Source: an uncultured Alphaproteobacteria bacterium
GTDB lineage: Bacteria; Pseudomonadota; Alphaproteobacteria; Rhizobiales; Afifellaceae
Direction of reading: 5' to 3'
Length of the DNA: 64,000 nt
NCBI GenBank assembly: GCA_963778625.1
Contig: CAVZVB010000014.1
Span: 340,849 to 404,848, forward strand
Part shown: positions 1-64,000 of the stretch, piece by piece
Layout of the letters: every line of letters starts with the position of its first letter
Position numbering within the stretch: the stretch's first letter is position 1
The notes under the pieces: model-generated
The model's database searches: none
Seen by the model: the letters and a program-made list of their open reading frames with translations, nothing else
What the model was told of the DNA's origin: nothing
Program-made: the position numbers and the translations under genes

Positions 1-647
1 GCGGCACCCTCACTGACCGCAAGTGCCGTTGGCGATCCGCGCCGAATTCGAGACCACAGCCGCGCCGCCGCGATCCCGGCAAGCACGACGCCGAACCAGG
101 GAAGAACCGGTACGAAGTCGTTCGAGCGCGGCAGCGTCGTGGAAAGCCCGATCCACACGAGCGCGGGATGATCGAAAAGCGGCGTTGCGAGAAAAGACGG
201 CGCGGCGAAGGCGACGACCGCCGCGGCAATCGTCACGGCGACCGGGGCGCGCACGAAAGCGAGCCCGAGCACGCTCGTCACGGCGATGTTGTGGAGGATG
301 CCGAAGAAGATGAAGGTGTCGCGGAACGTGAACCAGGTCACGATTGTGATGGCGGCGGCGCTCGCCGCGACCACGCCGAGCCGGCGCAGAAAGCGCTTCG
401 GCCTGAAGCCGTTCCGCTCGGCAAGGACGAGACTGACGCCGACGATGAAGAGGAAGCTGCCGGCGATCGTTCGCGCGAAGAGCCGCCAGCCGAGGTCGTT
501 CTCCACGTCGGCGGCCAGGAAGCCGAAATAGCGCAGGTCCCAGGAGAAGTGATAGACGACCATCGCCGCGACGGCGGCGCCGCGCGCCGCGTCGATCAAC
601 GGCAGGCGCGGCGCGGGAGACGCGGCGGCGGAGGGCTCCACACTCAT
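1..647 (-). CDS. DUF1624-like acyltransferase-family integral membrane protein (3' end beyond window start)
   Basis: Not in ORF track because it has no stop inside the window. Reverse-strand translation from ATG ~647 gives MSVEPSAAASPAPRLPLIDAARGAAVAAMVVYHFSWDLRYFGFLAADVEND...IFFGILHNIAVTSVLGLAFV, a multi-pass hydrophobic protein with the DUF1624 HFSWDLRYF-type signature. Confidence 0.55.
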   Translation of the reverse strand, partial: MSVEPSAAASPAPRLPLIDAARGAAVAAMVVYHFSWDLRYFGFLAADVENDLGWRLFARTIAGSFLFIVGVSLVLAERNGFRPKRFLRRLGVVAASAAAITIVTWFTFRDTFIFFGILHNIAVTSVLGLAFVRAPVAVTIAAAVVAFAAPSFLATPLFDHPALVWIGLSTTLPRSNDFVPVLPWFGVVLAGIAAARLWSRIRRGSPTALAVSEGA

Positions 648-866
648 TAGCTAACCGTTTCGGCGTGAAGCGCCAGGCCCACGCCAGCAGACACGAGCTC
701 GCTCACTCGCGGAAGCAGTTCTCATTTGCAGAAGCGAATCCTTACGCAGCAGGGTTGCCGGCCCCCTCCTGCCAGCTATAGTCGAGAAAAAGAAGCCTCA
801 TCCGGCCCGCCGAAAACGGCACGCAGATGAGAGAATAACAAAGCGCCAAATAGGCGCAGGGAGGAA

Positions 867-1884
867 ATGATGACGAAAACAGCCAACAGGTTGACGGGGG
901 CGTTTGCCGCATGTGCCGGCGGCGCGCTTGCGCTCGCACTCGCTGCGGCCAGTCCGGCGGCGGCTCAGATCAAGCTCGTGGGCGCAAGCCAGTTCGACGA
1001 GAATCATGCCTTCACGAAGACGATGCGCAAGTTCGAGGAGCTGGTGAGTGCCTGCTACACGGACGAGCCGATCGAGTGGGAGATGCATCTGAACTCCGAG
1101 CTCGGACTGGAGAAGGACTACGTCGCCTACATGAACCAGGGGCTGTCGGTCGACTATGCCGTCGCCTCGCCTGCCCACATGTCCACCTTCTCCAAGATGG
1201 CGCCTTTGATGGACATGCCGTTCCTGTTCAGAGACGAAGACCATTGGCGCAAGGTGCTCGAAGCCGATGGACTGAAGCCGATCGCAGACGACATTCTGAA
1301 GACCGCGGACATCAGGCTCCTCGGCTATGCCGGCGGCGGCACGCGCAACGTCTTCGCCAACTTCCCCATCCACAACATGGAGGAGCTGAAGGGTGTTGCC
1401 GATCCGCATGCAGGGCGCGCCGATCTGGACGCGCGTCTTCGACGCGCTCGGGGCGGCGCCGACGGTGATCGCCTATAACGAGGTCTATAACGCCATCCAG
1501 ACCGGCGTCATCAAGGCTGCCGAGAACGAAGCGGCGGGCGTGGAGCAGATGAAGTTCTACGAGGTCGGCCCCTACCTGTCGCTGACCAAGCACGCCATTA
1601 CCGTGCGCCCGCTCTTCATCTCCAACAAGACCTATCAGCGGCTGCCGCCGAAGCTGCAGCAGTGCATCGATCAGGCCGGTCCGGAAGCCGGCAAATACGG
1701 CCGTGAGATCGAGAGCGGCGAGGACTCCGCCAAGCTCCAGGCCATGGCCGACAAAGGCTGGCTGACGCTGGTGGAGTTCACCGACCGCGACAAGATGCTG
1801 GAGGCGGCCAATCCGGTGCTCAACGCCTATGCCGAGGAGCTCGGCGCGGGCGACGTGCTGAAAGCGATCCAGGCGATCAAGTAG
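867..1884 (+). CDS. dctP: TRAP transporter substrate-binding protein DctP (frameshift ~1400-1480)
   Basis: ORFs 867..1478 and 1393..1884 together give a signal peptide followed by a DctP-family periplasmic binding protein sequence, in two frames with ~80 nt overlap. It is followed by dctQ and dctM. Confidence 0.85.
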
Positions 1885-1997
1885 CAAGCGCTTGTCGCGA
1901 CACGAATGGTCGTCGAGGCTCTATTGAGCCGGAGCCTCGCCCCTCAGTCCGCCCGCCTCGCGGGCGGACTTTTTCGCCTAGGCCACCCGACGCGCCG

Positions 1998-2483
1998 ATG
2001 ACCCGCATCCTCGACATCATCCATCTCGGCCTGAAGCTCGTGCTCGGCGCGCTCGTCGGCGGGCTGATCATCCCCGTCTCGATGCAGGTGCTGTCGCGCT
2101 ACACCGGGCTCATCCCGCGCTACATCTGGACCGAGGAGATCGCCCGCTTCTGCTTCATCTGGATGGTGATGGTCGGCGCCATGTGCGCAGCGCGCGACGG
2201 CAGCGCATTTCGACCTCGACCTTTTGCCACGCTCGCTCAATCCGAGAGGTAGAGGCGGCGAAGCGCATCTTCGTTCACGTCATGATGCTCATCGTCGCCG
2301 GTGATCTTCATCTGGTACGGGTGGGGCCTCATCGAATTCGGCTGGTACCAGACGTCGGAGATATTCAGCCTTCCGATGAACTGGATCTTCGCGGCGTGGC
2401 CGATTTCCGGCGTCGTCATCGCGCTCTTCCTGATCGAGAAGATCGTCAACGAGGTCAGACTCGTGCGCGGCGAAGCGCCATGA
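1998..2483 (+). CDS. dctQ: TRAP transporter small permease DctQ (frameshift ~2200-2300)
   Basis: ORF 1998..2252 (MTRILDIIHLGLKLVLGALVGG..., DctQ N-terminus) and ORF 2301..2483 (DctQ C-terminus). The stop TGA overlaps the dctM ATG (ATGA). Confidence 0.75.
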
Positions 2484-3784
2484 CGCCGACCGTCGTCGCC
2501 ACGATCCTTTTCGGCCTGTTCCTCTTCTTCATCATAATGAGGGTGCCGGTCGCGTTCGCGCTGGCGCTCGCCTGCCTGCCGATCTTCTTCCTGGACGACC
2601 GGCTGACGCCGATCCTGCTCCTGCAGGAGATGTTCAAGTCCTACAACGCCTTCGTGCTCCTCGCCGTGCCGTTCTTCCTGCTCGCCGCCAATTTGATGAA
2701 CGCCGCGGGGATCACCGACCGGCTGATACGCTTGTCGCGCGCGCTGGTCGGCCATCTCCCCGGCGGGCTCGGCCACGTCAACGTCGTCGTCTCGATGTTC
2801 TTCGCCGGCATCTCCGGAAGCTCGACCGCCGACGCGGCAGGCATCGGCTCGCTTCTGATCCCACAGATGAAGAAGGAAGGCTTCACCTCCTCCTTCGCCG
2901 TCGCCGTCACCGCCTGCTCGTCGGTGATGGGGGTCATCATCCCGCCCTCCATCCTGATGATCGTATGGGGCGGGCTGATGTCGGTGTCGATCGGGGGGCT
3001 CTTCCTCGCCGGGGTCATTCCCGGCGTGCTGATCGCCGCGGCGCAGATGGTCACCGTCTACGTCTATGCGCGCCGGCGCGGCATGGGGCTCCACGCGCGC
3101 GCGACGCTGCGCGAGCTCGCGGTCGCCATCGCCGGGTCGATCCTGGCGCTCGCCACACCGGTCATCATCGTCGGCGGCATCGTCGGCGGCTTCTTCACGC
3201 CGACCGAGGCGTCGGTGGTCGCCGCGCTCTATGCGATGCTGCTCGGCTTCGTCGTCTACCGGACGGTCGGGCTGAAGACCCTCGCCCACGTGCTCTACGA
3301 TACCGGCCGCTTCGCCGGCATCGCGCTTTTCTGCATCGGCACGGCGAGCGCCTTCGGCTGGCTGCTCGCCTATTTCAAAGTGCCGGCGGCTCTGGTCGCC
3401 TACGTGCAGGCGATGAATCTCGGCGTCACCGAGATGGGGCTAGCGGTCGCCATCGCCTTCCTCGTCATCGGCTGCTTCATCGACGCGATCCCGGCGATCA
3501 TCATTCTCGGCACGGTGCTGTGGCCGGTGACGCAGGCGGTCGGCATGCATCCGATCCATTTCGCCATCATCGGGGTGATCAGTCTCGCCTTCGGGCTGGT
3601 GACACCACCTTATGGGCTGTGCCTCCTGATCTCGTGCGCGATCGGCAAGATCTCGGTGCGTGAAGCGATGCGCGACGTAGCCATCATCCTCGCGCCGATG
3701 CTGGCGATCCTGGCGCTCGTGATCTTCTTCCCGTCAGTCTCGCTCTGGCTGCCGCGCCTCCTGATGCCGCAGTTCGTGAACTGA
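2480..3784 (+). CDS. dctM: TRAP transporter large permease DctM
   Basis: Internal ATG of ORF 2183..3784 at 2480 (MTPTVVATILFGLFLFFIIMRVPVAFALALA...). This is a DctM 12-TM permease and appears intact. Confidence 0.9.
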   Translation: MTPTVVATILFGLFLFFIIMRVPVAFALALACLPIFFLDDRLTPILLLQEMFKSYNAFVLLAVPFFLLAANLMNAAGITDRLIRLSRALVGHLPGGLGHVNVVVSMFFAGISGSSTADAAGIGSLLIPQMKKEGFTSSFAVAVTACSSVMGVIIPPSILMIVWGGLMSVSIGGLFLAGVIPGVLIAAAQMVTVYVYARRRGMGLHARATLRELAVAIAGSILALATPVIIVGGIVGGFFTPTEASVVAALYAMLLGFVVYRTVGLKTLAHVLYDTGRFAGIALFCIGTASAFGWLLAYFKVPAALVAYVQAMNLGVTEMGLAVAIAFLVIGCFIDAIPAIIILGTVLWPVTQAVGMHPIHFAIIGVISLAFGLVTPPYGLCLLISCAIGKISVREAMRDVAIILAPMLAILALVIFFPSVSLWLPRLLMPQFVN

Positions 3785-3790
3785 CCCGAC

Positions 3791-3826
3791 AAAAAAAGAG
3801 GGCGCGACCGCGCCGCGCCCTTTTCC
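3791..3826. terminator. bidirectional rho-independent terminator between dctM (+) and leuA (-)
   Basis: AAAAAAAGAGGGCGCGACCGCGCCGCGCCCTTTTCC: a GC stem (GGGCGCG/CGCGCCC) flanked by an A-tract and a T-tract. Confidence 0.6.
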
Positions 3827-3845
3827 AAAACCTTCTTGCTCTCGC

Positions 3846-5414
3846 TCACGCCGTCTGTGCGGCCTGCGCATGGATGCGGTCGCGACGCGCCGAGAGCTTG
3901 TTCAACGCCGAGAGGTAGGCCTTGGCGGAAGCGACGAGCGTGTCGGTGTCCGCCGCCCTGCCGGTGTAGGTCTTGCCGGCGGCCTGCAGGCGCACCGAGA
4001 CCTCGGCCTGCGCGTCGGTGCCCTCGGTGACGGCGCTCACCTGATAGAGCTCAAGCTGCGCCTCGTGCGGGACGAGCGCCTTGATGCAGTTCAGGATCGC
4101 GTCGACGGGCCCGTTGCCGGTCGACTGGATCGTCTTGTGCTCGCCTTCGATGTCGAGGGTGATGGTGGCGGATTGCGGTCCCATCGTTCCGGCGATGATC
4201 GTCGCGGAGAGAAGGCGGATGCGGTCGTGCGCGGAAGCGATCTCCTCGTCGACCAGCGCCTCGATGTCCTCGTCGTAGACGTGCTTCTTGCGGTCGGCGA
4301 GCGCCTTGAAGCGGTTGAAGGCGTCCTCAACGGCATTGTCGCCGAGCTGGTAGCCGAGCTCCTTCAGCTTCGACTTGAAGGCGGCCCGCCCGGAATGCTT
4401 GCCCATGATCAGCGAGGTCTTCGACACGCCGACCAATTCCGGCGTCATGATCTCGTAGGTGTTCGCATGCTTCAGCATCCCGTCCTGGTGGATGCCGCTT
4501 TCATGCGCGAACGCGTTCCGCCCGACGATCGCCTTGTTGTACTGGACCGGGAACGAGGTCACCGCCGAGACGAGCCGCGAGGCGCGGGTCAACTGCGTCG
4601 TATCGATGCCGGTCGTGTAGGGCAGCGCGTCGCCGCGGGTCTTCAGCGCCATCACGACTTCTTCGAGCGCCGCGTTGCCGGCGCGCTCGCCGAGCCCGTT
4701 GATGGTGCACTCGACCTGCCGCGCGCCGGCCTCCACGCCGGCGAGCGAGTTCGCCACCGCGAGCCCGAGGTCGTCGTGGCAATGCACCGAGAAGACCGCT
4801 TTGTCGGAATTCGGCACCCGCTCGCGAACGGCGCGGAACATCGCGCCGTATTCCTCCGGGGTGGCGTAGCCGACCGTGTCGGGCAGGTTGATCGTCGTCG
4901 CGCCGGCGCGGATCGCCTGGTCGACGCAACGGCAGAGATAGTCGATCGGGGTGCGGGTCGCGTCCATCGCGGACCATTCGACGTTGTCGACGAGGTTGCG
5001 CGCCTGGGCCACGGTCGCCTGGATGATCTCGACAACCTCGTCCTCGCCCTTGCGCATCTGGTGCGCGAGGTGGATCGGGGAGGTGGAGACGAAGGTATGG
5101 ATGCGCGGGTGCTTGGCGTGCTTCACCGCCTCTCCGGCGCGGGCGATGTCGGCGGAGATCGCGCGGGCGAGCCCGGCAACGACCGCCTTCTTCACACGCC
5201 GTGCAATCTCCGCGACCGCCTCGAAATCGCCCTGCGAGGCGATCGGGAAGCCGGCCTCGATGATGTCGACGCCCATCTCGTCGAGGATGTCGGCGACCTC
5301 GAGCTTCTCCTCCAACGTCATCGTCGCGCCCGGGCATTGCTCGCCGTCGCGCAGCGTGGTGTCGAAGATCACCACGCGGTTGTTGTCGCTTTGCGCTTTC
5401 TTGGTTGCGCTCAT
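3846..5414 (-). CDS. leuA: 2-isopropylmalate synthase
   Basis: ORF 3846..5462 with internal start [57 protein letters not shown]... This is the long-form LeuA with its C-terminal regulatory domain and appears intact. Confidence 0.95.
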
Positions 5415-5860
5415 TTGCTCATGTCCTTTTGGAACTTGGCGGCGCGGAGCCGCGTATCGCATCTCAGGTTTTCTTTATCATCCCCTGAAGACCCGCCCTG
5501 CGCGGCTCGATTTCCCGAGCCCGGGCTGCCGGCGCTTCAGGGGCGCCTAAGAAGGAGAGCGAGGGCGAGCGGAAGGCTCCGCGCTTTCAGCGCGGTCAGG
5601 TCGCAACGCGGCAAATCGGCAAACCGCACGGCCAAGGCCCTCGATAACTCGCGGGGCCTTTCTACCGGCTTCCGGCGCTTTTCGCAACGGAAAGGCGGCA
5701 GCGGCGGGGCTTCGAGCTTCGCAGACCGGCGGTCTTGACCTTTGGGCCATCATTCTCGGGCGAGCGCAGCGAGACCCGAGAACCCAGAAAACCAGTGCGG
5801 GCAACCCTTGGGTCCTCGGCTCTCCGCTTGCTCCGGCCGAGGATGACCGTGTGAGGATCG

Positions 5861-6757
5861 TCAAACAGCGAGCGTGCCCGCCGCGACCCGGACAGCGTTG
5901 CCGCCGATGCGGACATTCGTGAGCTTGCCGCCGGCCACGGTCGTCTCCAGGCGGATCAGCGACGGACGGCCCATCTCAAACCCCTGCTCGACGATCGCGG
6001 CATGGTCGCCGTCGGTCATCGCGTCGAACTCGTGCACGGCGCCCGGAAGCGCGGCAACTGCGGAGCCGGTCGCGGGGTCCTCGTCGACGCCGTGCTCGGG
6101 TGCGAACATGCGGGCGCGGAACGCGTGGTCGTGGCCTTCCGTCTCGCGCGTGTAGAGGAAAGCGCCGTCGCGGCCGAAAGCACGCGACCAGCCGGTGCGG
6201 CTCGGGCGAGGCCGCGCCAGCACCTCCATGTTGCTGACCGGGACGAAGTGGTAGGGCACGCCGGCCGACCAGACGCTCGGGACATGGTTCTCAAAGCCGA
6301 TGTCGGTGGGCGAGAGGTCGAGCGCCGCGGCGATCAAATCCTTCGGCGCCGCCTGCCCTGCCCGCTCCGGCAGCTTCGGGCAGTCGAATTCGGCAAAGCC
6401 GATCGAATCGGAGAGCTTCACGCCGCAGCGGACAGGACCGACCACCTCCTCCAGAACAATCACCGCGTCGTGCTCGCCCGGCCCGGAGAAGCGCCCCGCC
6501 GCGAGGCATACGGCGGCGCCGACGGTCGGGTGGCCGGCGAAAGGGAGTTCGCGCGCCGGCGTGAAGATGCGCACCGCCGCCGTGTGCGCGGGGTTCTGCG
6601 GCGGGAGCACAAACACGGTCTCGGACAGATTGAACTCGCGAGCGATCGCCTGCATCGCCTCGCGCTCAAGCTCTTCCGCGTCGAGCACCACGGCGAGCGG
6701 GTTTCCGACGAGCGGCCGGTCGGTGAAGACGTCGAGGATCTCGTAACGGCGCGGCAT
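5861..6757 (-). CDS. PhzF-family phenazine-biosynthesis-like isomerase
   Basis: MPRRYEILDVFTDRPLVGNPLAVVLDAEELEREAMQAIAREFNLSETVFVLPP..., a typical PhzF/DAP-epimerase-fold family protein. 298 aa, intact. Confidence 0.8.
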   Translation of the reverse strand: MPRRYEILDVFTDRPLVGNPLAVVLDAEELEREAMQAIAREFNLSETVFVLPPQNPAHTAAVRIFTPARELPFAGHPTVGAAVCLAAGRFSGPGEHDAVIVLEEVVGPVRCGVKLSDSIGFAEFDCPKLPERAGQAAPKDLIAAALDLSPTDIGFENHVPSVWSAGVPYHFVPVSNMEVLARPRPSRTGWSRAFGRDGAFLYTRETEGHDHAFRARMFAPEHGVDEDPATGSAVAALPGAVHEFDAMTDGDHAAIVEQGFEMGRPSLIRLETTVAGGKLTNVRIGGNAVRVAAGTLAV

Positions 6758-6763
6758 GGTCCC

Positions 6764-8008
6764 TCATTCGAAATCAAGGCGGCGGATAAGGCCGCGGATG
6801 GTCAGGCCCTGAACGATGACGGAAAAGACGACAACGCAATAGGTGGCGAGAAGGATCGGCTCGCGGAACGGCCCGGGTGCAATTGAAAGCGCAAGCGCCA
6901 CCGAGATGCCGCCGCGCACGCCGCCCCAGGTCAGCACCAGCACGGAGCCGCGCGAGAAGGCGCGGCGAAGCGCTGGAATTCCGAGCGGGAGCACCACCGC
7001 CACGAAGCGTGCAAAAAGCACGAGCGGGATCGCCGCAAGCGCCAGGCCGAGAAACGGCTGGTGAATGCCGATGACGAGGACTTCCAGCCCGATCAGGAGG
7101 AAGAGGACGGCGTTCAGGAGCTCGTCGATCGCCTCCCAGAATTCGAAGAGATGCCGCCGCGTCGTCTCGCTCATCGCCGCGGCCACGCCGCGATTGCCGA
7201 CGAGAAGTCCGGCCACCACGACGGCAAGCGGCCCCGAAGTGCCGAGCTTGACGGCAAGCGCATAAGTGCCGGTCACCAGAGCAAGCGAGAGCAGGATCTC
7301 GGTCGAATAGTCGTCGATCGCCTGCATGGCGCGCACCGCAAGCGCGGCGGCGACAAGGCCGAGCACGATTCCGCCGACAGCCTCCAGCAAGAACACTTCC
7401 GCCGCATGCGCGAGGTCCGGCTCGCTCCCCTGCACGGCGATCGAGAGGAGCACGCTGAACACGACCACACCGACGCCGTCGTTGAACAGGCTCTCGCCGG
7501 CGATCTTCATCTCCAGCCGTTCCGGGATGTGCACGGATTTCAAAAGCGAGAGCACGGCGACCGGGTCGGTCGGGCTGATCAGCGCGCCGAAGACGAGCGC
7601 CCATGCCAGCGGCAGATCGACGCCAAGCGCGCGCGCCGCCACGAAAACGGATGTGCCGACGAGCGCGGTCGAGATCAAGACGCCGATCGTGGCAAGCACG
7701 CCGACCGGCCAGCGGACGTCCTTCAGCATGCCGAAATCGACATGCAGCGCGCCGGCGAAAAGCAGGAAGGCGAGCATGCCGTTCATCAGCGTGTCGAAGA
7801 AGTCGATCTGCGCGACCGCAGCGGTCACCGTCTCGCGCAGGTTCGATTCGGGAAACAGGCGGTCGACCAGAATCAGCGCGAACGAGACGAGGAGCGTCAT
7901 GACCAAGACGCCGATCGTCTGCGGAAGGCCGATGAAGCGGACATTGACCCAGGCGAAGACGGCCGAGAGCACGAGAAGCAGCGCCGCGATTTCAAGAAGG
8001 CTCAACAT
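6764..8008 (-). CDS. cation:proton (Na+/H+) antiporter, CPA1/NhaP family
   Basis: ORF 6764..8080 with internal start MLSLLEIAALLLVLSAVFAWVNVRFIGLPQTIGVLVMTLL... It is a 12-TM Na_H_exchanger-type protein. Confidence 0.85.
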   Translation of the reverse strand: MLSLLEIAALLLVLSAVFAWVNVRFIGLPQTIGVLVMTLLVSFALILVDRLFPESNLRETVTAAVAQIDFFDTLMNGMLAFLLFAGALHVDFGMLKDVRWPVGVLATIGVLISTALVGTSVFVAARALGVDLPLAWALVFGALISPTDPVAVLSLLKSVHIPERLEMKIAGESLFNDGVGVVVFSVLLSIAVQGSEPDLAHAAEVFLLEAVGGIVLGLVAAALAVRAMQAIDDYSTEILLSLALVTGTYALAVKLGTSGPLAVVVAGLLVGNRGVAAAMSETTRRHLFEFWEAIDELLNAVLFLLIGLEVLVIGIHQPFLGLALAAIPLVLFARFVAVVLPLGIPALRRAFSRGSVLVLTWGGVRGGISVALALSIAPGPFREPILLATYCVVVFSVIVQGLTIRGLIRRLDFE

Positions 8009-8277
8009 CCGCGGCTCGTAGCGCAAGAGCGCCGGCCGGGCTAGCCGCGCGCGGCACCGCGCCTCGTATCCACGAAACAATCGCGATCGGCACGAAACCG
8101 TTTTCCCCGTTCGACGAAAAGCCGCGGAAGCGGATGCTATCTAGAAGCACCGACACCGAGGCACGCGGGAGCAACCCCGTCGCGCCGGTCAAGGGGAAGG
8201 CCGAAAGCGCCTCCCGAACGAGGTCCTGCAGGGGTGCGTCGCCAAAAAAGCGGGCACCGAATTGGGGAGATCGAAAA

Positions 8278-8577
8278 ATGAGAAAGATTCTGGTCACCGG
8301 CACGGCAGCTCTCTTCACCGCATTCGCGATCGCGGCCTCCGCGGCACCCGCCAGCGCCTTCGGCTTCGGCTACGGCTGGGGCGGCGGTTACGGCTGGCAT
8401 GACGGCGTCGATCTTGTGGTCGAGGTTCCCGTCTACGACGACAACGAAGATTCCGACTCCGACTGGCAAGACCACGTCGACTGGTGCGACGACCACTACA
8501 AGACCTACGACGAGGACAGCGACACCTACGCCTACGCCGTCGGCAAGCGCACGCGCTGCGTCGCGCCTTTCGACTGA
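8278..8577 (+). CDS. BA14K-family secreted protein
   Basis: MRKILVTGTAALFTAFAIAASAAPASAFGFGYGWGGGYGWHD...HVDWCDDHYKTYDEDSDTYAYAVGKRTRCVAPFD. Signal peptide and the C-terminal BA14K motif (C..Y.sYD..TGTY..G.rR.C). A GGGGAGA RBS precedes the ATG at 8278. Confidence 0.8.
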   Translation: MRKILVTGTAALFTAFAIAASAAPASAFGFGYGWGGGYGWHDGVDLVVEVPVYDDNEDSDSDWQDHVDWCDDHYKTYDEDSDTYAYAVGKRTRCVAPFD

Positions 8578-8600
8578 GCGACGCTTAGCGACGAATCAGG

Positions 8601-8626
8601 AAAGGCCCCGCCTCCGCGGGGCCTTT
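8601..8626. terminator. bidirectional rho-independent terminator between BA14K gene (+) and ilvC (-)
   Basis: AAAGGCCCCGCCTCCGCGGGGCCTTT, a perfect inverted repeat with A/T flanks. Confidence 0.6.
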
Positions 8627-8642
8627 CAATTCTCGGCGCGCC

Positions 8643-9665
<1,023 letters not shown>

Positions 9666-9930
9666 CTACCCTTCCCGCTCGTTCAGCCGGCCTGCCCGAT
9701 TGCCGTCATTTCGATGAAGCTGCGGGGTTCTAGCTTTCGGCGGCGGGGCGGGCAACCGGAAGCGTTCCGGCCGGCGCCGCCGGAAACGGGCGTAAAGACA
9801 GCAACGCGAGCGGCGGACCCTCAGGCGTCTCAAAATCGTCGGAAACTCTACCCAGGGTGCCCGAAGACATGCCGGCGACGGGCGTGACGGTCTCGCCGCT
9901 TGCCGATCCGGTTTGGGGAGGATTCCAGAA

Positions 9931-10482
9931 ATGCGGACGACCAACCTGTTTTGCCTGACATTCGGCGTATCGCTTTTGACCATCGTACCGGCCCTGGCCG
10001 AAGCTCCGACGGCGGCCCAACAGCAGGCCATCCGCTCGAATTGCGTCAGCGACTATCGGGCGAATTGCTCGGGCGTCCCGACCGGCGGCATGGATGCCCT
10101 GATTTGCCTGGAGCAGCATTCCGACAGCCTGTCGCCGGCCTGCAAATCGGCGGTCGAGGCGGTTGAGCCCGCGGAACCGGAGACGGCGGCCAAGCCGGCC
10201 GAAACCGCGAGCGCTCCTGCGACGACAGCTCCGAAGCCCGCTGAGGCCAGCGAAGCGAGCGCTCCGGCAGCGACCACCGCAAAGCCGCCCGAGACCGAGC
10301 CGAGGCTGACCTTCCGCCAGGAGATGCGCATCGCCGGCGGGTCCTGTGCGATCGACTTCCGGCTGCTCTGTCCGAATCTGCCGGTCGGCCACGGCAATGT
10401 GCTGTTCTGTCTTGAAGTGCACTGGCCGAGACTTGCCCCGGCCTGCCGGGACGCTCTCACAGAGATGGGCGTGAGCCCTTAG
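9931..10482 (+). CDS. secreted cysteine-rich protein with internally duplicated 4-Cys domain
   Basis: Internal ATG (MRTTNLFCLTFGVSLLTIVPALA, signal peptide) preceded by a GGGGAGGA RBS. Two copies of C-x7-C-x12-14-C-x10-13-C are separated by an Ala/Pro/Thr-rich linker. Confidence 0.6.
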   Translation: MRTTNLFCLTFGVSLLTIVPALAEAPTAAQQQAIRSNCVSDYRANCSGVPTGGMDALICLEQHSDSLSPACKSAVEAVEPAEPETAAKPAETASAPATTAPKPAEASEASAPAATTAKPPETEPRLTFRQEMRIAGGSCAIDFRLLCPNLPVGHGNVLFCLEVHWPRLAPACRDALTEMGVSP

Positions 10483-10574
10483 TTCTCAAGCAGACGGTGT
10501 TGTAACCGCTGCAGAGCGAGCGGGCTCGAACGTCAGCGGAGGCGGTCAAGCTCTCCCGCTTCCAGATCAGCTCG

Positions 10575-11658
10575 TCACTGCGCTGAGACAGGGGGACGAG
10601 CTGCGGCATGCAGGGCGCCTTCGGCGCGGCCGTAGCGGGCCCGCACCTCGCGGAACGAGATAAGCCGCCGCTCGGCCTCGTCCCATAACGCCAGGCGCAC
10701 GCAGCCAAGGCTCTCGGCCAGCGTCAGCCTGCTGACGCTGCGCAGCTCCGGATTGTCGCGAAGCACCCGGCCCAAACGGTAGAACGGGATGCGGCTGCGA
10801 CAGATGATGGACATGGTGCACGCCGATATTGGCAGTGAACCAGCGCAGCACCGCGGGGAGGTCATAGTGGGAGCTGCCATGCAGCGCCGTCTCGTGGAGA
10901 TTCCAGGTCCGCGCGCCCTCCCACGCCGTCTCCTCGAACTGATGCTGGACGTAGAAGAGCCAGACCCCGATCGAGGCGGCGAGCAGCGTGATCGGCAAAT
11001 GCACCAGCAGGAACGGACCCACTCCGAGTGCCCATATGAGCATCGCAACGAAGAGAGCGATCCCGGCATTCGTCGCCATGGTGCTGACCCAGGGCAGCCA
11101 GCCGCTGCGCATCAGCCCAAGCGGAATTCGGTGCTGGAGCACGAAGAGATAGGTGGGGGCGATGCCGAACATCACCAGCGGATGCCGGTAGACACGATAT
11201 CCGAACCGCCGCAACGGCGAGCGCGACAGATATTCGCTCACGGTCCAGGTTTCCACGTCGCCGATCCCGCGTCGGTCGAGATTGCCGGATGTCGCGTGGT
11301 GGATCGCATGTGAGCGGCGCCAGCAGTCGTAAGGCGTCAGCGTGAAGACACCGAAGACGCGTCCGACCCAGTCGTTGGCGGCGCGCGCACGGAAGAAGGC
11401 GCCGTGACCGCAATCATGCTGGATCATGAAGAGGCGAACGAGGAGGCCAGCGGCAGGGACGGCGAGAAGAAGACAGAGCCAGACATATCCGAAATGCACG
11501 GATGCCCACATCAAGGCCCAGATGCCGACGAGCGGCGCCGCCGTGATGACGATCTCCACGATGCTGCGAATGTCGTTCGGCTCGCGGTATTGTGCGAGGC
11601 GCGCGGTCAGCGAGCGCGCGTCAACTTTCTCGCCTTGAGAAGGGCTGGCATTCGGCAT
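10575..11658 (-). CDS. membrane fatty-acid desaturase (frameshift ~10800)
   Basis: His boxes HDCGH, HAIHH and HHVHH in ORF 10567..11760. The conserved C-terminus SRIPFYRLGRVLRDNPELRSVSRLTLAESLGCVRLALWDE is found in a different frame (ORF 10575..11069). Confidence 0.8.
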
Positions 11659-11964
11659 GAAAGCTCCTGTGAGTTTGGCGAGGCTGCACAGGAGGTTCCC
11701 GATCGGCCGCAACGATTCTCGTTTGGCAAGCGTACGTAACCGTACGTTCGCTGCCGGCAAGGTAGATGTTTCTGGCCACTTTACAATGAACGGCTGCGAT
11801 ATTGCCGCGCGGCATGATCGACAGCCGGCTCATTCTCGATCCACCGAATCGCGGCAATGTCGCCGATCCAGGGTTGCCGCGAGGCCGAGAATGCCCGCCG
11901 CTTTGCGCTTGTCGTCGATCCGATTCCGCTATGCCGCGCAAGGCTTAAGACGCGTATTTCAGGC

Positions 11965-13356
11965 TTAGAGCTCGACCGCTTCGCCGGTCGAAGGCATCTC
12001 GACGTGCGTCGACGTGAGCTTGGCCGCGAAGCGCTGCATCGTCTCCTCCTCGCCGTGGACGAGGAAGGTGCGGCTTGCGTGCGTTTGCCTCTGCCAGGCG
12101 AGCAGCTCCGCCTGGTCGGCGTGGGCGGAGAAACCGTTGATCGTGTGGATGCGGGCTTTGACCGGGATGCGCTCGCCGAAGATGCTCACCTCTTTCGCGC
12201 CGTCGATGATCTGCCGGGCGAGCGTGCCCTTCGCGGCAAAGCCGACGAAGATGACGCTTGAATCGTGGCGCCAGAGATTGTGCTTCAGGTGATGGCGCAC
12301 GCGCCCGCCGGTACACATGCCCGAGCCGGCCATGATGATGGCGCCGCCGGTGATCCTGTTCAGCGCGATCGAACTCGGCTGTCTCGCGCACGAAGTGGAG
12401 CCCGGGCAGGCCGAAGGGGTCGCGTCCCTCGCGGAAGAGCGCCATGGTCTCCTAGTCGTAGCACTCCGGATGGCGCCTGAAAATCTCGGTCGCCGAAATC
12501 GCCATCGGCGAATCGAGGAACACCTGGATCGATCGCGACAGCGCGTGCTTCTCGGTGCCCTCGCGCAGATAATAGAGAAGCTCCTGCGCGCGCTCCAGAG
12601 CGAAGGTCGGGATGATGACGTTGCCGCCGCGCCGAGAAGGCGTCGCCGACCGCGGCGTAGAGCTCCTCGACCGACGGCGGCAGCGGCTTGTGCAGCCGGT
12701 CGCCGTAGGTCGATCTCCATCACGACCACGTCGCTTCGCGGCGGGGTCGCGGGATCGCGCAGGATCGGCCGGCCGGAATTCCCGAGATCGCCGGAGAACA
12801 GCACGCTGCGGTGCCGATCGCCTTCCTGAAGCTCGAGGAAGACGCTCGCCGAGCCGAGGATGTGGCCGGCATCGAGAAAGGTGGCGCGAATCCCGGCGGC
12901 GAGATCGAGCGGCTTGCCGTAGTCCGCGTTGCGTCCGAAGAAATCGAACGTTCCGAGCGCATCGACGACGGAATAGAGCGGCTCGCCGTCGGCCTTCCGG
13001 CGGCCGTGCCGCGCCGCCTTCCGCCATCGATGCCGCGAATCCTCCTCCTGCAGGTTGGCGGCGTCGAGAAGCACCAGCCTCGCAAGCTCGCGCGAGGCGG
13101 CGGTGGTGATGATCTCGCCGTGGAAGCCTCGCTTCACGAGCAGCGGAAGGCGCCCGCAATGGTCGAAATGCGCATGCGTCAGAAGCACGATGTCGATGGC
13201 CGCGGCGTCGAAGCCGAAGGGCTCTGCGTTGTCCTCCTCGATCTCGCGGCCGCCCTGATAGAGACCGCAATCGACAAGGATCTTGCGGCCGGCACACTCG
13301 ACCAGGTGGCACGAGCCGGTGACGCCGCGATCGGCGCCGTGGAAGGACAATTTCAC
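11965..13356 (-). pseudogene. MBL-fold beta-CASP RNA-metabolising hydrolase, disrupted (>=3 frameshifts plus in-frame TAG)
   Basis: The N-terminus (MKLSFHGADRGVTGSCHLVECAGRKILVDCGLYQGG...HAHFDHCGRLP) and C-terminus (NRITGGAIIMAGSGMCTGGRVRHHLKHNLW...) lie in one frame. The middle segment GNVIIPTFALERAQELLYYLREG...HPECYD lies in another frame and ends at a TAG at ~12449-12451. The sequence continues ETMALFREGRDPFGLPGLHFVRETAE in ORF 11945..12445. Confidence 0.8.
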
Positions 13357-13428
13357 GACGATCTCCTCCGGCGGCTGCGCGCGCTGCTGACAGCCTGCGA
13401 TTTCAACGAGCGAGCGAGCCTTCCGGCA

Positions 13429-14412
13429 TCATGCCTCGCGCGCGCTTGGATAAAGCGGCGTGCCGCTGGCGCTGTGCCAGCTCAAGATGCCGTCCCAGAT
13501 CTCCTCGCCGTCTCCGCGAACCAGAACAGCTCGCGGTCCTCCAGGTCGATGACGCCTTCGTCGACGAGAAATCCGATATCGACGGCGCGCTGCCAGATAG
13601 CTCTCGCCGACGAGCACGACGGGGATCGGCTCGATCTTGCGCGTCTGGATCAGCGTCAGCACCTCGAACAGCTCGTCGAAGGTGCCGTAGCCGCCGGGAA
13701 AAGCGACAAGCGCCCTGGCGCGCAGCAGGAAGTGCAGCTTGCGCAGCGCGAAATAGTGGAAGTTGAAGCAAGCTCCGGCGTGACGTAGGGGTTCGGATAT
13801 TGCTCGTGCGGCAGGCGGATATTCAAGCCGACGGACTTGGCGCCGAGGTCGAAGGCGCCGCGATTGGCAGCCTCCATGATGCCGGGGCCGCCGCCGGTCA
13901 TGATGACGATCTGATCCGTCGCCGCGGCTCGCGATTGGCCTCGCTGACGAGGCGCCCGAATTCGCGCGCCACATCGTAATAGCGGCTCTTCGCAAGGATG
14001 CGCTCGGCGACGGCGAGCCTATAGGCGCGCTCTGCGTTGCCCGGATCGGCGGCCAGCGCGGCGCTGCAGCGCCTCGACCTTGCGCCGTGCCGCCATCGGC
14101 TCGCAGATGCGGGTCGAGCCAAAGACGACGATGGTATGCTGGATGCCGTGCTCGGCAAGCAGCAGCTCGGCCTTCAGATAATCCATCTGCAGGCGCACGC
14201 CGCGCACGTCATCGCGGTGCAGGAAGTCCACGTCCTCTTCCGCCAGACGGTAGTTCGGCGACGCGAGGATCGCCTGCGACATGCGCGAGCGCGTCCGGGT
14301 CTTCCTCGACCGTCTTCGGCTGCTGCCACGGCAGCGGCTCGCGCCGCTCGCGCGGATGCGCGGGCTTCGGCACGCCCGGCTCGCGGATCGATCGCCGGGC
14401 TCTTCGTGTTCA
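13429..14412 (-). CDS. LOG-family (TIGR00730) Rossmann-fold nucleotide-binding protein, multiply frameshifted
   Basis: Conserved pieces are spread over four frames: [135 protein letters not shown], and [55 protein letters not shown]. Confidence 0.75.
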
Positions 14413-14534
14413 TCGTCTCCCTGCCTTTGCTGCGCAACGACGGGCTTGGCTATTAGCCTTTTCCGGGTGCGGATTGAATGCCTGCCTTCGGCGAGCTCGT
14501 TGGCGAGCGACGGGATTCTGAGGATGGCGAGCGG

Positions 14535-15990
14535 ATGACCACGACGCGCCGATCGCAATCCAAGCGCACCAGCGGACTGCCGGCGCCGCTTCTTGCCGCG
14601 CTCTACCTCGCGGCGGTTGCGGTGCCGCTGGCGCTTGCCGGCTTCTCCGGCATCGAATCGGCCGGGCCGTGGAGCGAGGCCGCGACGGCATAGGCATCGT
14701 CGGCACCGTCATGCTGTTCCTGCAGCTGGTGAGCAGCGGCCGGTTCGAGAGCCTCTCCGGCCGCATCGGCATCGACGTCACGATGGCGTTCCACAAATGG
14801 GCGGCGCGGCTGACGGTCGTCGCCATCCTCTTGCATCCGCTCCTCTTCGTCGCTCCGATCGATCTCCAGCAGCCCGGCGCGCCCTTCAACCATCTCGCCG
14901 CGATGCTCTCCGCGCCGCGCTATCTGAGCGGCGTCGTGGCCCTCGTGCTCGTCGTCACCGTCGTCCTCCTCGCCACGCTCCGGGACCGGCTGCCGGTTCC
15001 CTACGAGGCGTGGCGCGCAAGCCACGGACTGATGGCGCTTGCCGCCGCCTGGGCGACGATGCAGCACCTCGGCGCCGTCGGCACCTATTCAAGCGACCGC
15101 TGGCTTGATCGCCTACTGGCTCATCCTTGCGCTCTGCGCGACTGCTGCAGCGCTTGGCGTCTACACGATCCGCGCATGGCGCATGCGCAGTCAGGGCTGG
15201 CGCATCACCGACCGCCGGCAGATAGCCGAGCACCTTTGGAAGATCACGGTGACGGGCGCCGGCGACGAGCGCCTTGACTTCAGACCTGGCCAGTTCGCAT
15301 GGCTGGCTTTCGCGCCGCGGCGGTTCCCGCTCTTCGATCATCCCTTCTCGATCGCCTCGGCCTCAGGCGATGGCGGAACGCTCAGCTTCATCATCCGCGA
15401 GGCCGGCGACTTCACCGGGAAGATCGGCTCCCTGCCGATCGGGACCGCGGTCGGCATCGACGCCCCGCACGGCAGCTTCACCCTCGACGGGATCGATGCA
15501 GACGCCGTCCTGCTCGTCGCCGGCGGCGTCGGCATCGCAGCCGTCGTCGGCCTCCTCGGCGCGCTCGCCGAGAACGGCGATCACGGCCGGTCCGCCTCAT
15601 CTGCGGCGCGCGCGAGCCGCAATCGCTGATCGCACCGGCTGAGCTTCAGCCGGCCCTCGACCGGCTCGACGCGCGCATCTTCTTCCTCGTCGACACGCCG
15701 TCGGAGGGATGGGCGCACGGCATCGGGCCGATCTCGAAAGCGCGGCTGGCGGAGGCGCTTGCCGGCCTCGACCCGCAGCGGACGGCCGCCATGATCTGCG
15801 GTCCCGGCCCTATGATGACCGCCGTCACCGACGACCTGCACGCGCTCGGCGTGCCATATCGCAATATCCGCTACGAGCGCTTCGACTACGCCGGCGGCCG
15901 CGCTCCGGCAAGGATCGCCGCGTCATGGCGAGTTTTTGGGCGATGGCGCTGGCGATTGTCGCGGCCGGCGCCGCCTTCGCGCTGCGCTGA
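14535..15990 (+). CDS. ferric-reductase-like transmembrane domain + FAD/NAD(P)-binding oxidoreductase (multiply frameshifted)
   Basis: Ferric_reduct-type TM helices with His (AARLTVVAILLHPLLF...), an FAD-binding segment (RPGQFAWLAFAPRRFPLFDHPFSIASAS) and an NAD-binding segment (LLVAGGVGIAAVVGLLG ... ICGPGPMMTAVTDDLHALGVPYRNIRYERF). These are split over ORFs 14478, 14669, 15039 and 15299. Confidence 0.7.
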
Positions 15991-16362
15991 GCGTCACCTC
16001 TCGAGCAGAAACGCGATCAGGTCCGCGCGCATGGCCGCGATCAGGCGCGTGGTGCTCCGGCAGGAAGGCGGCGAGCCACGCCGCTTTCTCCTCCGCCGTT
16101 CCGCCGTCGATGCGGCGCGCGATGCGGGCGGCGGAGGCGTGGCATCGCGCGCAGGCGCTCGCATAGGCGGCCTCGCCGCCTACCGGATCGCCTTCCGCCA
16201 TCGCTTCATTCCGAGCGCTCCAAGAAGCGCCAAGAGAACCAGAACACGGCTCATCAGCACGCTGCCTTCGATCATCTGACAATGGTGATCGTCTCCGCCG
16301 CCCTCGTGATCGCGGTATAGAGCCAGCGGTCGCGCGTGTCCCGGAAGGCGAAGCTCTCGTCG
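15923..16362 (-). CDS. possible small c-type cytochrome (CxxCH), frameshifted; weak
   Basis: A signal-like N-terminus MSRVLVLLALLGALG (ORF 16180..16383) and a CARCH haem-binding motif in ORF 15923..16282. It overlaps the 3' end of the helicase gene by ~90 nt, which lowers confidence. Confidence 0.3.
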
Positions 16363-17393
16363 AAGAGCACGATGTTGTCCCATTGCGAGCCTTGCGCCTT
16401 GTGCACGGTCAGCGCGTAGCCGTAGTCGAACTCGTCGGTGCGGCGGCGGCGGTCGAAGGGCACGGCCTCCGGCCCCTCCTCGAACATCGCCTTCAAGACG
16501 CGGATCTTCGCGGAGGTGCCGTGCGGCCCCTCGTCCTCCGACTTCACCAGCATGTTGATCGCCTGCCCGGCGCGCGTGCCGACCGAGGAGACGCGCCAGA
16601 GCCCGCCGTTCAAAAGCCCCTTCTCCGAGCTGTTCCTGAGGCAGACGAGCTTGTCGCCGGCGGCGGGAAGCAAATCCTCAAAGCCCTTCAGCGCGCGGAT
16701 GCGGCGATTGAAGTTCTGCCTGGTGCGATTGCGGCCGACGAGCACCTGGTCGGCGGAAAGCACGTCGTCGGCTTCGATCTCGTCACGCGTGATGACGCGG
16801 CTTTCGCCGTAGCTGCCGTAGTCCGGCTTGCCGCCCTCGCGCACGGTTTGCGAAAGCGCGATGATCGGGTTCTCGCGCGCCTGCCGGTGGATCTCGGTCA
16901 GCATGACGTCCGGCGCATGTTCGGTGAAGAAGCCGGCGCCGCCCTCCGACTTCACCGGCGGGAGCTGGCCCGGATCGCCGAGCACCAGAATCTTGGTGCC
17001 GAAGGAAAGCAGGTCGCCGCCGAGCTTCTCGTCGACCATGGAGCATTCGTCGACGATGACGAGCTTCGCCTTCCTGACCTCGCTCGAACGATTGAGCGCG
17101 AAGGCAGGCTGCAGCTCGCCCGTCTCCTTCTCCGCCTTCTCGCCACGCGGGCGGTAGATCAGCGAGTGAAGCGTGCGCGCGTTGGCGCAGCCGCGATTGC
17201 GCATCACCTGCGCGGCCTTGCCGGTGAAGGCGGCGAAAAGAACGTCGCCGCCGCAATCGTCGGCGATCCTCTTCGCCAGCGTCGTCTTCCCCGTGCCGGC
17301 AAAGCCGAAGAGGCGGAAGACCTGCGGCATCGGCGATTTCAGCCAGCGCGCGACGGCTTGAAGCGCTGCGTCCTGCTGGGGTGAGACTTCCAT
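16272..17393 (-). CDS. compact RecD/Dda-like SF1 DNA helicase (AAA_30/UvrD_C_2 type), 373 aa
   Basis: Walker A FGFAGTGKTT, LVIVDECSMVD and VLGDPGQLPPV motifs, and the C-terminal motif YALTVHKAQGSQWDNIVL. It appears intact. Confidence 0.85.
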   Translation of the reverse strand: MEVSPQQDAALQAVARWLKSPMPQVFRLFGFAGTGKTTLAKRIADDCGGDVLFAAFTGKAAQVMRNRGCANARTLHSLIYRPRGEKAEKETGELQPAFALNRSSEVRKAKLVIVDECSMVDEKLGGDLLSFGTKILVLGDPGQLPPVKSEGGAGFFTEHAPDVMLTEIHRQARENPIIALSQTVREGGKPDYGSYGESRVITRDEIEADDVLSADQVLVGRNRTRQNFNRRIRALKGFEDLLPAAGDKLVCLRNSSEKGLLNGGLWRVSSVGTRAGQAINMLVKSEDEGPHGTSAKIRVLKAMFEEGPEAVPFDRRRRTDEFDYGYALTVHKAQGSQWDNIVLFDESFAFRDTRDRWLYTAITRAAETITIVR

Positions 17394-17403
17394 CCGCGCG
17401 GCG

Positions 17404-17580
17404 CTATTCCGACACGGGTCTGCGGCGCGCCCTTTGGGCAGCCCATGCGCGGTCGCACTTGAGGCGCCTCAGTGCATCGATCACCGAGATGCGCACGACC
17501 TCCGTCAGTGTCGTATTCCACCGCCGAGCCAGTTCGCGAACCATCGCGTCCGCCTCGGGGTCAGAAATGTGGATCGTCAT
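17404..17580 (-). CDS. ribbon-helix-helix antitoxin-like protein (PSK/Rv0623-like VapB family), 58 aa
   Basis: Below the 60-aa ORF-track cutoff. Reverse translation gives MTIHISDPEADAMVRELARRWNTTLTEVVRISVIDALRRLKCDRAWAAQRARRRPVSE. The stop lies 10 nt upstream of the helicase start. Confidence 0.5.
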   Translation of the reverse strand: MTIHISDPEADAMVRELARRWNTTLTEVVRISVIDALRRLKCDRAWAAQRARRRPVSE

Positions 17581-17652
17581 TCGTGACTCCAGATGTCAGC
17601 TACCTAACACCTGGAGTGGAACACAACAAGAACCTGCTCCTCCCAACCGGCG

Positions 17653-18066
17653 CTATTCCACCATCTCGCAGCAGCCGGTGCCCTGCACTGTCATCGGGTG
17701 GCTGGAAAGCGCGCCCTGGGTGTAGGTCACCGTCACGGAGAAGCCGGTCTGCTCGTCGTTCGGCTTGGTGCAGCTTTGGCCGACGATATTGGCGACAAGC
17801 GAAAGGGGAGCATCGGTCGTCACCTCGAAGTCGTTCGGGCTTCCCTGCAGGAGGCAGCCGTCGACAACAAGCGGCTCGCTCTGCCAGTTCGGGTTCTCCG
17901 GATCGACGAAGCTGACGGCGTGGCCGCTGTCCACGCCGGTCGTGAACTGCCAGTTCGGCTCGAAGCCGTCGCATTTGAATTTGAAGCCGAGGCAAAGGTC
18001 GGCGGCGCCGGCGGGCGCCACGCTGACGGCCAGAGCCAAGATCGTCGCAACGCTGATACGCAACAT
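17653..18066 (-). CDS. secreted hypothetical protein
   Basis: ORF 17653..18135 with internal start MLRISVATILALAVSVAPAGAADLC (signal peptide). Six Cys in the mature part. No family recognised. Confidence 0.5.
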   Translation of the reverse strand: MLRISVATILALAVSVAPAGAADLCLGFKFKCDGFEPNWQFTTGVDSGHAVSFVDPENPNWQSEPLVVDGCLLQGSPNDFEVTTDAPLSLVANIVGQSCTKPNDEQTGFSVTVTYTQGALSSHPMTVQGTGCCEMVE

Positions 18067-18183
18067 CAGGCTTTCCTCCCCGTCCCGGCACATGCCGGAT
18101 GCTCGCATTACGAGCGGGGAATTTGGCCCGAACATGACGGCGGCGCCGAGATGTCCCGGCGCCGCCTCAACAACGATCTGCGC

Positions 18184-19355
18184 TCAGCGCTGCGGCGGAT
18201 GCCGCATGAAGGCCGCGCGCAGAATCTCAAGCCTGATCCCGAGCACGCGGGACGCGCGACGCAGGTCGGGCGGCGGCGCGCCGACAGCCTGCCGCAGCGC
18301 CTCCACATCGACGCCGAGGTCGTCAGCCACGGCGGCGAGCACATTGCCGCCCGGCCCGCCGGGGCCTCCCTGACCACCGGGGCCGGCCTGGCCGCCGGGG
18401 CCGCCCATCGGCGGGCCGCCTGCGCCACCGGGCCCAAGGCCCGCATTCGCCGGCCCGGCACCGCCTGATGGGCGCGGCGCCCGCACCGGCGTACCGCGGA
18501 AGCAGCCGACCGAGTAGGGATAATCGTCGGTCATGCGATAGTGGTACATGGTGACGAGCTTGCCGTCCCACATCACCGGGCCCACGAGGCCATGACACTC
18601 GTCGAGGTCGGCATTCGTGACCTTGTGACCGTCCGCTTCGTAGGGCCCGTAGATGCCGAAGCCGTCAAGCGCGTAGCCGATCAGCTCGCTGCCGCCCGAC
18701 GCGTCGCGCCCATGCGGCAGGCACGGCGTCAGATTGTGGTAGTGATACTGACCCCCCTGCTGCGGATGGCCGCCGCATTTGTCCTGCACTTCGTGCGCGG
18801 GCGCGTCCCGACCACCGGCATCGACGGCGTTGTAGATCGCTCCGCCGACGAGCGTGAAGCCGATCATCCCCATCGGCACGCAGCTCGCATGGGCAGCGAT
18901 CTCGGGTCGGCAGGCAGGCGAAGCAGGATATTCTGCTCGCGGATCCTGTTCGGGTTGCGAGCGTAGCGAAAGGCGGGGTCGCTCGGGGAGACCGGGAAGA
19001 CGCCGGTCGCGTGGGTCGGCAGGTTGTTCGCCCTGACAACGCGCGTGTCGCCCTCGCGCGTCGCCGAAACCTCGGCATTCGGCCAGTAGACGTTTCCGTC
19101 GATGGTCGGTTTTTGGCTGAGGTCGTAGCTGCCGCCCGTGATCCACGGAACGCTTGCCCGCGCGCCGGCCGCGGCCGCAGAGAACTGCTGCTGGCACGAG
19201 AACAGGTAGCCCCGCTTCGGCGCGTTGGAAATCTTGCCGTCGCCGAGGGCGTGCATGTCGTGCGCTGCCGCACCCGGTGCCGCGGCGAGCGCGGCGAGAA
19301 GCGCCGCGGAAGTGACGAGCGCCGCCACTGTCGGCGCCGAAAGATTACGGGTCAT
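18184..19355 (-). CDS. YHYH-motif secreted protein with Gly/Pro-rich repeat region (frameshift ~18900)
   Basis: Signal peptide MTRNLSAPTVAALVTSAALLAALAAAPGAAA (ORF 18864..19355) and GGHPQQGGQYHYHNLTPCLP (YHYH motif) in ORF 18184..19197. A GPGG low-complexity run precedes the C-terminus. Confidence 0.7.
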
Positions 19356-19519
19356 GCTTTCGTCCCTTCATTGTCATCGCTCCCTCTCGGGGCGAGAGCT
19401 ACGGGACGGCTCGCCGACGTCAATCCCAGGTGGCAGGGGAAATCGTAACGAATTGTCGTAGGCGGTCGAGGAGCTACGCTTTGCGACATTTTTTCCACCG
19501 TTAGCGCCGAGGGCAGTCT

Positions 19520-20110
19520 CTACATCGCCTCCACGCCGCGCCCCAAAGCGGCGACGCCGGTGCGGCAGACCTCCACCAGGCCGAGCGGCTGCATGATGGC
19601 GACGAACTGCTCGATCTTCGAGGTGCGGCCGGTGAGTTGAAAGATGAAGTGCCCGGTCGTCGCGTCGACGACCTCGGCCTTGAAGGCGTCGGCAAGGCGC
19701 AGCGCCTCGATCCGCTCGACGCCGGTACCGGCGACCTTGACCAGCGCCAGCTCGCGCTCGAGCGGCTTGTCCTGATTGCGCACCAGCGCAAGCGCCGTGA
19801 GATCGGTCACGCGGTGTACGGAAACGAGGCGGTCGAGCTGACTCCTGATCTGCTCGAGGATCGCCTTCGTGCCGGTCGTTACCACGGTGATGCGCGAGAG
19901 GTGCTGCTCATGCTGCGTCTCCGACACGGTGAGGCTCTCGATGTTGTAGCCGCGCCCGGAGAAAAGACCGATGACGCGCGCGAGAACGCCCGGCTCGTTG
20001 TCGACGACGACGGAGAGCGTGTGCGTCTCCTTCGGATCGTGCCTGTCCTCGATGAAATAGGCGGAGGCGGGCGGCAGGACACCGGGATTGCCGGTCGGTG
20101 TGTCGTTCAT
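19520..20110 (-). CDS. ilvH: acetolactate synthase small (regulatory) subunit
   Basis: C-terminal 196 aa of the long ORF 19520..22849: MNDTPTGNPGVLPPASAYFIEDRHDPKETHTLSVVVDNEPGVLARVIGLFSGRGYNIESLTV..., with ACT and ALS_ss_C domains. Confidence 0.95.
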   Translation of the reverse strand: MNDTPTGNPGVLPPASAYFIEDRHDPKETHTLSVVVDNEPGVLARVIGLFSGRGYNIESLTVSETQHEQHLSRITVVTTGTKAILEQIRSQLDRLVSVHRVTDLTALALVRNQDKPLERELALVKVAGTGVERIEALRLADAFKAEVVDATTGHFIFQLTGRTSKIEQFVAIMQPLGLVEVCRTGVAALGRGVEAM

Positions 20111-21021
20111 CTGGGCGTCTCCACGATTGAATATCTCGGCTGCCGCAGCGCTCCGCGCGAGATGGCGACCCCGAGAAGAATGACGGCGAGCGCAGTCAGC
20201 GCCGAAGCGGGCGGGCGCTCGGAGAGGATGACGAAGGCCCATGCCACCCCGAAGAGCGGCACGAGGAAGTTGATCTGGCCGAAGAAGCCGGCGCCCTGGC
20301 GCCGCAGGATCGCGAGCATCAGGAGGCTCGCGAACCCGGTCGGGAAAAGGCCGAGTGCGAAGAGCGCCAGCCACGCCACGCCGGTCGGATGCAGCGTCCA
20401 CGGCGCTTCGAGCACAAGGCTCACCGGCAGGAGCATGGCCGTTCCGGCAAGCAGGATGGCCGCGGAGACCGTGTAGGAATCGCCGCCGGCGATGCGCTTC
20501 GTCACCACCGCGTTCACCGCGTAGCAGAGCGAAGCGCCAAGCACGGCGAGCTGGCGCGTGGTGTCGCCCCCAAGCGTGGCGAGCTTCTCCGGGCCGATGA
20601 GGATGACGAGCCCGACAATCCCGAAGCCGACGCCGATCAGCTTGTTGATTGTGAACGGCTCGTTCCCCGCAAAGCGCGCCAGGATGAGCGTCAACAGCGG
20701 CATGCCGGCCATCAGGATGGCCGCCAGCCCGGCATCGATGCGCCCCTCGCCCCAAGCGATCAGCGAGAACGGCAGGGCGAGGCCGAAGAAAGCGGACAGC
20801 GCCGCCGTCACCCAAAACCGCGGGTCGACGGGCAGCCGGCGCCCACTGAGGTAGACGATCGCCACGAACACAAGCGCCCCGATCACCACCCGCGCCGCCG
20901 TCACGGTGATGGGCGGCACGCTGCCGATCGCAAGCTTGATCAGCATGAACGACCCGCCCCAGATCGCGGCGAGCGCGACCAGGAGCACGTAGTCGGTGGC
21001 GCGGGGAAGCGGCGTGGCCAT
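20107..21021 (-). CDS. DMT-superfamily (EamA-like) transporter
   Basis: 10-TM EamA-type sequence MATPLPRATDYVLLVALAAIWGGSFMLIKLAIG... Its stop overlaps the ilvH start (ATGA), and its start lies 12 nt after the ilvI stop. Confidence 0.85.
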   Translation of the reverse strand: MATPLPRATDYVLLVALAAIWGGSFMLIKLAIGSVPPITVTAARVVIGALVFVAIVYLSGRRLPVDPRFWVTAALSAFFGLALPFSLIAWGEGRIDAGLAAILMAGMPLLTLILARFAGNEPFTINKLIGVGFGIVGLVILIGPEKLATLGGDTTRQLAVLGASLCYAVNAVVTKRIAGGDSYTVSAAILLAGTAMLLPVSLVLEAPWTLHPTGVAWLALFALGLFPTGFASLLMLAILRRQGAGFFGQINFLVPLFGVAWAFVILSERPPASALTALAVILLGVAISRGALRQPRYSIVETPR

Positions 21022-21033
21022 GATCGCGTGCCG

Positions 21034-22806
21034 CTAGACGAGCGCCTTGCCGCCGGCGAAGGACTCCGCCACGACCGCCTCGTCGGTCGCCTCGGCCGGC
21101 AGCAGCATCTCGTTGTGCGCCTTGCCCGACGGGATCATCGGGAAGCAGTTCTCCAGATTGGCCACGCGGCAGTCGAAGAGCACGGGCTTCTTCACCTTGA
21201 TCATCTCGTCGATGGCGCCGTCGAGGTCCGCCGGGTGCTCGGCGCGCAAGCCGACGCAGCCATAGGCCTCGGCGAGCTTCACGAAGTCCGGCAGCGAGTC
21301 CGTGTAGGAGTGCGACAGGCGGTTGCCGTGCAGAAGCTGCTGCCACTGCCTGACCATGCCCATGTACTGGTTGTTCAGGATGAATATCTTGATCGGCAGA
21401 TCGTGCTGAACGGCGGTCGACATCTCCTGCATCGTCATCAGCACCGAGGCGTCGCCGGCAATGTCGATGACGAGGCTCTTCGGGTGCGCCACCTGCACGC
21501 CGACCGCGGCCGGCAGGCCGTAGCCCATGGTGCCGAGGCCGCCGGAGGTCATCCAGCGGTTCGGCTCCTCGAAGCGATAGAACTGCGCCGCCCACATCTG
21601 GTGCTGGCCGACCTCGGTGGTGATGTAGACGTCGCGGTCCTTGGTCGCCTGATAGAGGCGCTGGATGGCGTATTGCGGCATGATCGTGCGTTCGGAAGGC
21701 CGGTAGGCGAGCGAGTTCCGCGCCCGCCAGCGCGCGATCTGATCCCACCACTTGCGTGTCGCCTTTTCGCGCGGCTTGCCGACCTCCTTCTTCCAGACGA
21801 TCAGCATGTCCTCCATGACCTGCGCGGCATCGCCGATGATCGGCACGTCGACGCGGATGTTCTTGTTGATGGAGGATGCGTCGACGTCGACATGGATCTT
21901 GCGCGAGCCGGGCGAGAAGGCGTCGGTGCGCCCGGTGATGCGGTCGTCGAAGCGCGCGCCGATGCAGATCATCACGTCGCAATCGTGCATCGCCATGTTG
22001 GCTTCGTAGGTGCCGTGCATGCCGAGCATGCCGAGCCAGTTCTCGCCGGAGGCGGGATAGGCGCCGAGGCCCATCAGCGTGGAGGTGATCGGAAAGCCGG
22101 TCGCCGCGACGAGCTCGCGCAGGAGCTGGCTCGCCCTCGGACCGGCATTGATGACGCCGCCGCCGGTATAGAAGACCGGGCGCTCGGCGCGCGCCATCAG
22201 CGCGACGGCATGGCGGATCGCCTCTGCCGAGCCCTTCCCGGCCGGGCGATAGCCGGTATGCCCGCGGCGGACCTCCTTCGGCCCCCAATACGTGCCCTTG
22301 GCGAACTGCACATCCTTCGGGATGTCGACGACGACCGGACCCGGCCGCCCCGTCGTCGCAACGTAGAACGCCTCGTGCAGAACGCGCGCGAGGTCGTTCA
22401 CGTCCTTCACCAGCCAATTGTGCTTGGTGCAGGGACGCGTGATGCCGACCGTGTCGCATTCCTGGAAGGCGTCGGAGCCGATCAGATGCGTCGGCACCTG
22501 CGCCGTGATGCACACGAGCGGAATGGAATCCATCATCGCGTCGGTCAGCGCCGTCACCATGTTGGTGGCGCCCGGACCGGAGGTGACGAGCACCACGCCG
22601 GGCTTGCCCGACGAGCGGGCATAGCCCTCCGCCGCGTGCCCGCCGCCCTGCTCGTGGCGGACCAGGATGTGCTTCACCTTCTCCTGCTGGATCAGCGCGT
22701 CGTAGATCGGAAGTGCCGCACCCCCCGGATATCCGAAAAGGTGCTCCACGCCCTGATCGACAAGCGCTCTTATGACCATCTCGGCGCCGGTCATCTGCTC
22801 TGGCAT
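21034..22806 (-). CDS. ilvI: acetolactate synthase large subunit (biosynthetic type)
   Basis: MPEQMTGAEMVIRALVDQGVEHLFGYPGGAALPIYDALIQQEKVKHILVRHEQGGGHAAEGYARSSGKPGVVLVTSGPGATN... GAGGGG RBS. Intact. Confidence 0.95.
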   Translation of the reverse strand: MPEQMTGAEMVIRALVDQGVEHLFGYPGGAALPIYDALIQQEKVKHILVRHEQGGGHAAEGYARSSGKPGVVLVTSGPGATNMVTALTDAMMDSIPLVCITAQVPTHLIGSDAFQECDTVGITRPCTKHNWLVKDVNDLARVLHEAFYVATTGRPGPVVVDIPKDVQFAKGTYWGPKEVRRGHTGYRPAGKGSAEAIRHAVALMARAERPVFYTGGGVINAGPRASQLLRELVAATGFPITSTLMGLGAYPASGENWLGMLGMHGTYEANMAMHDCDVMICIGARFDDRITGRTDAFSPGSRKIHVDVDASSINKNIRVDVPIIGDAAQVMEDMLIVWKKEVGKPREKATRKWWDQIARWRARNSLAYRPSERTIMPQYAIQRLYQATKDRDVYITTEVGQHQMWAAQFYRFEEPNRWMTSGGLGTMGYGLPAAVGVQVAHPKSLVIDIAGDASVLMTMQEMSTAVQHDLPIKIFILNNQYMGMVRQWQQLLHGNRLSHSYTDSLPDFVKLAEAYGCVGLRAEHPADLDGAIDEMIKVKKPVLFDCRVANLENCFPMIPSGKAHNEMLLPAEATDEAVVAESFAGGKALV

Positions 22807-22841
22807 TCCCCTCACTCCAGATTCGGGCGCGTCCGCCCCGG

Positions 22842-22870
22842 AACAACAAAAAAGGGCCCCGACGGGACCC
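22842..22870 (-). terminator. terminator-like hairpin plus U-tract in the ilvI 5' leader (putative attenuator)
   Basis: Minus strand reads GGGTCCCGTCGGGGCCCTTTTTTGTTGTT and ends ~35 nt upstream of the ilvI ATG. A 16-codon ORF (MKRELIVKLRTAGAAR, ~22901-22951) lies just upstream. Confidence 0.45.
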
Positions 22871-23147
22871 TTGCGACGCGCACCACCGATCGCGGCAACT
22901 CTAGCGAGCCGCCCCGGCGGTGCGCAACTTTACGATAAGCTCACGCTTCATGGCACGGGTCTTTTAGCGGCGCGCAGTTGTTGCGGTCAAGCGCCGAGAT
23001 GCCGGGCCGCGAGCGAACGCAGAACCATCAAAGCCAAGAAAGCGTCACCCTCCATGCTTGCTTTCTCGCTCGAAGCTTTACGACTTCCTTAGCGGATTCG
23101 GCCTATCTATCGAATTCCACCAAACGCAGAAAAGCGTGTGCCCATCG

Positions 23148-25113
23148 ATGCTTAACAGGGGCGAAGACGCGGCTGGCTCGGGCAAGCTCGCAGGCGCTCG
23201 CGCGCGCGCCGCCGGATTCCTGCTGGGGGCCGCCGCGATGGCGGTCGCGGCTTCCGCCTATGTCCTCGCTCCACCCTCGCCCGGCGTCGACCTCATCGCC
23301 TTTGCGGTCTGCTGGCTGCTTGCCATCGCGATCATCGCCGCCGCCTGCTTCCTCACCGTGAAGTACGACCGCGCGCGACTGGCGCTCGCCGAGGCGGAAG
23401 CAGAAATCAGCTCTACAGAGCACGACCGCGACATGCAGATCGCCCGCTTCTCCGTCGCGATCAACAACATGTCGCAGGGCCTGTGCATGTTCGGCCCCGA
23501 CCGCCGGTTGCTCGTCTCCAACACGCGCTACGCGGACCTCTACCGGATTCCGCACGACAAAGTCCGACCCGGCATGAGCCTTGACGAGATCGTCGACAAC
23601 CGAATCGCCGCCGGCAACCATCCGTCGATGGGCGAACCGGCGCTGTTTGCGCGCTTGGCGGAGATCGTGGAGCGCGGCGAGCCCGCGGAGACGATCATCG
23701 AGCAGGAGGACGGCCACGTGTTCCTGCTCGGCTACGTGCCGCTCAGCGACGGGGGATGGGTCGCGACGCATCAGGACATCACCGACCGGCGCGAAGCGGA
23801 AGCGAAGATCGCCTTCATGGTCCGCCACGATTCGCTGACCCGCCTGCCGAACCGCGTGGCCTTTCGCGACCAACTCGAAAAAGCGCTCGCCGGTCTCGGT
23901 GAGGGTGATGGCGTCGCCATCCTCTTTCTCGATCTCGACCGTTTCAAGAGCATCAACGACACGGTCGGCCATCATGTCGGCGACCTGTTGCTTTGCGAGG
24001 TCGCGATGCGATTGCGGAGCTGTGTGCGCGAAGCCGACATGGTGGCGCGGCTGAGCGGCGACGAATTCGCCATCGTGCAAATGGGTGGCGCGGGCCAGCC
24101 TGGTCGAAGCGACGGCGCTCGCTCGTCGCATCATCGAGGCGGTCGGCGCCCCGTGCAATCTCGACGGCCACCAAGTGGTGGTCGACGCCAGCATCGGAAT
24201 TGCGATTGCACCCGGCGACGGCGCCGACGCCCACCGGCTCATGAAGAACGCCGACATGGCGCTCTACCGGGCGAAGACTGACGGCCGCGCGACGTATCGC
24301 TTCTTCGAGCCGGAGATGGACGCGCGCATGCAGGCGCGGCGGGCGCTTGAAGCGGACCTCAGGGCCGCGATCGCATCAAACGAGTTCGAGCTGCACTACC
24401 AGGCGATCGTCAATCTCGCCACCGGCCGGATCCAGGGATTTGAGGCGCTGCTGCGCTGGCAGCATCCCGTCCGCGGCCCTATCGCGCCGGCCGACTTCAT
24501 CCCGGTCGCCGAAGAGACGGGACTCATCGTGCCGCTCGGCGAGTGGGTGGCGCGGCAGGCCTGCATGGAAGCAGCCCAATGGCCGGAGGACGTGAAGGTC
24601 GCGATCAACCTGTCGCCGGTGCAGGTTCGCAGCAGCAACTTCGTTCCCGTGATAACGGCAGCGCTTGCGGAATCGGGCCTTGCCCCCAACCGGCTGGAGC
24701 TGGAGATCACCGAGACCGTTCTCCTGCAGGATAGCGAGGGGACGCTCAGCACGCTGCATCAGCTGCGCGACCTCGGCGCGCGCATCTCGATGGACGATTT
24801 CGGGACCGGCTATTCGTCGCTGAGCTATCTCAGGAAATTCCCCTTCGACAAGATCAAGATCGACCGCTCTTTCATCCGCGACCTGGCGAAACACGAAGAC
24901 AGCATCGCCATCGTCCGCGCGGTCGCGGCGCTCGGCAAGAGCCTCGGCATAACGACGACCGCGGAGGGCGTGGAGACCGCTGAGCAGTTGGAGCGCGTAC
25001 GAATCGAGGGCTGCACCGAGGTGCAGGGCTATTTCTTCGGCCTGCCGCGGCCGGCGGCGGAGGTCGCGCAGCTCCTTTCCGACCGCATCGCCTCGCGGCG
25101 GGCCGTCGCTTGA
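23148..25113 (+). CDS. membrane-anchored PAS-GGDEF-EAL c-di-GMP turnover protein (frameshift ~24090)
   Basis: ORF 23058..24281 (TM helices, PAS, GGDEF with RLSGDEFAI) joins ORF 24085..25113 (EAL: [44 protein letters not shown]). Confidence 0.85.
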
Positions 25114-25286
25114 CTGCGCCGTCACGGCGCTCGTCCGCGCCTCGCGACTGGAAGCCGATACAGCGCGTCCGCCGCGCCGTTCAGCACGCCGCGAAACACC
25201 TTGTTAAGCCTCCCACCTAACCTCGTCTTCACGGCTTTCGCGTCTATTCGACCAGGAAAACTTATCGCATTTTTGAGGGGTCCCCC

Positions 25287-27818
25287 GTGTTCCTCGCCGG
25301 CAACCAGGTTCTGCAGAGCCACGATCCGAAGCTCGTTCTGCTCGCGACCGCGATCTGCGCGCTCGGAAGCTTCATCACGCTCTTCCTCTTCGCGCAGGCG
25401 CGCGAGATGCACGGCCAGGGCCGCAGCGGCTGGCTGTTCCTCTCCGGCTTCTCCGCCGGCGCGGTCATGTGGACCACGCATTTCGTGGCGCTGCTCGCCT
25501 TCCAGCCCGACATCAGCCTCGGCTACGACCCGGCGCTGACCGGCGGCGCGTTCTTCGTCGCGCGTGCTGCTTGCCACGATCGGCATGGTGATCGCCGCCT
25601 ACGGGCCGGGCCACGGCGGGGCTGGTCGGCGGCGGCGTCGTCGGCCTGGCCGCCGTCGGCATGCATTTCACCGCCATGGCGAGCCTTCGAGATCGCCGGC
25701 AAGATCGACTGGAACCCGACGCTGCTCTTCATGGGCGCGGTGCTTTGCGTCGCCTGCGCGATGCTTGCCATCGGCCGCGCCCGGAACGAAGGGCGCAACG
25801 TCCAGATCATCGCGCCGCTGCTGCTCGCCGCCGGCATCTCCATCATGCACTTCGTCGGCATGGCGGCGATCACGATCACGCCGAACACGACGATCCCGAT
25901 CCCGCCGAAGACGATCGACCCGACCATCCTCGGCTATTTCGTCGCCGCCATGGTGATGCTGCTGGTCGGCACCGGCGTCGCCACGACGATGATCGCGCGC
26001 GGCGCGCGCAAGGAAGCGCAGACGCAGCTCAAGAACATCGCCAATGCCTCGGTCGAGGGGCTCATCCTCACCGACGGCACGACGATCCTCGACTTCAACG
26101 AGAGCGTCCGCGCGCTGGTCGGCCCGATCTGTGCGGCAAGGCTCGTCAACACGCCGATCTGGGAAATCCTCGACTATACCGGCGACCGCGATGCGGAGCG
26201 CTTCGAGGCGCAGCTTCGCACCGACGACGGTCCGATTCCCGGTCGAAGTCATCTCGCGCAACACCGAAGCGGAAGGCGCGGTGCGCAGGATCTTCGCCGT
26301 CCGCGACCTGCGCGAGCGGCGCGCCGCCGAGCAGCGCATCCTCTTCCTCGCGCATTTCGACACGCTGACCGGCTTGCCGAACCGCGCCTCCTTCCAGGAT
26401 CGGCTGGAGAACGACATCGCCTCCATGAAGGCGCGCGACGGCGAGCTGGCGCTGATGATCGTCGATCTCGACCGCTTCAAGGAGATCAACGACGTGCACG
26501 GCCACGCCGCCGGCGACGAGCTCCTGAAGGCGACGGCGTCGCGCATCACCGCGCTTCTCTCGCACACCGAGTTCGCCGCGCGCCTCGGCGGCGACGAGTT
26601 CGTCATCGTGCAGACCGGGCGCGCACCAGCCGGCCTCCGCCGCGCGCCTCGCCGACAAGCTGCTCGAGGTCTTCTCCAAGCCGGTGCTTCTGTCGGGCCA
26701 GCCCTTCCATGTCGGGCTCACCATCGGCGTCGCGGTCTATCCGCGCGACGGCGACGACACCCGCAAGCTCCTCGCCAATGCCGACCTCGCGCTCTATCGC
26801 GCCAAGGAGCACGGCCGCGCCCGCGCCTGCTTCTTCACGCCCGACATGGACGAGACGGTGCGCGAGCGGCGCATCCTGGCGCAGCAGCTGACGCAGGCGA
26901 TCGAGAACGACGAGCTTGAGGTGCACTACCAGGCGCAGGCGTCGATCGCGACCGGCGAGATCATCGGCTTCGAGGCGCTCGCCCGCTGGAACCATCCGAC
27001 CCACGGCTATATCGCGCCCGTCGCAGTTCATCCCGATCGCCGAGGAGACCGACCTGATCCTGCATCTCGGCGAATGGATCCTGCGCAAGGTGTGCAAGGA
27101 GGCGGCGCGGCTGGACGCAAGCCCTACACGGTCGCCGTCAACATCTCGCCGATCCAGTTCAAGCTCGCCAACCTGCCGGAGCTGATCCACGAAGTCCTGA
27201 TCGAGACCGGCATGCCGCCGGCGCCGGCTGGAGCTTGAGATCACCGAGAGCGCGCTGATCGAGGACCTGCAGCGCACGCTCGACATGCTGCGGCGGATCA
27301 AGGCGCTCGGCGTCGCGATCGCCATGGACGATTTCGGCACCGGCTATTCGTCGCTGTCGACGCTGCAGGCCTTCCCGTTCGACAAGCTCAAGATCGACAA
27401 GAGCTTCGTCGACAAGATCGGCTCGCGGCAGCAGGCGACGGTGATCGTGACCGCGGTGCTCGGCCTCGGCCGCAGCCTCGACATCCCGGTGCTCGCCGAG
27501 GGCGTGGAGAACGAGGAGCAGCGCGAATTCCTGAACAGCGAGGCCTGCGCGCAGGCGCAGGGCTACCTCTTCGGCCGGCCGGCGCCGCTCGCCGAGATCC
27601 GCCATCTCGTCTACGCTCCGAAGGGCAGCAAGACGGCGCTCAAGAGGATCGACGCCGACGCGGTCGAATGCTGGCAGGCGCGCGCGAGCTCGTCGCGGTC
27701 CGACCGCACCATCGATGACGCGCATCGGTTCCTCCGACGCTGCGACGGGGCGGAACCACCTGCATGCTTAGCCGGCCATCCGCGGCCAGTCCGGCATCTG
27801 GTTGCGGAACCAGGTTGA
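25287..27818 (+). CDS. MHYT-domain PAS-GGDEF-EAL sensor protein (multiply frameshifted)
   Basis: N-terminal MHYT-type TM domain ([29 protein letters not shown]), a GGDEF domain ([10 protein letters not shown]) and an EAL domain ([43 protein letters not shown]), spread over five overlapping ORFs. Confidence 0.8.
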
Positions 27819-28701
27819 CTGCCGCTTGGCGTAGCGCCGCGTCTCCGTCTTCGCCGCCGCGACCGCGGCATCGAGCGGAGTCTCGCCGCGGAGATAGGCC
27901 GCGAATGCTCGGACGCCGATCGCCTTCATGGCCGGCAAGTCGCGCGTCGAGGCCGCGCAAGCAGCGCCCTCACCTCTTCCAGCGCGCCGGCTTCGACCAT
28001 GCGGTCGAAGCGCGCCTCGATCCGCCGGTGAAGGGTCTCGGCGCGGTCCGGCTCGAGCACGAAGCGCGCCGCGTCGGCCGACGGGAAGGAGCGGCGGCAT
28101 GCTCTTTTCCCGCTGCCACTCCGAAAGCGGCCGTCCCGGTCGCCTCGAGCACCTCAAGCGCGCGCAGGATGCGCTGCGGGTCGCTCGGTGCGGATCGCCG
28201 CCGCGGACGCCGGGTCGCGCGCTTCGAGCGCGCGCATGCAGCCGCGCTGCGCCCTCTGCCGCGAGCCGCGCCGTCCAATGCGGCGCGGATTTCCGCGCGG
28301 GATCGCGGGAACGCTGGCGAGGCCTTGCGTCAGCGCCTTGAAATAAAGGCCGGTGCCGCCGACCACGATTGGCAAGCGCGCCCGCACCTCTCGGCCTCGC
28401 TCAAGCGCGCCCCTGAGCGTCGGCGAGCCAGGCCGCCGACCGAGTAGCGCGTCTCGGGCGGAACGTGCGCCGTAGAGCCGGTGCGGCACCCGCGCTTCCT
28501 CCGCCTCGCCCGGCCGCGCGGTGATGACGCGAAGCGCGTCGTAGACCTGCATCGCGTCGGCGTTGACGATCCACGCCTTCGCGGCCGCGCGCCGCCGCGT
28601 CCTCGGCGAGGCGCATGCGCCGCTGCCGACTTGCCGCTCGCGGTCGGCCCGGCTATCAGCACGGCGCGCGCCGACCCGATTGCGTCGAACGAAATCTCCA
28701 T
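27768..28701 (-). CDS. miaA: tRNA dimethylallyltransferase (multiply frameshifted)
   Basis: Segments [64 protein letters not shown] and [45 protein letters not shown] lie in four frames. Confidence 0.8.
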
Positions 28702-29561
28702 GCGCCTTTGTCCTATCGCTCATCGCCGCCAGAATCGAAGGCGCCGCTCGGCACCGCCCGACGTTGAAAGCGCGCGCGCAGCGCGCTCAAGCAAGCCGGT
28801 GCCGCACCCGGCGCGCCGGTGTGGCTTTCGGCCGGACGAGGCCTGCGACGATTCCCTTCGACGGCGATGCCGGCGCGGGCGCGCGACGCGGCGCGCGCCG
28901 CGCTTGCCGGCCGCCCGCTCGACGTGAACGTCGTCCGGCGGAAGACCGCCGCAAGAAGCTCCTCCTCGCCGACATGGATTCCACCATGATCGGGCAGGAA
29001 TGCATCGACGAGCTCGCGGCCGAGCGTGGGCCTGCGCGACGAGGTCGCGGCGATCACCGAGCGCGCCATGCGCGGCGAGATCGCCTTCGCGCCGGCGCTG
29101 CGCGAGCGCGTCGCGCTGCTGCGGGGCCTGCCGGCGAGCGTCGTCGGAAAGGTGCTCGCGACCCGGATCACCATCACGCCCGGCGCGACGCACGCTGGTC
29201 GCGACGATGCGCGCCGCGGGCGCGCACACGACGCTCGTCTCCGGCGGCTTCACCGCCTTCGTCGAGCCGGTGGCGCGGCGGATCGGCTTCGACGAGACGC
29301 GCGCGAACACGCTGCTTGCCGAGGGCGGACGTCTTCACTGGCGCGCGTCGCCGAGCCGATCCTCGGCGCGGAGGCGAAGGAGGCGGCGCTGCGCGGACGC
29401 TGACCGACGCGCTTGGCCTTGAGCCGGATGAGACGCTCGCCGTCGGCGACGGCGCCAACGACGCCGGCGATGGTGCGGCGCGCCGGGCTCGGCGTCGCCT
29501 ACCACGCCAAGCCGGCGCTGCGCGCCGTCGCCGACGCCGACGATCGACCACGCCGATCTGA
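28700..29561 (+). CDS. serB: phosphoserine phosphatase (multiply frameshifted; 5' end uncertain)
   Basis: Segments [106 protein letters not shown] and [17 protein letters not shown] lie in three frames. Confidence 0.75.
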
Positions 29562-29674
29562 GCGGAATACTTTTCCTGCAGGGCTTTTCCGCGCGAGGAG
29601 TTCGTCGGCGGCTAGCGCTGCCCCGCGACTTTTAAAGTCGGCCGAACGGAGGCCCACGACCAGCAACGCCGCGG

Positions 29675-31427
29675 CTACGGCGCGTCCTCGAAGCGCAGCG
29701 ACACGAAGCGCAGCTTGTTGTCGGTGCCGGAGACGAGCAGCATCACCGAGCGGCGGCCCTCCGACTTCAGCTCCTCGATGCGGGCGACCACGTCCTCCGG
29801 AGTCGAGACGTCGGGCTGGTTGACCTGCACGATGACCTCGCCGGGCTTCAGGCTCTTCGCCTCCGCCTCGCTGCCAGGATCGACGGCGGTCGACAAGCAC
29901 GCCTTCGACGCTGCCGTCGATCGAGAATGCCTTGCGCGCCTCGTCGGTGATCGCGCCGAGCGTCAGGCCGAACATCTGCGCCGCGTCGTCGGGCGGCGTC
30001 GCAGAGTCGCCCTGTTGCTCGCCCGGCGAAAGCGACGCCTTCTGCACCGGCTCGTCCTGCAACAGCCCGACCTCGATCGAGAGCGTGACGCGCTCGCCGT
30101 CGCGAATCACGACCAAGTCGACGGTGTCGCCGGGCGGCGTGTCGGCGACGAGCCGCGGCAGCGCGCGCATCGTGTCGACCTTCTTGCCGTTGAACTCGAC
30201 GACGACGTCGCCTTCCTTGATCGCCGGCCTTCGCCGCCGGACCGTCCGCCGTCATCCCGGCGATGAAGGCGCCCGTCGCGCGGTCCATGCCGAGCCCCTC
30301 GGCCACGTCGTCGGTCACGTCCTGGATGCGCACGCCGATCCAGCCGCGCCGGACCTCGCCGAAGCGGCGCAGCTGCTCGATAACCGGCACGGCGATCTCG
30401 GAGGGCACGGAGAAGCCGATGCCGATCGAGCCGCCGGTCGGCGACATGATCGCCGTGTTGATGCCGACCACCTCGCCTTCGATGTTGAAGAGCGGCCCGC
30501 CGGAATTGCCGCGGTTGATGGAGGCGTCGGTCTGGATGTAGTGGTCGTAGGGACCGGAATTGATGTCGCGGTCGAGCGCCGAGACGATGCCGGCGGTGAC
30601 CGTGCCGCCGAACCCGAACGGGTTGCCGATCGCCAGCACCCAGTCGCCGACGCGCAGCTTGTCGGAGCGGCCGAATTCCGCCGCCTTCAAGCGGCGTCGG
30701 CGAATCCACCTTGAGAAGCGCGAGGTCGGTCTTGTCGTCGATGCCGACGACCTTGGCTCCAGTTTCTCCGCCGTTGGCGAAGTTGGCGACGATCTCGTCG
30801 GCGTCGGCGATCACGTGGTTGTTGGTGACGATCAGGCCGGACGGATCGATGACGAAGCCGGAGCCGAGCGACTGCACCGCCTGCGCGCCGTCGCGCCGTT
30901 GTTGTTGTCGAAGAAGTTGTCGAAGAAATCGTCGCCCGGGGCGGCGTTCGGTGGCTTGTCCTGGCCATCCGGCGTGCCTTGGTCGCTCGGAGCGTCCTGG
31001 CTGTTCGGCGCGTCCGGCGTCGGCGTCCGCCGCGAAATGGCGACGCGCTGCGAGGTCGAGATATAGACGACGGAGTCGAGCAGCTGCTCGGCGAGATCGG
31101 CGAAGGAGAAGACCGCGCCGTTGCTGGCGACGGGGATGCCGGGAGCGACCGACGTCGCCGCCCTCTCCGTCGGTTCCTCCTGGGCGGGAGGGTGACAACA
31201 GGATTGTCGCCCGGCAAGTGCGGCGCCGGCAGGATCGGCGGCGGCGGCGTGGTGGCTTCGGCCGGGGCGGCAGGCTCCGTCGCCGGCGGCTCGCTCTGCT
31301 GCACGGGGATCGCCCGCGCATGGGGGCGCAAGCCTTGCCACGGCCCGGCCGGCGCCGCCATTGCCGACACCGAGGCCGCGATCAGCCCGACCGCCAGGGC
31401 CCCCCGCCAGATCAAACCAAAGCTCAT
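29675..31427 (-). CDS. degP: periplasmic serine endoprotease DegP/DegQ (Do family, 2 PDZ) (multiply frameshifted)
   Basis: Signal peptide [24 protein letters not shown], a trypsin-like core ([18 protein letters not shown] ... [16 protein letters not shown] ... [21 protein letters not shown]) and two PDZ segments, spread over at least five ORF-track frames. Confidence 0.85.
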
Positions 31428-31507
31428 TTCCGAATCTCTCCGCCGAGACGCGACGGGATTTTGACGCAAATCCGGGCGAATGCACGGCCCGCCGCTTCAC
31501 ATTTGCT

Positions 31508-31693
31508 TCACCCGCGCACCAGCCAGACGAGCGCGACGCCGATCGCGGCCGATACTACGCCCGCAACCCTGAGCGTGTCTCCTGGCGATTGGATGACCTG
31601 CTGCGCCATGCGCTTCATCAGATCGGGAAAGAGCGCGTAAAGCGCCCCTTCCAATACAAGAACAAGCCCGAGCGCCGTGGCGATTTCGCTCAT
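31508..31693 (-). CDS. DUF2065 small membrane protein
   Basis: MSEIATALGLVLVLEGALYALFPDLMKRMAQQVIQSPGDTLRVAGVVSAAIGVALVWLVRG. The start overlaps the hflC stop (ATGA). Confidence 0.6.
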   Translation of the reverse strand: MSEIATALGLVLVLEGALYALFPDLMKRMAQQVIQSPGDTLRVAGVVSAAIGVALVWLVRG

Positions 31694-32807
31694 TGCGCCG
31701 GAGCGGGAGCGGCAGGTGCCGGCGCTCCGTCGGAGGCGCGGCGGTTCTGCCGCAGGCGTGGGCGGTTCTGCCGCAGGTGCCGGCGCCTCAGCGGCAGGCG
31801 CGGTCTCCGTAGAAGCTCCTTCGGTGCCGGTGCCGGCGCTGGGCTCTGCGGGCGCATTTTCAGGCGTGCCGGCTTCCGCCGGCATGCTCTCGGACGTGCC
31901 TCCTGAACCAGGCGCGGCACCACCGCTCGCGGTCGCGCCGGCGCGGTCGCTCTTGAAGAAGCGGAAGAACTCCGAGTCGGGCGAGAGGACGAGCGAGGTG
32001 TTGTTCGCCGGCAGCGCCTGCTCGTAGGCCCGCATCGAGCGATAAAACTCGAAGAAGGACGGATCGCGCTGATAGGCCTCGGCGAAGATGCGGCTGCGCT
32101 CCGCGTCGCCCTGGCCGCGCAGGATTTCCGCCTCGCGCTCCGCCTCCGCCACCGTCACCACCGCCTCGCGGTCGGCTTCGGCGCGGATGCGGGCGGCAAG
32201 CTCGGTGCCGCGGGCGCGAAGCTGCGCCGCCTCGGCCAGGCGCTCGGCGCGCATGCGCTCGAATGTCTGCTGCGACACTTCCGGCAGAAGGTCGGTGCGC
32301 TTGATGCGAACGTCGACGACCTCGATGCCGACTTCCGCGGTCAGCGGACGCAGCTGGTCCCTGACCTCCAGCATCATCTCGCCGCGCTGCTCCGAAAGCG
32401 CCGCCTCGAAGCTGCGCTGGCCGTAGACGCGGCGCAGCGCCGCGTCGAGCCGGGTGCGCATGTTCTCGCGCGCGATATCGAGGCTGCCCGACACGTTCTC
32501 GCGGAACTTGCGCGGGATCGGTGATCTTGAAGGCGACGAAGGCGTCGACGATGTAGCGCCGGCCGTCGCGCACCTGCACGCGGATGTCCTCAAGGTCGAA
32601 GCTGAGCAGCCGGTTCTCGATGATCTGAACCGTGTCGACGAAGTTCGTGGGCAGCTTGAAATAGATGCCGGGCTTCTGGATGACGCGCGTGATCTCGCCG
32701 AAGCGCAAGACCAGCGCCTGCTCGCGCGGATTGACGATGAAGACCGACGAATAGACGAGGAAGGCGACGATCGCGAGACCGATCAGGAGGATGGAAGCGC
32801 GTCTCAT
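31690..32807 (-). CDS. hflC: protease modulator HflC (frameshifted)
   Basis: N-terminus MRRASILLIGLAIVAFLVYSSVFIVNPREQALVLRFGEITRV in ORF 31860..34322. SPFH core in ORF 31508..32593. C-terminal Ala/Pro-rich tail ending ...PAPAPAQ* in ORF 31690..31923. Confidence 0.85.
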
Positions 32808-33925
32808 TGGCCCGCTCCCGTCTGTGCCTGGGTGCCGCTCGCGGGCGCCGACTGGCGCGGTCGGCGCCGGCCTGTTCCGCTGCAGCTGATCGAGCGGCAG
32901 ATAGGGAAGCACGCCGGATCCGCCCTCCAGGATGATCTTGTTGGAATTGCGGAACACCTTTTCCATCGTCTCCAGATAGAGACGGGTGCGGGTCACGTCC
33001 TTGGCCTGCTCGTATTCGGTGAGGACCGAGAGGAAGCGCTGCGATTCGCCTTCCGCCTCGGCCACGACCTGCTGCTTGTAGCCCTGCGCCGTCTCCGTCA
33101 CCTGCGCCGCCTCGCCGCGCGCGTCGCCGAGCCGCTTGTTGGCGTATTGCTCGGCCTCGCGCTGGAAGCGGTCGAGGTCCTGCTGCGCGCGCTGCACCTC
33201 CTCGAACGCGTCGGCGACTTCGGCCGGCGGATCGGCGCGCTCAAGCTGCACGCCGACGATGGAGATGCCGGCGTCGTAAGTGTCGAGCGTCTTTTGAAGC
33301 AGTTCGCGAACGCCCTCTTCCACCTCGGCGCGGCGCTCGGTGCGCACTTCTTCCGCGGTCGAGCGGCCGACAAGCTCGCGCATGGCGCTTTCCGCCACGC
33401 GGCGCAGGAACGCGTCCGGCTCGTTGACGTCGAACAGATACTTCTTCGGATCGCTCACCCGCCACAGCACCGAGAAATTGATGTCGACGATGTTCTGGTC
33501 GCCGGAGAGCATCAGGCTGGTGTCGGTGGCGTTGCGGCGCGCGGCGTCGGAGCCGAAGAACTCGCGCTGCACGCGCGTGGAGACCTTCTCGACGGTCTCC
33601 ACCGGCCAGAAGATGAAATGCAGGCCCTGCGTCGCGACCCCTGCTTCGGCTTGCCGAAGACGAGCTCCTGACCGAGCTCGTCCGGCTGCACCATGTAGAG
33701 GCTGTTGAAGGCCCAGACGAGGACGAGCGCCAGGACGATGAGCACGCCGACGAGCGCGTTGCTGCGCCCGCCGCCCGGAAGCACGTTGCGCAGCCGATCC
33801 TGGCTGCGCTTCAAAAGCTCTTCGAGATCGGGCGGCTGCGGGCCCCGTTGCTGCGGACCCCCGCCCCACGGCCCTCCGCCTCCACCTTTCCAGCCGCCCC
33901 CGCCGGAATTGTTGCTCCAGGGCAT
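32804..33925 (-). CDS. hflK: protease modulator HflK (frameshifted)
   Basis: Gly-rich N-terminus MPWSNNSGGGGWKGGGGGPWGGGPQQ followed by a TM helix (ORF 33512..33925). SPFH core in the 820-aa ORF. The inferred stop (QTGAGQ*) overlaps the hflC ATG. Confidence 0.85.
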
Positions 33926-34038
33926 CCGTGCTCCTTCTCGTCCGCGGCCCCCCGCGACGCGTGCCGCGGGTTATAGGGACGCGGGCCAGGGCTGGCAACG
34001 CCGCGCACTGCGCGGGTTTCGCCAAAGGCCGGGAAGAC

Positions 34039-34548
34039 TTAACGGCGTCTTCGATAGATGACGTGCACCGCGGCCGCCGTGTCGCCTTCGCTTGCCGGAA
34101 GCGGCTCGCGCGAAATCTCCATCCAATCCTCCGATTCGATTTCCGGGAAGCAGGTGTCGCCGGCGGGCTTTGCCGCGACTTGCGTGATGAGAAGGGTTTC
34201 GGCGAGCGGCAGGGCTTCGCGGTAGACTTCGCCGCCGCCGACGACGCAGATCTCGTCGGCGCCGCGCGCGGCCGCGCGTGCTTCCCCGAGCGCCAGCGCC
34301 TCCTTGAGATTTGCCGCGACAAAGATGCCGGGGCCGCCGAATTCGGGCTGCCGCGTCACCACGATCACGTCGCGGCCGTCGAGCACGCGCCCGATCGATT
34401 CGAAGGTCTTGCGGCCCATGACGACGGGCTTTCCCATGGTGATCGCGCGGAACTTCCGCATGTCGGCCTTGACGCGCCACGGCAGGCCGCCGTTCGCGCC
34501 GATCACGCCGTTCTCCGCGACGGCGGCGACGAGGGCGATACGGGTCAA
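34039..34548 (-). CDS. folA: dihydrofolate reductase
   Basis: MTRIALVAAVAENGVIGANGGLPWRVKADMRKFRAITMGKPVVMGRKTFESIG..., 169 aa, intact. Confidence 0.95.
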   Translation of the reverse strand: MTRIALVAAVAENGVIGANGGLPWRVKADMRKFRAITMGKPVVMGRKTFESIGRVLDGRDVIVVTRQPEFGGPGIFVAANLKEALALGEARAAARGADEICVVGGGEVYREALPLAETLLITQVAAKPAGDTCFPEIESEDWMEISREPLPASEGDTAAAVHVIYRRRR

Positions 34549-34564
34549 GCGGCCTCTCCGACGG

Positions 34565-34975
34565 TCATGCCGGAGCCGTCCACACCCTCAACGCGCTGTG
34601 GGCGGCAATCCGTTTGAAATCGCCGTCACTCGTCAGCATCGCGAGGTCGTGTCGGATGCACAACTCAGCCAGTAGCGCGTCGATCGTGCCAATCTGAATG
34701 CCGCTCCGCCGGCAGCGATTTCGCAGCTCCGCCGCGCGGGCGTGGTCGTCACGGTCGGGCGTGAGAAATGGGACGGCAGAGAACCGGTCGAGAATCTGGT
34801 CGCGCGCTTTTGGCCCCGCGAACCCTTGCAGGAGTTCCTGAAGGACGAGCCCCGTCGTCACGATCGTGTCGCCAGCTTCGATTGCCCCGACGAGCGCACC
34901 GACCTCCGCGCCGTGGGCAGGCGCGTCCCGCCGAAAGGCGAGGGACCAGACGCTCGTGTCGACGAACAGGCTCAA
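34565..34975 (-). CDS. vapC: type II toxin VapC (PIN domain)
   Basis: MSLFVDTSVWSLAFRR...QELLQG...TIDALLAEL...LTSDGDFKRI carries the PIN acidic residues (D6, E, D, D). It overlaps vapB by 4 nt. Confidence 0.85.
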   Translation of the reverse strand: MSLFVDTSVWSLAFRRDAPAHGAEVGALVGAIEAGDTIVTTGLVLQELLQGFAGPKARDQILDRFSAVPFLTPDRDDHARAAELRNRCRRSGIQIGTIDALLAELCIRHDLAMLTSDGDFKRIAAHSALRVWTAPA

Positions 34976-35172
34976 TTGCGCGTGCGTTCCGCGCGGTAGT
35001 CATAAGACTCGTCCCACTCGAGCTTGCCCATCAGGTCGAGGAGGCGCTTCTGTCGCCGACGCGCGATGAACTCTTGCAGCGCCTTTGTGACAGCTGCCTT
35101 TTTCGTGCGCTCCCCGCTGACCTCAAGCGCTCTTTCGATCAGTCCGGGATCAATGGACAGATTCGTCGCCAT
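34972..35172 (-). CDS. vapB: type II antitoxin VapB
   Basis: Internal start MATNLSIDPGLIERALEVSGERTKKAAVTKALQEFIARRRQKRLLDLMGKL..., 66 aa, directly upstream of vapC. Confidence 0.75.
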   Translation of the reverse strand: MATNLSIDPGLIERALEVSGERTKKAAVTKALQEFIARRRQKRLLDLMGKLEWDESYDYRAERTRN

Positions 35173-35253
35173 GTGTGAACCTCCACACATACAATCGCAC
35201 ATGTTCCAGCTTGGGCGCAATGCAAGTGGCGTGCGCCAGCGGCCGCTTCAAGG

Positions 35254-36048
35254 CTACGCCGAGACCTCCGCCTTGATGTGCGGATGCGGGTCGTAGCCGA
35301 GAAGCTCGAAGTCGCCGTAGACGAAGTCGAAGATGCGGTGGACCTCCGGGTTGAGCCGCATCGTCGGCAGCTTGCGCGGCTCGCGGCTCAATTGCTCGCG
35401 CGCCTGCTCGAGGTGATTCAGATAGAGATGCGCGTCGCCGAAGGTGTGCACGAAGTCGCCCGGCTTCAGCCCGGTCACCTGCGCCACCATCATCGTCAGC
35501 AGCGCATAGGAGGCGATGTTGAAGGGCACGCCGAGGAAGATGTCGGCGGAGCGCTGGTAGAGCTGGCAGGAGAGCTTCCCTTCCGCGACGTAGAACTGGA
35601 ACAGGCAATGGCAGGGCGCCAGCGCCATCTTGTCGATGTCGGCCGGGTTCCAGGCGGTGACGATCAGGCGGCGCGAATCCGGGTTCTTGCGGATTGCCGC
35701 AACGACATCGGAAATCTGGTCGATGACGCGGCCGTCGGGCGCAGCCCAGGAGCGCCACTGCTTGCCGTAGATCGGCCCGAGGTCGCCGTTCTCGTCCGCC
35801 CATTCGTCCCAGATGCGGACGCCGTTCTCTTTCAGGGTGCGGATGTTGGTGTCGCCGGCGAGGAACCACAGAAGCTCGTGGATGATCGACTTCACGTGCA
35901 GCTTCTTGGTGGTGACGAGCGGGAAGCCGTCGGCCAGGTCGAAGCGCATCTGGTGGCCGAAGACGGAAAGCGTGCCGGTGCCGGTCCGGTCGGATTTTTC
36001 GACGCCGTCGTCGAGCACGCGGCGGAGGAGATCGAGATATTGGCGCAT
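35254..36048 (-). CDS. thyA: thymidylate synthase
   Basis: [68 protein letters not shown]..., 264 aa, intact. Confidence 0.95.
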
Positions 36049-36194
36049 CGGGGGAAATGTAGTGCGATTCCCGTCGTCCGCCTATTCGGGCAGCGCCCAA
36101 CGCGAGAAGATCGGGGAAACCAGCCCAGGCCGTGCCGCTTTTAATGGCGGCCGGAAAACCTTATATTCCCAGGTGCCGGGGCAACCCGGCTATG

Positions 36195-36545
36195 GCGATA
36201 AACGGGCTACGTAATAAACCTATCGGACCCGGGGGCAGTACCCGGCGCCTCCACCATGAACCCTGCTTCGCGAAAGCTTCGCAGGGCTGATGATGGGGGC
36301 GAAACAGGATCGACGAGGGCGTAAAGGTCGCTTTTTCGCTCGGTATGGTACCCGCCGTTATCGGGCCAAACATATAGTTGCAAATGACAACTATGCTCCG
36401 GTGGCCCTCGCCGCGTAAGCGGTCTGGGTATCGGAATTCAAGCCCTGAGGGGTAGCACTTTCAGGCGGGGTTCGGAGGCACCTGGCAACAGAAGCCTCCA
36501 CTTCCCCTCCCTGGCTTGTTGCAAGCGCGCGAAGCTGCCACTACG
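36195..36545 (+). ncRNA. ssrA: two-piece (circularly permuted) tmRNA gene
   Basis: Acceptor piece ends ...CCGGGGGCAGTACCCGG-CGCCTCC-ACCA (T-arm, 3' acceptor strand, encoded CCA at ~36253-36255). A ~38-nt hairpin spacer follows. The coding piece starts GGGGGCG (pairs with CGCCTCC) AAACAGGATCGACGAGGG (~36294). Tag reading frame GCA AAT GAC AAC TAT GCT CCG GTG GCC CTC GCC GCG TAA = ANDNYAPVALAA* (36380-36418). Confidence 0.75.
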
Positions 36546-36554
36546 TTCGCGCCG

Positions 36555-37052
36555 ATGGCAGAAGACCTGATCCGCTACGACGTGCTCGTGCAGGAGGCGC
36601 TGCGCGGCGTCGTCAAGAAGGTGCTGACGGAAGTGGCGCAGGCCGGGCTTCCGGGCGAGCACCATTTCTTCGTGACGTTCGACGCGCTTATCCGGGCGTG
36701 CGCATCTCGCCGCGGCTCATCGCCGAATATCCGCACGAGATGACGGTGGTGCTGCAGCACCAGTTCTGGGACCTCGCCGTGCACCGATGCCGCCTTCGAG
36801 GTGGGGCTCTCGTTCAAGGGCGTGCCGGAGACGCTCTACGTGCCGTTCCGCGCCATCTCGAGCTTCGTCGACCCGCATGCCGGCTTCCAGGTGAAGTTCG
36901 ACACGACGCCCGATGCCGCGGTGCTGGAGGCGGTCGAGGAAGACGCCGTCCCGCCGCCGCCTCCGGCGAAGGAAGGCGAAGAGGCGCCGGCAGCCGATCC
37001 CGGCACGGCCGACGTCGTCTCGCTCGACGCCTTCCGCAAGAAGAACGGCTGA
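36555..37052 (+). CDS. sspB: ClpXP adaptor SspB (alpha-proteobacterial type) (two frameshifts)
   Basis: [43 protein letters not shown] (ORF 36516), [18 protein letters not shown] (ORF 36698) and [33 protein letters not shown]...DAFRKKNG (ORF 36801). Confidence 0.8.
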
Positions 37053-37152
37053 CGATCGCGCACGCCTCCGCCCGAGCGCCTTGCGTCCCCCATGGGTCGG
37101 TGACAGAAGCTTTTTCATGCGCAAGGCCTTCCGAAAGGCTGCGGGGAACGGG

Positions 37153-38547
<1,395 letters not shown>

Positions 38548-38550
38548 CCC

Positions 38551-38746
38551 ATGAGCGATATCGTCAACCTGCGCCATGCATCGCAAGCGCAAGCGCCGCG
38601 CCGAGAAGGACGTCGCCGCAGATGCGAACCGGCTCACGCATGGCCGGCCCAAAGCCGAAACGGTGAAAGCCAAGCTGGTCCGCGCGCTTGACGAGAAGCG
38701 CCTCGATATGCATCGCCGCGCGGCGGACGAGGACGAGCGCGGCTGA
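38551..38746 (+). CDS. DUF4169-family small protein (frameshift after codon ~8)
   Basis: ATG at 38551 gives MSDIVNLR, then a +1 frame shift gives [56 protein letters not shown]. Below the ORF-track size cutoff. Confidence 0.55.
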
Positions 38747-38755
38747 AAGCGCAAA

Positions 38756-38974
38756 ATGATCCGCAAACGCTCCGTCAAGCTCAACGGGCACGCGACGAGC
38801 GTCTCGCTCGAGGACGAATACTGGGGCGAGCTGAAGCGCATGGCGGACGGACGCGGCGTTTCGCTTGCGGAGCTGATCGTGCGGATCGACGCGGCGCGGG
38901 CGGGCGACAATCTCTCCTCCGCGCTGCGGCTCGCGGTGCTCGCGGATCTGAAGGACCCGCCTACCGGATCTTGA
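38756..38974 (+). CDS. ribbon-helix-helix domain protein
   Basis: MIRKRSVKLNGHATSVSLEDEYWGELKRMADGRGVSLAELIVRIDAARAGDNLSSALRLAVLADL, of the type commonly found next to DUF4169 genes. Confidence 0.6.
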   Translation: MIRKRSVKLNGHATSVSLEDEYWGELKRMADGRGVSLAELIVRIDAARAGDNLSSALRLAVLADLKDPPTGS

Positions 38975-41900
38975 TGATCGTGCCGTTCGGCAGCATGCGA
39001 TACTCGGGAGACGGTTTGGCCGGCGCTGCCGACCGCGGTGCCGGCGAAGATGCGGGCGACTGGGTGGGCGCCGGAGCCGGCGCGGGTTCAGGTGTCGGCG
39101 TCGGCTCGGGCATGAGCTCAATCGGCGGCGCTACAGCGGGCGGTTCCGCCGTAGGCGGTGCTGCAATCGGCTCCGCCGCAGGTGCCGGCGCAGTCCCAGT
39201 ATCAGGCGTTGCGCCCGCATCGGGCGTCGTGCCGGTCGCTACCGGCGCGTCCGGGGTCGCGGCCTGTTCCTCCGCCGCTTTCCGCGCCGCTTCTTCCGCC
39301 TGTACGCGCTTGCGCTCGGCCTCAAGCGTCTCAAGCTCGCTCAGCTGGCGTTGCAGGAAGTGGCTGCGCATGAGGTTCAAAAGCGGATCGAGGTCGATCT
39401 GCCGGTCGGGATCGGCGATATCGCCGGAAAAGCGGATCGGCACGTAGGGCTGTGCCTGGTCTGGGCTGACCTCGCCCGTCCTGACCGCCCACTGGCTCTG
39501 CAGCGTGAGCCGGTTCAGGTCGAACGTCGCGTCGGCGAGGACCGCCGTCGCCCCGGCCTGGAGCGAAACGGTCGGAATGCTCATGATGCCGGCGGAGACC
39601 GCGAACGATCCCGCCACCCGTCCGACGTCGAGCGCGCCGGAACCGAAGAGCGACGCGAAGGTCTCGCGCGCCTTCGTCTCGTCGGGCTCCTTCTTTCCCT
39701 CCGCGATGGCCATGACCGCGGTCAGCGCTTCCGGATTCAAGTCATTGAGGCGGCCGTCATCGACCGCGAAGGAGCCGCTTCCGGACAGCGTCGCAACGAC
39801 GCCGGCGGTGCTGCGTCCGCGCCCCGCCAGCTCAAACGACGTGTCGAGCCTTCCCGACGCGGCCGGCAGGCCGGAGCGCGCCCAGACGACGTCTTCGAGC
39901 GCGCCGCCGCTGAGACTGCCGCGCAGCGACAACTCCGCCTCGCCGCCGCTAATCGCCGCGCTGATCGCCCCTTTCAGCGCCCCGCCCGCGAAGACTGCCG
40001 AGGCAAGATCGAGCTGCAGCATGCCGCCAGCGAGCTCTACGGCGAGCTTCGCGTCGGTCGCCGCAAGCGGCGCGCCGATGTCGAGCGTCGAGGCGTTGAG
40101 CGTAAGATCGACAGCGACGCCTTCGGGCAGCGGGCTCGCGAATGGCGTATCGCTCCAGCCGGTGTCGCCCACTCCCGGCGCCACCCCGACCGCAAGCCCG
40201 GCAAGCGCGGGGACCGAAACGGCTGTAAGATCGAGCGCTCCCGAAAGCTGCATCTTCGGTTCGAACGTCGCGTCGAGCGCGCCGCTCATCGGCGCGCCGT
40301 CGAAGGTGCCCTTGTCGATCACGACGCTGACCTTGCCGCCCGAATATTCAAGATGCCCCGAGCCGGAGGCCGCGTGCCCTTCGCCGACACCGGGCGCGGC
40401 GATCCCGGCGAGGAGCAGCAGCGGGTCGACGTCGGCGGTCTTTGCCTTGAACGCGCCGGTGAGCGCCGGCTCTCCGTCGCGGAGCGCCGTGGTGCCGTCA
40501 TAGGACAGGTCGACGCCGGCGATCGACCCGGTGAGCTTCAGCTTGCCTTGCTCGGCAAGCGCGCCTTCGAAATCCGCGTCGAGCTTGAGCGGGCCGGAGC
40601 GCACGGGCAACGCGCCAAGTCCGAGCTGCCGGAGCACCGTGCCGCTGTCCTCGCCGTCGGCGTGAAGCTTGAGCGACCCTGACAGCGTCGACAGGTCGTC
40701 GAGCGACCCCGTTCCATCGCCTTCCAACGTCAGATGCGTCGCAGCGAAGCTTCCGGTCAGCGTCAGCGAGAGCTTTCCGTCCGACGCGCCGGCCTCAGCC
40801 GAGACCTCCGCGACGACCGGCGAAAGGATAGGGGCGACGTCCTTCAGGCGGCGGGCGATACGGCTCTCCGGCGCAAGGCTTGCGAGAAAATCCGCCGCGC
40901 CGGTGAAGTCGTCCGCCTTGATCGAGGCATCGATGTTGCCCGACGGTTTCCCGAGCGGATCGCGGATGCTGCCGCGCGCATCGATGCTTGCGCCCGCGAG
41001 GTCGGCAACCGACAGCTGGCGGAGATCAAGCGCGCCGCCTTCAAATCCGCCCTTGATTGCGACGGAGCGCGCGTCAACGCCGCCGGCGCTCACCACATCG
41101 GCCTTAAGCGAAAGCGTCATCTGCTCGATGTTGCTCGCCGCCGACTGCCCGGCGAGGAGCTCGGCAAGCGCACGCGTCTCCACGAGATCGGCGCGGTCGG
41201 CGCTGAGGTCGACGCTCACGATGTAGCGTCCGGATTGCGTGAAGCGGCGGATGTCGACCGAGCCGCGCATCGTCCCGGCGCCGGTCGCGACCGTGAGGTC
41301 GGCGAGGTGCTGCTCGTCCGGCTTCAGATCAACGTCGGCATCGAGCACGAAGCGGCCGATCTTCGTTGCCGAGCCGACCTCGCCGCGCCACCAGCCGGCG
41401 AAGGCCGCCGGCCGCCGCGAGGCGATGCGGGCATGACCCGCAAACGTCAGGTCGGAGGCAACGCCGAGCTTGCCCTTGAGGTCGATCTCGGTCTCGCCCG
41501 GCAGAAGCGCGGAGAAGCTATCGACCTGCCACGCCGCGTCGCCGGTCGAGAGGTCGGCGGCGACGTTCTGGATCACCGCGCCGCCGACGACGGCGCCCTG
41601 CGCCTCGAGATGCAGAACGCCGGGGATCGGGGGAAGCGGAAGCGCGGGAAGCCTGTCGGCGAGCGCGTGCACGGCGGACTCGATCGCGACCGGCACGTCC
41701 GTGCTGCCGCCGAGCGTGCGGTCGAGGTCGATCTGCCGCGCCGTCAGCGAAAGGTCGAAGCGTGGCGCACCGGCAAAATCGAGCTTTCCGGAGGCCTGCA
41801 TGATGAGCGGCCGTTCCGTCGCGCCGTAGGAGAGCTGCATCGAGTTCACGCTCAGGTCGGTCGACTCAAGCGCGAAACCGCCGCTTGCGCGGAAGTCGGC

Positions 41901-42691
41901 CCAGGGCGAACGGGGCGTCTCCGAATTCAAGGGCTCAATGCCGGCGACGGTGGCGGTGCCCTCGTATTTCGGCGGCTCACCGGCAGCGAGCGCGAGCTTG
42001 CCGTCGGTCGCCAGCGTCACCGGATAATCGGGCGAGCGGACGGTGGCCTTGGCGGTCACGACGCCATCGGCAAAGCGGCCGAAGGCGACGCTCAGCGACA
42101 TCGGCTCGCCGTCGAGCTTCAAATCGGCCTCCAGCTTGCCGGGGCCCATCAGCGTGCTCGCCTCGACCGTGGCGTCGATGCCCTCGGCGTTCCATTCCTC
42201 ACCGCTGCGGCTGTCGATGATCGTCGCGCTCCCCTCGGCGATCTCCAGCCGCTCAAGCGAAATCTGCTCCGCGTCCACCCGCCACGCGCCGGCGAGCGCC
42301 TCGTGCCCTTCGGCGAGGCTGGCGACATCGAAATGGAAGACCGGCCGCTCCAATGTCATGTGGATGACGCGGACCTGGCCGCGCAGCAGCGGCGCCAGCT
42401 CGACCTCGGCGCGGAAGCGCTCCATCTTCACGTCCGGCGCCGCCGGGTCGCCGACATTGACGTCGGTGAAGCTCAAGACCGGCGTCGGCAACAGCCGCAC
42501 GCTTGCCTTGCCGGCGACGGTGACGGGCCGCCCGACATAGGCTGAGGCTTCGCGCTCGAATGTCTGCCGATAAGACGTCCAGTCGACGAAATGCGGCCCG
42601 ATCAGAGCCGTGAAAAGGATCACGATGATGAGACTGCCGGCAATGATGAAGAACTTGCTCAGCTCAATCTCTCCTTCGGCGGCCTAGGCCG
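38961..42691 (-). CDS. AsmA-family outer-membrane biogenesis protein (~1240 aa)
   Basis: ORF 38961..42623: N-terminal TM helix (...[25 protein letters not shown]), a long beta-rich repetitive body, and a Pro/Ala/Thr-rich C-terminal linker before [14 protein letters not shown]. The probable ATG at ~42689 lies in an adjacent frame. Confidence 0.8.
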
Positions 42692-44092
42692 TCAGTCGCA
42701 TGATCTTCCCCGGGTTCATGATGTTCAGGGGGTCGATCGCCGTCTTGATCGCGCGCATCACGCCAAGCGCCGAGCCGGCCTCGGTTTCGAGAAACTCCAT
42801 CTTGCCCTGGCCGATCCCGTGCTCGCCCGTGCAGGTGCCGTCCATCGCGATGGCGCGCTCGGCAAGCCGTCTATGAGCTCCTCGGCCGCGTGCATCTCGG
42901 CCGCATCGTTCGGGTCGACGAGCACCTGGACATGGAAATTGCCGTCGCCGACATGGCCCACGATCGGCGCAAGCAGGTTCAGACGCGCCAGATCCGCCTG
43001 AGTCTCGGCGACACAGTCGGCGAGCCGCGAAATCGGCACGCAGGCATCGGTGGCGAAGATCGTGGCGCCGGGCCTGAGCCCCTTCACCGCGAAATAGGCG
43101 TCGTGGCGCGCCTGCCAGAGCTTCTGGCGATCCTCCTCGCGGGTTTCCCAGAGAAAACGGTCGCCGCCGAATTCCGCGGCGATCGCGCCGAACTCCTCCG
43201 CCTGCTCCTTCACGCCCGCCGGCGTCCCGTGGAACTCCAGGAAGAGCGCGGGGCTCTCCGGCAAATCGAGATGCGAGTAAGTGTTGCTGGCCCTGACCTG
43301 CAACGCGTCGAGCAGCTCGATCCGCGCCATCGGGATGCCGTACTGGATCGTCGCAATGACGGTTCGGCAGGCCGACTCGACGTCCGGGAAGCTGCACACG
43401 GCAGCGGAGATCGCCTGCGGGATTCCCTGCAGGCGGAGCGTCAGCTCGGTGATGATAGCGAGCGTTCCCTCCGACCCGATCAGAAGCCGCGTCAGGTCGT
43501 AGCCGGCGGCGGTCTTCTTGGCGCGGTTCGCGGTCTTCACCAGCGAGCCGTCGGGCATCACCGCCGTCAGGTTCAAGACGTTGTCCTTCATGGTGCCGTA
43601 GCGCACGGCGTTGGTGCCGGAGGCGCGCGTCGCGGCCATGCCGCCGAGACTCGCGTCGGCACCGGGATCGATCGGGAAGAACAACCCCTGGTCGCGAAGA
43701 TACGCGTTCAGCTGTTTCCGCGTCACCCCCGGCTCGACCACGCAGTCGAGATCCTCCGCATGCACGGCGACGATGCGGTTCATGCGCGACAGGTCGACCG
43801 AGACGCCGCCGAAAGGCGCGTTCAAATGCCCCTCGAGCGACGAGCCGACGCCGAACGGGACGATCGGCGTGCGATGGTCGGCGCAGACGCGCACGATGTC
43901 CTGCACCTCCTCTGCGCTTTCGACGAAGATTACCGCGTCGGGCGGCTGGTTCGTGAGCCAGGTTGTGGTGTGGCCATGCTGCTCGCGCACAGACGCCGCC
44001 TCGGAGAGGCGATCGCCGAACCGTTGCTTCAAGACCGAGATCGCAACTGCAGTTCTGTCTTCGTCGCGCTTTGCCGCTGCGGCCAACGTCAT
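42684..44092 (-). CDS. FAD-linked oxidase (D-lactate dehydrogenase/GlcD family) (frameshift ~42880)
   Basis: [45 protein letters not shown]... with FAD_binding_4 (ORF 42758..44143) and C-terminal ...[24 protein letters not shown] (ORF 42684..43397). Confidence 0.8.
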
Positions 44093-44257
44093 GGGGTCAA
44101 TCCGCTCCTCGCCTGATGGCCGAAAATAGCAAGAACACTCCAATGCTGTCCAAAGCGCCAGCCCGAATTCGCAATTGTGAAGACACGGGACGCACCGCGT
44201 GGCGATCCACCCGGAATAAGGCCGGATTGCGTCGCCGCCCTTCCCGGCGGCAGCGTC

Positions 44258-46072
44258 TCAGGCGTAGTGGTTGCGGATCACCGCCGCCGCGATTTCGGGA
44301 GAATCGATCACGCCGACGACGTCGTCCGGGCGCGGCACGGCGCCGGCCGGCTTCAGCACGATCGCAAAGCTGCGGTCGCGGCGGTTCATGCGGGTCACGA
44401 TCGTGTTCAGGATGCTCGTCTCCGGCGCGATCACGAAATCGGTGGAGACGATGTCGCGCAGAGTCTGCTTGCCGCGCGCCGGCTTATAGGGAACCGAGCC
44501 GAAACGGACGAAGCCGAGAATGCGGCCGTCGTCGGTGACGACGATATGCGCTCCGGGCTGCTCGCTGACCACCTTCAGCGCGGCCTCGACCTCCGTCTCG
44601 GCGGGGAGCACCACGAATCGCGTGCTCATCAGATCGCGCGCCTGCTGCACCAGGTACATGTTGGTGTGACGGATCGTCGGAATCGGGCGACCGCGGTTCC
44701 TGAGCTTGACCGTGTAGATGTTCTCGGTAATCAGCCAGCGGCGAACGCCGACCGAGAGCGCCACCGCGAGCACCAGCGGCACGATGACGTTGTAGTCGCG
44801 CGTCATCTCGAAGATCATCACGATCGCGGTCATCGAAGCGCCGGTCGCGCCGCCGACCACCGCGCCCATGCCGACCACGGCGAATTCCGGAATCGAGAAG
44901 CCGGCCGAGGGGTCGACGAACGCGCCGACCGCGCCAACCGCTCCGCCAAGCGACGCACCGATGAAGAGCGAAGGCGAGAAGACGCCGCCCGACGCGCCCG
45001 ACCCGAGACTGATCGCGGTTGCCAGAAGCTTGCCCAACAGCAAGGCGACGAAAAGCAGGAACGGGTACTGCCCGTCGCTGACGATCTCCTGGATGGTGGC
45101 GTAGCCGACGCCGGAGGTGTGCGGCTGGCCGGTCGTCAGCACGAAGCCGTAGCTCAACACCCCGATCAGAAGCATCCCGACGATGTTCTGCGTGTAGGCG
45201 TTGCCGGGGAGCGTCGGGAACAAATCCTCGCAATAGGCGAGAAACCGCACGAACGCCCAACATACCACTCCCGCGAGAACTCCGAGGATGGCGAAGGCGG
45301 CGAGCTGCAGCGCGTTGATCGCCTCCTGCGGATGCGCAAACGAGAGCGGCACGAAGAAGGCGGGATCGAGCCCGAAGGCGATGCGGCCGAAATAGGTGGC
45401 GGTCGCCGTCGCCACGACGACGGGAAGGAAGGTGCGCGGGCTCACCTCCGGCAGAAGCAGCTCGATGGCGAACATCACCCCGCCGAGCGGCGTGTTGAAG
45501 GTCGCCGAAATACCGGCACCGGCGCCGGCCGCAAGCAGCGTGATCTTCTGCCAGCGCGCCAGGTTCAAGGCGCGCGCGACGGTCGATCCGAAGGAGGCGC
45601 CGATCTGAATGATCGGCCCCTCACGGCCGACCGACGCGCCGCTGCCGATCGAGATCGCAGAGGCGATCGACTTCACCACCGCCACGATACCGCGGACGTT
45701 GCCGTTGTTGTGATAGACGGCGTACATCACCTCCGGCACGCCGTGGCCCTTCGCCTCGGGCGCAAAGGTCTGCACCAGAAACACGACGATCAGGCCGCCG
45801 ATCACCGGCGCCAGGATGATCAGCGCGCCGAACGGGCTCGCCGGCTCGAAGTGGTTGGCGTCGTAGTGGAAGGAGAGGATGCCGTTGAAGAAGAGGTTGT
45901 GCACCGCCGAGATCATGTAGCGGAAGACGACCGCGCCGGCGGCGGCGACGGCGCCGATCAGGAAGGCGACGACGCAAAGCACCGGGAGGGTGACCAACCG
46001 GTCTTGCGGCTCATTGTCGAGGACGGCGGTGGAAGAGCTGGTAATCTTCGCGTCGGCGGGCAGATCCGTCAC
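44258..46072 (-). CDS. ClC-family chloride channel/antiporter with C-terminal CBS pair
   Basis: GSGASVGREGPIIQIG, GGVMFAIELL and GVFSPSLFIGASLG motifs, with CBS domains at the C-terminus. 604 aa, intact. Confidence 0.9.
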   Translation of the reverse strand: MTDLPADAKITSSSTAVLDNEPQDRLVTLPVLCVVAFLIGAVAAAGAVVFRYMISAVHNLFFNGILSFHYDANHFEPASPFGALIILAPVIGGLIVVFLVQTFAPEAKGHGVPEVMYAVYHNNGNVRGIVAVVKSIASAISIGSGASVGREGPIIQIGASFGSTVARALNLARWQKITLLAAGAGAGISATFNTPLGGVMFAIELLLPEVSPRTFLPVVVATATATYFGRIAFGLDPAFFVPLSFAHPQEAINALQLAAFAILGVLAGVVCWAFVRFLAYCEDLFPTLPGNAYTQNIVGMLLIGVLSYGFVLTTGQPHTSGVGYATIQEIVSDGQYPFLLFVALLLGKLLATAISLGSGASGGVFSPSLFIGASLGGAVGAVGAFVDPSAGFSIPEFAVVGMGAVVGGATGASMTAIVMIFEMTRDYNVIVPLVLAVALSVGVRRWLITENIYTVKLRNRGRPIPTIRHTNMYLVQQARDLMSTRFVVLPAETEVEAALKVVSEQPGAHIVVTDDGRILGFVRFGSVPYKPARGKQTLRDIVSTDFVIAPETSILNTIVTRMNRRDRSFAIVLKPAGAVPRPDDVVGVIDSPEIAAAVIRNHYA

Positions 46073-46254
46073 TTTTCTTCCCTGTCACTTGACCCCGACG
46101 CAGGCAAAAAGCGCCGTCGGACGACAAGTGTCGTGCAGGAGAGGATGGCGGCGCCGGATGCCGGGAGGCCCGCCCCTCCTGCACCGTGGGCGTTGGCCGG
46201 TCAACGCGACAAACTGGACTTCCCGGGCTTAAGCGGTCCGCGGGCGCCGGCCGG

Positions 46255-46791
46255 CTAACGACCCTTCCACGCCACGATCAGCGGGCCTTGCGGGCCGGAG
46301 ACCGGATCGCCGTTCGGCAGCGCCAGCGTGGCGATCAGGCGCCTGGCCTCGCCGAGCGGATATTCGCCCGGCCGCGTGATCCGGCCGCTCTGGCCGGGCG
46401 GATAGCCGCCGACCACGGTGAAACCGCCGCGCTTCTCCGAGAGCCGCTTGTGGCCGACGCCGGCCGGGATCGCGACCACGTCGCCGGCGCGGAACGTGAC
46501 CTTGATGCCGCCGTCGCCGCCGAAACCGATCTCCGCCTCGCCGGCGACGCAGGCCAGCGCCTCGTGGCCGGTCACATGGAAGTGCCAATAATCGAAGACG
46601 CCGTCGACCCAGTTCCCGACCCAGTCGTTCCTGCGAAAGAGCGCCTGGGCTGCGCTCGGCGTCTGAAGCGCGGGCGACAGCGCCTGCGGATAGAGGAGAA
46701 GCGGGAGCGCATTGTTCGGAATCTCGCCGTCGGGCGCGAAAACGAAGGATTGCACCGTGTCAGACACGGGGGGACCTCCCCGGATTTCCAA
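46255..46791 (-). CDS. cupin-domain protein
   Basis: HFHVTGHEALACVAGEAEIGFGGDGGIKVTFRAGDVVAIPAGVGHK, a bicupin-like motif. 178 aa. Confidence 0.7.
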   Translation of the reverse strand: MEIRGGPPVSDTVQSFVFAPDGEIPNNALPLLLYPQALSPALQTPSAAQALFRRNDWVGNWVDGVFDYWHFHVTGHEALACVAGEAEIGFGGDGGIKVTFRAGDVVAIPAGVGHKRLSEKRGGFTVVGGYPPGQSGRITRPGEYPLGEARRLIATLALPNGDPVSGPQGPLIVAWKGR

Positions 46792-46893
46792 GCGTCGCCT
46801 CAGCCTAGCGCGAAAGGCAGCTCTGCGCTCCCCAGCCTTGCATCATCTCTTGGCGGATGGCACGGCGCTCGTCCAAGAACATGGGAGGGGCGC

Positions 46894-47640
46894 ATGGAGA
46901 AGATCGCAATTGTCACCGGCGGCGGCCGCGGTATCGGCGCCGCGACCTGCCTTCTCCTCGGGTCGGCAGGATATTCGGTCGTCGTCAACTACGCGCGCGA
47001 TGCGAAGGCGGCGGCGTCCGTCGCCGCATCGGTGGAGAAGGCCGGCGGCAAGGCGATAGCCGTTCAAGCGGACGTCGCCAGCGAGGCCGATGTCCTCAAG
47101 CTCTTCCGCGCCTGCGACGATGCGTTCGGGGCCCTCACCGCGCTCGTCAACAATGCGGGGACGCTCAACCCGCAGAGCCAGCTTGCCGACGTGACGGCGG
47201 AGGGCGTCTCGCGCGTGCTCGCGGTCAACGTGCTCGGCTCGATCCTCTGCGCCCGCGAGGCGGTCCGGCGAATGTCAACCGCGAAGGGCGGCAAAGGCGG
47301 CGCTATCGTGAACATCTCATCCGTCGCCGCGCGGCTCGGCGCGCCCAACGAATACATCGACTACGCGGCCTCGAAGGGCGCCATCGATACACTGACCATA
47401 GGGCTCGCGCGCGAGGTGGCGGCGGAGGGCATTCGAGTGAACGCCGTCAGCCCGGGGCTGATCGATACGGAAATCCACGCAAGCGGCGGCGATCCGGAGC
47501 GGCCGGAGCGGCTCCGCTCAATGATACCAATGCAGCGGGTCGGCACGGCCAAGGAAGTGGCAGAAGCGATCGTCTGGCTCCTCTCCGATCCAGCTTCCTA
47601 CGTCACCGGCGCCATTTTGGACGTGACGGGCGGGCGCTGA
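46894..47640 (+). CDS. SDR-family oxidoreductase
   Basis: Internal ATG of ORF 46186..47640: MEKIAIVTGGGRGIGAATCLLLGSAGYSVVVNYARD...NNAG...SSVAARLGAPNEYIDYAASKGAID (TGxxxGxG and YxxxK). Confidence 0.9.
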   Translation: MEKIAIVTGGGRGIGAATCLLLGSAGYSVVVNYARDAKAAASVAASVEKAGGKAIAVQADVASEADVLKLFRACDDAFGALTALVNNAGTLNPQSQLADVTAEGVSRVLAVNVLGSILCAREAVRRMSTAKGGKGGAIVNISSVAARLGAPNEYIDYAASKGAIDTLTIGLAREVAAEGIRVNAVSPGLIDTEIHASGGDPERPERLRSMIPMQRVGTAKEVAEAIVWLLSDPASYVTGAILDVTGGR

Positions 47641-47771
47641 GAGACGGAAAAGGCGCCGCTCCAACCCTATATTCATCACGGGCGTCCTCGCCGGACTTCC
47701 AAGCCTCGCGCCCGCCGCCCCGTTGCCCTATTGTTCTCCGAAGCTTTCGAATCGTGCGCCATCGAAACGAG

Positions 47772-50145
47772 ATGACGGAAATCGCTCACCGCGAAGACCC
47801 GGCCGACCTCCCCGTGCCCCGCGCCCGGGCGGCATCGCGGCGCGCGCGCTCGCCGGCAGCGCCAAGCCGTGGCTCGAAAAGCTCAACCCGGAGCAGCTCA
47901 AGGCGGTCGAGCATACCGACGGGCCGCTCCTCGTTCTTGCCGGTGCAGGCACCGGTAAGACGCGCGTCCTGACGGCGCGGATCGCGCACATCCTCGCGAC
48001 CGGCCGCGCCTTCCCCTCGCAAATCCTCGCCGTCACCTTCACCAACAAGGCGGCGCGCGAGATGAAGAGCCGCGTCGCCGGCCTGATCGGCGAAGGCCGC
48101 GCCGAGGGCATGCCGTGGCTCGGCACCTTCCATTCGATCGGCGTGAAGATCCTGCGCCGGCACGCCGAAATGGTGGGCCTCAGAACCGATTTCACCATCC
48201 TCGACACCGACGACCAGATCAGGCTCTTGAAGCAGATCATCACCGCCAACAACATCGACGAGAAGCGCTGGCCGGCGCGCCAGCTCGCCGGGGCCATCGA
48301 CGGCTGGAAGAATCGCGGGCTGACGCCCGACAAGATTCCCGACGGCGAGGCCTACGCTTATGCGAACGGCAAGGGCCGCGAGCTCTACGCGGAATATCAG
48401 CAGCGGCTGAAGACGCTGAACGCCGCCGATTTCGGCGACCTGCTGCTCGAATGCCTGAGACTCTTCCGCGGGCAGCCGGACGTGCTCGCCGATTTCCAGA
48501 AGCGCTTCCGCTACATGCTGGTCGACGAATACCAGGACACCAACGTCGCGCAGTATCTGTGGCTGCGGCTCCTCGCGCAGGGCAACCCGAAGCCGAACAT
48601 CTGCTGCGTCGGCGACGACGACCAATCGATCTACGGCTGGCGCGGTGCGGAGGTCGACAACATCCTGCGCTTCGAGCGCGACTTCCCCGGCGCGACGGTG
48701 ATCCGGCTTGAGCGGAACTACCGCTCGACCGGCCATATCCTCGCCGCCGCCTCCGGCCTTATCGCGCATAACGAAGGCCGGCTCGGGAAGACGCTCTTCA
48801 CCGATACGGCCGAGATGGGCGCGCGGGTCGCCGTCACCTCCGGCTGGGATTCTTCGGAGGAGGCGCGCGCCGTCGGCGAGGACATCGAGCAGCTGCAGCG
48901 GCAGGGCGTCTCGCTCAACGACATGGCGATCCTGGTGCGCGCCTCCTACCAGATGCGCGAGTTCGAAGACCGCTTCATCACGCTCGGGCTCAACTATCGC
49001 GTCATCGGCGGCCCGCGCTTCTACGAGCGCATGGAGATTCGCGACGCGCTCGCCTATCTCCGCGCGACCGTGAACCCGGCCGACGACCTCGCCTTCGAGC
49101 GCATCGTCAACACGCCGAAGCGAGGCTTGGGCGCCTCCACTATCCAGCTCATCCATTCGCACGCGCGCGCCCGCAATGTCCCGCTGATGGCGGCGGCGGG
49201 CGAGCTGGTGCTGACGGAGGAGATCAAAGCGAAGCAGCGGCAGGCGCTCTCCGATCTCCTGAAGAGCTTTTCGCGCTGGTCGAGCCTCGTCGAAACGACG
49301 CGCCACATCGATCTCGCCGAGATGATCCTAGAGGAGTCAGGCTACACGGAGATGTGGCAGATGGACCGCTCGGCGGAGGCGCCGGGGCGGCTGGAGAACC
49401 TCAAAGAGCTCGTCAACAACATGGGAGAATACGATTCCCTCCCCGCGTTCCTGGAGCATGTCGCGCTGGTGATGGACGCGGAGCGCGGCGAGAACGACGA
49501 GGCCGTCTCCATCATGACGCTGCATTCGGCCAAGGGGCTGGAGTTCGACATTGTCTACCTCCCCGGCTGGGAGGAAGGCCTTTTCCCCTCGCAGCGCACG
49601 ATCGACGAGAGCGGCAAGGCCGGGTTGGAAGAGGAGCGCCGGCTCGCTTATGTCGGGCTGACGCGGGCGCGTAAGCAGGCGAAGATCTGGTTCGTCTCCA
49701 ACCGCCGCACGCACGGGCTCTGGCAATCGACGGTGCCGTCGCGCTTCCTCGACGACCTGCCGGAGGCGCATGTCGAGGTGTCGGAGCCGGCAAGCTACGG
49801 CGGCTACGGTGCGGGGGGGATGGGGGGCTACGGCACCTCGCGCTTCGACAACATGGAGCCGTTCAACTCCGCCTACCGCACGCCCGGCTGGCAGCGGGCG
49901 CAGACCAACCGCGGCAAAGTCCGATCCGCGCAAGCGCGTGGAGCGCGAGCCGGTGACGATCGAAGGCGAGCTTGTGGCGCGTAGCGTCATCGGCGGCAAT
50001 CGCGCGCTTCTCGACCGGCGACCGCGTGTTCCACCAAAAATTCGGGCCGGGCACCGTCGCCGCCGTCGATGGCAACAAGCTCACGGTCGATTTCGACAAG
50101 GCCGGGCAGAAGCGGGTGGTGGATAGCTTTGTCGAGGCGGCTTGA
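47772..50145 (+). CDS. uvrD: ATP-dependent DNA helicase UvrD/Rep family (frameshifts at N- and C-termini)
   Basis: LVLAGAGTGKTRVLTARIAHIL, FTNKAAREMKSR, MLVDEYQDTN, TLHSAKGLEFDIVYLPG and VGLTRARK in ORF 47723..49984. N-terminus MTEIAHRE and C-terminus VFHQKFGPGTVAAVDGNKLTVDFDKAGQKRVVDSFVEAA lie in other frames. Confidence 0.85.
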
Positions 50146-50196
50146 AGCGACTTCGTCCGGTTTGAAACGACCACGTTTCAGGACTAGATTTGCGAC

Positions 50197-50415
50197 ATGG
50201 CAAAGCTGAGCAAGAGGCTTGAAGATGAACTCTTCCGGGAAAATCCCGAGATGAGGGAGAAGGGCTTGCGCCCCGAAATTGTCTGGGTACCCGATACCGA
50301 GGCGCCCGGATTTCGAGAAGGGCTGAACAGACAGCTCGCGGCCATCCGAAACAGCCCTGGCGAAAAGGAACTCCTGGACTGGATGGAAAAGGTCGCCGAT
50401 TGGCCGACCGATTGA
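50197..50415 (+). CDS. DUF3018-family antitoxin (MazE-like)
   Basis: MAKLSKRLEDELFRENPEMREKGLRPEIVWVPDTEAPGFREGLNRQLAAIRNSPGEKELLDWMEKVADWPTD. It overlaps the downstream toxin gene. Confidence 0.7.
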   Translation: MAKLSKRLEDELFRENPEMREKGLRPEIVWVPDTEAPGFREGLNRQLAAIRNSPGEKELLDWMEKVADWPTD

Positions 50416-50753
50416 AGCGCGGTGACGTTCTGATCGTCTCGGCGCCGGGCGAGTATGGAAAGCCCCGACCTTCGGTGGTCGTGCAGGCGAATTTTCAGGA
50501 ACCCATCGAAAGCGTCGTCATCTGTCTGATGACAACCGATCTTATTGAGCCCGGCCCGGTCAGGCCGAACGTTCTGCCATCACACGAGAATGGCCTCCGG
50601 GCTGAATTGCAGGTCATGGTCGACAAGGTGATGGCGGTCCATCTCAGTCGGTGCGGCTCGAAGGTCGGCACCTTGTCGCCGTCGGACATGCAAGCCGTCG
50701 ATCAGGCGCTTGGCATCGTCCTGGGGCTCACCGTTCGGTCTCGCATCAATTGA
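50400..50753 (+). CDS. type II toxin PemK/MazF family endoribonuclease
   Basis: LKRGDVLIVSAPGEYGKPRPSVVVQANFQE...SVVICLMTTDL...LSPSDMQAVDQALGIVLGL. Start is TTG/GTG-type. Confidence 0.8.
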   Translation: MADRLKRGDVLIVSAPGEYGKPRPSVVVQANFQEPIESVVICLMTTDLIEPGPVRPNVLPSHENGLRAELQVMVDKVMAVHLSRCGSKVGTLSPSDMQAVDQALGIVLGLTVRSRIN

Positions 50754-50754
50754 G

Positions 50755-50872
50755 GGGACCTCGTGCCCGGCGGTGCGCGCGCCCGTCTCGTAGGCGCTCG
50801 CCAAGGCGCGGCAGAACCGCTCCGGGCTCCGGTCCGGATGCCCCTGGATTATAACGATATGCTTCGCCATGC
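50755..50872 (-). pseudogene. 5' remnant (~38 codons) of flavodoxin-like NAD(P)H-dependent oxidoreductase gene, truncated at the mazF stop
   Basis: Reverse translation gives MAKHIVIIQGHPDRSPERFCRALASAYETGARTAGHEV, a typical Flavodoxin_2/NAD(P)H-quinone-oxidoreductase N-terminus. The reading frame then runs into the antisense of mazF. Confidence 0.5.
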
Positions 50873-50898
50873 CGTCCCCTCGACAATCGGGCCGTTGT

Positions 50899-51825
50899 AT
50901 GAGGGTTCGCCGGCCGGCTCGAATTGATGTGTCGCGAGGAACGGAGGCTCCGCGATTGACCCTCAGGGCAACCTTCACCGCCGCCTTTCCGGAGGCGCGG
51001 CGCATCTCGAATTTTCTGGAGCGCGACTATTGCGATGCGGGCGTCGTCGTGTCGCTCGACGAGCGGAGCGACGGGCAATGGTCGGTCGACGCCTATTTCG
51101 AGGACGGCGGCGCGGAAGAGATTACGGAGAGGCTGCGCGATTGGCTTGGCGCCGATGCCTTTGGCGTGCCGTTCAACGTCGAGGCGCTGCCGGAGACGGA
51201 CTGGGTGAGCGCCGGGCTCAAGGTTTTGAAACCGATCGCGGCCGGCCGCTTCCTCCTGCACGGCAGCCATGACCGCTGGCACGTTCCGGCCAGCGCCATG
51301 CGGATCGAGATCGACGCCGGACGGGCGTTCGGCACCGGCCACCATCCGACGACGACCGGGATTCTTCGCGTTCTCGATCGGCTGACGCGCCGGCGCCGCT
51401 TTCTGCGCCCGCTCGATCTCGGGACCGGCTCCGGCGTGCTTGCGATCGCGATGGCGAAGGTGCTCCGGCGTCCGGTCGTTGCGACCGATATCGATCCGGT
51501 CGCAATCGCGGTCGCGCTGGAGAATGCACGACGAAACGGCGTTGCCGGGCTATTGCGCCTCGCAGTCGCGCCCGGCGTCGAGGCGCGCCTCATCCGCGAC
51601 CACGCGCCCTTCGATCTCGTCGCCGCCAACATTCTCGCCGAGCCGCTCTGCCAGTTGGCGCCGCGGCTTGCGCCCTTCATTGCGAAGGGCGGGACGCTGG
51701 TGCTTTCCGGGCTCCTGTTGCATCAGCGCGAGCGCGTCGCCGCCGCCTATCGAGCGCAAGGATTGCGGCTGACGAAAGCACATATCTTTGGCGGCTGGTC
51801 GGTGCTGGCGTTCAACAAGCCCTGA
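50899..51825 (+). CDS. prmA: ribosomal protein L11 methyltransferase
   Basis: TLRATFTAAFPEARRISNFLERDYCDAGVVVSLDERSDGQWSVDAYFEDGG ... LDLGTGSGVLAIAMAKV...ATDIDPVAIAVA. Start codon is uncertain (ATG 50899, GTG 50929 or TTG 50956). Confidence 0.8.
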   Translation: MRVRRPARIDVSRGTEAPRLTLRATFTAAFPEARRISNFLERDYCDAGVVVSLDERSDGQWSVDAYFEDGGAEEITERLRDWLGADAFGVPFNVEALPETDWVSAGLKVLKPIAAGRFLLHGSHDRWHVPASAMRIEIDAGRAFGTGHHPTTTGILRVLDRLTRRRRFLRPLDLGTGSGVLAIAMAKVLRRPVVATDIDPVAIAVALENARRNGVAGLLRLAVAPGVEARLIRDHAPFDLVAANILAEPLCQLAPRLAPFIAKGGTLVLSGLLLHQRERVAAAYRAQGLRLTKAHIFGGWSVLAFNKP

Positions 51826-51876
51826 ACGCGTCGTCCGCGTGGCAATCCCGAACCGCGCCATGCTAAGGAGCGCGCC

Positions 51877-53729
51877 ATGTTCCAGAGCTATATCGACAGC
51901 GCCGATCCGACCAAGGGCGCCGAGCGCGCGAAAGCGCTCCGCGCCAAGCTGAAAGAAATGCAGCTCGACGGCTTCATCGTGCCGCGCGCCGACGAGCACC
52001 AGGGCGAGTATGTGCCGAAGGCGTCGGAGCGCCTGGCCTGGCTCACCGGCTTCACCGGCTCGGCCGGAACCGCGGTCGTGCTCGCGGACAGGGCAGCGAT
52101 CTTCGTCGACGGGCGCTATACGCTGCAGGTGCCCGAGCAGGTCGACACGGAAGTCTTCACGCCGGTCGCGGTGATGGAGACGTCGGTCGCCGAGTGGCTG
52201 AAGACGACCGTCGCGACGGGACAGCGCATCGGCTTCGACCCCTGGCTGATGACCCGCACGCAGGTGCGCCAGATCAGGAAGGGCTTGGAGGCTGCCGGCG
52301 CGGAGCTCGTCGCCGTCGAGGAGAACCCGATCGACGCGGTGTGGGACAACAGGCCCGGACCGCCACTTGCCGCAGTCTTCGAGCAGCCCGAAGCGCTCGC
52401 CGGCAAGCCGGTCGAAGAGAAGATCGCCGAGGCGAGCAAGATCGTCGCTGAGAAGGACGCCGACGCCGCAATCTTGACGGACCCGGCATCGATCGCCTGG
52501 CTCTTCAACATCCGCGGCAACGACATTGCGCATACGCCCTCGCCGCTCGCCTTCGCCGCAATCCACGCCGACGGCCGGCCGGAGCTCTTCATCGACGGGC
52601 GCAAGCTGTCGAACGCCATGCGTGACCGGCTGGAGGGCTTCGCCGACGTACGTGAAGCCCGCGATTTCTCCGCGCGACTGACGGCTCTTGGGGGCGAGAA
52701 CCGGAAGGTGCTCGTCGACCCTCAGGGATCGGCGGAGGCCGTCGCGCGGCTCGTCGAAGATGGTGGTGGCACGATCGTTGAGTCTGCCGATCCGGTGGCG
52801 CTGCCGAAGGCGAAGAAGAATCAGGCGGAGCTTCAAGGCGCGCGCGCGGCGCATGTCCGCGACGGCGTCGCCATGGCGCGCTTCCTTCGCTTCGTCGAGA
52901 CGAGCGCGCCAGGGTCGCTTACCGAAATCGATGCGGCGAAGGCGCTCGAAACCTTTCGCGCCGAGACTGCCGCGGAAGTCCGGCACGCCGCTCGCCGATC
53001 TCGCTTTCGATGCGATCTCGTCGACCGGCCCGAACGGCGCCATCAACCACTATCGCGTCACCGAGCGAACCAACCGCCGGCTCGAAGAGGGCGATCTCTA
53101 TCTGATCGATTCCGGCGGCCAATATCAGGACGGCACCACAGACGTCACGCGAACCGTGCCGATCGGCCAGCCTTCGCGCGCGAGGCTCGACCTTTTCCGC
53201 GACCGTTTCACCCGCGTGCTTCGCGGCCACATCGCGATCGCGATCGCGCGCTTCCCGAAGGGGACGACCGGAGCGCAACTCGATCCGTTCGCGCGCCACG
53301 CGCTCTGGCAGGCCGGCCTCGACTTCGACCACGGCACCGGCCACGGCGTCGGCTCCTATCTTTCCGTGCACGAGGGGCCGCAGCGGATCGCCAAGGCCGG
53401 CCACGCGCCGCTTGAGCCGGGCATGATCATCTCCAACGAGCCCGGTTACTACCGCGCCGGCGATTTCGGCATCCGCATCGAGAACCTCGTCGTCGTGCGC
53501 GAGGCGGAGCCGGTGCCGGGCGGCGACCGGCCGATGCACTCCTTCGAGACGATCACGCTCAGCCCCATCGACCGAAGGCTGATCGATCCGCTCCTGATGA
53601 TCGCCGGCGGAGATTGCCTGGCTCGACGCGTATCATGCGCGCGTCTTCGGCGCGCTCTCAGGCTGGCCGACGCTCTCAAGCGAAGACCGCGCCTGGCTTG
53701 AAGCGGCGTGCCGGCCGATCGTCGGCTAG
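51877..53729 (+). CDS. pepP: aminopeptidase P family protein (M24) (two frameshifts)
   Basis: Creatinase_N-like N-terminus (ORF 51877..53415), M24 core GTPLADLAFDAISSTGPNGAINHYRV...DSGGQYQDGTTDVTRT...HGTGHGVGSYLSVHEGP...ISNEPGYY (ORF 52688..53701), and C-terminus ...WLEAACRPIVG* in a third frame. Confidence 0.85.
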
Positions 53730-54641
53730 GCGAACAGCTCCGTGGCGGCGGCCGCGCCGCGGGTGACGCTGACCAGCCAGCGCGCCACGCGGCGCGCCGG
53801 GACGCTCAGTTCCTCCGCGTCGGCATAGAGAAGATAGTAGGCGCATCCGCTCTCATCGGCCGTGCCGAACGGCGCGGCGAGATCGCCATCGGCGAGCCAG
53901 GCGTCGACCAGGGGGCGCCGGCCGATCGCCACGCCCAGCCCCTCCGATGCGGCGCGCAGAATCTGCTCCGCGCCGTCGAGTGCCAGCGCGCCGTCAAGCG
54001 ACGGCGGCTCGAGCCCGTGCGCTTGCGCCCACTCGCGCCATTCCTCTCGGTACGAGGCTTCGACGATCAAACGGGCGGTGCCGAGCGCCGTCTGCGGATC
54101 CATGCCCTCAGAGAGCAGCCCCGGGCGGCAGACCGGAAACGCCTGCTCGTCGAACAGATGGTGCGCGGCGTAACCGGGCCAGTGGCCCTTGCCATAGCGG
54201 ATCGCCAAGTCGATCTGCTCGCGCCTCAGGTCGACGACCCGGCCGGTCGGCACCATCTGCACGTTCACCTCGGGCAGCGCGGCCTCCAGCTGCGCCAGCC
54301 GTGGAATCAGCCAAAGCGTGGCGAGCGACGTCGTCAGCGTGAGCGAGACGCGGCAGCAGGGTCCGCCAAGCGCTTCGGTGGCGCGGCGGATGCGCGCGAA
54401 GGCCGGGTCGATCTCCTCGAAATAGGTCTGTCCGGCGAGCGTCAGCCTGACGGCGTTTCCGGCGCGATCGAAGAGCCGCACGCCGAGATAGTCCTCAAGC
54501 TTGCGGACCTGATGGCTGATCGCCGATTTCGGAAAGGCCGAGCGCTTCGGCGGCCTCGCGAAAGCGGCCGAAGCGGGCCGCCGCGTGGAAGCTCCGCAGC
54601 GCGTGGAGCGGCGGAAGCTGGGAAAGCCGCTCTTCCGACAT
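53726..54641 (-). CDS. LysR-family transcriptional regulator (frameshift in HTH region)
   Basis: N-terminus MSEERLSQLPPLHALRSFHAAARFGRFREAAEAL (HTH) is out of frame with the LysR_substrate body in ORF 53726..54481. Confidence 0.8.
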
Positions 54642-54779
54642 GGGCACCTCCAGCATGAATGCCGTTCATGCAGCCTTGCATACCACGCGTTGGTGATCTC
54701 AGGCTATTTCACATAGATATCACTCTCAAGACGGCAGATGGAAGCCGGTTTTGATGAACGGCATTCAAGGAGAGAAGCC

Positions 54780-55022
54780 ATGAACCCCCTCTCGAAATTC
54801 CTGGAATGGCGCCGCAGGCGGATGGCGGTTCGCGATCTCAGAGCGTTGCCGCCGGAGCTTCTTCTCGACATCGGGATCGAGCCCGATCAGGTCGGCGCCG
54901 TCGCTTTGGCGGCGTTCAACAATCGCGGGGCGCGAATGCCATCGAGATTCGACGCTCCGGCGTTCGCCACGCCGGGTCTTTCAAACAGCGCCTGGCCGTA
55001 TCCCTCGCGGCAGAGCCGCTGA
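54780..55022 (+). CDS. DUF1127 small protein
   Basis: MNPLSKFLEWRRRRMAVRDLRALPPELLLDIGIEPDQV... matches the DUF1127 signature W..RR......L..L.D..L.DIGI. Confidence 0.65.
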   Translation: MNPLSKFLEWRRRRMAVRDLRALPPELLLDIGIEPDQVGAVALAAFNNRGARMPSRFDAPAFATPGLSNSAWPYPSRQSR

Positions 55023-55060
55023 AGGCACAAGGAGCGCGGCCGCCGCCGGCAGCGGCCGTT

Positions 55061-55519
55061 CTACTCGCCCTTCAATATCTTGCTCAAAACCCAGGGATCA
55101 TCCGGATTGCCAGAGGCGATGTCGTCGATCTTCCAGGCGCCACCCTCGCGGACGAAGCTGTAGGTCAGCTCGGTCTGGTAGTCGAAGTTCGTGAACTCCA
55201 CGACGATTGTCGCCTGGTCGCCAGCGACCGTCTCAGAAGCGATCGCGACGTCCTTGATCTCGTAATCCTGCGCGGAGATGAACGGATCGAAGTCGAGCAT
55301 GCCGACCTCGTCGGGGCTCGAGCGCGCATTGTAATCGTCGAAGAGCTTGTTGAGCCGCCCGGTCAGGATCGCCGGGTTGTCTTCGATCGGCGTGATGTTC
55401 AGCTGCGGATCGAGGTAGTGCCTGTAGATGTCGTTGACGACGTCGGAAGGGTCGTCGGCTTGCGCCGGCTGCGCTGCGAAAGCGGAGAACAGGACAAGGG
55501 CGAAAGCCACGGCACGCAT
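55061..55519 (-). CDS. secreted hypothetical protein (DUF3828-like)
   Basis: Signal peptide MRAVAFALVLFSAFAAQPAQA. The mature part is acidic, 152 aa. Confidence 0.5.
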   Translation of the reverse strand: MRAVAFALVLFSAFAAQPAQADDPSDVVNDIYRHYLDPQLNITPIEDNPAILTGRLNKLFDDYNARSSPDEVGMLDFDPFISAQDYEIKDVAIASETVAGDQATIVVEFTNFDYQTELTYSFVREGGAWKIDDIASGNPDDPWVLSKILKGE

Positions 55520-55551
55520 CTGCAGACCTCACAAGCGAGACGTCCGCATCA

Positions 55552-57807
<2,256 letters not shown>

Positions 57808-57874
57808 CTATGGCCGCGCCGGGCGGCGTGGTCAAGGCGCCGCTTCAGACGGTAGTGTCTCAGTTTGAAAACTC

Positions 57875-57900
57875 TTCGCTAACCGGGTTCGCTAACCGGG
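57875..57900. repeat. perfect tandem direct repeat 2 x TTCGCTAACCGGG upstream of ligA, at the left edge of the low-GC islet
   Basis: Seen directly: CTCTTCGCTAACCGGGTTCGCTAACCGGGAGGGTCC. Confidence 0.6.
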
Positions 57901-58103
57901 AGGGTCCAGGCCGGCGCGGCGTATGCCGGCCCGCACGCCCATGAGAAATGGTGTCATGTTGGCACGCGTCGCCGGCTGTGCTGGCGTGGCCGGGATCGCT
58001 CGAATCGGTACCCTTGATGGCTTGGAATCCCACGATGAATCCTGACCTGAAGTCGTCATGAGGGACATCGCCTTTTCTAGTCACGGCAGCACCTCCTGTT
58101 TCG

Positions 58104-58532
58104 TTAGCCGTCCGGTGTAATTGTCGGCCACATCCCGACGATGTTCTGACAGTTCGCCTCGACCTCTTTAATACGCGCCGCCGTCGCCTTCACGCCTGGA
58201 TAGAAGCTGCGGGAGCCGATATCCAAAACACTGCAATACGGTCCCCACACAGTTGACGCACCGGCGATGTGAGTTCGGCACCACTCTTGGACCATCGCTG
58301 AGACGATGCCGGCGGTGTCCTTGTTCAGATGGAAGATCGTGGGGAAATGCAGCTTCATCGCCCCTATCAGTTCCCCAGTCTTTCCCTCGCCCCGCAGGAG
58401 GATTTCCGGGCGAACGCTAATCTCAACGTTGTGGATGGTGTGCTTCGGCGGAGCATGTGCTCCCAAAGAGGGATCGCCGCCCTTCAAATCAATGTCGTCA
58501 AGCATGAGGAGGAAGGATTTCGAGGGCATCAA
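58104..58532 (-). CDS. hypothetical protein (islet ORF-B, 131-142 aa)
   Basis: MMPSKSFLLMLDDIDLKGGDPSLGAHAPPKHTIHNVEISVRPEILLRGEGKTGELIGAMKLHFPTIFHLNKD... No recognisable family. It overlaps ORF-A by 35 nt in another frame and may be one ~233-aa gene with a frameshift. Confidence 0.4.
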   Translation of the reverse strand: MMPSKSFLLMLDDIDLKGGDPSLGAHAPPKHTIHNVEISVRPEILLRGEGKTGELIGAMKLHFPTIFHLNKDTAGIVSAMVQEWCRTHIAGASTVWGPYCSVLDIGSRSFYPGVKATAARIKEVEANCQNIVGMWPTITPDG

Positions 58533-58803
58533 TATTCGATGCGATGCGCCGCTGCGTGCCGATCTTCTCCGGCTTCATCTGGCTCAAAATGTTAATCTGA
58601 TTTTCAACAACACCAATATTCTCAAGATTTGATACAATGCATGACGAAATCGCTTCTGCGGCTTCTTTGTAATACATGCCCTTATAATCTGTTGGATACT
58701 TCTGATCACGCAATATTTGTCGTTGACGAGGGGCTTTAGCCGTAGTAAATTCAGCAAGCTTATTTATGCTGATGCGCGGAGTTGTGAGTGTTTTCTTCGC
58801 CAT
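58498..58803 (-). CDS. hypothetical protein (islet ORF-A, ~101 aa, ~40% GC)
   Basis: Internal start MAKKTLTTPRISINKLAEFTTAKAPRQRQILRDQKYPTDYKGMYYKEAAEAISSCIVSNLENIGVVENQ... preceded by a GGGGG RBS. Confidence 0.4.
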   Translation of the reverse strand: MAKKTLTTPRISINKLAEFTTAKAPRQRQILRDQKYPTDYKGMYYKEAAEAISSCIVSNLENIGVVENQINILSQMKPEKIGTQRRIASNIDALEILPPHA

Positions 58804-58826
58804 CGCTAACCCCCAAGGTGTGCGCC

Positions 58827-59066
58827 ATGGACGAGCATTTTGCCGCAATGCCCATCTCCAATTCAACCTGCCTTTGTGTAGGAGGGATCACGCACGTAGA
58901 GGCGGAAGTAGCCAGGTCAGATGGTCACGATGTGGACGGAGCGGGCTACTATCTCTTTCTTGCGCGAGCTGATGCGCTTCAAAGCCCGATTCGACTTCTG
59001 GCCAAGTTTCTTTCGCCGTCAGAAGCGGAAAGCTTCGCTCGTATGATTGAATATCGAACGGCCTAA
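58827..59066 (+). CDS. hypothetical small protein (islet ORF-C, ~79 aa)
   Basis: MDEHFAAMPISNSTCLCVGGITHVEAEVARSDGHDVDGAGYYLFLARADALQSPIRLLAKFLSPSEAESFARMIEYRTA. Divergent from ORF-A. No family recognised. Confidence 0.35.
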   Translation: MDEHFAAMPISNSTCLCVGGITHVEAEVARSDGHDVDGAGYYLFLARADALQSPIRLLAKFLSPSEAESFARMIEYRTA

Positions 59067-59089
59067 GCCGCGATCTTCTTCTTGTAGGT

Positions 59090-59853
59090 CTTCGCCGACG
59101 TCGAACGGTCCCCAGCCGAAGCGATAGCCGGTAAAGAGCACCCAGGTCGCCTCCAGCGCCCGCTCGGCAAGATTGGACAGAACCGCGATCATGATCAGCG
59201 CGGCAACGGCCGGGTAGGCGGCGACCTTTACGAAAGCGCCGACCGGATTGGCGTCCTTCAGGCTGAACGGCCGGCGGTTCTCAGGCTTCAGAGATTCCGG
59301 CAGCACGAAATAGCCGAAGAGGCAGTTGGCGAGCGACAGACAGGCCGCGACGGCAAAGGGGACGCGCGGGCCGATCTCGCCGAGGACTCCCCCGATCACA
59401 GGCCCCGCGATGAAGCCGACGCCGAAAGCGGCGCCGATCAGGCCGAAATTCTGCGCGCGCTTCTCCGGCGGGCTGATGTCGGCGATGTAGGCGGAAGACG
59501 CGGTGATGGTCGCTCCGAACGTGCCGGAGAGGGCGCGCGCCAGCACCAGCCACCAAAGGTTCGGCGCGAGCGAGAGGATCACGTAATCGACCCCGAGCGC
59601 CGCGAGCGAGATCAGGATGACCGGCCGCCGTCCGAAGCGGTCGGAGAGCGAGCCGAGCGCCGGGCTCGCGATGAAGTTCGTGAGATAGTAGACGCCGACG
59701 ATGATGCCGTAGAAGGTCGATGCCTCGGAGACCCTGCCGCCGAGCATCGACTCGACGAGCTTCGGCATGATCGGAAAGACGATGCCGATCCCCACCATGT
59801 CGATGAAGACGGTCACGACGATCACCGCGAGGCTGGCTTGGCGGAGTCTCCAC
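59090..59853 (-). pseudogene. MFS tetA-like efflux transporter, 3'-truncated (N-terminal ~6 TM only)
   Basis: ...VIVVTVFIDMVGIGIVFPIMPKL...SLSDRFGRRPVILISL...TGYRFGWGPFDVG then runs into islet-derived sequence (EDLQEEDRGLGRSIFNHTSEAFRF*) in place of TM7-12. The probable ATG at 59853 is in another frame (frameshift). Confidence 0.75.
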
Positions 59854-60048
59854 TTTGGTGCCGTCGCTTGTTAATGACGCCGCGCGCAGAGCGAACTTCG
59901 CCCTCTTCTACGCCGAGCCTTAGCGGCCAAACCGGTCAGATCAAGGCAATCGCCACTTGCATTTGAAGCAACATATAGTTGTATGCGTGCTTGGCTCGCG
60001 CGGAAACCATCTCCGTCGACGCCGTTCGAGAAATCGGGAGGTATCGCC

Positions 60049-60783
60049 ATGCCAAGCCAAAAGACGATCTTTGCCGCCTTCAACCAAGGCGCTGTTCCGA
60101 CGGTCGCCTGCGTCAACAAGGCCAAAGTGGCGCTCGGCGTCGATTTCAGCAAGCTGGTCGCGGCCCTGCAGAAGTTCCTGGACGATTGCTTCGTGCCCGT
60201 GTGGGGCGCACCAGCCAAGCTGATCGTGGCAAAAAGCGTTCCGGTCGGCGCATGGGCGATGCTTTTTCTCGACGATGCCGACGCAGCCAACGCGCTCGGC
60301 TATCACGATTTGACCAAGGACGGCCTTCCCCTTTCAAAGGTCTTCGTCAAGACAACGCTGGACGATGGGCAGAAGGTCAGCGTCACCGCCTGTCACGAGC
60401 TCGCCGAAATGATGATCGACCCGGCGATCAACCTCTGGGCCGAAGCGCCCAACAGATCGTTCTACGCTTACGAGATGTCGGACGCTGTCGAGGAAGAAGA
60501 ATTCGAGATCAACGGGATCGCGATGAGCGACTTTGTCTATCCCGCCTATTTCGAGGGATTCCGCACACCCAATTCGACGCAATTCGACTATCTCAAAAAG
60601 ATCAGCCGCCCCTTCCAGATCCTGCCTGGCGGCTATTCGATCATCAGCAAGAACGGCAAGATATCGCAGAAATTCGGCTCCGCCGCCAAGCGCAAGCGGT
60701 TCGCGAAGGAAGACCGTCGGCAGCACCGGAGCTCCTTCCGTCCGGAGAAGGTGCATCTTAAGAAGAAGAGCAAGGTTCGCTGA
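60049..60783 (+). CDS. hypothetical protein, 245 aa, basic C-terminal tail, lower GC (~57%)
   Basis: MPSQKTIFAAFNQGAVPTVACVNKAKVALGVDFSKLVAALQKFLDDCFVPVWGAP...VSVTACHELAEMMIDPAINLW...AAKRKRFAKEDRRQHRSSFRPEKVHLKKKSKVR. No family recognised. Confidence 0.5.
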   Translation: MPSQKTIFAAFNQGAVPTVACVNKAKVALGVDFSKLVAALQKFLDDCFVPVWGAPAKLIVAKSVPVGAWAMLFLDDADAANALGYHDLTKDGLPLSKVFVKTTLDDGQKVSVTACHELAEMMIDPAINLWAEAPNRSFYAYEMSDAVEEEEFEINGIAMSDFVYPAYFEGFRTPNSTQFDYLKKISRPFQILPGGYSIISKNGKISQKFGSAAKRKRFAKEDRRQHRSSFRPEKVHLKKKSKVR

Positions 60784-60806
60784 GAGGCGAGCCTTCGCTA
60801 CGAAGA

Positions 60807-62469
60807 CTACCCTGCGATCAGCCGCTCCGCGGCGGCGCGGGCCTCGTCGGAGATCGTCTCGCCGGCAAGCATGCGGGCGATCTCCTCGCGCCGTTCGCGG
60901 CCGGCCACCGGCTCGACCTCGGTCGCGACGCGCTTGCCGCGGTCGACCGCCGACTTGGTGATGAGGAAATGCGCGTCGGCTTGCGCCGCGACCTGCGGCG
61001 CATGCGTGACGGAGAGCACCTGCACGCGCTCCGCAAGCCGCGCGAGCCGCCGCCCGATCGCCTCGGCGACGGCGCCGCCGGCGCCGGCGTCGATCTCGTC
61101 GAAGACAAGCGTCGGCGCCGAGCCGCGATCCGCGAGCGCCACCTTCAGCGCCAGAAGGAAGCGCGAGAGCTCGCCGCCCGACGCGACCTTCATCAGCGGG
61201 CCCGGCTCGGTGCCGGGATTGGTGCGCACATGGAAGGCGATGCGGTCGAGCCCTTCGGGCGAGATTGTCGCCGCATCCGTCTCGCGCGCCACGATGAAGC
61301 GCGCCGCCTCAAGCTTCAGCGCCGGCAGCTCGGCGTTGACGGCGACCTCAAGCGCCTTCGCCGCCTCGCCGCGCCGCTTCGAGAGCGTCAGCGCCGCCTT
61401 GGCGTAGGCGGCAAGCGGCTGCGGCGAGCGAGGCTTCAAGCGCCTTCAGCCGCTCGCCGCCGACGTCGATGTCGGCGAGGCGCGCGGAGAACTCCGCCGC
61501 GACCGCCGGAAGGTCGTCGACCGCGACCTGATGCTTGCGGCCGGCGGCGCGCAGCGCAAAGAGCCGCTCCTCGCTGCGCTCCAATTCGCCCTGATCGAAT
61601 TCGCAGGCGCGAATCGCGTCGTCGAGCCCGCGGCGCGCCTCCTCCAGATTGTCGAGCGCCGCGCCGAGCGCGGCAACCGTCGGCTCGAGCAAGCCGGGAA
61701 GCTCGCCTGACTTCCGCTCAAGCCGCCGCGCGAGGCCGACGAAGTCGGGAATCGGCGAGGCGCTTCCGCCGAGGATCTCGTGCGCCTCGTTCAGGTCGTC
61801 GCGATCCTCTCCGCCCGCATCAGGAACTGCCGGCGCTCGGCAAGCGCCGCCTCCTCGCCGAGCTCCGGCGCAAGCGCCTCAAGCTCCTCCACCGAGGCGC
61901 GGAGATAGTCGGCCTCGCGGGCGGCGGAATCGATCTTGGCGCGGAGCTCGACCGCCTCCGCCTCAAGCGCCCGCAGGGCGCGATAGCGCGCGGCGACGTC
62001 TTCCGCGTCAGGCTCAAGCCGCCGAAGGCATCGAGCAGGCGGCGATGCTCCTCGGCGCCGACCAGCGCGCGCTCGTCGTGCTGGCCGTGGATCTCGACGA
62101 GCCGCGCGCCGATCGCCCGCATCAGCGAGACGCCGCAGGGCTGGTCGTTGACGAAGGCGCGGGTCTTGCCGTCGGCGGTCTGCACGCGGCGCAGGATGAG
62201 CGCCCCTCGGCGGCGATGCCGTTCTCGGCGAGCAGCGCGAAGACCGGATGGCCGGGTTCAGGCTCGAACACCGCCGTCACCTGGCCGCGCTCGGCGCCGG
62301 CGCGCACCAGCGATGCGTCGCCGCGCGAGCCGAGCGCCAGCGCAAGCGCGTCGAGCAGGATCGATTTCCCGGCGCCGGTCTCGCCGGTCAGCACGGTCAG
62401 CCCGCCGCCGAACTCGATCGCGAGCCGGTCGATGAGGACGATGTCCTGAACGGTGAGACTCGCCAGCAT
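60807..62469 (-). CDS. recN: DNA repair protein RecN (multiply frameshifted)
   Basis: MLASLTVQDIVLIDRLAIEFGGGLTVLTGETGAGKSILLDALALALG (ORF 62122..62469). Coiled-coil middle in ORFs 61820 and 61348. C-terminus LMKVASGGELSRFLLALKVAL...LVFDEIDAGAGGAVAEAIG...QVLSVTHAPQVAA (ORF 60807..61439). Confidence 0.85.
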
Positions 62470-62482
62470 GGCGGGCCGAAGT

Positions 62483-63340
62483 CTAGCCGCGGCCGAATGC
62501 CCGGGAAATCCAGGAGCCCTTGTTCTCCTCAGGAACGACGCCGGCTTCGCCGAGGATCTTGTAGGCGTCCTTATACCAATCGCTGTCCGGGAAATTGTGC
62601 CCGAGCACGGCGGCGGCGGTCTGCGCGTCCTGCACGAGGCCGAGCGCGAGATAGCTCTCCGTCAGCCGCTCCAGCGCCTCCTCGACATGCCGCGTCGTCT
62701 GGTAGTCCTCGACCACCGACTTGAAGCGGTTCACGGCGGCGAGGTATTCGTGGCGCTCCTGGTAGTAGCGGCCGATCTGCATCTCTTTGCCGGCAAGCTG
62801 ATCGCGCGCCACCTCCATCTTGTGGCGCGCATCGTCGGCATATTCAGACTCGGGATATTTCTGCACGATGACGTTCATCGCATCCATCGCCTTGTTGGCG
62901 ATGTCCTGGTCGCGCGTCACGTCGGGGATCTGGCGGAAATAGGATTCGCCGATCAGGTACTGCGCGTAGGCGGCGTCGTCGCTTGCCGGGAAGAGCGTCA
63001 CGTAGCGCTGCGCGTCGTTGATCGCGTCCTGGTATTTCGCGCGGCGGAAGTTCAGGTAGGCCGACATCAGCATCGCCTTCCGCGCGTAGTCGGAATAGGG
63101 ATGCTCCTTGTCGATCTCGTCGAACTTCTTCGTGGCCTGGCGCGCGTCGCCGGCGTCGAGGTTGGCGAGCGCCTGATTGTAGAGAACGTCGGGCGGATCG
63201 ACGTTGACCTCCGTCTCCGGCTTCTTGCCGCCGCAGGCGGCAAGGAAAAGCGCGACGGCCGGCACGAGCATCACGCGCCGCGACGCGGCGAGCACCTCAA
63301 GGCGGCGGAAATCCGAGCGGGCATGCGGTCCAAGTTCCAC
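62483..63340 (-). CDS. bamD: outer membrane protein assembly factor BamD
   Basis: Lipoprotein signal ...LFLAACGG and TPR-like YfiO body (YNQALANLDAGDARQATKKFDEIDKEHPYSDYARKAMLMSAYLNF...). Intact. The start may be the internal M at ~63274. Confidence 0.85.
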   Translation of the reverse strand: MELGPHARSDFRRLEVLAASRRVMLVPAVALFLAACGGKKPETEVNVDPPDVLYNQALANLDAGDARQATKKFDEIDKEHPYSDYARKAMLMSAYLNFRRAKYQDAINDAQRYVTLFPASDDAAYAQYLIGESYFRQIPDVTRDQDIANKAMDAMNVIVQKYPESEYADDARHKMEVARDQLAGKEMQIGRYYQERHEYLAAVNRFKSVVEDYQTTRHVEEALERLTESYLALGLVQDAQTAAAVLGHNFPDSDWYKDAYKILGEAGVVPEENKGSWISRAFGRG

Positions 63341-63522
63341 TAGACGCGCGCTCGTCCTATAGCGGACGCGGCGCGGCTGTCAAAGCCGTTCACCACCGAA
63401 TGATGGCCGGGCTGTGGCTAAACTGCGGCGTTTGAGGCTGGATCAGAGCACTTCCGGGGCGAAGACCGGCGCCGCCAGCCCCTGCGCCGAGCTCCGCGTG
63501 GCCCTCCTGACGGGTCTCGCGC

Positions 63523-64000
63523 TCAGCCGGCTCGGAAACGGGCGACCAGGCGTCGCGGCGGCGAAAGCAGGGCGGAAAGCGCCAGCGCGTTCAGCTTGTG
63601 GCCGCCCTTGTGCGAGCGATAGAGGCCGAGAATCGGGGCGCCGGCCAACGCCAGGTCGCCGATCGTGTCGAGCACCTTGTGGCGCACGAACTCGTCGGGG
63701 AAGCGCAGCCCCTCCGGGTTGACCACCGCGCCGTCGCCGATGACGACGGAATTCTCAAGCGAGGAGCCGAGCGCAAAGCCCGCCGCCCAGAGCTTTTCCA
63801 CGTCGCGCATATAGCCGTAGGTGCGGGCGCGCGGCGATCTCCTGGCGGAAAGTTCTTCGGCGTGAGGTCGATCCCAAGCGCCTGGCGGCCGACGACCGCG
63901 CAGTCGTAGTCGATGCTGACCTCAAGGCGGAAGCGTCCAAGCGGGCGGAACTCGGCGAAGGCGGCGCCAAGCTCGACGCGGACCGGCTTGTCGACGCGGA
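63523..64000 (-). CDS. lpxC: UDP-3-O-acyl-N-acetylglucosamine deacetylase, C-terminal part (frameshifted; continues beyond window)
   Basis: YMRDVEKLWAAGFALGSSLENSVVIGDGAVVNPEGLRFPDEFVRHKVLDTIGDLALAGAPILGLYRSHKGGHKLNALALSAL (ORF 63523..63810). The upstream segment VELGAAFAEFRPLGRFRLEVSIDYDC is in another frame. Confidence 0.75.

Follow-up and report, generated by a model that had tools for sequence, protein, structure and literature searches.

Indel errors in long-read assemblies (the IDEEL problem) fragment conserved genes through insertions and deletions of 1-2 nt, are tied to poor consensus support, and let the resulting fragments reach protein databases, while frameshift-aware alignment restores full-length proteins (PMC9262707, PMC8103633). 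This literature stresses indels in homopolymers (PMC9262707, PMC8103633), and R10.4 assemblies are near-finished only from about 40x coverage (PMC9262707). The Microflora Danica (MFD) catalogue is Nanopore-only and was built with Flye 2.9.2 (--meta) and one Medaka round without short reads; its authors describe lower coding density in some of the lower-coverage MAGs and examined sequencing error as a possible cause (PMC12313526).

Biological routes to a broken reading frame are also known. In Mycobacterium leprae and Sodalis glossinidius a large share of genes is interrupted, and in prfB, dnaX, and the IS3 transposases the full product requires a programmed change of frame. Pseudogene decay in bacteria has a deletional bias.

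The DNA analyzed here is a single stretch of 64,000 nucleotides (hereafter, the window), in which about 84 frame-breaking indels fall in 26 of approximately 50 genes. These frameshifts are very probably consensus errors of a long-read-only metagenome assembly and not mutations of the organism. The support for an assembly artefact, which is drawn from sequence comparison, appears strong but indirect. The split genes are not a biological feature and hold no new biology. The window resembles the long-read assemblies described above in that conserved genes are fragmented by 1-2-nt indels, full-length proteins return upon frameshift-aware alignment, and fragments have entered protein databases, and the likeness would extend to poor consensus support. 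It differs from them in that its errors are mostly non-homopolymer insertions packed into ~2-kb blocks.

Gene splitting was followed by three independent approaches, all of which show frame switches: (i) codon-usage segmentation across the whole window, which detects abutting same-strand segments in different frames, (ii) tracing of Pfam/profile coordinates across neighbouring ORF fragments, and (iii) tblastn with frameshift-aware protein-to-DNA alignment against orthologues from syntenic relatives, which yields frameshift counts per gene. The privacy of each indel was judged against up to 13 syntenic relatives. These relatives are MFD MAGs with 82-92% nucleotide identity and Flye-style contig names, and all close relatives of the window are MFD Nanopore MAGs. 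The affected genes between 0 and 24 kb are the following.

2-641, minus strand: HGSNAT/acyltransferase-3-like gene, cut by the window edge, with a possible and weakly supported extra base at 44 relative to two relatives of one species.
867-1881, plus strand: dctP (TRAP solute-binding protein), one frameshift near 1391.
1989-2480, plus strand: dctQ, two frameshifts between 2183 and 2301, also seen by segmentation.
10578-11658, minus strand: fatty-acid desaturase, one frameshift, from a private extra C at 10797 just past the histidine box.
11968-13356, minus strand: MBL/beta-CASP hydrolase, three frameshifts, from extra bases at 12373, 12632, and 12714/12715.
13447-14413, minus strand: LOG-family (lysine-decarboxylase-like) gene, seven frameshifts, at 14377, 14277, 14063, 13918, 13772, 13596, and 13505.
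14690-16276, plus strand: ferric-reductase-like gene, at least two frameshifts, near 15090-15160 and 15590-15640.
18187-19367, minus strand: YHYH-domain gene, probably one frameshift near 18880-18915, on the basis of segmentation and a partial Pfam hit only.
23148-25110, plus strand: PAS-GGDEF-EAL gene (654 aa), one frameshift, from a T added at 24101, to which 10 of 10 relatives attest.

Profile continuity is evident in several of these genes. The DctP profile runs from 6 to 137 in the ORF at 831-1475 and from 137 to 285 in that at 1390-1881. Positions 2-48 and 78-131 of the DctQ profile lie in two ORFs, with the middle part in another frame, and the transmembrane, FAD, and NAD domains of the ferric reductase (Pfam) occupy three overlapping ORFs. 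All four relatives spanning the LOG-family gene see its events. The MBL/beta-CASP protein is 95% identical to its orthologue once corrected; its gene also holds an in-frame TAG at 12454-12456 that was created by a substitution. In the relative L007, the desaturase gene has an insertion of its own at another site, 86 nt further along.

The region from 25 to 34 kb includes the densest block.

25287-27683, plus strand: MHYT-GGDEF-EAL gene (801 aa), nine single-base insertions.
27774-28662, minus strand: miaA, twelve frameshifts, in the densest block.
27900-29900, no strand: densest error block, with some 32 private indels of 1-2 nt within 2 kb, insertions in nearly every case.
28710-29606, plus strand: serB, twelve frameshifts, in the densest block.
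29678-31444, minus strand: degP/htrA-like protease (Trypsin_2 and two PDZ domains), five frameshifts.
31693-32819, minus strand: hflC, one to three frameshifts, with a robust one at 32514/32516 and single-base deletions at 31729 and 31740 near the 3' end.
32807-33940, minus strand: hflK, two frameshifts: at 33641 a C4 run is shortened by a deletion, and at 32856 there is an insertion.

Each of the nine insertions in the MHYT-GGDEF-EAL gene (25562, 25613, 25690, 26236, 26624, 27016, 27108, 27119, and 27220) is private against 12-13 relatives, as are the indels of the central region as a whole (12-13 of 13 relatives). The degP events lie at 31181, about 30885, 30689, 30222, and 29891 in comparison with three references. 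Catalytic motifs are preserved after correction in both genes with twelve events: miaA aligns end to end and keeps its P-loop, GPTASGKS, and serB retains its HAD motifs (10 protein letters not shown, and GDGANDAG). Relatives of the corrected SerB protein were matched in 531 metagenome contigs, and the 80 loci kept each cover essentially all of its 220 residues. Within JGI metagenomes, an independent contig of the same species with intact alleles was not found, the best serB match being 83% identical.

The remaining affected genes lie between 36 and 64 kb, together with a block that serves as contrast.

36555-37049, plus strand: sspB, two frameshifts, from a deletion at 36688 and an insertion at 36784.
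37153-38544, plus strand: fumC, two frameshifts, from TG inserted at 37635 and G inserted at 38198 (protein 94% identical after correction).
38551-38743, plus strand: DUF4169 gene, one frameshift, from an A added at 38576, to which 9 of 9 relatives attest.
38600-42860, no strand: clean contrast block, 4.2 kb without a private frame-breaking indel, including an intact AsmA-family gene at 38964-42623 on the minus strand.
42687-44092, minus strand: FAD-linked oxidase (GlcD-like), one base missing at 42872.
47772-50142, plus strand: uvrD, two to three frameshifts, from extra bases at 49916-49920 and about 50001, with a doubtful third at codon 14.
51877-53726, plus strand: pepP (Xaa-Pro aminopeptidase), extra A at 52976 (GAGTC to GAAGTC) and extra A at 53600.
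53729-54641, minus strand: LysR-type regulator, extra T at 54527 (GATTC to GATTTC).
55611-57756, minus strand: ligA, one extra base at about 56306-56310.
60814-62469, minus strand: recN, four to five frameshifts, at 61287, 61417, 61798, 62019, and 62202.
62486-63324, minus strand: bamD, two extra bases (63273 and 63293) within the first ~20 codons.
63446-64000, minus strand: lpxC, truncated by the window edge to its 3' part, four frameshifts, from bases added at 63486, 63562, 63832, and 63852.

Five fragments of recN cover its profile consecutively (1-90, 90-159, 160-227, 247-373, and 361-561), and the lpxC profile continues from 130-178 to 182-273 in separate fragments. The preliminary description had counted at least 20 split genes, which agrees with the 26 found; all 23 that it listed are affected, and bamD, the DUF4169 gene, and the acyltransferase join them. 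Its range of two to five frames per split gene proved too narrow, as some genes lie in up to 13 pieces. It had called ligA, fumC, hflKC, and miaA essential, which clearly holds for ligA but not for fumC, hflKC, and miaA. From what is known of E. coli, only ligA and lpxC are clearly essential among the broken genes.

The genes that it had given as intact (folA, thyA, ilvC, vapBC, and mazEF) are indeed so, and long genes are intact as well, including AsmA (1220 aa), ilvB (590 aa), ClC (604 aa), and leuA (521 aa). At the mazEF locus, a truncated Flavodoxin_2 gene is a real gene remnant. No insertion sequences were noticed among the ORFs scanned, which cover part of the window.

The indel spectrum is non-biological, being insertion-biased and almost entirely frame-breaking. 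Across one and the same 18 kb of aligned sequence, 49 private frame-breaking indels (41 insertions and 8 deletions) and one private in-frame indel fall in the window, while frame-breaking indels number 0-2 in Illumina-based relatives and 3-15 in other MFD MAGs. Most private indels (97 of 125) are 1-2 nt long, and single-base insertions outnumber single-base deletions by 67 to 20. Roughly 84 frameshifts stand against one premature stop, the TAG in the MBL gene. Corrected proteins are full length and 74-96% identical to their orthologues (mostly 83-96%), compared with 66-98% for intact genes. Private substitutions show only a mild rise in two dense tiles, and their lowest number (2) comes from a third tile, which carries 9 insertions.

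Raw Nanopore reads are not insertion-only, and the profile of the window departs from the textbook Nanopore one in its insertion bias and its location outside homopolymers. The inserted bases are singletons, with no identical neighbour, in 64% of cases against 52% expected for random insertion, and of the 67 insertions a single one falls within a run of at least four. The events pack into ~2-kb blocks (dispersion index 6.7 over 1-kb bins, p = 8e-29): miaA and serB, each of 0.9 kb, take 12 apiece, while the 3.7-kb AsmA gene, ilvB, ClC, and leuA are clean. With events so unevenly spread, whether a gene is broken depends on its position and not on its length.

The same signature recurs in sister assemblies. 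Two MFD assemblies of the same species can be told apart by 1-nt insertions away from homopolymers, the gene being broken in whichever copy carries the additional base, as in ilvB of L006, pepP, recN, and ftsZ of L004, and the MBL gene of L001. Independent MFD assemblies of one species have different genes broken by the same type of single-base insertion. The preliminary description had ascribed the splits to assembly indel errors and not to biology, and the private indels, conserved corrected products, non-biological spectrum, and recurrence in sister assemblies all uphold this reading. The source of the window is most likely a Nanopore MAG like those of its closest (MFD) relatives, from an alphaproteobacterium that is uncultured and Hyphomicrobiales-like. 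A poorly supported consensus would have kept spurious bases, mostly single inserted ones; with every such base the frame would shift, and gene calling would split a conserved gene. The ~2-kb blocks may represent stretches of low or conflicting read support.

A small subset of the insertions converts GANTC to GANTTC. Three occur in the window against 0.15 expected, a number reached in 0 of 3000 simulations; the change is also present in L007 and, in L001, an assembly of another species, at the exact site hit in the window. GANTC is the target of CcrM in Alphaproteobacteria, and the subset, which makes up only about 4% of events, may reflect basecalling trouble at putative CcrM-methylated sites. 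Modification-induced Nanopore basecalling errors are similarly linked to methylation-target motifs; in PMC11610573 and PMC11610603 they are reported to concern base errors and mismatches, whereas the change in the window is a duplicated T at a site whose methylation is itself putative.

Several other readings have been weighed against consensus error. Real indels in a lineage where pseudogenisation is massive, like that of a symbiont or pathogen that has recently become host-restricted, would fit the interruption of about half of the genes, the nonsense substitution in the MBL gene, and the Flavodoxin_2 remnant. Such decay is nonetheless highly improbable here: the 67 insertions against 20 deletions are the opposite of a deletional bias, frame-breaking indels and frameshifts far exceed in-frame indels (49 to 1) and premature stops (~84 to 1), and substitutions are not consistently in excess, with corrected identities that match those of intact genes and catalytic motifs unharmed. 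Essential genes are not spared (ligA and lpxC), twelve events in each of two 0.9-kb genes lie beside 4 kb with none, and sister assemblies of the same project break different genes. Unlike M. leprae and S. glossinidius, the window combines a lack of deletional bias and a single nonsense mutation with retained conservation, hits in essential genes, and breaks that relatives do not have in common. If the extra bases were real, they could instead stem from a local insertion mutator acting in block-wise bursts of single-base insertions on genes under normal selection until very recently. We consider this exceedingly improbable and know of no description of genome decay with an insertion bias in bacteria; if true, it would be an undescribed mode of bacterial genome decay. 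Restoration of the products in vivo by programmed ribosomal frameshifting or transcriptional slippage has a negligible likelihood. Nothing specific speaks for it beyond the conservation of the corrected products, the shift sites lack the needed base runs or slippery sequences, no shift is common to any orthologue, and up to 12 shifts per 0.9-kb gene are far beyond known recoding. The prfB, dnaX, and IS3 cases differ from the window on the same points, namely slippery site, conservation of the shift, and number of shifts per gene.

Two further readings concern the kind of artefact. The preliminary description had pointed to homopolymer-length miscalls, uniform along the contig, and had called G/C runs abundant, a model that the run-context and dispersion results contradict. 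A C4 run with one deletion (33641) and a T4 run with one insertion (29585) are of the expected kind, but runs of at least four hold only 2.1% of aligned bases, singletons predominate among the inserted bases, and at a uniform ~1.5 events/kb the AsmA gene would be intact with a probability of about 0.004; the model is accordingly given very little credence. A less improbable variant, although still an unlikely one, is that reads from co-occurring close strains or species were merged into one sequence, with the polisher placing the two alleles of a variable site side by side, which predicts insertions concentrated in blocks where strains differ. It would account for the insertion-only profile and the clustering, and related species do share samples (four MFD05442, two MFD02416, and two MFD05684 bins). 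In 23 of 37 cases, where 14.8 would be expected, the inserted base matches an alternative allele found in a flanking column, in a test that gap placement by the aligner biases. Against this collapse, between-species alleles are only a proxy for strain alleles, and insertion junctions show no enrichment beside third codon positions, the proportion (25 of 38) being exactly the chance value of 2/3.

Consensus error of this kind has practical consequences. The errors are insertion-biased, non-homopolymer, and block-wise, and a subset falls at GANTC. Homopolymer-aware polishing or checks would leave them in place, and what is required is re-polishing or annotation that tolerates frameshifts. In the affected blocks, gene coordinates, pseudogene calls, and metabolic inferences from the contig are unreliable. 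Proteins of the window, obvious fragments included, are on record from one 482,644-bp NCBI/ENA contig, and fragments already stand as separate proteins in public collections, such as a 177-aa EAL piece and a 251-aa LysR piece that was called as a protein alongside an orthologue of 304 aa. Some affected relatives are species representatives in the genome collection searched, and same-project relatives carry chimeric ORFs from indels of their own, namely hflK-hflC fusions of 728 and 743 aa and a recN-ligA fusion of 1267 aa.

The frame breaks reported for the window in the preliminary description are confirmed and pervasive, totaling ~84 in 26 of ~50 genes when dctP, dctQ, the ferric reductase, YHYH, recN, and an edge gene (HGSNAT/acyltransferase-3-like, cut by the window start, one possible frameshift) are counted in. 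The earlier list of broken genes is thereby borne out and slightly extended, and vapBC and mazEF are intact, as had been stated. The window's predicted proteins, obvious gene fragments included, are recorded from one 482,644-bp NCBI/ENA contig, and segmentation by codon-usage log-odds yields many adjoining same-strand coding segments with a frame switch. For genes without a close relative, breaks were read from profile coordinates that run on across fragments; for genes with relatives (syntenic loci of 82–92% nucleotide identity), tblastn was combined with a purpose-written frameshift-aware protein-to-DNA alignment. Used alone, tblastn masks compensating indel pairs (MBL, sspB) and is also misled by error-bearing relatives (the L007 desaturase, L005 recN-ligA, and L009 hflKC). 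Frameshift-aware alignment of all ORFs gave too much noise, since antisense ORFs in DNA of 67% G+C (63–71% in the 64 kb window) align too, and it was replaced by curated references and DNA alignments.

Frame breaks by gene, as profile coordinates of fragments or as frameshifts versus relatives.
dctP: two fragments, profile 6–137, then 137–285
dctQ: two fragments, profile 2–48, then 78–131
Ferric-reductase-like gene: three overlapping ORFs, one each for the membrane, FAD, and NAD domains
recN: five pieces, profile 1–90, 90–159, 160–227, 247–373, and 361–561
lpxC: at least 2 pieces by profile; 4 frameshifts
Desaturase: 1 frameshift
MBL/beta-CASP: 3 frameshifts
LOG: 7 frameshifts
GGDEF-EAL (654 aa): 1 frameshift
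GGDEF-EAL (801 aa): 9 frameshifts
miaA: 12 frameshifts
serB: 12 frameshifts
degP: 5 frameshifts
hflK: 2 frameshifts
hflC: 1–3 frameshifts
sspB: 2 frameshifts
fumC: 2 frameshifts
DUF4169 gene: 1 frameshift
FAD oxidase: 1 frameshift
uvrD: 2–3 frameshifts
pepP: 2 frameshifts
LysR: 1 frameshift
ligA: 1 frameshift
bamD: 2 frameshifts

No frameshift versus relatives was found in leuA, PhzF, the Na+/H+ exchanger, ilvC, the PIF1-type helicase, ilvH, ilvB, folA, thyA, the RHH gene, the 1220-aa AsmA-family gene, ClC, SDR, PrmA, and the DUF3828 gene.

The closest relatives are all Microflora Danica (MFD) MAGs, assigned to uncultured Alphaproteobacteria and bearing contig names in Flye style, while farther ones include Illumina-based MAGs (Propylenella sp., Hyphomicrobiales bacterium) and the isolate Afifella marina. 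Nanopore reads alone, deposited under ENA PRJEB58634, underlie the MFD catalogue, whose authors noted lowered coding density in some lower-coverage MAGs and examined sequencing error as a possible cause (PMC12313526). According to the same group, R10.4 assemblies are near-finished only from ~40-fold coverage (PMC9262707).

Frame-breaking indels private to the window, that is, present in its sequence and absent from aligned relatives, were taken from tiled MAFFT alignments and from the gaps in pairwise blastn comparisons with up to 13 relatives. Over the ~46 kb that could be aligned, they comprise 67 insertions and 20 deletions of a single base, as well as 7 insertions and 3 deletions of two bases. 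The preliminary description had attributed them to indel errors at a roughly uniform rate and proposed inspection of homopolymer runs. That check is negative, since 64% of inserted bases have no identical neighbor, compared with 52% expected for random insertion, and a single one falls within a four-base run; association with homopolymers is rejected, and a homopolymer-driven model fails. Uniformity is likewise rejected by the counts per 1-kb bin (dispersion index 6.7, p = 8e-29), which vary along the window as follows.

27.9–29.9 kb: ~32 events
12.3–14.4 kb: 13 events
25.5–27.2 kb: ~10 events
38.6–42.8 kb: zero events

Which genes are broken is determined by position and not by length, with 12 events in each of two 0.9-kb genes and none in a 3.7-kb gene. 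The 1220-aa gene at 38964–42623 (−), with zero frame breaks, provides a clean contrast to the dense blocks; it has no NCBIfam match, and the orthologue of the relative L003 carries Pfam AsmA.

The central claim of the preliminary description, that the breaks stem from the assembly and not from biology, is supported by conservation, indel spectrum, substitutions, and sister assemblies. With the extra bases skipped, alignment to orthologues extends over the full protein length at 74–96% identity (mostly 83–96%; 66–98% for intact genes), and motifs such as the P-loop of miaA and the DxDST and GDGANDAG motifs of serB are preserved, which argues against real mutations of the organism. Frame-corrected serB has relatives in 531 metagenome contigs, with nearly all 220 residues aligned in each of the 80 loci kept. 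Within the 18 kb common to the alignments, 49 frame-breaking indels are private to the window versus one in-frame indel, a further point against real mutation; frame-breaking counts in the same 18 kb are 0 and 2 for Illumina-based relatives and 3–15 for other MFD MAGs. Real neutral decay would be expected to leave many substitutions, nonsense codons, and a deletional bias. Insertions instead outweigh deletions ~3 to 1, and a lone premature stop made by substitution was found (TCG to TAG, 12454–12456 (−), MBL/beta-CASP gene); the TCG codon is present in four relatives, and two further private substitutions lie within 10 nt. Private substitutions are slightly raised in two dense tiles and minimal (2) in a third that bears 9 private insertions. 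Real mutation retains only a very slight residual chance, and the frame breaks are supported as an artefact of a familiar type whose error profile is somewhat unusual.

The same signature appears in sister assemblies. Where one species was assembled independently from two samples (98.8–99.6% identity), different genes are broken in each copy: ilvB is split in L006; pepP, recN, and ftsZ in L004; uvrD in L005; and the MBL gene in L001. In every resolvable case, the broken copy carries one additional base outside a homopolymer, as in the window. The project relatives' own indels also fuse ORFs, namely hflK-hflC into a 743/728-aa product (L009:9668–11896, L003:21621–end) and recN-ligA into a single 1267-aa ORF (L005:5235–9038); in most other relatives, among them the Illumina MAG L015 and the isolate L016, hflK and hflC are distinct genes that do not share a frame. 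A same-species contig that would directly confirm intact alleles was sought in JGI metagenomes with frame-corrected serB and not found, the best match being just 83% identical. A JGI contig with the same EAL cluster was rejected as a same-species copy, as it belongs to another species (EAL 92%, miaA 78% identity); it adds one further intact miaA.

The insertion bias and the blocks may best be explained by locally poor read support together with a consensus step prone to retaining extra bases. Alternatively, reads of co-occurring close strains could have been merged and their alleles combined at strain-variable sites, given that several related bins derive from the same samples and that 23 of 37 inserted bases match an alternative allele of a neighboring alignment column (14.8 expected, weakly positive). 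Insertion junctions, however, are not enriched beside third codon positions (a flat test), and strain merging is unsupported. The GANTC of relatives reads GAGTTC at 12373 in the window, and L001, from another species and another sample, carries an additional T at exactly this site. Further GANTC to GANTTC insertions occur at 52976 and 54527 in the window and in the desaturase gene of L007. This pattern, noticed post hoc, accounts for 3 of 68 insertions against 0.15 expected (0 of 3000 simulations reached three) and for only ~4% of events; a general enrichment of insertions at or near GANTC is not significant (3 of 67 versus 0.96 expected, p = 0.07). In Alphaproteobacteria, CcrM methylates GANTC. 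Modified bases are known to disturb Nanopore basecalling (PMC11610573, PMC11610603). The recurrence suggests a motif-specific, possibly methylation-related error and fits a technical origin.

Several loci differ from the relatives in gene content or are of separate note.

867–3781 (+): dctPQM TRAP transporter operon between the acyltransferase-like gene and leuA, missing there in L001 and L002, both relatives of species A
14433–16276 and 17581–19520: ferric-reductase-like gene and YHYH-domain genes, replacing the relatives' NmrA-HxlR-cupin-GST block
36135–36502 (+): full-length two-piece (permuted) alphaproteobacterial tmRNA (Rfam RF01849, 313.6 bits)
50197–50415 and 50400–50753: mazE and mazF (Pfam PemK 1–109/109), in the position taken by a 197-aa Flavodoxin_2 gene in relatives
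50745–50870 (−): first 42 codons, all that is left of the Flavodoxin_2 gene
55611–57756 (−): ligA
57800–60800: lower third-position G+C, without counterpart in relatives
59022–59870 (−): Tet(A/B/C)-family-like MFS efflux gene, stopping at profile position 249/382

The ferric-reductase/YHYH replacement is a gene-content difference and not a failed alignment, and the Flavodoxin_2 fragment is a genuine gene remnant, in contrast to the indel-broken genes. The MFS efflux gene is either truncated or frameshifted. ligA shows 66% identity and 21 codon indels versus the species-B orthologue, compared with 92–95% for its neighbors, which could reflect allelic divergence or sequence errors of the reference copy. 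The tmRNA encodes the tag peptide ANDNYAPVALAA, contains one private single-base deletion (36419), and lies directly 5′ of sspB (36555–37049), the adaptor for SsrA-tagged proteins.

Follow-up and report, generated by a model that had tools for sequence, protein, structure and literature searches.

Genes and predicted sites at the locus

We analyzed a 64-kb stretch of DNA (64,000 nucleotides; the window) from an uncultured alphaproteobacterium of the Afifellaceae. The locus studied here has a promoter region with a LexA box, a gene for a short ribbon-helix-helix (RHH) protein, and a gene for an SF1B helicase, all co-oriented and tightly spaced. The RHH open reading frame (17404-17580, minus strand) encodes 58 amino acids. 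The helicase gene (16272..17393, minus strand) is intact and encodes 373 amino acids of a RecD2/Dda/Pif1-like SF1B DNA helicase. Between the RHH stop codon and the helicase start there are 10 nt (17394..17403, minus strand), the place that vapC occupies in sister genomes. The positions and spacing of the two genes and the RHH sequence given in the original prediction were confirmed, and the genes are arranged like a single operon, as had been proposed. A GGAG Shine-Dalgarno sequence (17587-17590) lies 6 nt 5' of the RHH ATG. Neither a terminator-like nor a promoter-like sequence was predicted in the 10-nt spacer, and the two genes have no predicted terminator separating them. A scan of 15800-18300 with the sigma-70 consensus, which may not suit this organism, identified no promoter.

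Several genes near the locus are broken, as had been noticed from the sequence. The coding sequence is split between frames in a YHYH gene, in a ferric-reductase-like gene and in a small CXXCH open reading frame. Two related loci from other metagenome assemblies (L085 and L094) have similar splits, so errors in assembly (indels) are a likely cause.

The short RHH corresponds to the DNA-binding half of a VapB antitoxin

We found that the RHH protein belongs to the Rv0623/VapB family, in agreement with the original prediction. It matched PF07704 (PSK_trans_fac; Rv0623/VapB-type) with 41.1 bits (E 3.6e-10) compared to the Pfam gathering cut-off of 28.3. The match covers only positions 1-46 of the 82 positions in the profile; positions 47-82 are unmatched. 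Codons 1-46 (17443..17580, minus strand) encode the conserved N-terminal ribbon-helix-helix of a VapB (PF07704) antitoxin, and residues 1-39 of VapB30 from Mycobacterium tuberculosis (4xgq_B) align with the window RHH. The remaining codons, 47-58 plus the stop codon (17404..17442, minus strand), are unconserved and stand in place of the toxin-binding C-terminus of VapB. After W46, the tail varies between versions of the gene, with a 1-nt indel in the window, a 27-bp duplication in L001, and stop codons at differing positions. We found no conservation of this tail among the window, L001 and L086/L093.

The window protein thus has the N-terminal RHH domain of a VapB antitoxin and lacks both the toxin-neutralizing C-terminal region and an adjacent PIN gene. 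A PIN HMM built from the VapC proteins of sister loci detected nothing in the six frames of the 64-kb window, and an exact look-up of the RHH sequence returned no gene on record. RHH domains are dimeric folds, so an AlphaFold2 model of the RHH monomer, which with an alignment of three sequences was a single long helix, is uninformative. Taken together, the short RHH appears to be an antitoxin that is truncated and has no partner, rather than a toxin-antitoxin (TA) module.

Intact, decayed and empty versions of a vapBC cassette in related genomes

In part of the clade, the slot that separates the helicase gene from the LexA box is filled by a vapB-vapC cassette. Intact vapB-vapC-helicase arrangements, with position and flanks as in the window, are present in L082 (helicase 90% identical to that in the window), L083/L084 (85%) and L092 (84%). 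In these sister genomes vapB encodes 81 amino acids and vapC, a PIN gene, 130-136 amino acids. In L082, vapC (3598-3990) follows vapB and ends 10 nt before the helicase gene. As the original prediction stated, this RHH family normally partners a PIN toxin. A PIN gene was found in L082, L083/84, L092 and L031, and intact VapB proteins were 81-93 amino acids long and covered PF07704 positions 1-77.

Other loci contain partial versions. L043 has vapB and a frameshifted vapC, L064 has a full-length vapB alone, L002 has the remnant of a vapB'-'vapC fusion, and in L023 the RHH was truncated independently. Most loci have no cassette. There was no trace of it, and no RHH, at 74 of the 80 sampled genome loci that carry the helicase. 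It was also missing from L085, L089/L090, L091 and L094. Of 12 close relatives, 4 had no RHH, one of them with a helicase 97% identical to that in the window (L089/L090), indicating that the role of the RHH is dispensable. The gene-neighborhood comparison called for by the original prediction therefore does not reveal a conserved RHH-helicase pairing.

When placed on the matrix of helicase identities, the intact, short and empty states are interleaved, and repeated loss or exchange of alleles by recombination is therefore required. In a comparison of six loci, counted per cassette (window, L001, L086, L082, L083, L031, L049), GC3 was without exception lower in the cassette than in the helicase gene, which suggests that the cassette is of foreign origin. 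VapB and VapC proteins linked to the helicase resemble those of unlinked pairs (L087, L088) at least as much as they resemble one another, so these comparisons fit a single ancient insertion and repeated insertions equally.

The helicase is an ancestral chromosomal gene

The helicase has the complete motif set and the predicted fold of an SF1B helicase. It matched the profiles AAA_30 (3.4e-26), UvrD_C_2 (1.6e-16) and AAA_19, and phrog_325 'Dda-like helicase' (7.9e-108). All residues that are invariant in an alignment of 23 orthologues are present, including those in GTGKT, DECSM, GDPGQLPP and HKAQGSQW; that is, the helicase is intact, as had been stated. A structural model of moderate confidence (pLDDT 69.8) had RecD2, DSH9, Dda and Pif1 as top Foldseek matches. 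By sequence, too, RecD2 (E 1.3e-19), Dda and Pif1 ranked first, and identity to solved structures was only 18-25%. Separately, Rfam gave a sub-threshold match to the S4 leader inside the helicase open reading frame (23.5 bits vs 34.7). We took this match as chance.

Relatives of the helicase are numerous, with more than 8000 proteins and at least 585 genome loci. The gene sits between ilvIH and ilvC in conserved core synteny, is near-universal, and appears to be single-copy. By these measures, the helicase is an ancestral, conserved chromosomal gene of the Hyphomicrobiales and the old resident of this locus. The original prediction had it standing in for a PIN toxin in a TA-like or defence module. 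That proposal finds no support in a core gene that usually has no cassette next to it and that has an ordinary vapC beside it in sister genomes.

The short RHH is a recurring allele under purifying selection

We found at least five short RHH sequences: the window, P0122, L001, L086 and L093, the last four from independent assemblies. They have in common the motifs RRWN and LKCDRAW. In 4 of 4 cases for which there is DNA, the short RHH gene directly adjoins the helicase gene. P0122, for which there are gene coordinates and no DNA, has a 295-amino-acid partial gene downstream of the RHH that is only presumed to encode the helicase. The RHH stop codon overlaps the helicase start in L086, L093 and (by gene coordinates) P0122. 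A start codon is kept in every version with DNA, and is TTG in L086 and L093. Genes of this kind often go uncalled, as the TTG starts illustrate, and protein databases consequently under-sample them.

The conserved half of the protein is constrained. In six pairwise comparisons, pN was 0.08-0.16 compared to pS of 0.40-0.80. Over codons 2-46, omega (dN/dS) was 0.10-0.15 in the six pairs (Fisher P 1e-6 to 1e-10), with synonymous sites near saturation. This constraint is at least as strong as that on the helicase (dN/dS 0.18-0.22). The substitution pattern indicates that the short RHH is retained under purifying selection and is more than a chance open reading frame. The recurrence of the short RHH beside the helicase, together with its low dN/dS, suggests that it has probably been kept as a DNA-binding regulator of the operon. 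The original prediction had also offered a second possibility, that the helicase gene had captured an orphan autoregulator. This was the closer reading, and the selection on the RHH favors it. Of the two findings that had been named as counting against the original prediction, we obtained one: the helicase is a core gene and in most genomes has no RHH partner. The other was not obtained, as the protein sequence of the RHH is conserved.

The short RHH did not arise by recent, simple deletion from the intact alleles found in sister genomes. Over the first 42 aligned positions it is only 36-40% identical to their VapB proteins, compared to 85-90% for the helicases, and it is 31-45% identical to all of the intact VapB proteins compared, linked or unlinked. 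We considered and rejected a recent simple deletion within a vapBC of the L082 type, as the RHH is ~38% identical to the VapB of L082 and the helicases are 90% identical.

A predicted LexA site precedes the operon

The sequence GTTCTTGTTGTGTTC (17619..17633, minus strand) is an exact match to GTTC-N7-GTTC, the alphaproteobacterial LexA (SOS) box. Its 5' end precedes the RHH start codon by 53 nt. GTTC-N7-GTTC is the SOS box of Caulobacter (PMC9578287). In the window alone there were 2 matches compared to 1.8 expected, which is not significant, so the case for a LexA site rests on conservation of its position and orientation across loci. There were 24 sense-strand boxes in 68 kb upstream of helicases, compared to 12 in 1.39 Mb elsewhere, an enrichment of ~41-fold (P about 2e-30 by Poisson statistics, with no correction for relatedness). 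The top PWM score was above the 99th percentile of the background for 27 of 85 loci. Every helicase-linked cassette has a box upstream, 46 to 71 nt before the vapB start; where the cassette is missing, the box is 44 to 80 nt before the helicase start codon. The box sequence is identical in L082, L083, L089, L091 and L092. We considered whether the box moves with the cassette: unlinked vapBC pairs are not preceded by a box, whereas L049 has two boxes, one before vapBC and one before the helicase gene. With this operator conserved across orthologous promoters, the helicase is a predicted member of the LexA regulon. The papers we searched contained nothing specific on LexA control of this helicase, which is not among the LexA targets they name.

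The LexA box and the RHH start flank an inverted repeat (17586..17617) with arms of 14 nt (17586-17599 and 17604-17617) that are 86% complementary. It includes the GGAG and, as RNA, would fold with -25.2 kcal/mol (z -4.35). L082 has a similar repeat, with 14-nt arms, at the same place. None was found at the same thresholds in L001, L086 or L083. The repeat is a candidate for an RHH operator or for a hairpin in the 5' leader. Assignment as an operator is weak because the repeat is not conserved in L001 and L086.

A probable remnant of a vapBC cassette, likely kept as a regulator

We think it likely, and hold this with good though not full confidence, that the RHH is the remnant of a vapBC cassette located between a predicted LexA site and an ancestral helicase gene, and that it has been kept as a likely regulator. 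Based on the comparisons above, we infer that the allele in the window has lost vapC and that its vapB has been cut to the N-terminal DNA-binding domain. Missing both the toxin-binding tail and a toxin gene, the short RHH would be unable to act as an antitoxin. Its most likely role would be that of a dimeric repressor binding the inverted repeat beside the LexA box. Repression by the RHH would then be a second, damage-independent layer of control on the transcript common to the RHH and helicase genes. Cleavage of LexA following DNA damage would switch on the RHH and helicase genes together, with the helicase participating in processing of the damage. The helicase would be neither a toxin nor a defence effector restrained by the RHH.

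It is possible that the RHH gene is a vapB pseudogene that has no function and survives only because of its position in the leader of the helicase transcript. Its truncated C-terminus varies between versions through indels and a duplication, the open reading frame is wholly lost in close relatives, and other lineages contain plain products of decay (L002, L043). We regard this as unlikely: a pseudogene should not have an omega of 0.10-0.15 across codons 2-46 in all six pairs, nor would start codons be expected to persist in the versions with DNA, with a good Shine-Dalgarno sequence in the window and an RHH stop that overlaps the helicase start in L086, L093 and P0122 (the last by gene coordinates). 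A less probable notion is that the short RHH does not derive from a vapBC pair at all, and that a small stand-alone RHH regulator came to be in the same slot independently. The RHH is roughly equidistant from all of the intact VapB proteins compared, and no sequence derived from vapC was recognized in the window, both as this notion would have it. However, the RHH is a significant member of PF07704 and occupies the position of intact vapBC, with the same LexA box on one side and the same helicase start on the other. In addition, the tails EFFADL (P0122), KLYAEL (L086) and AFHAEL (L093) weakly resemble the VapB C-terminal KAF(F/Y)D.L, and the separate partial truncations in L023, L064 and L002 illustrate a route from vapBC to a solo RHH.

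Least probable, and in our judgment scarcely credible, is that the RHH and helicase form a TA-like or anti-phage pair in which the helicase is harmful or an effector and the RHH controls or neutralizes it. The two genes adjoin tightly, the short RHH has been seen next to this helicase only, and PADLOC helicase models match the helicase core (for example, PDC-M16A, E 5e-52). The PADLOC matches, however, are limited to the generic helicase core of profiles that are 690-930 residues long. The helicase has neither the full-length match nor the patchy distribution of helicase-containing anti-phage systems (PADLOC PDC-M16A, type IV RecD, GajB). It is found alone in most genomes, the 97%-identical orthologue included, and within the conserved order ilvIH-helicase-ilvC. 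The RHH has no partner-binding tail, and sister loci have a normal PIN toxin.

The preferred reading, a vapBC remnant kept beside the helicase, can be extended. We propose, tentatively and with considerable doubt, that the RHH is a domesticated antitoxin; that is, the VapB DNA-binding domain may have been selected, after loss of vapC, as a second repressor of an SOS-inducible SF1B helicase, and the slot may be a site at which three alleles (intact vapBC, short RHH, and empty) are exchanged by recombination. A bolder version of this proposal is that vapBC and the helicase constitute one damage-induced working unit. If true, such a unit would explain the presence of the same TA family at this slot in Mesorhizobium and in the distant clade of the window.

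What looked like a tempting lead to a new TA or defence system is thus removed, and replaced by the probable remains of a vapBC cassette next to a housekeeping gene of predicted DNA-damage function. All stages of decay of the cassette are found within one gene neighborhood. The locus also provides a clean natural test case: once a toxin is gone, can the DNA-binding half of its antitoxin persist as a regulator? In addition, the results predict that a compact SF1B helicase conserved across the Hyphomicrobiales, among them relatives of Rhizobium, Mesorhizobium and Agrobacterium, is part of the LexA regulon in many of these bacteria.

Comparison with known systems

The helicase resembles RecD2 (3E1S/3GP8), T4 Dda (3UPU) and bacterial Pif1 in sequence, predicted fold, and the Walker A and Walker B motifs. 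RecD2 is longer (about 715 amino acids compared to 373) and has N-terminal domains that the window helicase lacks. The RHH gene is similar to type II VapBC systems (PF07704, VapB30-type) in its N-terminal RHH and in having an upstream inverted repeat, as at TA operators, and a full vapB-vapC pair is present at its exact position in sister genomes. It differs from these systems in that it is without a PIN gene and without the toxin-binding C-terminal third (58 amino acids compared to 81-93).

There are precedents for TA genes in SOS operons. The dinB-yafN-yafO-yafP operon of Escherichia coli contains a type II TA system (PMC9578287). As in that operon, a TA pair and an enzyme of the DNA damage response would be on one transcript under control of LexA, predicted here from the conserved box; the gene order and the gene families are different. 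The closest precedent is in Caulobacter crescentus, where a foreign higBA is inserted upstream of higX, an ancestral LexA-regulated gene (PMC13384398). The two cases are alike in having an SOS promoter (predicted for our locus), a TA cassette with a lower GC content, and a widely conserved ancestral gene downstream, all in one co-oriented unit, and in that the TA genes are found in a minority of the genomes with the downstream gene. They differ in the TA family (higBA compared to vapBC), in the downstream product (a membrane transcription factor compared to an SF1B helicase), and in the decay of the window cassette to a solo RHH. The helicase locus would be a second, independent example of the higBA-higX pattern, with a TA cassette lodged between a LexA promoter and an ancestral SOS gene.

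A truncated antitoxin gene precedes a core helicase gene

We confirmed that the window contains an RHH ORF next to a compact helicase ORF, as described in the original prediction. The 58-aa RHH ORF (17404-17580, minus strand) matches PF07704 above the Pfam gathering cut-off (41.1 bits, E = 3.6e-10), and the 373-aa ORF (16272-17393, minus strand) encodes an SF1B helicase, as determined by family matches and predicted fold. The layout is operon-like: 10 nt separate the end of the RHH ORF from the start of the helicase ORF, no terminator was predicted between the two genes in the window, and there is a GGAG 6 nt 5' of the RHH ATG. The PF07704 match covers only positions 1-46 of the 82 in the profile, and the protein aligns with residues 1-39 of the Mycobacterium tuberculosis antitoxin VapB30 (PDB). 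Two features that help define a VapB, the toxin-binding tail and a cognate PIN gene, are missing, and we therefore classified this RHH as an orphan truncated antitoxin. No PIN gene of the VapC family present in sister loci was found in the window.

The helicase is a resident core gene. It has AAA_30, AAA_19 and UvrD_C_2 domains (Pfam), a partial match to RecD2, and a match to phrog_325, 'Dda-like helicase' (7.9e-108). Among solved structures, RecD2, Dda and Pif1 are nearest to it in both sequence and predicted fold, and all of the residues that are invariant in the orthologue alignment are present. A protein search yielded >8000 relatives. Full-length orthologues (62-97% identity) are found in Propylenella, Lutibaculum and Amorphus (Hyphomicrobiales; the nearest named relatives), and in Rhodobium, Afifella and Rhizobiaceae. 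Scanning one genome per species, we found at least 585 helicase loci, in Rhizobium, Mesorhizobium, Agrobacterium, Shinella, Nitratireductor and others. In the clade of the window the gene order is ilvI-ilvH, helicase, ilvC, and dN/dS of the helicase is 0.18-0.22.

We rejected an anti-phage assignment by PADLOC (PDC-M16A and others); the matches span only the generic helicase core of far longer proteins. One close relative (L091, 3001-5386) has a disrupted helicase gene, with a fused ORF of 490 aa, a 197-aa ORF on the opposite strand behind it, and UvrD_C_2 on a separate 60-aa piece. This helicase is 87% identical to that of the window (ungapped comparison) and belongs to the same 90%-identity protein cluster. 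The arrangement suggests that ~0.9 kb was inserted into the gene's 3' part.

Related loci carry a vapBC cassette in different states

Three related loci (L082, L083/L084 and L092), with helicases 84-90% identical to that of the window, have the order vapB, vapC, helicase, with the genes co-oriented and abutting. The intact proteins are a VapB of 81 aa (PF07704 positions 1-77) and a PIN-domain VapC of 130-136 aa. The flanks of L082, encoding a YHYH protein and a 142-aa secreted protein, match those of the window. We built HMMs from the VapB and VapC proteins of these loci and ran them over 80 genome loci. The cassette was intact and adjoined the helicase in L031, and was ~0.9 kb upstream, with an opposite-strand gene in between, in L049. 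Elsewhere the cassette was incomplete: vapC next to vapB was frameshifted in L043, L064 had only a full-length vapB, the RHH of L023 was truncated independently, and L002 had a vapB'-'vapC fusion remnant. The remaining 74 of the 80 loci had no match by these HMMs, nor was there any match elsewhere within the ~4-kb flanks. Among loci with a helicase at least 81% identical to that of the window, three had intact vapBC (those named first), five had a short RHH (the window, L001, L086, L093 and the locus of protein P0122), and four were empty (L085, L089/L090, L091 and L094). The helicase of L089/L090, without an RHH, is 97% identical to that of the window. In the window the RHH is truncated and vapC is missing, and we infer that this RHH is very probably the remnant of a vapBC cassette that decayed within the leader of an ancestral helicase gene.

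The favored idea in the original prediction, that the RHH and helicase form a TA-like or defence module, was unsupported: the helicase is a core gene, sister loci have vapC, and the helicase occurs without a cassette in those 74 loci. The best fit is its fallback, an orphan autoregulator captured by the helicase gene.

GC3 of the cassette genes was lower than that of the adjacent helicase in every locus compared (0.60-0.64 vs 0.92 in L031; 0.56 vs 0.90 in L086; 0.76-0.78 vs 0.89 in the window), a composition consistent with foreign origin of the cassette. The three cassette states interleave on the helicase identity matrix. For example, helicases are 90% identical between the window (short RHH) and L082 (intact), 88.6% between L001 (short RHH) and L085 (empty), and 87.5% between L086 (short RHH) and L083 (intact). 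The distribution of the short RHH needs either repeated loss or recombinational exchange. Helicase-linked cassettes are as distant from one another as from unlinked vapBC pairs (L087, L088), and a single ancient insertion and repeated insertions fit alike.

The short RHH is under purifying selection

Close relatives of the window RHH are few: P0121 (identical), P0122 and P0123, one in L086 that a metagenome scan recovered, and one in L093 that was not called as a gene. All short versions have the motifs RRWN and LKCDRAW, and the gene lies immediately next to the helicase in all four for which there is DNA (window, L001, L086, L093). The RHH stop overlaps the helicase ATG in L086 and L093, and gene coordinates for P0122 give the same 4-nt overlap. 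Six pairwise comparisons of codons 2-46 gave pN of 0.08-0.16 vs pS of 0.40-0.80 (omega 0.10-0.15; Fisher P 1e-6 to 1e-10). Judged from these substitutions, the RHH domain is under purifying selection, with constraint at least equal to that on the helicase. The sequences diverge after W46, by a 1-nt indel in the window and a 27-bp duplication in L001, and stop positions vary. A tail, AARKAR..(F/Y)AELKRR, is common to L086, L093 and P0122 and aligns weakly with the VapB C-terminal motif KAF(F/Y)D.L. Identity of the short RHH to neighbouring intact VapB proteins is just 36-40% (first 42 aligned positions), making it an old, distinct allele.

A conserved LexA box is upstream of the helicase

Alignment of upstream regions revealed an invariant GTTCTTGTT..GTTC that fits the alphaproteobacterial SOS operator, GTTC-N7-GTTC (Caulobacter; PMC9578287). 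In the window this LexA box occupies 17619-17633, with 53 nt from its 5' end to the RHH ATG; a single match within 64 kb is by itself not significant. In 86 loci, the 800-bp regions upstream of helicases (68 kb) contained 24 boxes on the sense strand vs 12, on both strands, in the other 1.39 Mb, an enrichment of 41-fold (Poisson P ~2e-30, uncorrected for shared ancestry). The box is 46-71 nt upstream of vapB where the cassette is present and 44-80 nt upstream of the helicase where it is absent, and the cassette-less loci L089 and L091 share the exact box sequence of the window. A position-weight scan placed 27 of 85 loci above the 99th percentile of background and found imperfect boxes at -47 to -60 in several Rhizobiaceae. 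Because the box is conserved across loci, we predict that the helicase belongs to the LexA regulon and that the cassette sits inside its leader. Our literature search found no paper listing this helicase as a LexA target.

Mesorhizobium locus L049 has two LexA boxes (2415-2429 and 3927-3941), which are 71 nt upstream of vapB and 74 nt upstream of the helicase, respectively; the opposite-strand gene between vapC and helicase encodes 246 aa. This pair may have arisen by duplication of the box, or the cassette may have carried in a box of its own.

An inverted repeat with 14-nt arms (17586-17617) is between the LexA box and the RHH ATG. Its RNA form is predicted to be a hairpin (-25 kcal/mol) covering the Shine-Dalgarno sequence. 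A similar repeat is at the same place in L082; none was found in L001, L086 or L083. The repeat may act at the DNA level, as an operator, or as an RNA element. A TCTAGAC(GG) box occurs twice before vapB in L082 (3307-3344), L083 and the unlinked L087 pair (~2460-2495), the second copy adjoining the Shine-Dalgarno sequence, and this pair of boxes probably serves VapB proteins of that subtype as operator. At the equivalent positions the window reads CTCCAGGTGT and ACATCTGGAG, and the RHH may thus have changed in step with its site.

Neighbouring genes

Three genes near the pair are each split across frames: a YHYH-domain gene (18184-19355, minus strand; two frames, junction near 18900-18951), a ferric-reductase-like gene (Ferric_reduct, FAD_binding_8, NAD_binding_1; 14669-16279, plus strand; three frames), and a small signal-peptide and CXXCH ORF just downstream of the helicase (~15990-16252, minus strand). 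Since similar splits occur in other metagenome assemblies (ilvI/ilvH in L085, ilvI/ilvC in L094), indel errors in the assembly and true pseudogenes are equally likely. A 160-aa ORF (17653-18135, minus strand), predicted to be secreted and containing cysteines, has no Pfam match; it is kept (80% identity) just upstream of the cassette in L082 and L001 and is absent from L083, L086 and L093. L093 has genes for a GIY-YIG nuclease and a MazE-type antitoxin between ilvI and ilvH (967-1608). Taken with the vapBC cassettes and a downstream transposase, these two genes suggest that small mobile or TA genes accumulate in the ilvIH-helicase-ilvC stretch. The window also contains a permuted (two-piece) tmRNA gene (36164-36509, plus strand; tag peptide ANDNYAPVALAA), which fits alphaproteobacterial origin.

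Proposed regulation and precedents

LexA would repress one transcript shared by the RHH and helicase genes, and DNA damage would induce it. An RHH dimer could be an extra repressor, binding near its own promoter; we put the chance that the RHH works as a regulator at about even. The helicase would function on damaged DNA or stalled replication forks. The closest precedent for a cassette in front of the helicase is in Caulobacter, where foreign higBA is upstream of the ancestral LexA-regulated gene higX in only a few genomes (PMC13384398). A further precedent is dinB-yafNOP of E. coli, with a TA system within an SOS operon (PMC9578287).

Follow-up and report, generated by a model that had tools for sequence, protein, structure and literature searches.

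A probable circularly permuted ssrA gene of the usual alphaproteobacterial form, followed by sspB, in a window rich in indel errors

The stretch of DNA analysed here (64 kb, referred to below as the window) carries between 36 and 37 kb what looks like a tmRNA gene with its halves in permuted order, followed by a gene for a proteolysis adaptor whose reading frame is broken. This raises the question of whether the locus is an ordinary ssrA gene beside sspB, or whether the arrangement, the broken frame or the RNA itself departs from what is known. We consider the locus, with a probability of about 93%, to be a normal alphaproteobacterial ssrA in circularly permuted form, followed by sspB. The tmRNA genes of Alphaproteobacteria are circularly permuted and the two-piece RNA of Caulobacter is functional (reviews PMC3985003, PMC11915505); the two-piece tmRNA of Caulobacter crescentus goes back to Keiler, Shapiro and Williams (2000, as cited in PMC3985003). 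The two pieces of the Sinorhizobium meliloti tmRNA were measured as RNAs of 82 nt and 204 nt, the latter seen on Northern blots (Ulve et al. 2007; PMC2245857).

ARAGORN, run on the whole 64-kb window, reports one tmRNA (36164-36509, plus strand) and gives it the flag for a permuted gene (tmRNA with an asterisk). The Rfam family alpha_tmRNA (RF01849, cut-off 50 bits) matches positions 36135-36502 with 313.6 bits (E 1.2e-90) over model positions 1-355 of 355, and an overlapping match to tmRNA_permuted (RF04321, cut-off 47 bits) covers positions 36194-36418 with 144.6 bits over model positions 1-213 of 213; both cut-offs are the curated gathering thresholds, and no other Rfam family exceeds its threshold in the window. 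The tmRNA match is far beyond chance, and the permuted flag and the full-length RF01849 match bear out the circularly permuted ssrA proposed in the initial annotation.

The permuted order is visible in the sequence and in the ARAGORN model, as the encoded ACCA lies upstream of both the 5' acceptor strand and the tag frame (Table 1). Each RNA part named at the outset was found at its position in the sequence, by ARAGORN and by Rfam. GGGGGCG and CGCCTCC pair to join the two pieces in a 7-bp acceptor stem, whose third pair is G-U (G3-U70). This pair is the alanine identity element. The spacer between the pieces differs freely in length and sequence between relatives in the alignment, which is the expectation for a discarded segment.

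Table 1. Features of the ssrA-sspB locus and related positions (window coordinates unless a contig is named).
Feature	Coordinates	Strand	Evidence or remark
thyA, 264 aa, intact ORF	35254..36048	-	Pfam Thymidylat_synt, 429.7 bits; same position in L001
Putative ssrA promoter: -35-like CTTTTA (36138-36143), 17-nt spacer, -10 TTATAT (36161-36166)	36138..36166	+	proposed from sequence
5' hairpin of acceptor piece (GCCGG / loop / CCGGC)	36175..36190	+	Rfam consensus structure
Acceptor piece core: 5' strands of long P2 helix, T-arm, acceptor strand, ACCA	36194..36256	+	
T-arm: CCGGG (36229-36233), loop GGCAGTA (36234-36240), CCCGG (36241-36245)	36229-36245	+	
3' acceptor strand CGCCTCC	36246-36252	+	
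Encoded ACCA	36253-36256	+	
Intervening spacer, 38 nt, hairpin CCCTGC...GCAGGG	36257..36294	+	between CCA and coding-piece G1
Coding piece, ~208 nt	36295..36502	+	ARAGORN, Rfam
5' acceptor strand GGGGGCG, start of coding piece	36295-36301	+	
Contents of coding piece after acceptor strand: P2 3' strands, pseudoknot region, tag frame, 3' domain			
Tag frame GCA AAT GAC AAC TAT GCT CCG GTG GCC CTC GCC GCG TAA, encoding ANDNYAPVALAA and stop	36380..36418	+	ARAGORN
3' domain of coding piece: terminal hairpin GGAGGC...GCCTCC	ends at 36502	+	
Promoter-like TTGCAA-N16-CTACGT, 8 nt before sspB ATG	36519..36546	+	proposed from sequence
sspB (SspB-alpha type ClpXP adaptor), 165 aa after repair	36555..37052	+	Pfam, homologues, PDB matches
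Split gene miaA	27771-28662		
Split gene, HAD hydrolase	28732-29587		
Split gene, 587-aa protein	29678-31427		
Split gene hflC	31817-32807		
Split gene hflK	32856-33925		
Split gene fumC	37153-38547		
Split gene, FAD-oxidase	42687-43375		
14-nt copy GAAGCCTCCACTTC	L003 9939-9952; L002 9938-9951; L004 5651-5664		

The fold of the tRNA-like half was examined in 54 sequences, comprising the window and 53 non-redundant relatives, onto which the Rfam consensus structure was projected. In this projection of an Rfam structure onto a MAFFT alignment, standard pairs occupy 93.3% of cells, compared with 38-56% (maximum 56.4%) after a shift of the 3' partners by one to three columns, and 16 of the 35 pairs show changes on both sides. 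The observed value was reached by none of 500 shuffles on four of five measures and by 4 of 500 on the fifth. The covariation is located in the 5' hairpin (helix 1, 96.7% of cells paired, compensatory changes in four of five pairs) and in the P2 helices joining the two pieces (helices 2-4, changes on both sides in 12 of 18 pairs). The pairs of the T-arm are invariant across the 54 sequences; the acceptor helix is 98.4% paired and its G-U pair is present in all 54 (columns 98/177, as U-G). Whether a covariance model could fold both pieces had been raised as a point on which the two-piece gene would stand or fall, and the full-length Rfam match and the covariation both favour a tmRNA.

The tag frame opens with an alanine resume codon (GCA) and closes with CTC GCC GCG TAA, a hydrophobic-Ala-Ala degron followed by the stop. 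The peptide that the initial annotation had read directly from the sequence, ANDNYAPVALAA, is the one returned by ARAGORN, and it is identical in at least four relatives (L001, L005, L008 and L031), including the closest one (L001). Extrapolating from studies of Caulobacter, Sinorhizobium and E. coli, we infer the processing sites, the tagging, the adaptor function and the promoter positions of this locus. A single precursor would be transcribed, probably from the CTATAT-type promoter near 36161-36166, and tRNA-processing enzymes would remove the 38-nt spacer, leaving an acceptor piece of ~85 nt that ends in CCA and a coding piece of ~208 nt that begins with GGGGGCG. The pieces would be held together by base pairing in the acceptor stem and the long P2 helix. 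Charged with alanine and joined by SmpB, the complex would enter stalled ribosomes and add the tag; SspB would then bind the N-terminal ANDNY part of the tag, and its conserved C-terminal tail (10 residues) would tether the substrate to ClpX, which would recognise the terminal LAA.

The RNA shares with the two-piece tmRNAs of Caulobacter and S. meliloti the order of acceptor piece, spacer and coding piece, the encoded CCA, G3-U70, the 5-bp T-arm with its 7-nt loop and the long P2, as well as a tag with an ANDN start and an LAA end. The predicted pieces of ~85 and ~208 nt compare with S. meliloti values of 82 and 204 nt. What differs from the known two-piece tmRNAs are tag residues 5-10 (YAPVAL) and the 38-nt spacer, both lineage-specific variants; there is no difference of kind.

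The downstream gene was identified from a translation repaired at two interruptions of its frame, and only this repaired translation gives a full SspB match. It matches the Pfam family SspB (PF04386, gathering score 27) with 155.7 bits over residues 11-146, is 91% identical end to end to its best database homologue (P0001), and aligns over its full length with 13 homologues, all of which begin with MAEDLIRYD or a variant of one or two residues. In a PDB search it matches 2NYS (Agrobacterium AGR_C_3712p, 161 bits, E 2.4e-46, residues 1-163) and the Caulobacter SspB structures 2QAS (113 bits, E 1.5e-31) and 2QAZ (E 6.2e-30). The C-terminal 12 residues (V154-G165) are invariant in 14 homologues and align to the C-terminus of 2NYS, and the acidic, proline-containing linker (residues ~118-150) varies in sequence and length in all homologues. 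By these matches the gene is an SspB-alpha homologue, and the initial annotation was right to place sspB-alpha next to the tmRNA. SspB-alpha was reportedly described by Lessner et al. (2007, J Bacteriol 189:272, cited in PMC3985003 and PMC8138137) as the alphaproteobacterial ClpXP adaptor for tmRNA-tagged proteins, and later work (Chowdhury et al. 2010) is said to have found that its C-terminal tail binds the N domain of ClpX. The protein in the window shares with the SspB-alpha of Caulobacter and Agrobacterium the Pfam SspB domain and the place of its gene directly downstream of ssrA, and with 2NYS the invariant C-terminal 10-residue tail; it differs from known SspB-alpha in the divergent linker (~118-150) and in the two interruptions of the frame, which we judge to be sequence error.

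The distance between the two genes had been given as about 10 nt. The ATG at 36555 lies 53 nt past the Rfam end of the tmRNA (36502) and 46 nt past the ARAGORN end (36509), so that the real gap, taken from the Rfam end, is 53 nt. An in-frame TTG at 36516 would restore a gap of ~10 nt; it was rejected as the start since the homologues are 163-170 aa long and begin at MAEDLIRYD. The region delimited at the outset ends at 37052, the last base of the sspB stop codon (37050-37052).

Upstream of the tmRNA, thyA diverges on the minus strand, as had been noted; beyond it lie a vapBC pair and folA. On the other side, sspB is followed by fumC, then by genes for a DUF4169 and an RHH protein, and by asmA. 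Gene order in L001, the closest relative, is likewise thyA-ssrA-sspB-fumC-asmA. We scanned one genome per GTDB species with an SspB alignment, which gave 80 loci, and searched these for tmRNA genes with ARAGORN. The loci are mostly from Hyphomicrobiales (Bradyrhizobium, Kaistia, Bauldia, Afifella, Stappia, Roseibium, Devosia, Methylobacterium and Acuticoccus), and the nearest ones are uncultured MAGs. A permuted tmRNA lies directly upstream of sspB and on the same strand in 75 of the 80 species-representative loci, at a distance of 20-1128 nt (median 110 nt), and all tags in those loci have the ANDN start and the hydrophobic-Ala-Ala end. Four of the five loci that lack a tmRNA are cut by contig ends and have less than 420 nt of upstream sequence. 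With a Caulobacter structure sequence as query, four Caulobacterales loci (two of them Caulobacter) were found to carry a tmRNA directly upstream of sspB with the published Caulobacter tag ANDNFAEEFAVAA. The same arrangement in Caulobacter makes the linkage older than the split of these orders. On this comparison of sequences, the ssrA-sspB adjacency is ancestral, a gene order that Hyphomicrobiales and Caulobacterales have inherited in common. The initial annotation had called the pair a tight functional unit: the adjacency holds, and the special status does not, as this is the normal alphaproteobacterial state (75 of 80 loci, and Caulobacter).

Among the 76 loci that could be assessed, a single one, that of Microvirga pudoricolor (L072, 1-4000), has no tmRNA despite 4 kb of sequence upstream of sspB.

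In E. coli, ssrA is a one-piece gene linked to smpB and not to sspB, which lies in the sspAB operon; the window differs in having a permuted ssrA beside sspB. The two systems follow the same pathway logic: the N-terminal part of the tag is bound by the adaptor and its LAA end by ClpX, and the adaptor belongs to the SspB family (review PMC8138137). Both genes flanking the tmRNA have been described as conserved in Alphaproteobacteria, and smpB of S. meliloti lies 1.1 Mb from ssrA (PMC2245857). The supplementary table of that study lists AGR_C_3711 and AGR_C_3712 as the flanks of the Agrobacterium tmRNA, the latter as the right flank. Since AGR_C_3712p is the 2NYS protein that matches SspB here, the adjacency has been in print since 2007, although not under the name sspB; a literature search for an explicit statement by name that sspB adjoins ssrA found none, only this 2007 synteny table with its locus tags. 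The ssrA-sspB locus is thus already known and an ordinary textbook arrangement. Its presence confirms that the contig carries the organism's trans-translation RNA and adaptor, which matters little beyond correct annotation, and across Hyphomicrobiales and Caulobacterales the pairing can be relied on as a marker of synteny.

How the two genes are expressed was approached through their upstream sequences. A scan for E. coli-type promoters between 35900 and 37300 found none, and the promoters proposed here were chosen by eye against the alphaproteobacterial consensus. The putative ssrA promoter resembles this consensus, quoted as (-35 box)-N17-CTATAT in PMC2245857, and a CTATAT/TTATAT box is conserved at its -10 position in nearly all of the 54 aligned sequences. 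Upstream of sspB, a TTGCAA-N16-CTA(C/G)GT motif that ends 7-8 nt before the ATG is conserved in L001, L003, L005, L006 and L007, and no Shine-Dalgarno sequence precedes the gene in the window (36519-36554). Together, the motif and the missing Shine-Dalgarno sequence suggest that in this clade sspB is transcribed from a promoter of its own into a leaderless mRNA. On balance we favour such an independent, possibly leaderless sspB transcript, with read-through from ssrA as a minority contribution.

The main competitor is that ssrA and sspB form one transcription unit, in which read-through of the precursor and 3' processing of the coding piece yield the sspB message, so that RNA and adaptor are made together. 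Wherever both genes are present (75 of 75 loci), they lie on one strand; here they are just 53 nt apart, and no terminator-like site lies between 36503 and 36555. What comes after the terminal hairpin of the tmRNA is ACTTCCCC and not a run of T. Against this, the TTGCAA-N16-CTA(C/G)GT motif stands before the ATG in the nearest relatives, among them L003, which has an intact sspB and lacks a tmRNA gene upstream, and gaps reach 1128 nt in other species. Moreover, tmRNA is a very abundant stable RNA, for which stoichiometric read-through would be unusual as a matter of general knowledge. We therefore think a single unit rather unlikely. It is more doubtful still that the near-universal same-strand linkage reflects an undescribed coupling of expression, whereby read-through would supply some of the sspB message, to be released by 3'-end processing. 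If such coupling were true, the level of the adaptor would track tmRNA synthesis, and the TTGCAA-N16-CTAGGT element would provide only a basal leaderless transcript.

In the window sspB is not one open frame, and the ORF list has no single frame for it. Three-frame translation follows the protein in frame 0 from 36555 to ~36686, then in frame 2 as far as 36784, and again in frame 0 from 36786 to 37052. DNA alignment with L001 and L003 places a 1-nt deletion at ~36685-36689 (GACGCGC-TTATCC in the window) and an extra C at 36784/36785 (GTGCACCGAT in the window versus GTGCA-CGAT). The 33 out-of-frame codons between the two indels still encode the conserved and invariant residues of the family.

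The window was then compared by tblastn with 14 proteins of the closest syntenic contig (L001). The matches to at least seven of the 14 are spread across two or three reading frames (miaA, a HAD hydrolase, a 587-aa protein, hflC, hflK, fumC and an FAD-oxidase); thyA, folA, DUF2065 and a CLC channel are intact. A blastn alignment of the window with L001 has 130 gap openings in ~18.8 kb, not all of which belong to the window, as L001 also comes from a metagenome and contains some errors itself (its FumC is fused to DUF4169). The rate of indels in coding sequence of the window is roughly one per 1-1.5 kb. Indels scattered through essential housekeeping genes that show no other decay are what an uncorrected long-read assembly typically leaves behind, and the pattern points to an error-rich, probably long-read assembly of the window. 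Because at least seven other genes are broken alike, we read the breaks in sspB as almost certainly errors of assembly and not gene decay.

That sspB is instead a genuine pseudogene, with the adaptor inactivated by two frameshifts and tagged proteins reaching ClpXP unaided, is very improbable: the starting frame as given does meet a stop at 36741-36743, and SspB is non-essential for degradation of tagged proteins (review PMC8138137), but the two indels, separated by 100 nt, have opposite signs, the shifted segment keeps the invariant residues of the family (a 19-residue stretch) without further decay, the housekeeping genes hflK, hflC, miaA and fumC are broken in the same way, and the closest relatives have intact 165-aa genes. 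Programmed frameshifting in sspB was also considered, and rejected in view of two opposite shifts 100 nt apart, relatives with a single frame and many unrelated genes broken alike. The recognition that the window is rich in indel errors is the most useful by-product of the analysis, and other apparent pseudogenes or split genes in it are likely assembly artefacts, to be treated as such.

In three related contigs (L002, L003 and L004; 20 kb of each examined) there is no tmRNA gene upstream of sspB, whose product is 83% identical. Each carries, 48 nt before the sspB ATG, an exact copy of a 14-nt tmRNA 3' end (GAAGCCTCCACTTC, identical to window positions 36491-36504). Such a copy is the pattern that a genomic island would leave on integrating into ssrA and displacing a 3' fragment. 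Phages and islands often carry fragments of tmRNA genes. The tmRNA-like sequence of the window could by the same token be a mobile-element remnant or decoy and not a working ssrA, given that tmRNA genes are often integration sites of islands that leave displaced fragments (PMC4383910) and that the related L003 has such a fragment beside sspB, but this is scarcely credible for a match that runs the full 355 positions of the model, keeps its tag frame, CCA and G-U pair intact, stands among housekeeping genes in conserved order, has no second copy above threshold in the 64-kb window by ARAGORN or Rfam, and has no integrase among the ORFs near 34.5-39.5 kb.

Two further observations concern the neighbourhood. 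The vapBC pair lies between folA and thyA on the minus strand (PIN 34975..34565, VapB 35220..34972); in L001, folA and thyA are directly adjacent with a gap of 65 nt, and the pair therefore looks like a recent insertion. Between fumC and asmA, the DUF4169 gene and the ribbon-helix-helix (RHH_4) gene occupy window positions 38551-38974 (11985-12428 in L002/L003). The pair is found in that place in all close relatives, with the DUF4169 frame of L001 fused to fumC, probably by a contig error.

What the first reader, a model, noticed from the sequence alone, without database searches (positions are those of the whole stretch)
50150..50872. DUF3018(MazE-like)/PemK-MazF toxin-antitoxin module appears to have replaced most of a flavodoxin-like NAD(P)H oxidoreductase gene
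Only the first ~38 codons (MAKHIVIIQGHPDRSPERFCRALASAYETGARTAGHEV) of a Flavodoxin_2-type gene remain on the minus strand, and they end precisely at the mazF stop codon. On the other side the TA pair starts only ~50 bp after the uvrD stop. This is a small clean insertion or deletion footprint for a mobile TA cassette.
Basis: partly seen in the sequence, partly recalled or inferred. Interest (0 to 1): 0.55.

Follow-up and report, generated by a model that had tools for sequence, protein, structure and literature searches.

The report
Toxin-antitoxin pair beside a truncated gene
A common toxin-antitoxin gene pair (MazE-like/MazF) sits between uvrD and prmA next to the 38-codon stump of a flavodoxin-like gene that is intact in related bacteria; this is ordinary gene loss at a variable spot, not a new kind of element.

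Summary
A MazE-like (PF11455, former DUF3018) / PemK-MazF (PF02452) pair lies at 50197-50753, 51 nt after the uvrD stop. On the minus strand, 38 codons (50870-50757) of a Flavodoxin_2 gene end 3 nt from the mazF stop.

Relatives carry a full 197-aa gene at exactly this place, so the stump is a pseudogene lacking about 479 bp.

The reading that a mobile TA cassette replaced the gene is only partly supported.
- The closest relative here (L002) has the intact gene and no TA.
- Two other relatives (L005, L006) have a TA pair plus the intact gene.
- L063, with the same TA lineage, has the mazF stop, GG, then the 3' end of the flavodoxin-like gene.
- Seven other loci of this lineage have mazF directly before prmA.
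- All TA pairs at this locus form one clade (167/200 bootstraps).
- No repeats or mobility genes flank the pair.

Best explanation: the TA pair is an old resident between uvrD and prmA, and a later deletion removed the 3' four-fifths of the neighbouring gene. A one-step replacement cannot be excluded.

The TA family is well known. Interest is low.

The parts
47723..50145 (+). uvrD helicase gene, left flank of the variable spot. Its last ~230 nt need two frame changes (extra bases near 49920 and 50000) to read the conserved C-terminal tudor domain.
   Evidence: Pfam UvrD-helicase, UvrD_C and PcrA_UvrD_tudor. Alignment with L005 shows two 1-nt insertions in the window.
50162..50190 (+). Predicted sigma-70-type promoter of the TA operon: TTGAAA, 17 nt, TAGATT. 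The mazE ATG lies 7 nt after the -10 box, which implies a leaderless or nearly leaderless mRNA (inferred).
   Evidence: It is the only promoter-like site in 50050-51050 (1 found against 0.2 expected). Both hexamers and the distance to the ATG are conserved in L063 and L072.
50163..50180 (.). Perfect inverted repeat TGAAACG-ACCA-CGTTTCA overlapping the -35 box and spacer. Candidate operator for autorepression by the antitoxin or the TA complex (inferred).
   Evidence: It is not conserved as a perfect palindrome in L063 or L072.
50197..50415 (+). mazE-like antitoxin gene, 72 aa.
   Evidence: PF11455 MazE-like, 54.2 bits. 72-75% identical 72-aa orthologues lie after uvrD in L063 and L072.
50400..50753 (+). 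PemK/MazF-family toxin gene, 117 aa from TTG 50400. The more likely start is TTG 50412 (113 aa), which overlaps the mazE stop as TTGA.
   Evidence: PF02452, 61.5 bits, full length. The C-terminus has native length compared with the closest homologues. 107 of 120 homologues start at the position of 50412. Closest solved structure is M. tuberculosis MazF7, 5wyg, E 1.2e-8.
50754..50756 (.). Junction: 2 nt (GG) that also precede the flavodoxin-like stop codon in L063 and L002, plus 1 nt left from codon 39. About 479 bp present in relatives are missing here.
   Evidence: Alignments.
50757..50870 (-). 5' stump (codons 1-38) of a Flavodoxin_2 / NAD(P)H-dependent FMN reductase-type gene; a pseudogene.
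   Evidence: 97% aa and 93.9% nt identity to L002, with 6 synonymous and 1 non-synonymous codon differences. Full-length relatives score 115-128 bits on PF02525.
50580..50756 (-). Continuation of the open frame antisense through mazF, completing a 96-codon ORF that one annotation calls as a protein. It is not conserved as flavodoxin sequence and is not a gene.
50871..50955 (.). Divergent spacer between the flavodoxin-like stump and prmA. It should still hold the stump's promoter, although no sigma-70 consensus was found there.
   Evidence: 84% identical to L002. No promoter-like or terminator-like site.
50956..51825 (+). prmA (ribosomal protein L11 methyltransferase), right flank. The start is probably TTG 50956 (MTLRATF...).
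   Evidence: Pfam PrmA 187 bits; NCBIfam NF001784 281 bits against a cut-off of 244. Start inferred by alignment with relatives.

Best explanation
The region holds a chromosomal type II toxin-antitoxin operon. A MazE-like antitoxin (PF11455) is followed by a PemK/MazF endoribonuclease toxin, with overlapping stop and start codons.

It is probably transcribed from a promoter 7 nt upstream of the antitoxin ATG. That promoter overlaps an inverted repeat that could serve as the autorepression operator.

By analogy with characterised MazEF systems, the antitoxin would bind and neutralise the toxin, and free toxin would cleave RNA and arrest growth. This mechanism is inferred from family membership and is not shown here.

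The pair is an old resident of the uvrD-prmA spacer in this group of Alphaproteobacteria. In the ancestral arrangement, mazF converged on a 197-aa Flavodoxin_2 oxidoreductase gene, with only a few nucleotides between the two stop codons.

In this genome a deletion of about 479 bp removed that gene from its stop codon back to codon 39. It left the TA pair intact, together with a 38-codon stump and its upstream region. The stump is a recent pseudogene, not a small gene.

The confidence given (0.62) is for the full two-step history. That the locus is a MazE-like/MazF pair beside a truncated remnant of a once full-length gene is close to certain (about 0.95).
For: TA identity:
- Pfam hits for both genes are well above the curated cut-offs.
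- The toxin has native length.
- The Arg (GKPRP, 120/120) and Thr (114/120) that align with the RNA-binding/catalytic Arg25 and Thr48 of B. subtilis MazF are present (role of these residues from PMC8634880).
- 321 plasmid records carry homologues of up to 47% identity; in the 12 best hits listed, the adjacent gene is annotated as a MazE-like, MazE-family or DUF3018 protein in 11.

Ancestral arrangement:
- L005 has uvrD-mazE-mazF-flav(197 aa)-prmA, and L006 has epimerase-mazE-mazF-flav(201 aa)-prmA.
- L063, from the window's own TA lineage (MazF 68-71% identical), has mazF TGA, GG, TCA (the flavodoxin-like stop) and 26 C-terminal codons.
- The same GG precedes the flavodoxin-like stop in the TA-less L002 and follows the mazF stop in the window.

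Residency of the TA pair:
- All 9 MazF sequences from this locus cluster together against 11 homologues not shown to lie at this locus (167/200 bootstraps), and the window's lineage has 200/200 support.
- Promoter geometry is conserved in L063 and L072.

Recent loss of the gene:
- The stump differs from L002 by 6 synonymous and 1 non-synonymous codon.

No mobility signature:
- No flanking direct or inverted repeats beyond chance.
- No Rfam element.
- The neighbours are housekeeping genes.
Against: - No locus with the window's own TA lineage and a complete flavodoxin-like gene was found. Seven loci of that lineage have mazF directly before prmA (L062, L064, L065, L066, L072, L073, L074), and L063 has only a 3' remnant.
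- The nearest relative in the adjacent segment, L002, has no TA pair. The TA pair was therefore either gained in the window's line or lost in L002's line since their split.
- A deletion endpoint falling exactly at the neighbouring gene's stop codon, 2 nt from the mazF stop, is a coincidence under a random-deletion model.
- The toxin carries Leu at a position that is Ser in 117 of 120 homologues, so its activity is not assured.
- Toxicity, neutralisation, the transcription start and operator binding are all untested.
Confidence: 0.62

Rival explanations
1. One-step replacement, essentially the first reader's idea. An L002-like ancestor (uvrD-flav-prmA, no TA) took up DNA carrying uvrD-3' and mazEF from a related lineage. 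One end recombined by homology in uvrD. The other end joined illegitimately inside the flavodoxin-like gene at codon 39, deleting the recipient's spacer and codons 39-197 in the same event (homology-facilitated illegitimate recombination; the mechanism is cited from general knowledge).
For: - L002, the closest relative in flav-5'/prmA-5' (92% against about 75% background) and in pepP (91%), has no TA pair and an intact gene.
- The special window-L002 similarity is not seen in the last ~900 nt of uvrD (86.6% and 89.6%, no higher than to other relatives). A change of ancestry somewhere between uvrD-3' and the junction is therefore possible.
- The region is demonstrably mosaic: prmA-3' is L001-like at 90%.
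- GC content of the TA pair is 56-61% against 65-70% in the flanks.
Against: - In uvrD part 3 (49250-49750), L002 is the outlier to all genomes, so the ancestry change may lie in L002's line rather than the window's.
- The GG after the mazF stop is the same GG that precedes the flavodoxin-like stop in L063 and L002. This is expected if an intact convergent gene once followed mazF.
- A donor carrying the flavodoxin-like gene would more likely recombine by homology and leave the gene intact.
- The last uvrD codon (GCT) is shared only with L002 (one site, weak evidence).
- There is no microhomology longer than 1 nt at the joint.
Confidence: 0.25
2. Assembly or sequencing artefact: the gene is intact in the organism and about 480 bp were dropped by the assembler.
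For: The window carries frame errors typical of long-read assemblies in uvrD and pepP. The related metagenome-assembled genomes also show frameshifts. The truncated state is seen in only one assembly.
Against: Indel noise is 1-nt scale, not 479 bp. The junction has no repeat that could cause a collapse. Independent relatives show other deletion states of the same gene (L063, L072, L073), so loss of this gene is biologically recurrent.
Confidence: 0.04
3. The short minus-strand ORF (38 or 96 codons) is a genuine small gene, not a remnant.
For: The ORF is open for 96 codons and was called as a protein in one annotation.
Against: No relative has the same short form. Beyond codon 38 the frame is simply antisense mazF with no flavodoxin homology. 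Only profile positions 1-55 of 198 are covered, so the FMN-binding fold cannot form.
Confidence: 0.02

Closest known systems
MazEF7 of Mycobacterium tuberculosis (MazF7, PDB 5wyg / 6a6x / 7du4)
   Same: It is the closest solved toxin by sequence (E 1.2e-8, aligned over residues 2-107). It has the PemK/MazF fold family, a small antitoxin gene upstream, and a chromosomal location.
   Different: The similarity is only distant. The window's antitoxin gave no meaningful match to any solved chain. The Ser of MazF7's 'DSV' motif is Leu in the window's toxin.
Plasmid-borne DUF3018 (MazE-like) / PemK-MazF pairs, e.g. TA5 of Pseudomonas syringae pPsv48B (PMC6354349) and 321 PLSDB plasmids
   Same: Same two Pfam families in the same order. 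RefSeq annotates them as a type II PemK/MazF family toxin with a MazE-like or DUF3018 antitoxin (PMC6354349).
   Different: At most 47% identity. The window's pair is chromosomal and fixed between uvrD and prmA across a range of relatives (PrmA down to 60% identity), rather than on a plasmid.
Bacillus subtilis MazF (EndoA) / E. coli MazEF, the textbook type II endoribonuclease TA systems
   Same: Same toxin superfamily. Residues aligning with the RNA-binding Arg25 and Thr48 of MazF-Bs are present (PMC8634880). The operon has the antitoxin first with overlapping genes.
   Different: The antitoxin belongs to a different family (PF11455; no other Pfam antitoxin family was matched). Cleavage specificity is unknown.
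TA modules as guards against deletion of neighbouring DNA (P. syringae virulence plasmids, PMC6354349)
   Same: Rearrangements at this locus stop at or near the edge of the TA pair and never enter it: 3 nt from the mazF stop in the window, about 80 nt in L063, and 0-48 nt in L062, L064, L065, L072, L073 and L074.
   Different: Here the pattern is only comparative, with no experiment. The TA pair did not protect the neighbouring gene.

Membership tests
Type II TA, PemK/MazF toxin (PF02452) | Toxin matches the family profile above the curated cut-off over its full length | tested here: met
   61.5 bits against 23.1, profile positions 1-109 of 109. 137 database homologues at E <= 1e-5; all 120 listed carry PF02452.
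Type II TA, PemK/MazF toxin (PF02452) | Small antitoxin gene immediately upstream in the same operon, with coupled or overlapping reading frames | tested here: met
   mazE-like 50197-50415. The toxin start TTG 50412 overlaps the stop as TTGA, or TTG 50400 gives a 16-nt overlap. PF11455, 54.2 bits against 22.
Type II TA, PemK/MazF toxin (PF02452) | Catalytic/RNA-binding Arg and Thr (Arg25 and Thr48 of B. subtilis MazF) | tested here: met
   R23 in GKPRP (120/120 homologues) and T45 (114/120) are present in the window's protein. Role of these residues from PMC8634880. The equivalence rests on sequence alignment only.
Type II TA, PemK/MazF toxin (PF02452) | Other near-invariant positions of this subfamily are conserved | tested here: not met
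   Position 70 is Leu where 117 of 120 homologues have Ser (one C-to-T change would do it). Position 31 is Asn where 112 of 120 have Asp. The functional consequence is unknown.
Type II TA, PemK/MazF toxin (PF02452) | Toxin inhibits growth by RNA cleavage and is neutralised by the cognate antitoxin | not testable with these tools
   Needs expression and cleavage assays.
Type II TA, PemK/MazF toxin (PF02452) | Autoregulation through an operator at the promoter | tested here: inconclusive
   A perfect 7+7 inverted repeat overlaps the -35 box in the window. The promoter hexamers are conserved in L063 and L072, but the palindrome is not.
Flavodoxin_2 / NAD(P)H-dependent FMN reductase (PF02525, PF03358) | Complete flavodoxin-like domain (about 198 profile positions) | tested here: not met
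   Only profile positions 1-55 are matched, 19.7 bits, below the cut-off of 27. Relatives at the same site score 115-128 bits over positions 1-196. The window's copy is a remnant.
Flavodoxin_2 / NAD(P)H-dependent FMN reductase (PF02525, PF03358) | Orthology by position and sequence to full-length family members | tested here: met
   Same position and strand between uvrD (or the TA pair) and prmA. 73-97% aa identity over codons 1-38 with L001, L002, L004, L005, L006 and L071.
Discrete mobile cassette (IS, transposon, integron cassette or similar) | Terminal inverted repeats, target-site duplication or an attachment site at the borders | tested here: not met
   Only short matches of 9-22 nt in 49900-51100, which the tool warns are often chance; none brackets the TA pair.
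Discrete mobile cassette (IS, transposon, integron cassette or similar) | Transposase, integrase or recombinase gene associated | tested here: not met
   The neighbours within about 3 kb are uvrD, prmA and pepP (Pfam/NCBIfam) plus an unscanned ORF upstream of uvrD that reads like a short-chain dehydrogenase. No Pfam scan was made of every ORF in the 64-kb window.
Discrete mobile cassette (IS, transposon, integron cassette or similar) | The same element found at different genomic sites | tested here: not met
   All 10 loci of the window's TA lineage lie after uvrD and/or before prmA. More distant homologues at 50-51% identity (L067-L070) show no uvrD, prmA or pepP match on their contigs.

The most novel reading that the evidence does not exclude
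The repeated, independent erosion of the gene between mazF and prmA may not be neutral decay. Three states are seen: a 5' stump here, a 3' stump in L063, and nothing in seven other loci, including an ATGA overlap of the mazF stop with the prmA start in L062 and L064. This could reflect selection to place prmA (ribosomal protein L11 methyltransferase) directly downstream of the autoregulated mazEF promoter. Expression of a ribosome-modifying enzyme would then be coupled to the state of the toxin-antitoxin switch. The TA pair would also act as a barrier that fixes where deletions can end.
Probability: 0.08. Interest if true: 0.45.

Novelty: new member of a known kind. Interest (0 to 1): 0.18.

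Why it matters
It matters little beyond annotation.
- The 96-aa ORF called in the source record should be marked as a pseudogene remnant, and the two small genes as a MazE-like/MazF pair.
- The comparative picture is a tidy small example of how a chromosomal TA pair can stay fixed at one intergenic spot for a long time while genes around it come and go. Closely related genomes differ in whether they carry it.
- If the link to prmA were real, it would be a new physiological output for a MazEF module, but the present evidence for that is only positional.

Tried and rejected
- I first took the tblastn extension of the stump to 43 residues (PSIDA against RTIDV) as evidence that the last mazF codons were built from antisense flavodoxin sequence. 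Alignment with the closest MazF homologues rejected this: tails such as ...PRIGN and ...PLINGR show that the window's ...SRIN tail and stop are native.
- I looked for a flavodoxin scar in the mazF-prmA spacers of L072 and L073. Only a 12-nt match was found, which I treat as chance.
- I looked for a scar in the 50-nt uvrD-prmA spacer of L003 by eye and saw none.
- I used identity profiles along the region to decide between one-step and two-step models. The region is mosaic and L002 is itself an outlier in uvrD-3', so the test was not decisive.
- The PDB search with the antitoxin returned only pentatricopeptide-repeat designer proteins. These come from summed weak repeats, with each stretch at E about 100, and are spurious.
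- NCBIfam has no model that hits the toxin, the antitoxin or the stump.
- Rfam found nothing in 49500-51500.
- No intrinsic terminator was predicted between mazF and prmA.
- A literature search for the role of the conserved Ser (Ser73 of B. subtilis MazF) found nothing usable.
- The exact 96-aa ORF could not be located in the gene-position index, so the source record was not identified.

Full report
**What is in the sequence**

Reading 49,700-51,400 and listing ORFs gives this order:
- uvrD, with its stop at 50143-50145.
- A 51-nt spacer.
- A 72-codon ORF at 50197-50415.
- An overlapping 113-117-codon ORF from 50400 or 50412 to 50753.
- On the minus strand, an ATG at 50870 that opens a frame running back through the second ORF.
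- An 85-nt spacer, then prmA from about 50956, then pepP.

Pfam assigns the first small ORF to PF11455 MazE-like (the former DUF3018; 54.2 bits) and the second to PF02452 PemK_toxin (61.5 bits, full profile). The minus-strand ORF matches only the first 55 of 198 positions of Flavodoxin_2, at a sub-threshold 19.7 bits. NCBIfam recognises only prmA.

The observation therefore stands, with the ATG 2 nt from the stated end.

**Is the stump a remnant?**

A scan of one genome per species with PrmA returned six close relatives, L001-L006 (PrmA 70-88% identical). All are metagenome-assembled Alphaproteobacteria.

tblastn and ORF listings show a complete 197-201-aa gene on the minus strand, directly upstream of prmA, in L001, L002, L004, L005 and L006, and later in L071. 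These genes score 115-128 bits on Flavodoxin_2 and also hit FMN_red.

The window's 38 codons are 97% identical to L002's. The seven nucleotide differences comprise six synonymous codons and one replacement. The gene was therefore under purifying selection for most of the time since the two lines split.

No relative has the short form. The 96-aa ORF exists on one contig only. The window contains no second copy. The stump is a recent pseudogene lacking about 479 bp: codon 39, second base, through the stop codon.

**The junction**

Alignments place the break at ...ATC AAT TGA GG | G GAC CTC GTG....

The MazF tail (...TVRSRIN) has the same length and character as those of its closest homologues, such as ...LVEPRIGN and ...SSPLINGR. 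The toxin gene is therefore untouched.

In L063, which has the same TA lineage, the mazF stop is followed by GG. Then come TCA, the antisense stop of the flavodoxin-like gene, and 26 recognisable C-terminal codons of that gene. The TA-less L002 has the same GG-TCA-GCTCCCCGC at the end of its intact gene.

The two G's after the window's mazF stop are thus most simply the old spacer. The missing piece begins exactly at the neighbour's stop codon.

**What relatives show about history**

The uvrD-prmA interval is short and empty in L003 and in more distant Hyphomicrobiales. Within this group it takes many states:

| State | Loci |
|---|---|
| uvrD-flav-prmA | L001, L002, L071 |
| uvrD-unknown ORF-flav-prmA | L004 |
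| uvrD-mazEF-flav-prmA | L005 |
| uvrD-epimerase-mazEF-flav-prmA | L006 |
| uvrD-mazEF-flav 3' stump-PD40-repeat gene | L063 |
| uvrD-mazEF-flav 5' stump-prmA | the window |
| uvrD-mazEF-prmA | L072 |
| mazEF-prmA; the contig ends within or just before mazEF, so the upstream gene is unseen | L073, L062, L064, L066, L074 |
| mazEF-prmA with a different gene (not uvrD) upstream of mazE | L065 |

One further contig, which encodes the MazF homologue P0004 of this lineage, has uvrD-mazE-mazF and then ends.

A neighbour-joining tree of the toxins groups all nine from this locus against eleven homologues not shown to lie at this locus (167 of 200 bootstraps). The window's lineage has 200 of 200.

The TA pair is therefore a long-standing resident of this spot, not a newcomer from elsewhere. 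It is nevertheless polymorphic. L002 is the nearest relative in the adjacent segment (92% nt identity against about 75% background; pepP 91%), and it lacks the pair.

The region is also mosaic. The 3' half of prmA is closest to L001 (90% against 80% for L002), and the window-L002 affinity disappears in the last 900 nt of uvrD. Recombination between lineages is clearly shuffling this neighbourhood.

**Interpretation**

Two histories give the present sequence.

(a) The TA pair lay between the convergent uvrD and flavodoxin-like genes. This state is attested in L005 and L006, and for the window's own lineage in L063. A later deletion of about 479 bp then removed the flavodoxin-like 3' part.

(b) A TA-less, L002-like ancestor acquired uvrD-3' and mazEF by recombination anchored in uvrD. 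The other end joined illegitimately at codon 39, replacing the gene's 3' part in one step.

I favour (a), at about 0.6-0.65, for three reasons:
- The intermediate state exists.
- The GG spacer is retained.
- A donor that still had the flavodoxin-like gene would recombine by homology.

History (b), at about 0.25, remains open for three reasons:
- No locus combines this TA lineage with a complete flavodoxin-like gene.
- The nearest relative is TA-less.
- Ancestry may change across the TA pair.

Nothing marks the pair as a discrete mobile cassette:
- No bracketing repeats.
- No recombinase among the neighbours.
- A single genomic site for the whole lineage.
- Only a lower GC content, 56-61% against 65-70%.

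An assembly artefact is unlikely for a clean 479-bp gap, but it cannot be excluded without reads. The window does carry 1-nt frame errors in uvrD and pepP.

**How it most likely works**

Shown by the sequence:
- Gene order with the antitoxin first, and a stop/start overlap (TTGA at 50412-50415).
- Both family assignments, and a full-length toxin.
- Presence of the Arg (GKPRP) and Thr that align with Arg25 and Thr48 of B. subtilis MazF (PMC8634880).
- A single promoter-like site, TTGAAA-17-TAGATT at 50162-50190, ending 7 nt before the ATG. Its hexamers and spacing are conserved in L063 and L072.
- A perfect 7+7 inverted repeat over the -35 box.

Inferred from knowledge of MazEF systems:
- A leaderless transcript.
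- The antitoxin binds the toxin dimer and represses the promoter at the inverted repeat.
- Free toxin cleaves RNA at a short motif and arrests growth.

One caveat applies. The window's toxin has Leu where 117 of 120 homologues, and also M. tuberculosis MazF7 and B. subtilis MazF, have Ser. It also has Asn where 112 of 120 have Asp. The toxin may be weakened, or the Leu may be a base-call error.

There are two side effects of the deletion. mazF now ends 202 nt before prmA with no predicted terminator between them, so read-through into prmA is possible. Any transcription from the stump's promoter would run antisense into mazF. Neither was tested.

**Comparison with known systems, and novelty**

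The pair belongs to the widespread MazE-like(DUF3018)/PemK-MazF type II family:
- 321 plasmid records carry homologues at up to 47% identity. In the 12 best hits listed, the adjacent gene is annotated as a MazE-like, MazE-family or DUF3018 protein in 11.
- A DUF3018/MazF-like pair is listed as TA5 on Pseudomonas syringae plasmid pPsv48B (PMC6354349).
- The nearest solved toxin is M. tuberculosis MazF7.

This is a new member of a known kind next to an ordinary pseudogene.

The one mildly unusual aspect is positional. A TA lineage has been kept at one housekeeping intergenic site across relatives whose PrmA is only 60% identical. The gene between mazF and prmA has been lost several times, and in L062 and L064 the mazF stop overlaps the prmA start. 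That could hint at coupling of prmA to the TA promoter, or at the TA pair acting as a barrier to deletions (compare PMC6354349). Present evidence is only comparative, so I rate that reading as improbable.

**Verdict**

The feature is real but ordinary, and interest is about 0.18.

Noticed in passing
window 49900-50145: The uvrD C-terminus needs two frame changes. Relative to L005 the window has an extra base near 49920 and another near 50000, so the conserved tudor domain (49972-50145) is out of frame with the helicase body. This is likely long-read indel error, but it could be a damaged uvrD.
   Followed up: partly
window 51877-53701: pepP (Xaa-Pro aminopeptidase) is split into two overlapping ORFs, 51877-53415 and 52688-53701. 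The conserved reading switches frame after about codon 367. Similar frame breaks occur in relatives (uvrD in L002; the flavodoxin-like gene in L001 and L071; prmA in L006), which suggests assembly noise in these long-read MAGs.
   Followed up: partly
window 50607-50609 (MazF codon 70): This codon is TTG (Leu) where 117 of 120 homologues have Ser. A single C-to-T change would do it. The same Ser is present in M. tuberculosis MazF7 and, from a by-eye alignment with its sequence recalled from memory, in B. subtilis MazF. This may be an attenuated toxin or a base-call error. Position 31 is Asn where 112 of 120 have Asp.
   Followed up: partly
L065 ~2815-2835 and L066 ~463-483: In two independent metagenome contigs, the mazE of the sister TA allele carries a 7-bp tandem duplication (GAGCTCC GAGCTCC) that shifts the frame after about 19 codons. 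The antitoxin N-terminus is separated from its conserved C-terminal part while mazF stays intact.
   Followed up: no
L062 421-430, L064 ~484-493: The mazF stop and the prmA start overlap as ATGA, so mazE-mazF-prmA looks like one translationally coupled operon in that clade. In L065, L066 and L074 the gap is 9-15 nt.
   Followed up: partly
window 50757-51825 compared with L001 and L002: prmA has mosaic ancestry. The flav-5'/prmA-5' segment (50757-51150) is 92% identical to L002 and 74% to L001. The prmA 3' part (51250-51825) is 90% identical to L001 and 80% to L002. There is a recombination breakpoint near 51150-51250.
   Followed up: partly
L004 4190-5310; L006 3690-4673; L018, L026, L027 between uvrD and prmA: The uvrD-prmA interval is a general variable spot. 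L004 holds a roughly 350-aa ORF with no Pfam match, L006 an NAD-dependent epimerase, and more distant relatives hold 1.2-4.3 kb of other DNA.
   Followed up: partly
L063 843-1400: Downstream of the 3' stump of the flavodoxin-like gene, the contig continues not with prmA but with a PD40 / beta-propeller repeat gene. This points to a larger rearrangement in that lineage, or a chimeric short contig.
   Followed up: no
L005 5292-5316; L006 5302-5308: Short GC-rich hairpins (CCGAGA-GCGCGA-TCTCGG in L005; GGCGGT-CTC-ACCGCC in L006) sit between or across the convergent mazF and flavodoxin-like stop codons. They may be bidirectional terminators. No equivalent remains in the window.
   Followed up: no

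Follow-up and report, generated by a model that had tools for sequence, protein, structure and literature searches.

Next to ligA, the analysed stretch of DNA (the window, 64 kb in full) carries an islet of low GC content that abuts the remnant of a native tetA-like MFS gene. After refinement of its coordinates, the islet spans 57851..59092 (1.24 kb). GC content lies between 0.40 and 0.58 in 200-nt windows from 58000 to 59100, against 0.67 for the entire window, in line with the compositional break described in an earlier sequence-only reading of the locus. The main features (Table 1) are a terminal inverted repeat, a spacer, a gene encoding a protein of predicted nuclease fold, the divergent ORF-C and the very end of a transposase gene. 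The spacer has no family match, no homologue in other loci and no Rfam match, and a 74-aa ORF inside it (57860..58084, minus strand) is probably not a gene. The left border had been placed at a 13-bp tandem repeat. This repeat is indeed perfect and present in two copies, but it lies inside the element, and the border is instead formed by the terminal repeat at 57851-57869. Homology to the ligA upstream region of relatives stops at ~57840.

Table 1. Features of the islet and its right flank, with complete related elements found elsewhere.
Feature	Position	Strand	Remarks
Terminal inverted repeat, IS1-family cargo-carrying insertion sequence (probable)	57851..57870	+	GGTAGTGTCTCAGTTTGAA+A; islet begins at its outer end
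Spacer, terminal repeat to nuclease-gene stop	57871..58103	.	233 nt; contains the 13-bp tandem repeat (two copies, 57875-57900)
Single gene ORF-A + ORF-B, predicted Cas4/RecB-fold PD-(D/E)XK-like protein	58104..58803	-	232 aa; split by an extra A in the run 58518-58520
ORF-B	58104..58532	-	
ORF-A	58498..58803	-	
Gap between divergent start codons	58804..58826	.	23 bp, about two back-to-back ribosome-binding sites as read from the sequence
ORF-C, conserved divergent partner of the nuclease-fold gene	58827..59066	+	79 aa
End of IS1-like transposase gene	59063..59092	-	nine codons and stop (...KTYKKKIAA, stop); C-terminus match to L035 and L003
Native tetA-like MFS gene remnant	59093..59853	-	codons 1-252 of 413; junction between 59092 and 59093
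Complete element with 8-bp target duplication, L003			CGACGGTC
Complete element with 8-bp target duplication, L015			ACCGCAAA
Complete element with 8-bp target duplication, L053			AAGAATTT
Complete element with 8-bp target duplication, L061			AAGGGGGG
Complete element with 8-bp target duplication, L062			GAGTTCTC; interrupts comM

The right border coincides with the loss of MFS sequence, as had been proposed, with the junction directly after ...RFGWGPFDVG. Codons 253-413 were removed by deletion, and the remaining fragment aligns to positions 6-249 of the 382-position Tet(A/B/C) profile. The remnant also has a 1-nt indel right behind its GTG start. The relative L057 shows the empty site, where recN, an intact 413-aa MFS gene (97% identical), a 37-bp spacer and ligA follow one another. 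Such a comparison of the ligA-MFS region among relatives had been suggested with the sequence-only reading. It upholds both the truncation of the MFS gene and the arrival of foreign DNA by insertion, followed by a deletion that took the 3' part of the native gene. A candidate MFS 3'-end remnant to the left of the islet, hinted at by tblastx (E 0.004), gained no support from direct tblastn and blastn searches. A search for terminal repeats flanking a second insertion at 59854-60815 found none that was convincing.

The sequence-only reading counted three small genes in the islet and considered that ORF-A and ORF-B could be one. All three reading frames exist, but they represent only two real genes, and the apparent third gene is a frameshift artefact. 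Dropping one A from the run at 58518-58520 yields a fusion with full-length matches to 235 proteins of 228-235 aa (53-72% identity, E down to 1e-107). The extra A is most likely an assembly error, because the nearby ligA, recN, lysR and lpxC are also frameshifted. Compared with a relative's proteins, recN carries four frameshifts, ligA one, lysR one and lpxC at least one, amounting to about one indel per kb. Alternatively, the frameshift might be real, and the pair at this locus a decaying pseudogene remnant with no present function. In favour of this, the independent Logan contig L006 (run ERR11571143) agrees at 100% identity over 58042-58987 and contains the extra A as well. The element has, moreover, already been truncated and immobilised, and broken copies are also present in other genomes. 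However, the Logan contig probably derives from the same reads, the indel rate of the surrounding conserved genes predicts ~0.7 artefactual indels per 700-nt gene, and the reading frame is otherwise intact and well conserved. We consider genuine decay of the gene somewhat unlikely.

The islet retains recognizable parts of a transposon at both of its ends. The exact 19-mer GGTAGTGTCTCAGTTTGAA at the left end occurs once in the window and had no matches in 100 shuffles, and no second copy within three mismatches was found across the 64 kb. The DDE transposase gene of IS1 type is not intact at the right end of the islet, with only the last nine codons and the stop being kept. The C-terminus of this remnant resembles ...GPYKKPAA and ...GPYKKRP, both directly before the stop, in L035 and L003, respectively. 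The transposase stop overlaps the ORF-C stop (CTAA), a geometry shared with L003, L016, L035, L060 and L061. In L003, L016, L025 and L035, the two passenger genes are likewise arranged as here with respect to the repeat and the transposase stop, in both order and orientation. The islet is probably the end fragment of an IS1-family cargo-carrying insertion sequence next to ligA, which lost its transposase and still holds a two-gene cargo of a Cas4-like nuclease-fold protein and ORF-C. The element would have entered at the MFS-ligA boundary of the recN-MFS-ligA cluster. A later deletion, reaching from inside the transposase gene to MFS codon 252, would have removed the transposase, the other element end and 39% of the MFS gene, leaving a single terminal repeat and the cargo. 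The fragment is immobile because the deletion took the transposase and the other end. Loss of the target duplication together with the other terminal repeat precludes reconstruction of the original insertion site.

Related elements elsewhere indicate what the complete form looked like. In L003, L016 and L025, elements of 3.7-4.3 kb have the 19-mer at either end, and in L022, L035 and others it follows shortly after the nuclease gene. Intact relatives measure 3.1-4.3 kb, have terminal inverted repeats of 21-38 nt and are flanked by 8-bp target duplications (Table 1). The IS1-type order is a repeat, variable cargo, the DDE transposase, ORF-C (convergent with the transposase, with overlapping stops), the outward-reading nuclease-fold gene and the second repeat. 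Transposases beside the nuclease-fold gene are of the IS1 (PF03400) or IS1595 (PF12760/PF12762) types, and intact elements with the 19-mer repeat encode an IS1-type (PF03400) transposase of 274-309 aa. A short-range repeat search, comparing 350 nt upstream of the transposase with up to 450 nt downstream of the nuclease gene, was negative. The idea of repeat-less "domesticated" transposases was dropped after a long-range self-comparison found the 21-38-nt repeats 3-4 kb apart. The idea that transposase and nuclease diverge together was likewise rejected. Given the weak correlation between them (r = 0.23 for IS1595-type pairs, -0.44 for IS1-type pairs), they are not one co-evolving unit. None of the 120 metagenome contigs with the exact repeat encodes the pair, which makes the pair an optional cargo outside the transposition machinery. 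An IS1-like transposase was found in 28 of these contigs, and eight are complete transposase-bearing elements of 2.5-3.9 kb.

The related elements resemble transporter insertion sequences (tIS; the ISNwi1+ and ISNha5 groups of the IS1595 family and the ISMhu11 group of the IS1 family). Shared characteristics are a single DDE transposase, short terminal inverted repeats, 8-bp target duplications, a length of 3-4 kb and passenger genes of unknown function. The heads of their repeats fit the ISfinder consensus of IS1 (GGnnnTG), ISNha5 (CGGnnTT) and ISNwi1 (ggnnatTAT). The window differs in keeping only a remnant, consisting of one repeat, nine transposase codons and the cargo. Literature searches on IS1595 passenger genes, on ISNwi1, ISNha5 and ISMhu11, and on Cas4 with IS1595 found no account of the pair. 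A tblastn search of 72,556 plasmids and 50,697 phages revealed no copy.

The AlphaFold model of the 232-aa protein has a clear Cas4/RecB-type PD-(D/E)XK fold. The earlier statement that the islet proteins show no assignable motif thus holds at the sequence level but not at the level of the model. Based on the predicted structure, the protein belongs to a large unannotated family with a Cas4/RecB/Dna2-type PD-(D/E)XK fold, comprising 1458 clusters at 50% identity and extending to Bacteroidota and other phyla. Only structure prediction places this family among Cas4/RecB-type nucleases. Pfam returned nothing at E <= 0.001 for 132 family representatives, the lone weak match being unrelated (IntS11_C, E 0.0024, one member), and two profiles had no match among PDB sequences. 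No match was found in Pfam, NCBIfam or PHROGs for the two halves, the full-length protein or distant members. PADLOC, which had been proposed with the sequence-only reading as a scan for defence components, was equally silent. PADLOC-DB 2.0 gave no match for ORF-A, ORF-B, ORF-C, full-length members or four of five distant members, and a weak unrelated match to Cas6a (E 0.0049) for the fifth. The description of the cargo as an unannotated accessory pair stands across PADLOC, Pfam, NCBIfam and PHROGs.

Conservation within the family would suit a non-canonical active site, if the protein has one. P132 is invariant, position 133 is E or D in 33 of the 34 aligned members, and K150 is conserved in more than 90%. 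Two residues before K150 the family has Ala, Gly, Ser or Cys, never an acid. Distant members retain P-[E/D]133, K150 and an acidic residue at position 92, all as located from alignment and secondary structure and not by 3-D superposition. The conserved acid at position 92 might substitute for the missing acid of motif III. Only C190 and C218 are conserved among the cysteines, with no N-terminal Cys, and the four-Cys Fe-S signature of Cas4, AddB and Dna2 was not found. Because the motif III acid and this signature are missing, the protein may be inactive or restricted to DNA binding. The overall fold is predicted to be shared with the Cas4/RecB-family nucleases (Cas4, AddB/AdnAB, Dna2 nuclease domains, MGME1 and phage Cas4-like exonucleases), including the N-terminal S-x-[S/N]-x-L helix region. 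The protein is stand-alone at ~230 aa and keeps the P-[E/D] of motif II and the Lys of motif III. It differs from these nucleases in having Ala or Gly for the motif III acid, no Fe-S signature, no QxxxY motif family-wide and no profile match to Pfam (Cas_Cas4, PDDEXK_1 etc.) or PDB sequences.

ORF-C has no recognisable fold and is present in all alphaproteobacterial loci of the nuclease-fold gene. In Alphaproteobacteria, ORF-C is thus the obligate divergent partner of the nuclease-fold protein. Isolates with an intact pair include Tistlia consotensis USBA 355 (L016), Nitratireductor soli ZZ-1 (L025), Methylobacterium sp. Leaf125 (L028) and Methylocystis borbori 9N (L021). Across loci, the divergent gap measures about 20-45 bp. 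At the locus in the window, the 23-bp gap scarcely exceeds two ribosome-binding sites, and each promoter must therefore sit inside the opposite gene. A putative sigma-70-like site for ORF-C lies at 58723-58751 within the nuclease gene, and is weak (one found against 0.5 expected). Beyond Alphaproteobacteria, the family occurs without ORF-C, which counts against an intrinsically lethal toxin.

A function of the pair in defence or addiction is plausible. Several circumstantial hints point towards genetic conflict, including the lower GC content (the module lies ~11 GC points under its flanks in 40 of 40 loci), the nuclease-first decay of the pair, the cargo of sibling elements (STAND-like ATPase, HNH endonuclease, Bro-N and P63C proteins) and an hsdM neighbour. 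Most neighbours of the nuclease gene are transposases, and a few others are suggestive, namely a STAND-like ATPase, an HNH endonuclease, DUF3800, IrrE/XRE pairs and, in one case, hsdM. The gene next to hsdM is that of a distant member and immediately follows the hsdM of a type I restriction-modification operon. We tentatively suggest that the pair could be a nuclease-based conflict module, acting in anti-invader defence and/or as an addiction device that retains the element. In such a module, foreign or host DNA would be cut by the nuclease-fold protein as effector, under the restraint or regulation of ORF-C, and the overlap of the divergent transcription units could provide an additional layer of antisense control. 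The broader proposal is more doubtful still. It would make the pair a candidate two-component nuclease-based immunity or addiction system, spread by IS1- and IS1595-family cargo insertion sequences across Alphaproteobacteria, with relatives in Bacteroidota and other phyla and a non-canonical PD-(D/E)XK site (acid in helix, P-E/D, A/G-x-K).

A narrower alternative would confine the pair to addiction, so that it would stabilise the transposon as a toxin-antidote module and play no part in defence against phages or plasmids. This would fit the strict co-occurrence of both genes in Alphaproteobacteria and their asymmetric decay. A broken nuclease gene next to an intact ORF-C occurs in L029 and L035 and also in L030 and L031, both nanopore-type MAG loci, and the opposite was never seen. 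Sequencing errors may account for some of the broken copies though, the genes are divergent rather than in an operon, ORF-C has no antitoxin-like fold and homologues outside Alphaproteobacteria lack ORF-C. A purely addictive role is thus unlikely. Tn3-family transposons carry toxin-antitoxin pairs. The islet cargo resembles these pairs and Tn7-like defence cargo in being a compact lower-GC accessory pair on a transposon, made of a putative enzyme and a small partner, with the enzyme gene decaying first. It differs in the divergent arrangement and in that both genes lack matches to known toxin, antitoxin or defence families. The divergent genes, the absence of a known fold in ORF-C and the absence of a toxin-family match for the nuclease-fold protein also set the pair apart from type II toxin-antitoxin systems.

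A role in transposition itself is very unlikely. The nuclease-fold protein would then be a TnsA-like accessory factor, cutting the second strand at the element ends or processing the ends, with ORF-C as regulator. The TnsA protein of Tn7 likewise has a PD-(D/E)XK fold and a gene inside a DDE transposon, and is not known to have the canonical motif III acid either. The predicted fold with its acid-acid-Lys constellation, the position of the gene (usually 8-40 nt from the terminal repeat and reading outward) and its association with both IS1-like and IS1595-like transposases, two related families, amid otherwise variable cargo, would all suit such a factor. A constant component of the machinery is contradicted, however, by the repeat-bearing metagenome contigs, which lack the gene throughout yet in part encode the transposase. 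An assembly chimera or a contaminant joined to the contig is the least credible explanation and barely worth retaining, since the left junction is the exact outer end of a terminal repeat where the homology of relatives stops and the right junction lies inside a transposase gene with the expected overlapping-stop geometry, even if the assembly is error-prone and the sole independent contig (L006, 58042-58987) stops within the islet on both sides and covers neither junction.

For this genome, the locus represents an ordinary case of a decayed transposon that wrecked a non-essential efflux gene beside ligA. The wider meaning lies in the elements. Small insertion sequences of the IS1 and IS1595 types carry such pairs, along with a STAND-like ATPase, an HNH endonuclease and P63C proteins. 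Annotations usually record no more than a transposase for such elements, and the cargo is consequently missed. If the pair is a defence or addiction system, these elements would be a cheap source for finding more.

The islet between ligA and the truncated MFS gene is left over from a mobile element of an already known kind. GC content in 200-nt windows falls to 0.40-0.58 across 58000-59100 against a window average of 0.67, confirming the drop described in the sequence-only reading, and the three ORFs that it listed are all found. The islet extends over 57851..59092. Its right junction (59092|59093, directly past ...RFGWGPFDVG in the alignment to relatives) stands as first placed, while the left border moves from a 13-bp tandem repeat, itself genuine, to 57851; on that side, similarity to the relatives' DNA upstream of ligA extends to ~57840. 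The claimed loss of the MFS 3' half is borne out by a partial Tet(A/B/C) match and by an intact homologue at an empty site. This closest full-length protein (P0141; 413 aa, 97% identical) is encoded in a related MAG, whose contig L057 has the gene order ftsQAZ, lpxC, bamD, recN, MFS, 37-bp spacer, ligA. MFS codons 253-413 and the MFS-ligA spacer are absent from the window, and no trace of the MFS 3' end was found left of the islet.

The neighbours of the pair, consisting of the nuclease-fold gene (ORF-A and ORF-B) and the divergent ORF-C, are not conserved among loci, except for recurring IS1595-family or IS1-like transposases. In the IS1-like cases, the stop codons of transposase and ORF-C overlap. 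A short-range search around the pair recovered no terminal repeats. Long-range self-comparison revealed terminal repeats of 21-38 nt bounding elements of 3.1-4.3 kb in loci from other genomes (L003, L008, L010, L015, L016, L019, L025, L051, L053, L060, L061), several with clear 8-bp target duplications. At locus L062 (4265-7955), a 3.7-kb IS1595-type element carrying the pair splits comM, a known integration hotspot, and shows perfect 26-nt inverted repeats and the 8-bp duplication GAGTTCTC. The repeat GGTAGTGTCTCAGTTTGAA(ATTT) is common to the IS1-type elements, most of which have the nuclease-fold gene ending 8-40 nt away from one repeat. In the window, the exact 19-mer of this repeat is found downstream of the nuclease-fold gene, oriented as expected for IS1-type elements, and the stop of a transposase C-terminus overlaps the ORF-C stop in the CTAA arrangement of IS1-like elements. 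The repeat and this C-terminus identify the islet as the end fragment of an IS1-type element. A deletion took away all but nine codons of the transposase, together with the remaining cargo, the second repeat and 39% of the MFS gene at its 3' end. The insertion/deletion event proposed earlier is thus upheld by the empty site, terminal repeat and transposase remnant. Within the IS1 family, ISfinder lists a subgroup, ISMhu11, whose members reach up to 4.6 kb. A ParA-like ATPase (AAA_31), an odd companion of an insertion sequence, is present in IS1-type elements of L003 (3184-4794), L013 (9604-11900) and L016 (5741-6808); in L003, two ~80-aa genes precede it, upstream of the transposase. According to a 2021 description, cargo-carrying insertion sequences (transporter IS, tIS) were at that time known only from the IS1595 and IS66 families (10.1101/2021.05.26.445724).

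Coordinates of features in the window
Feature	Position	Strand	Remark
lysR	53729-54641		one frameshift, near 54530
ligA	55549-57777		one frameshift, ~56308, where GC3 phase also switches
Exact 19-mer	57851-57869		single copy in window; 0 matches in 100 shuffles
13-bp tandem repeat	57875-57900		confirmed in sequence
ORF-B	58104..58532	-	overlaps ORF-A in a different frame
ORF-A	58498..58803	-	
ORF-C	58827..59066	+	79 aa
MFS fragment	59019..59825		aligns with positions 6-249 of 382-position Tet(A/B/C) model
Transposase C-terminus ...KTYKKKIAA*	59092-59063	-	resembles IS1-like ...GPYKKPAA*, ...GPYKKRP*
244-aa ORF	60049..60780	+	inside 59854-60815 insertion
recN	60807-62460		five successive frames, i.e. 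four frameshifts in 1.7 kb
lpxC	63489-63998		at least one frameshift

The MFS-ligA boundary is variable, as two related contigs (L058, L059) carry an acyltransferase_3 gene there (9286-10377), and genes have been gained at it repeatedly within this clade. ligA (window 55599-57726) shares only ~71-72% DNA and 59-65% protein identity with L057-L059, compared with 77-94% for the flanking genes (recN, MFS and others); recombination beside the variable site may have replaced ligA. A second insertion of lower GC (0.53-0.60) occupies 59854-60815, from the recN stop to the MFS start; the corresponding interval in relatives measures just ~40 bp. No terminal repeats were found around it. Its 244-aa ORF has no match in Pfam, NCBIfam, PHROGs, PADLOC or PDB and shows 28-44% identity to hypothetical proteins of Caballeronia, Ralstonia, Streptomyces and Rhizobium megaplasmids.

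Deleting one A in the run at 58518-58520 (gaa-a-tcc) joins ORF-A and ORF-B into a 232-aa protein with end-to-end matches to 235 database proteins (228-235 aa, 53-72% identity, E down to 1e-107). Because the fusion aligns over the whole length of these homologues, the two ORFs are one gene, as had been suspected (~233 aa). The frameshift is likely an artefact. A tblastn survey with L058 proteins revealed frameshifts in recN, ligA, lysR and lpxC, and a 1-nt indel directly follows the GTG start of the MFS gene. Since the frameshifted genes are conserved or essential, assembly indel errors occur at ~1 per kb, which predicts about one frameshift in a 700-nt gene. The many errors probably stem from the assembly being a long-read MAG. 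In L057, ligA is likewise called in two pieces (546 and 172 aa). Logan contig L006 (946 nt, run ERR11571143) is identical to 58042-58987, extra A included, and counts as weak independent evidence, the underlying reads probably being the same. Both ends of this sole independent islet contig lie inside the islet, short of either junction, which could reflect strain heterogeneity or low border coverage.

The earlier impression that the ORFs carry no assignable motif agrees with scans of Pfam, NCBIfam, PHROGs and PADLOC, which returned no match for the halves, full-length homologues, distant members or 132 family representatives, though a structure model reveals a nuclease fold. PDB sequences queried with profiles likewise returned nothing. 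An exhaustive profile search recovered 1458 clusters at 50% identity (E <= 0.001; 989 at E <= 1e-10), almost all stand-alone proteins of 220-240 aa. A 72%-identical homologue modelled with AlphaFold2 (62 aligned sequences, pLDDT 92.9) matches Argonaute-associated Cas4-family ACE1 (10.1), MGME1 (9.2), RecE (8.1) and lambda exonuclease (7.7), and Foldseek against viral models retrieved phage PD-(D/E)XK, RecB-family and Cas4-family exonucleases (E 1e-5, TM ~0.5). The predicted fold firmly places the protein, a putative nuclease, in the Cas4/RecB-type PD-(D/E)XK superfamily. Distant members retain an N-terminal R-I-S-x-N-K-L-x-E-Y stretch, acidic residue 92 in a long helix, invariant Pro132 followed by Glu/Asp, G147-x-x-K150, D194 and cysteines C190 and C218. 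The (D/E)xK motif has Ala or Gly in place of the acid, and the family alignment lacks a four-Cys Fe-S signature.

ORF-C homologues (78-87 aa, 45-82% identity) are divergent from the nuclease-fold gene and lie ~20-45 bp upstream of it. An ORF-C HMM matched every alphaproteobacterial locus retrieved and none from Bacteroidota, Phycisphaerales, Desulfovibrionaceae or Saccharibacteria. The start-to-start gap barely accommodates two back-to-back ribosome-binding sites, so each promoter must lie within the other gene, which agrees with a single weak sigma-70-like site.

As the best reading, we tentatively suggest that the pair might be a nuclease-based conflict module for defence and/or addiction, with ORF-C as the restraining partner. 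Several indirect points speak for it. GC content of the pair is lower than that of its flanks in 40/40 loci, by 11 points on average and irrespective of host GC, and the pair is rare and patchy (43/185,579 species genomes). The nuclease-fold gene is disrupted beside an intact ORF-C in an isolate genome (L029) and a short-read MAG (L035), and the reverse was never seen among the loci examined. Sibling elements carry STAND-like ATPase, HNH endonuclease, Bro-N and P63C proteins, and in a type I restriction-modification operon the gene of one distant family member stands directly after hsdM. Counting against a conflict module are the lack of any known defence or toxin match, the non-canonical active site, the divergent gene order, family members without ORF-C outside Alphaproteobacteria, and searches of 72,556 plasmids and 50,697 phages that found no copy. 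Within the conflict-module reading, a purely addictive function is an unlikely variant.

A TnsA-like role of the nuclease-fold protein in transposition is very improbable. A scan of JGI metagenomes for contigs with the exact 19-mer yielded at least 120; among the 120 listed, 28 encode an IS1-like transposase, seven a P63C protein and none the nuclease-fold protein or ORF-C. The repeat is paired in 15, including eight complete transposase-bearing elements of 2.5-3.9 kb and several miniature elements of 89-800 bp, and 48 single-repeat contigs reach at least 1.5 kb inward. Contigs of Alphaproteobacteria and Bacteroidota (L044, L074, L091, L142, L157, L172) have the 19-nt repeat in identical form. 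In the Bacteroidota MAG contig L044 (5810-9240), it bounds a 3.4-kb element without transposase, carrying a 26%-identical nuclease-fold family member and an HNH endonuclease. Being encoded in none of the listed contigs, the pair is optional and uncommon cargo, which essentially excludes the TnsA-like role. The accessory nature first proposed for the islet genes therefore holds, now with an IS1-type element as the vehicle, and the cargo protein represents a family that is new and unannotated, although the nuclease superfamily around it is known.
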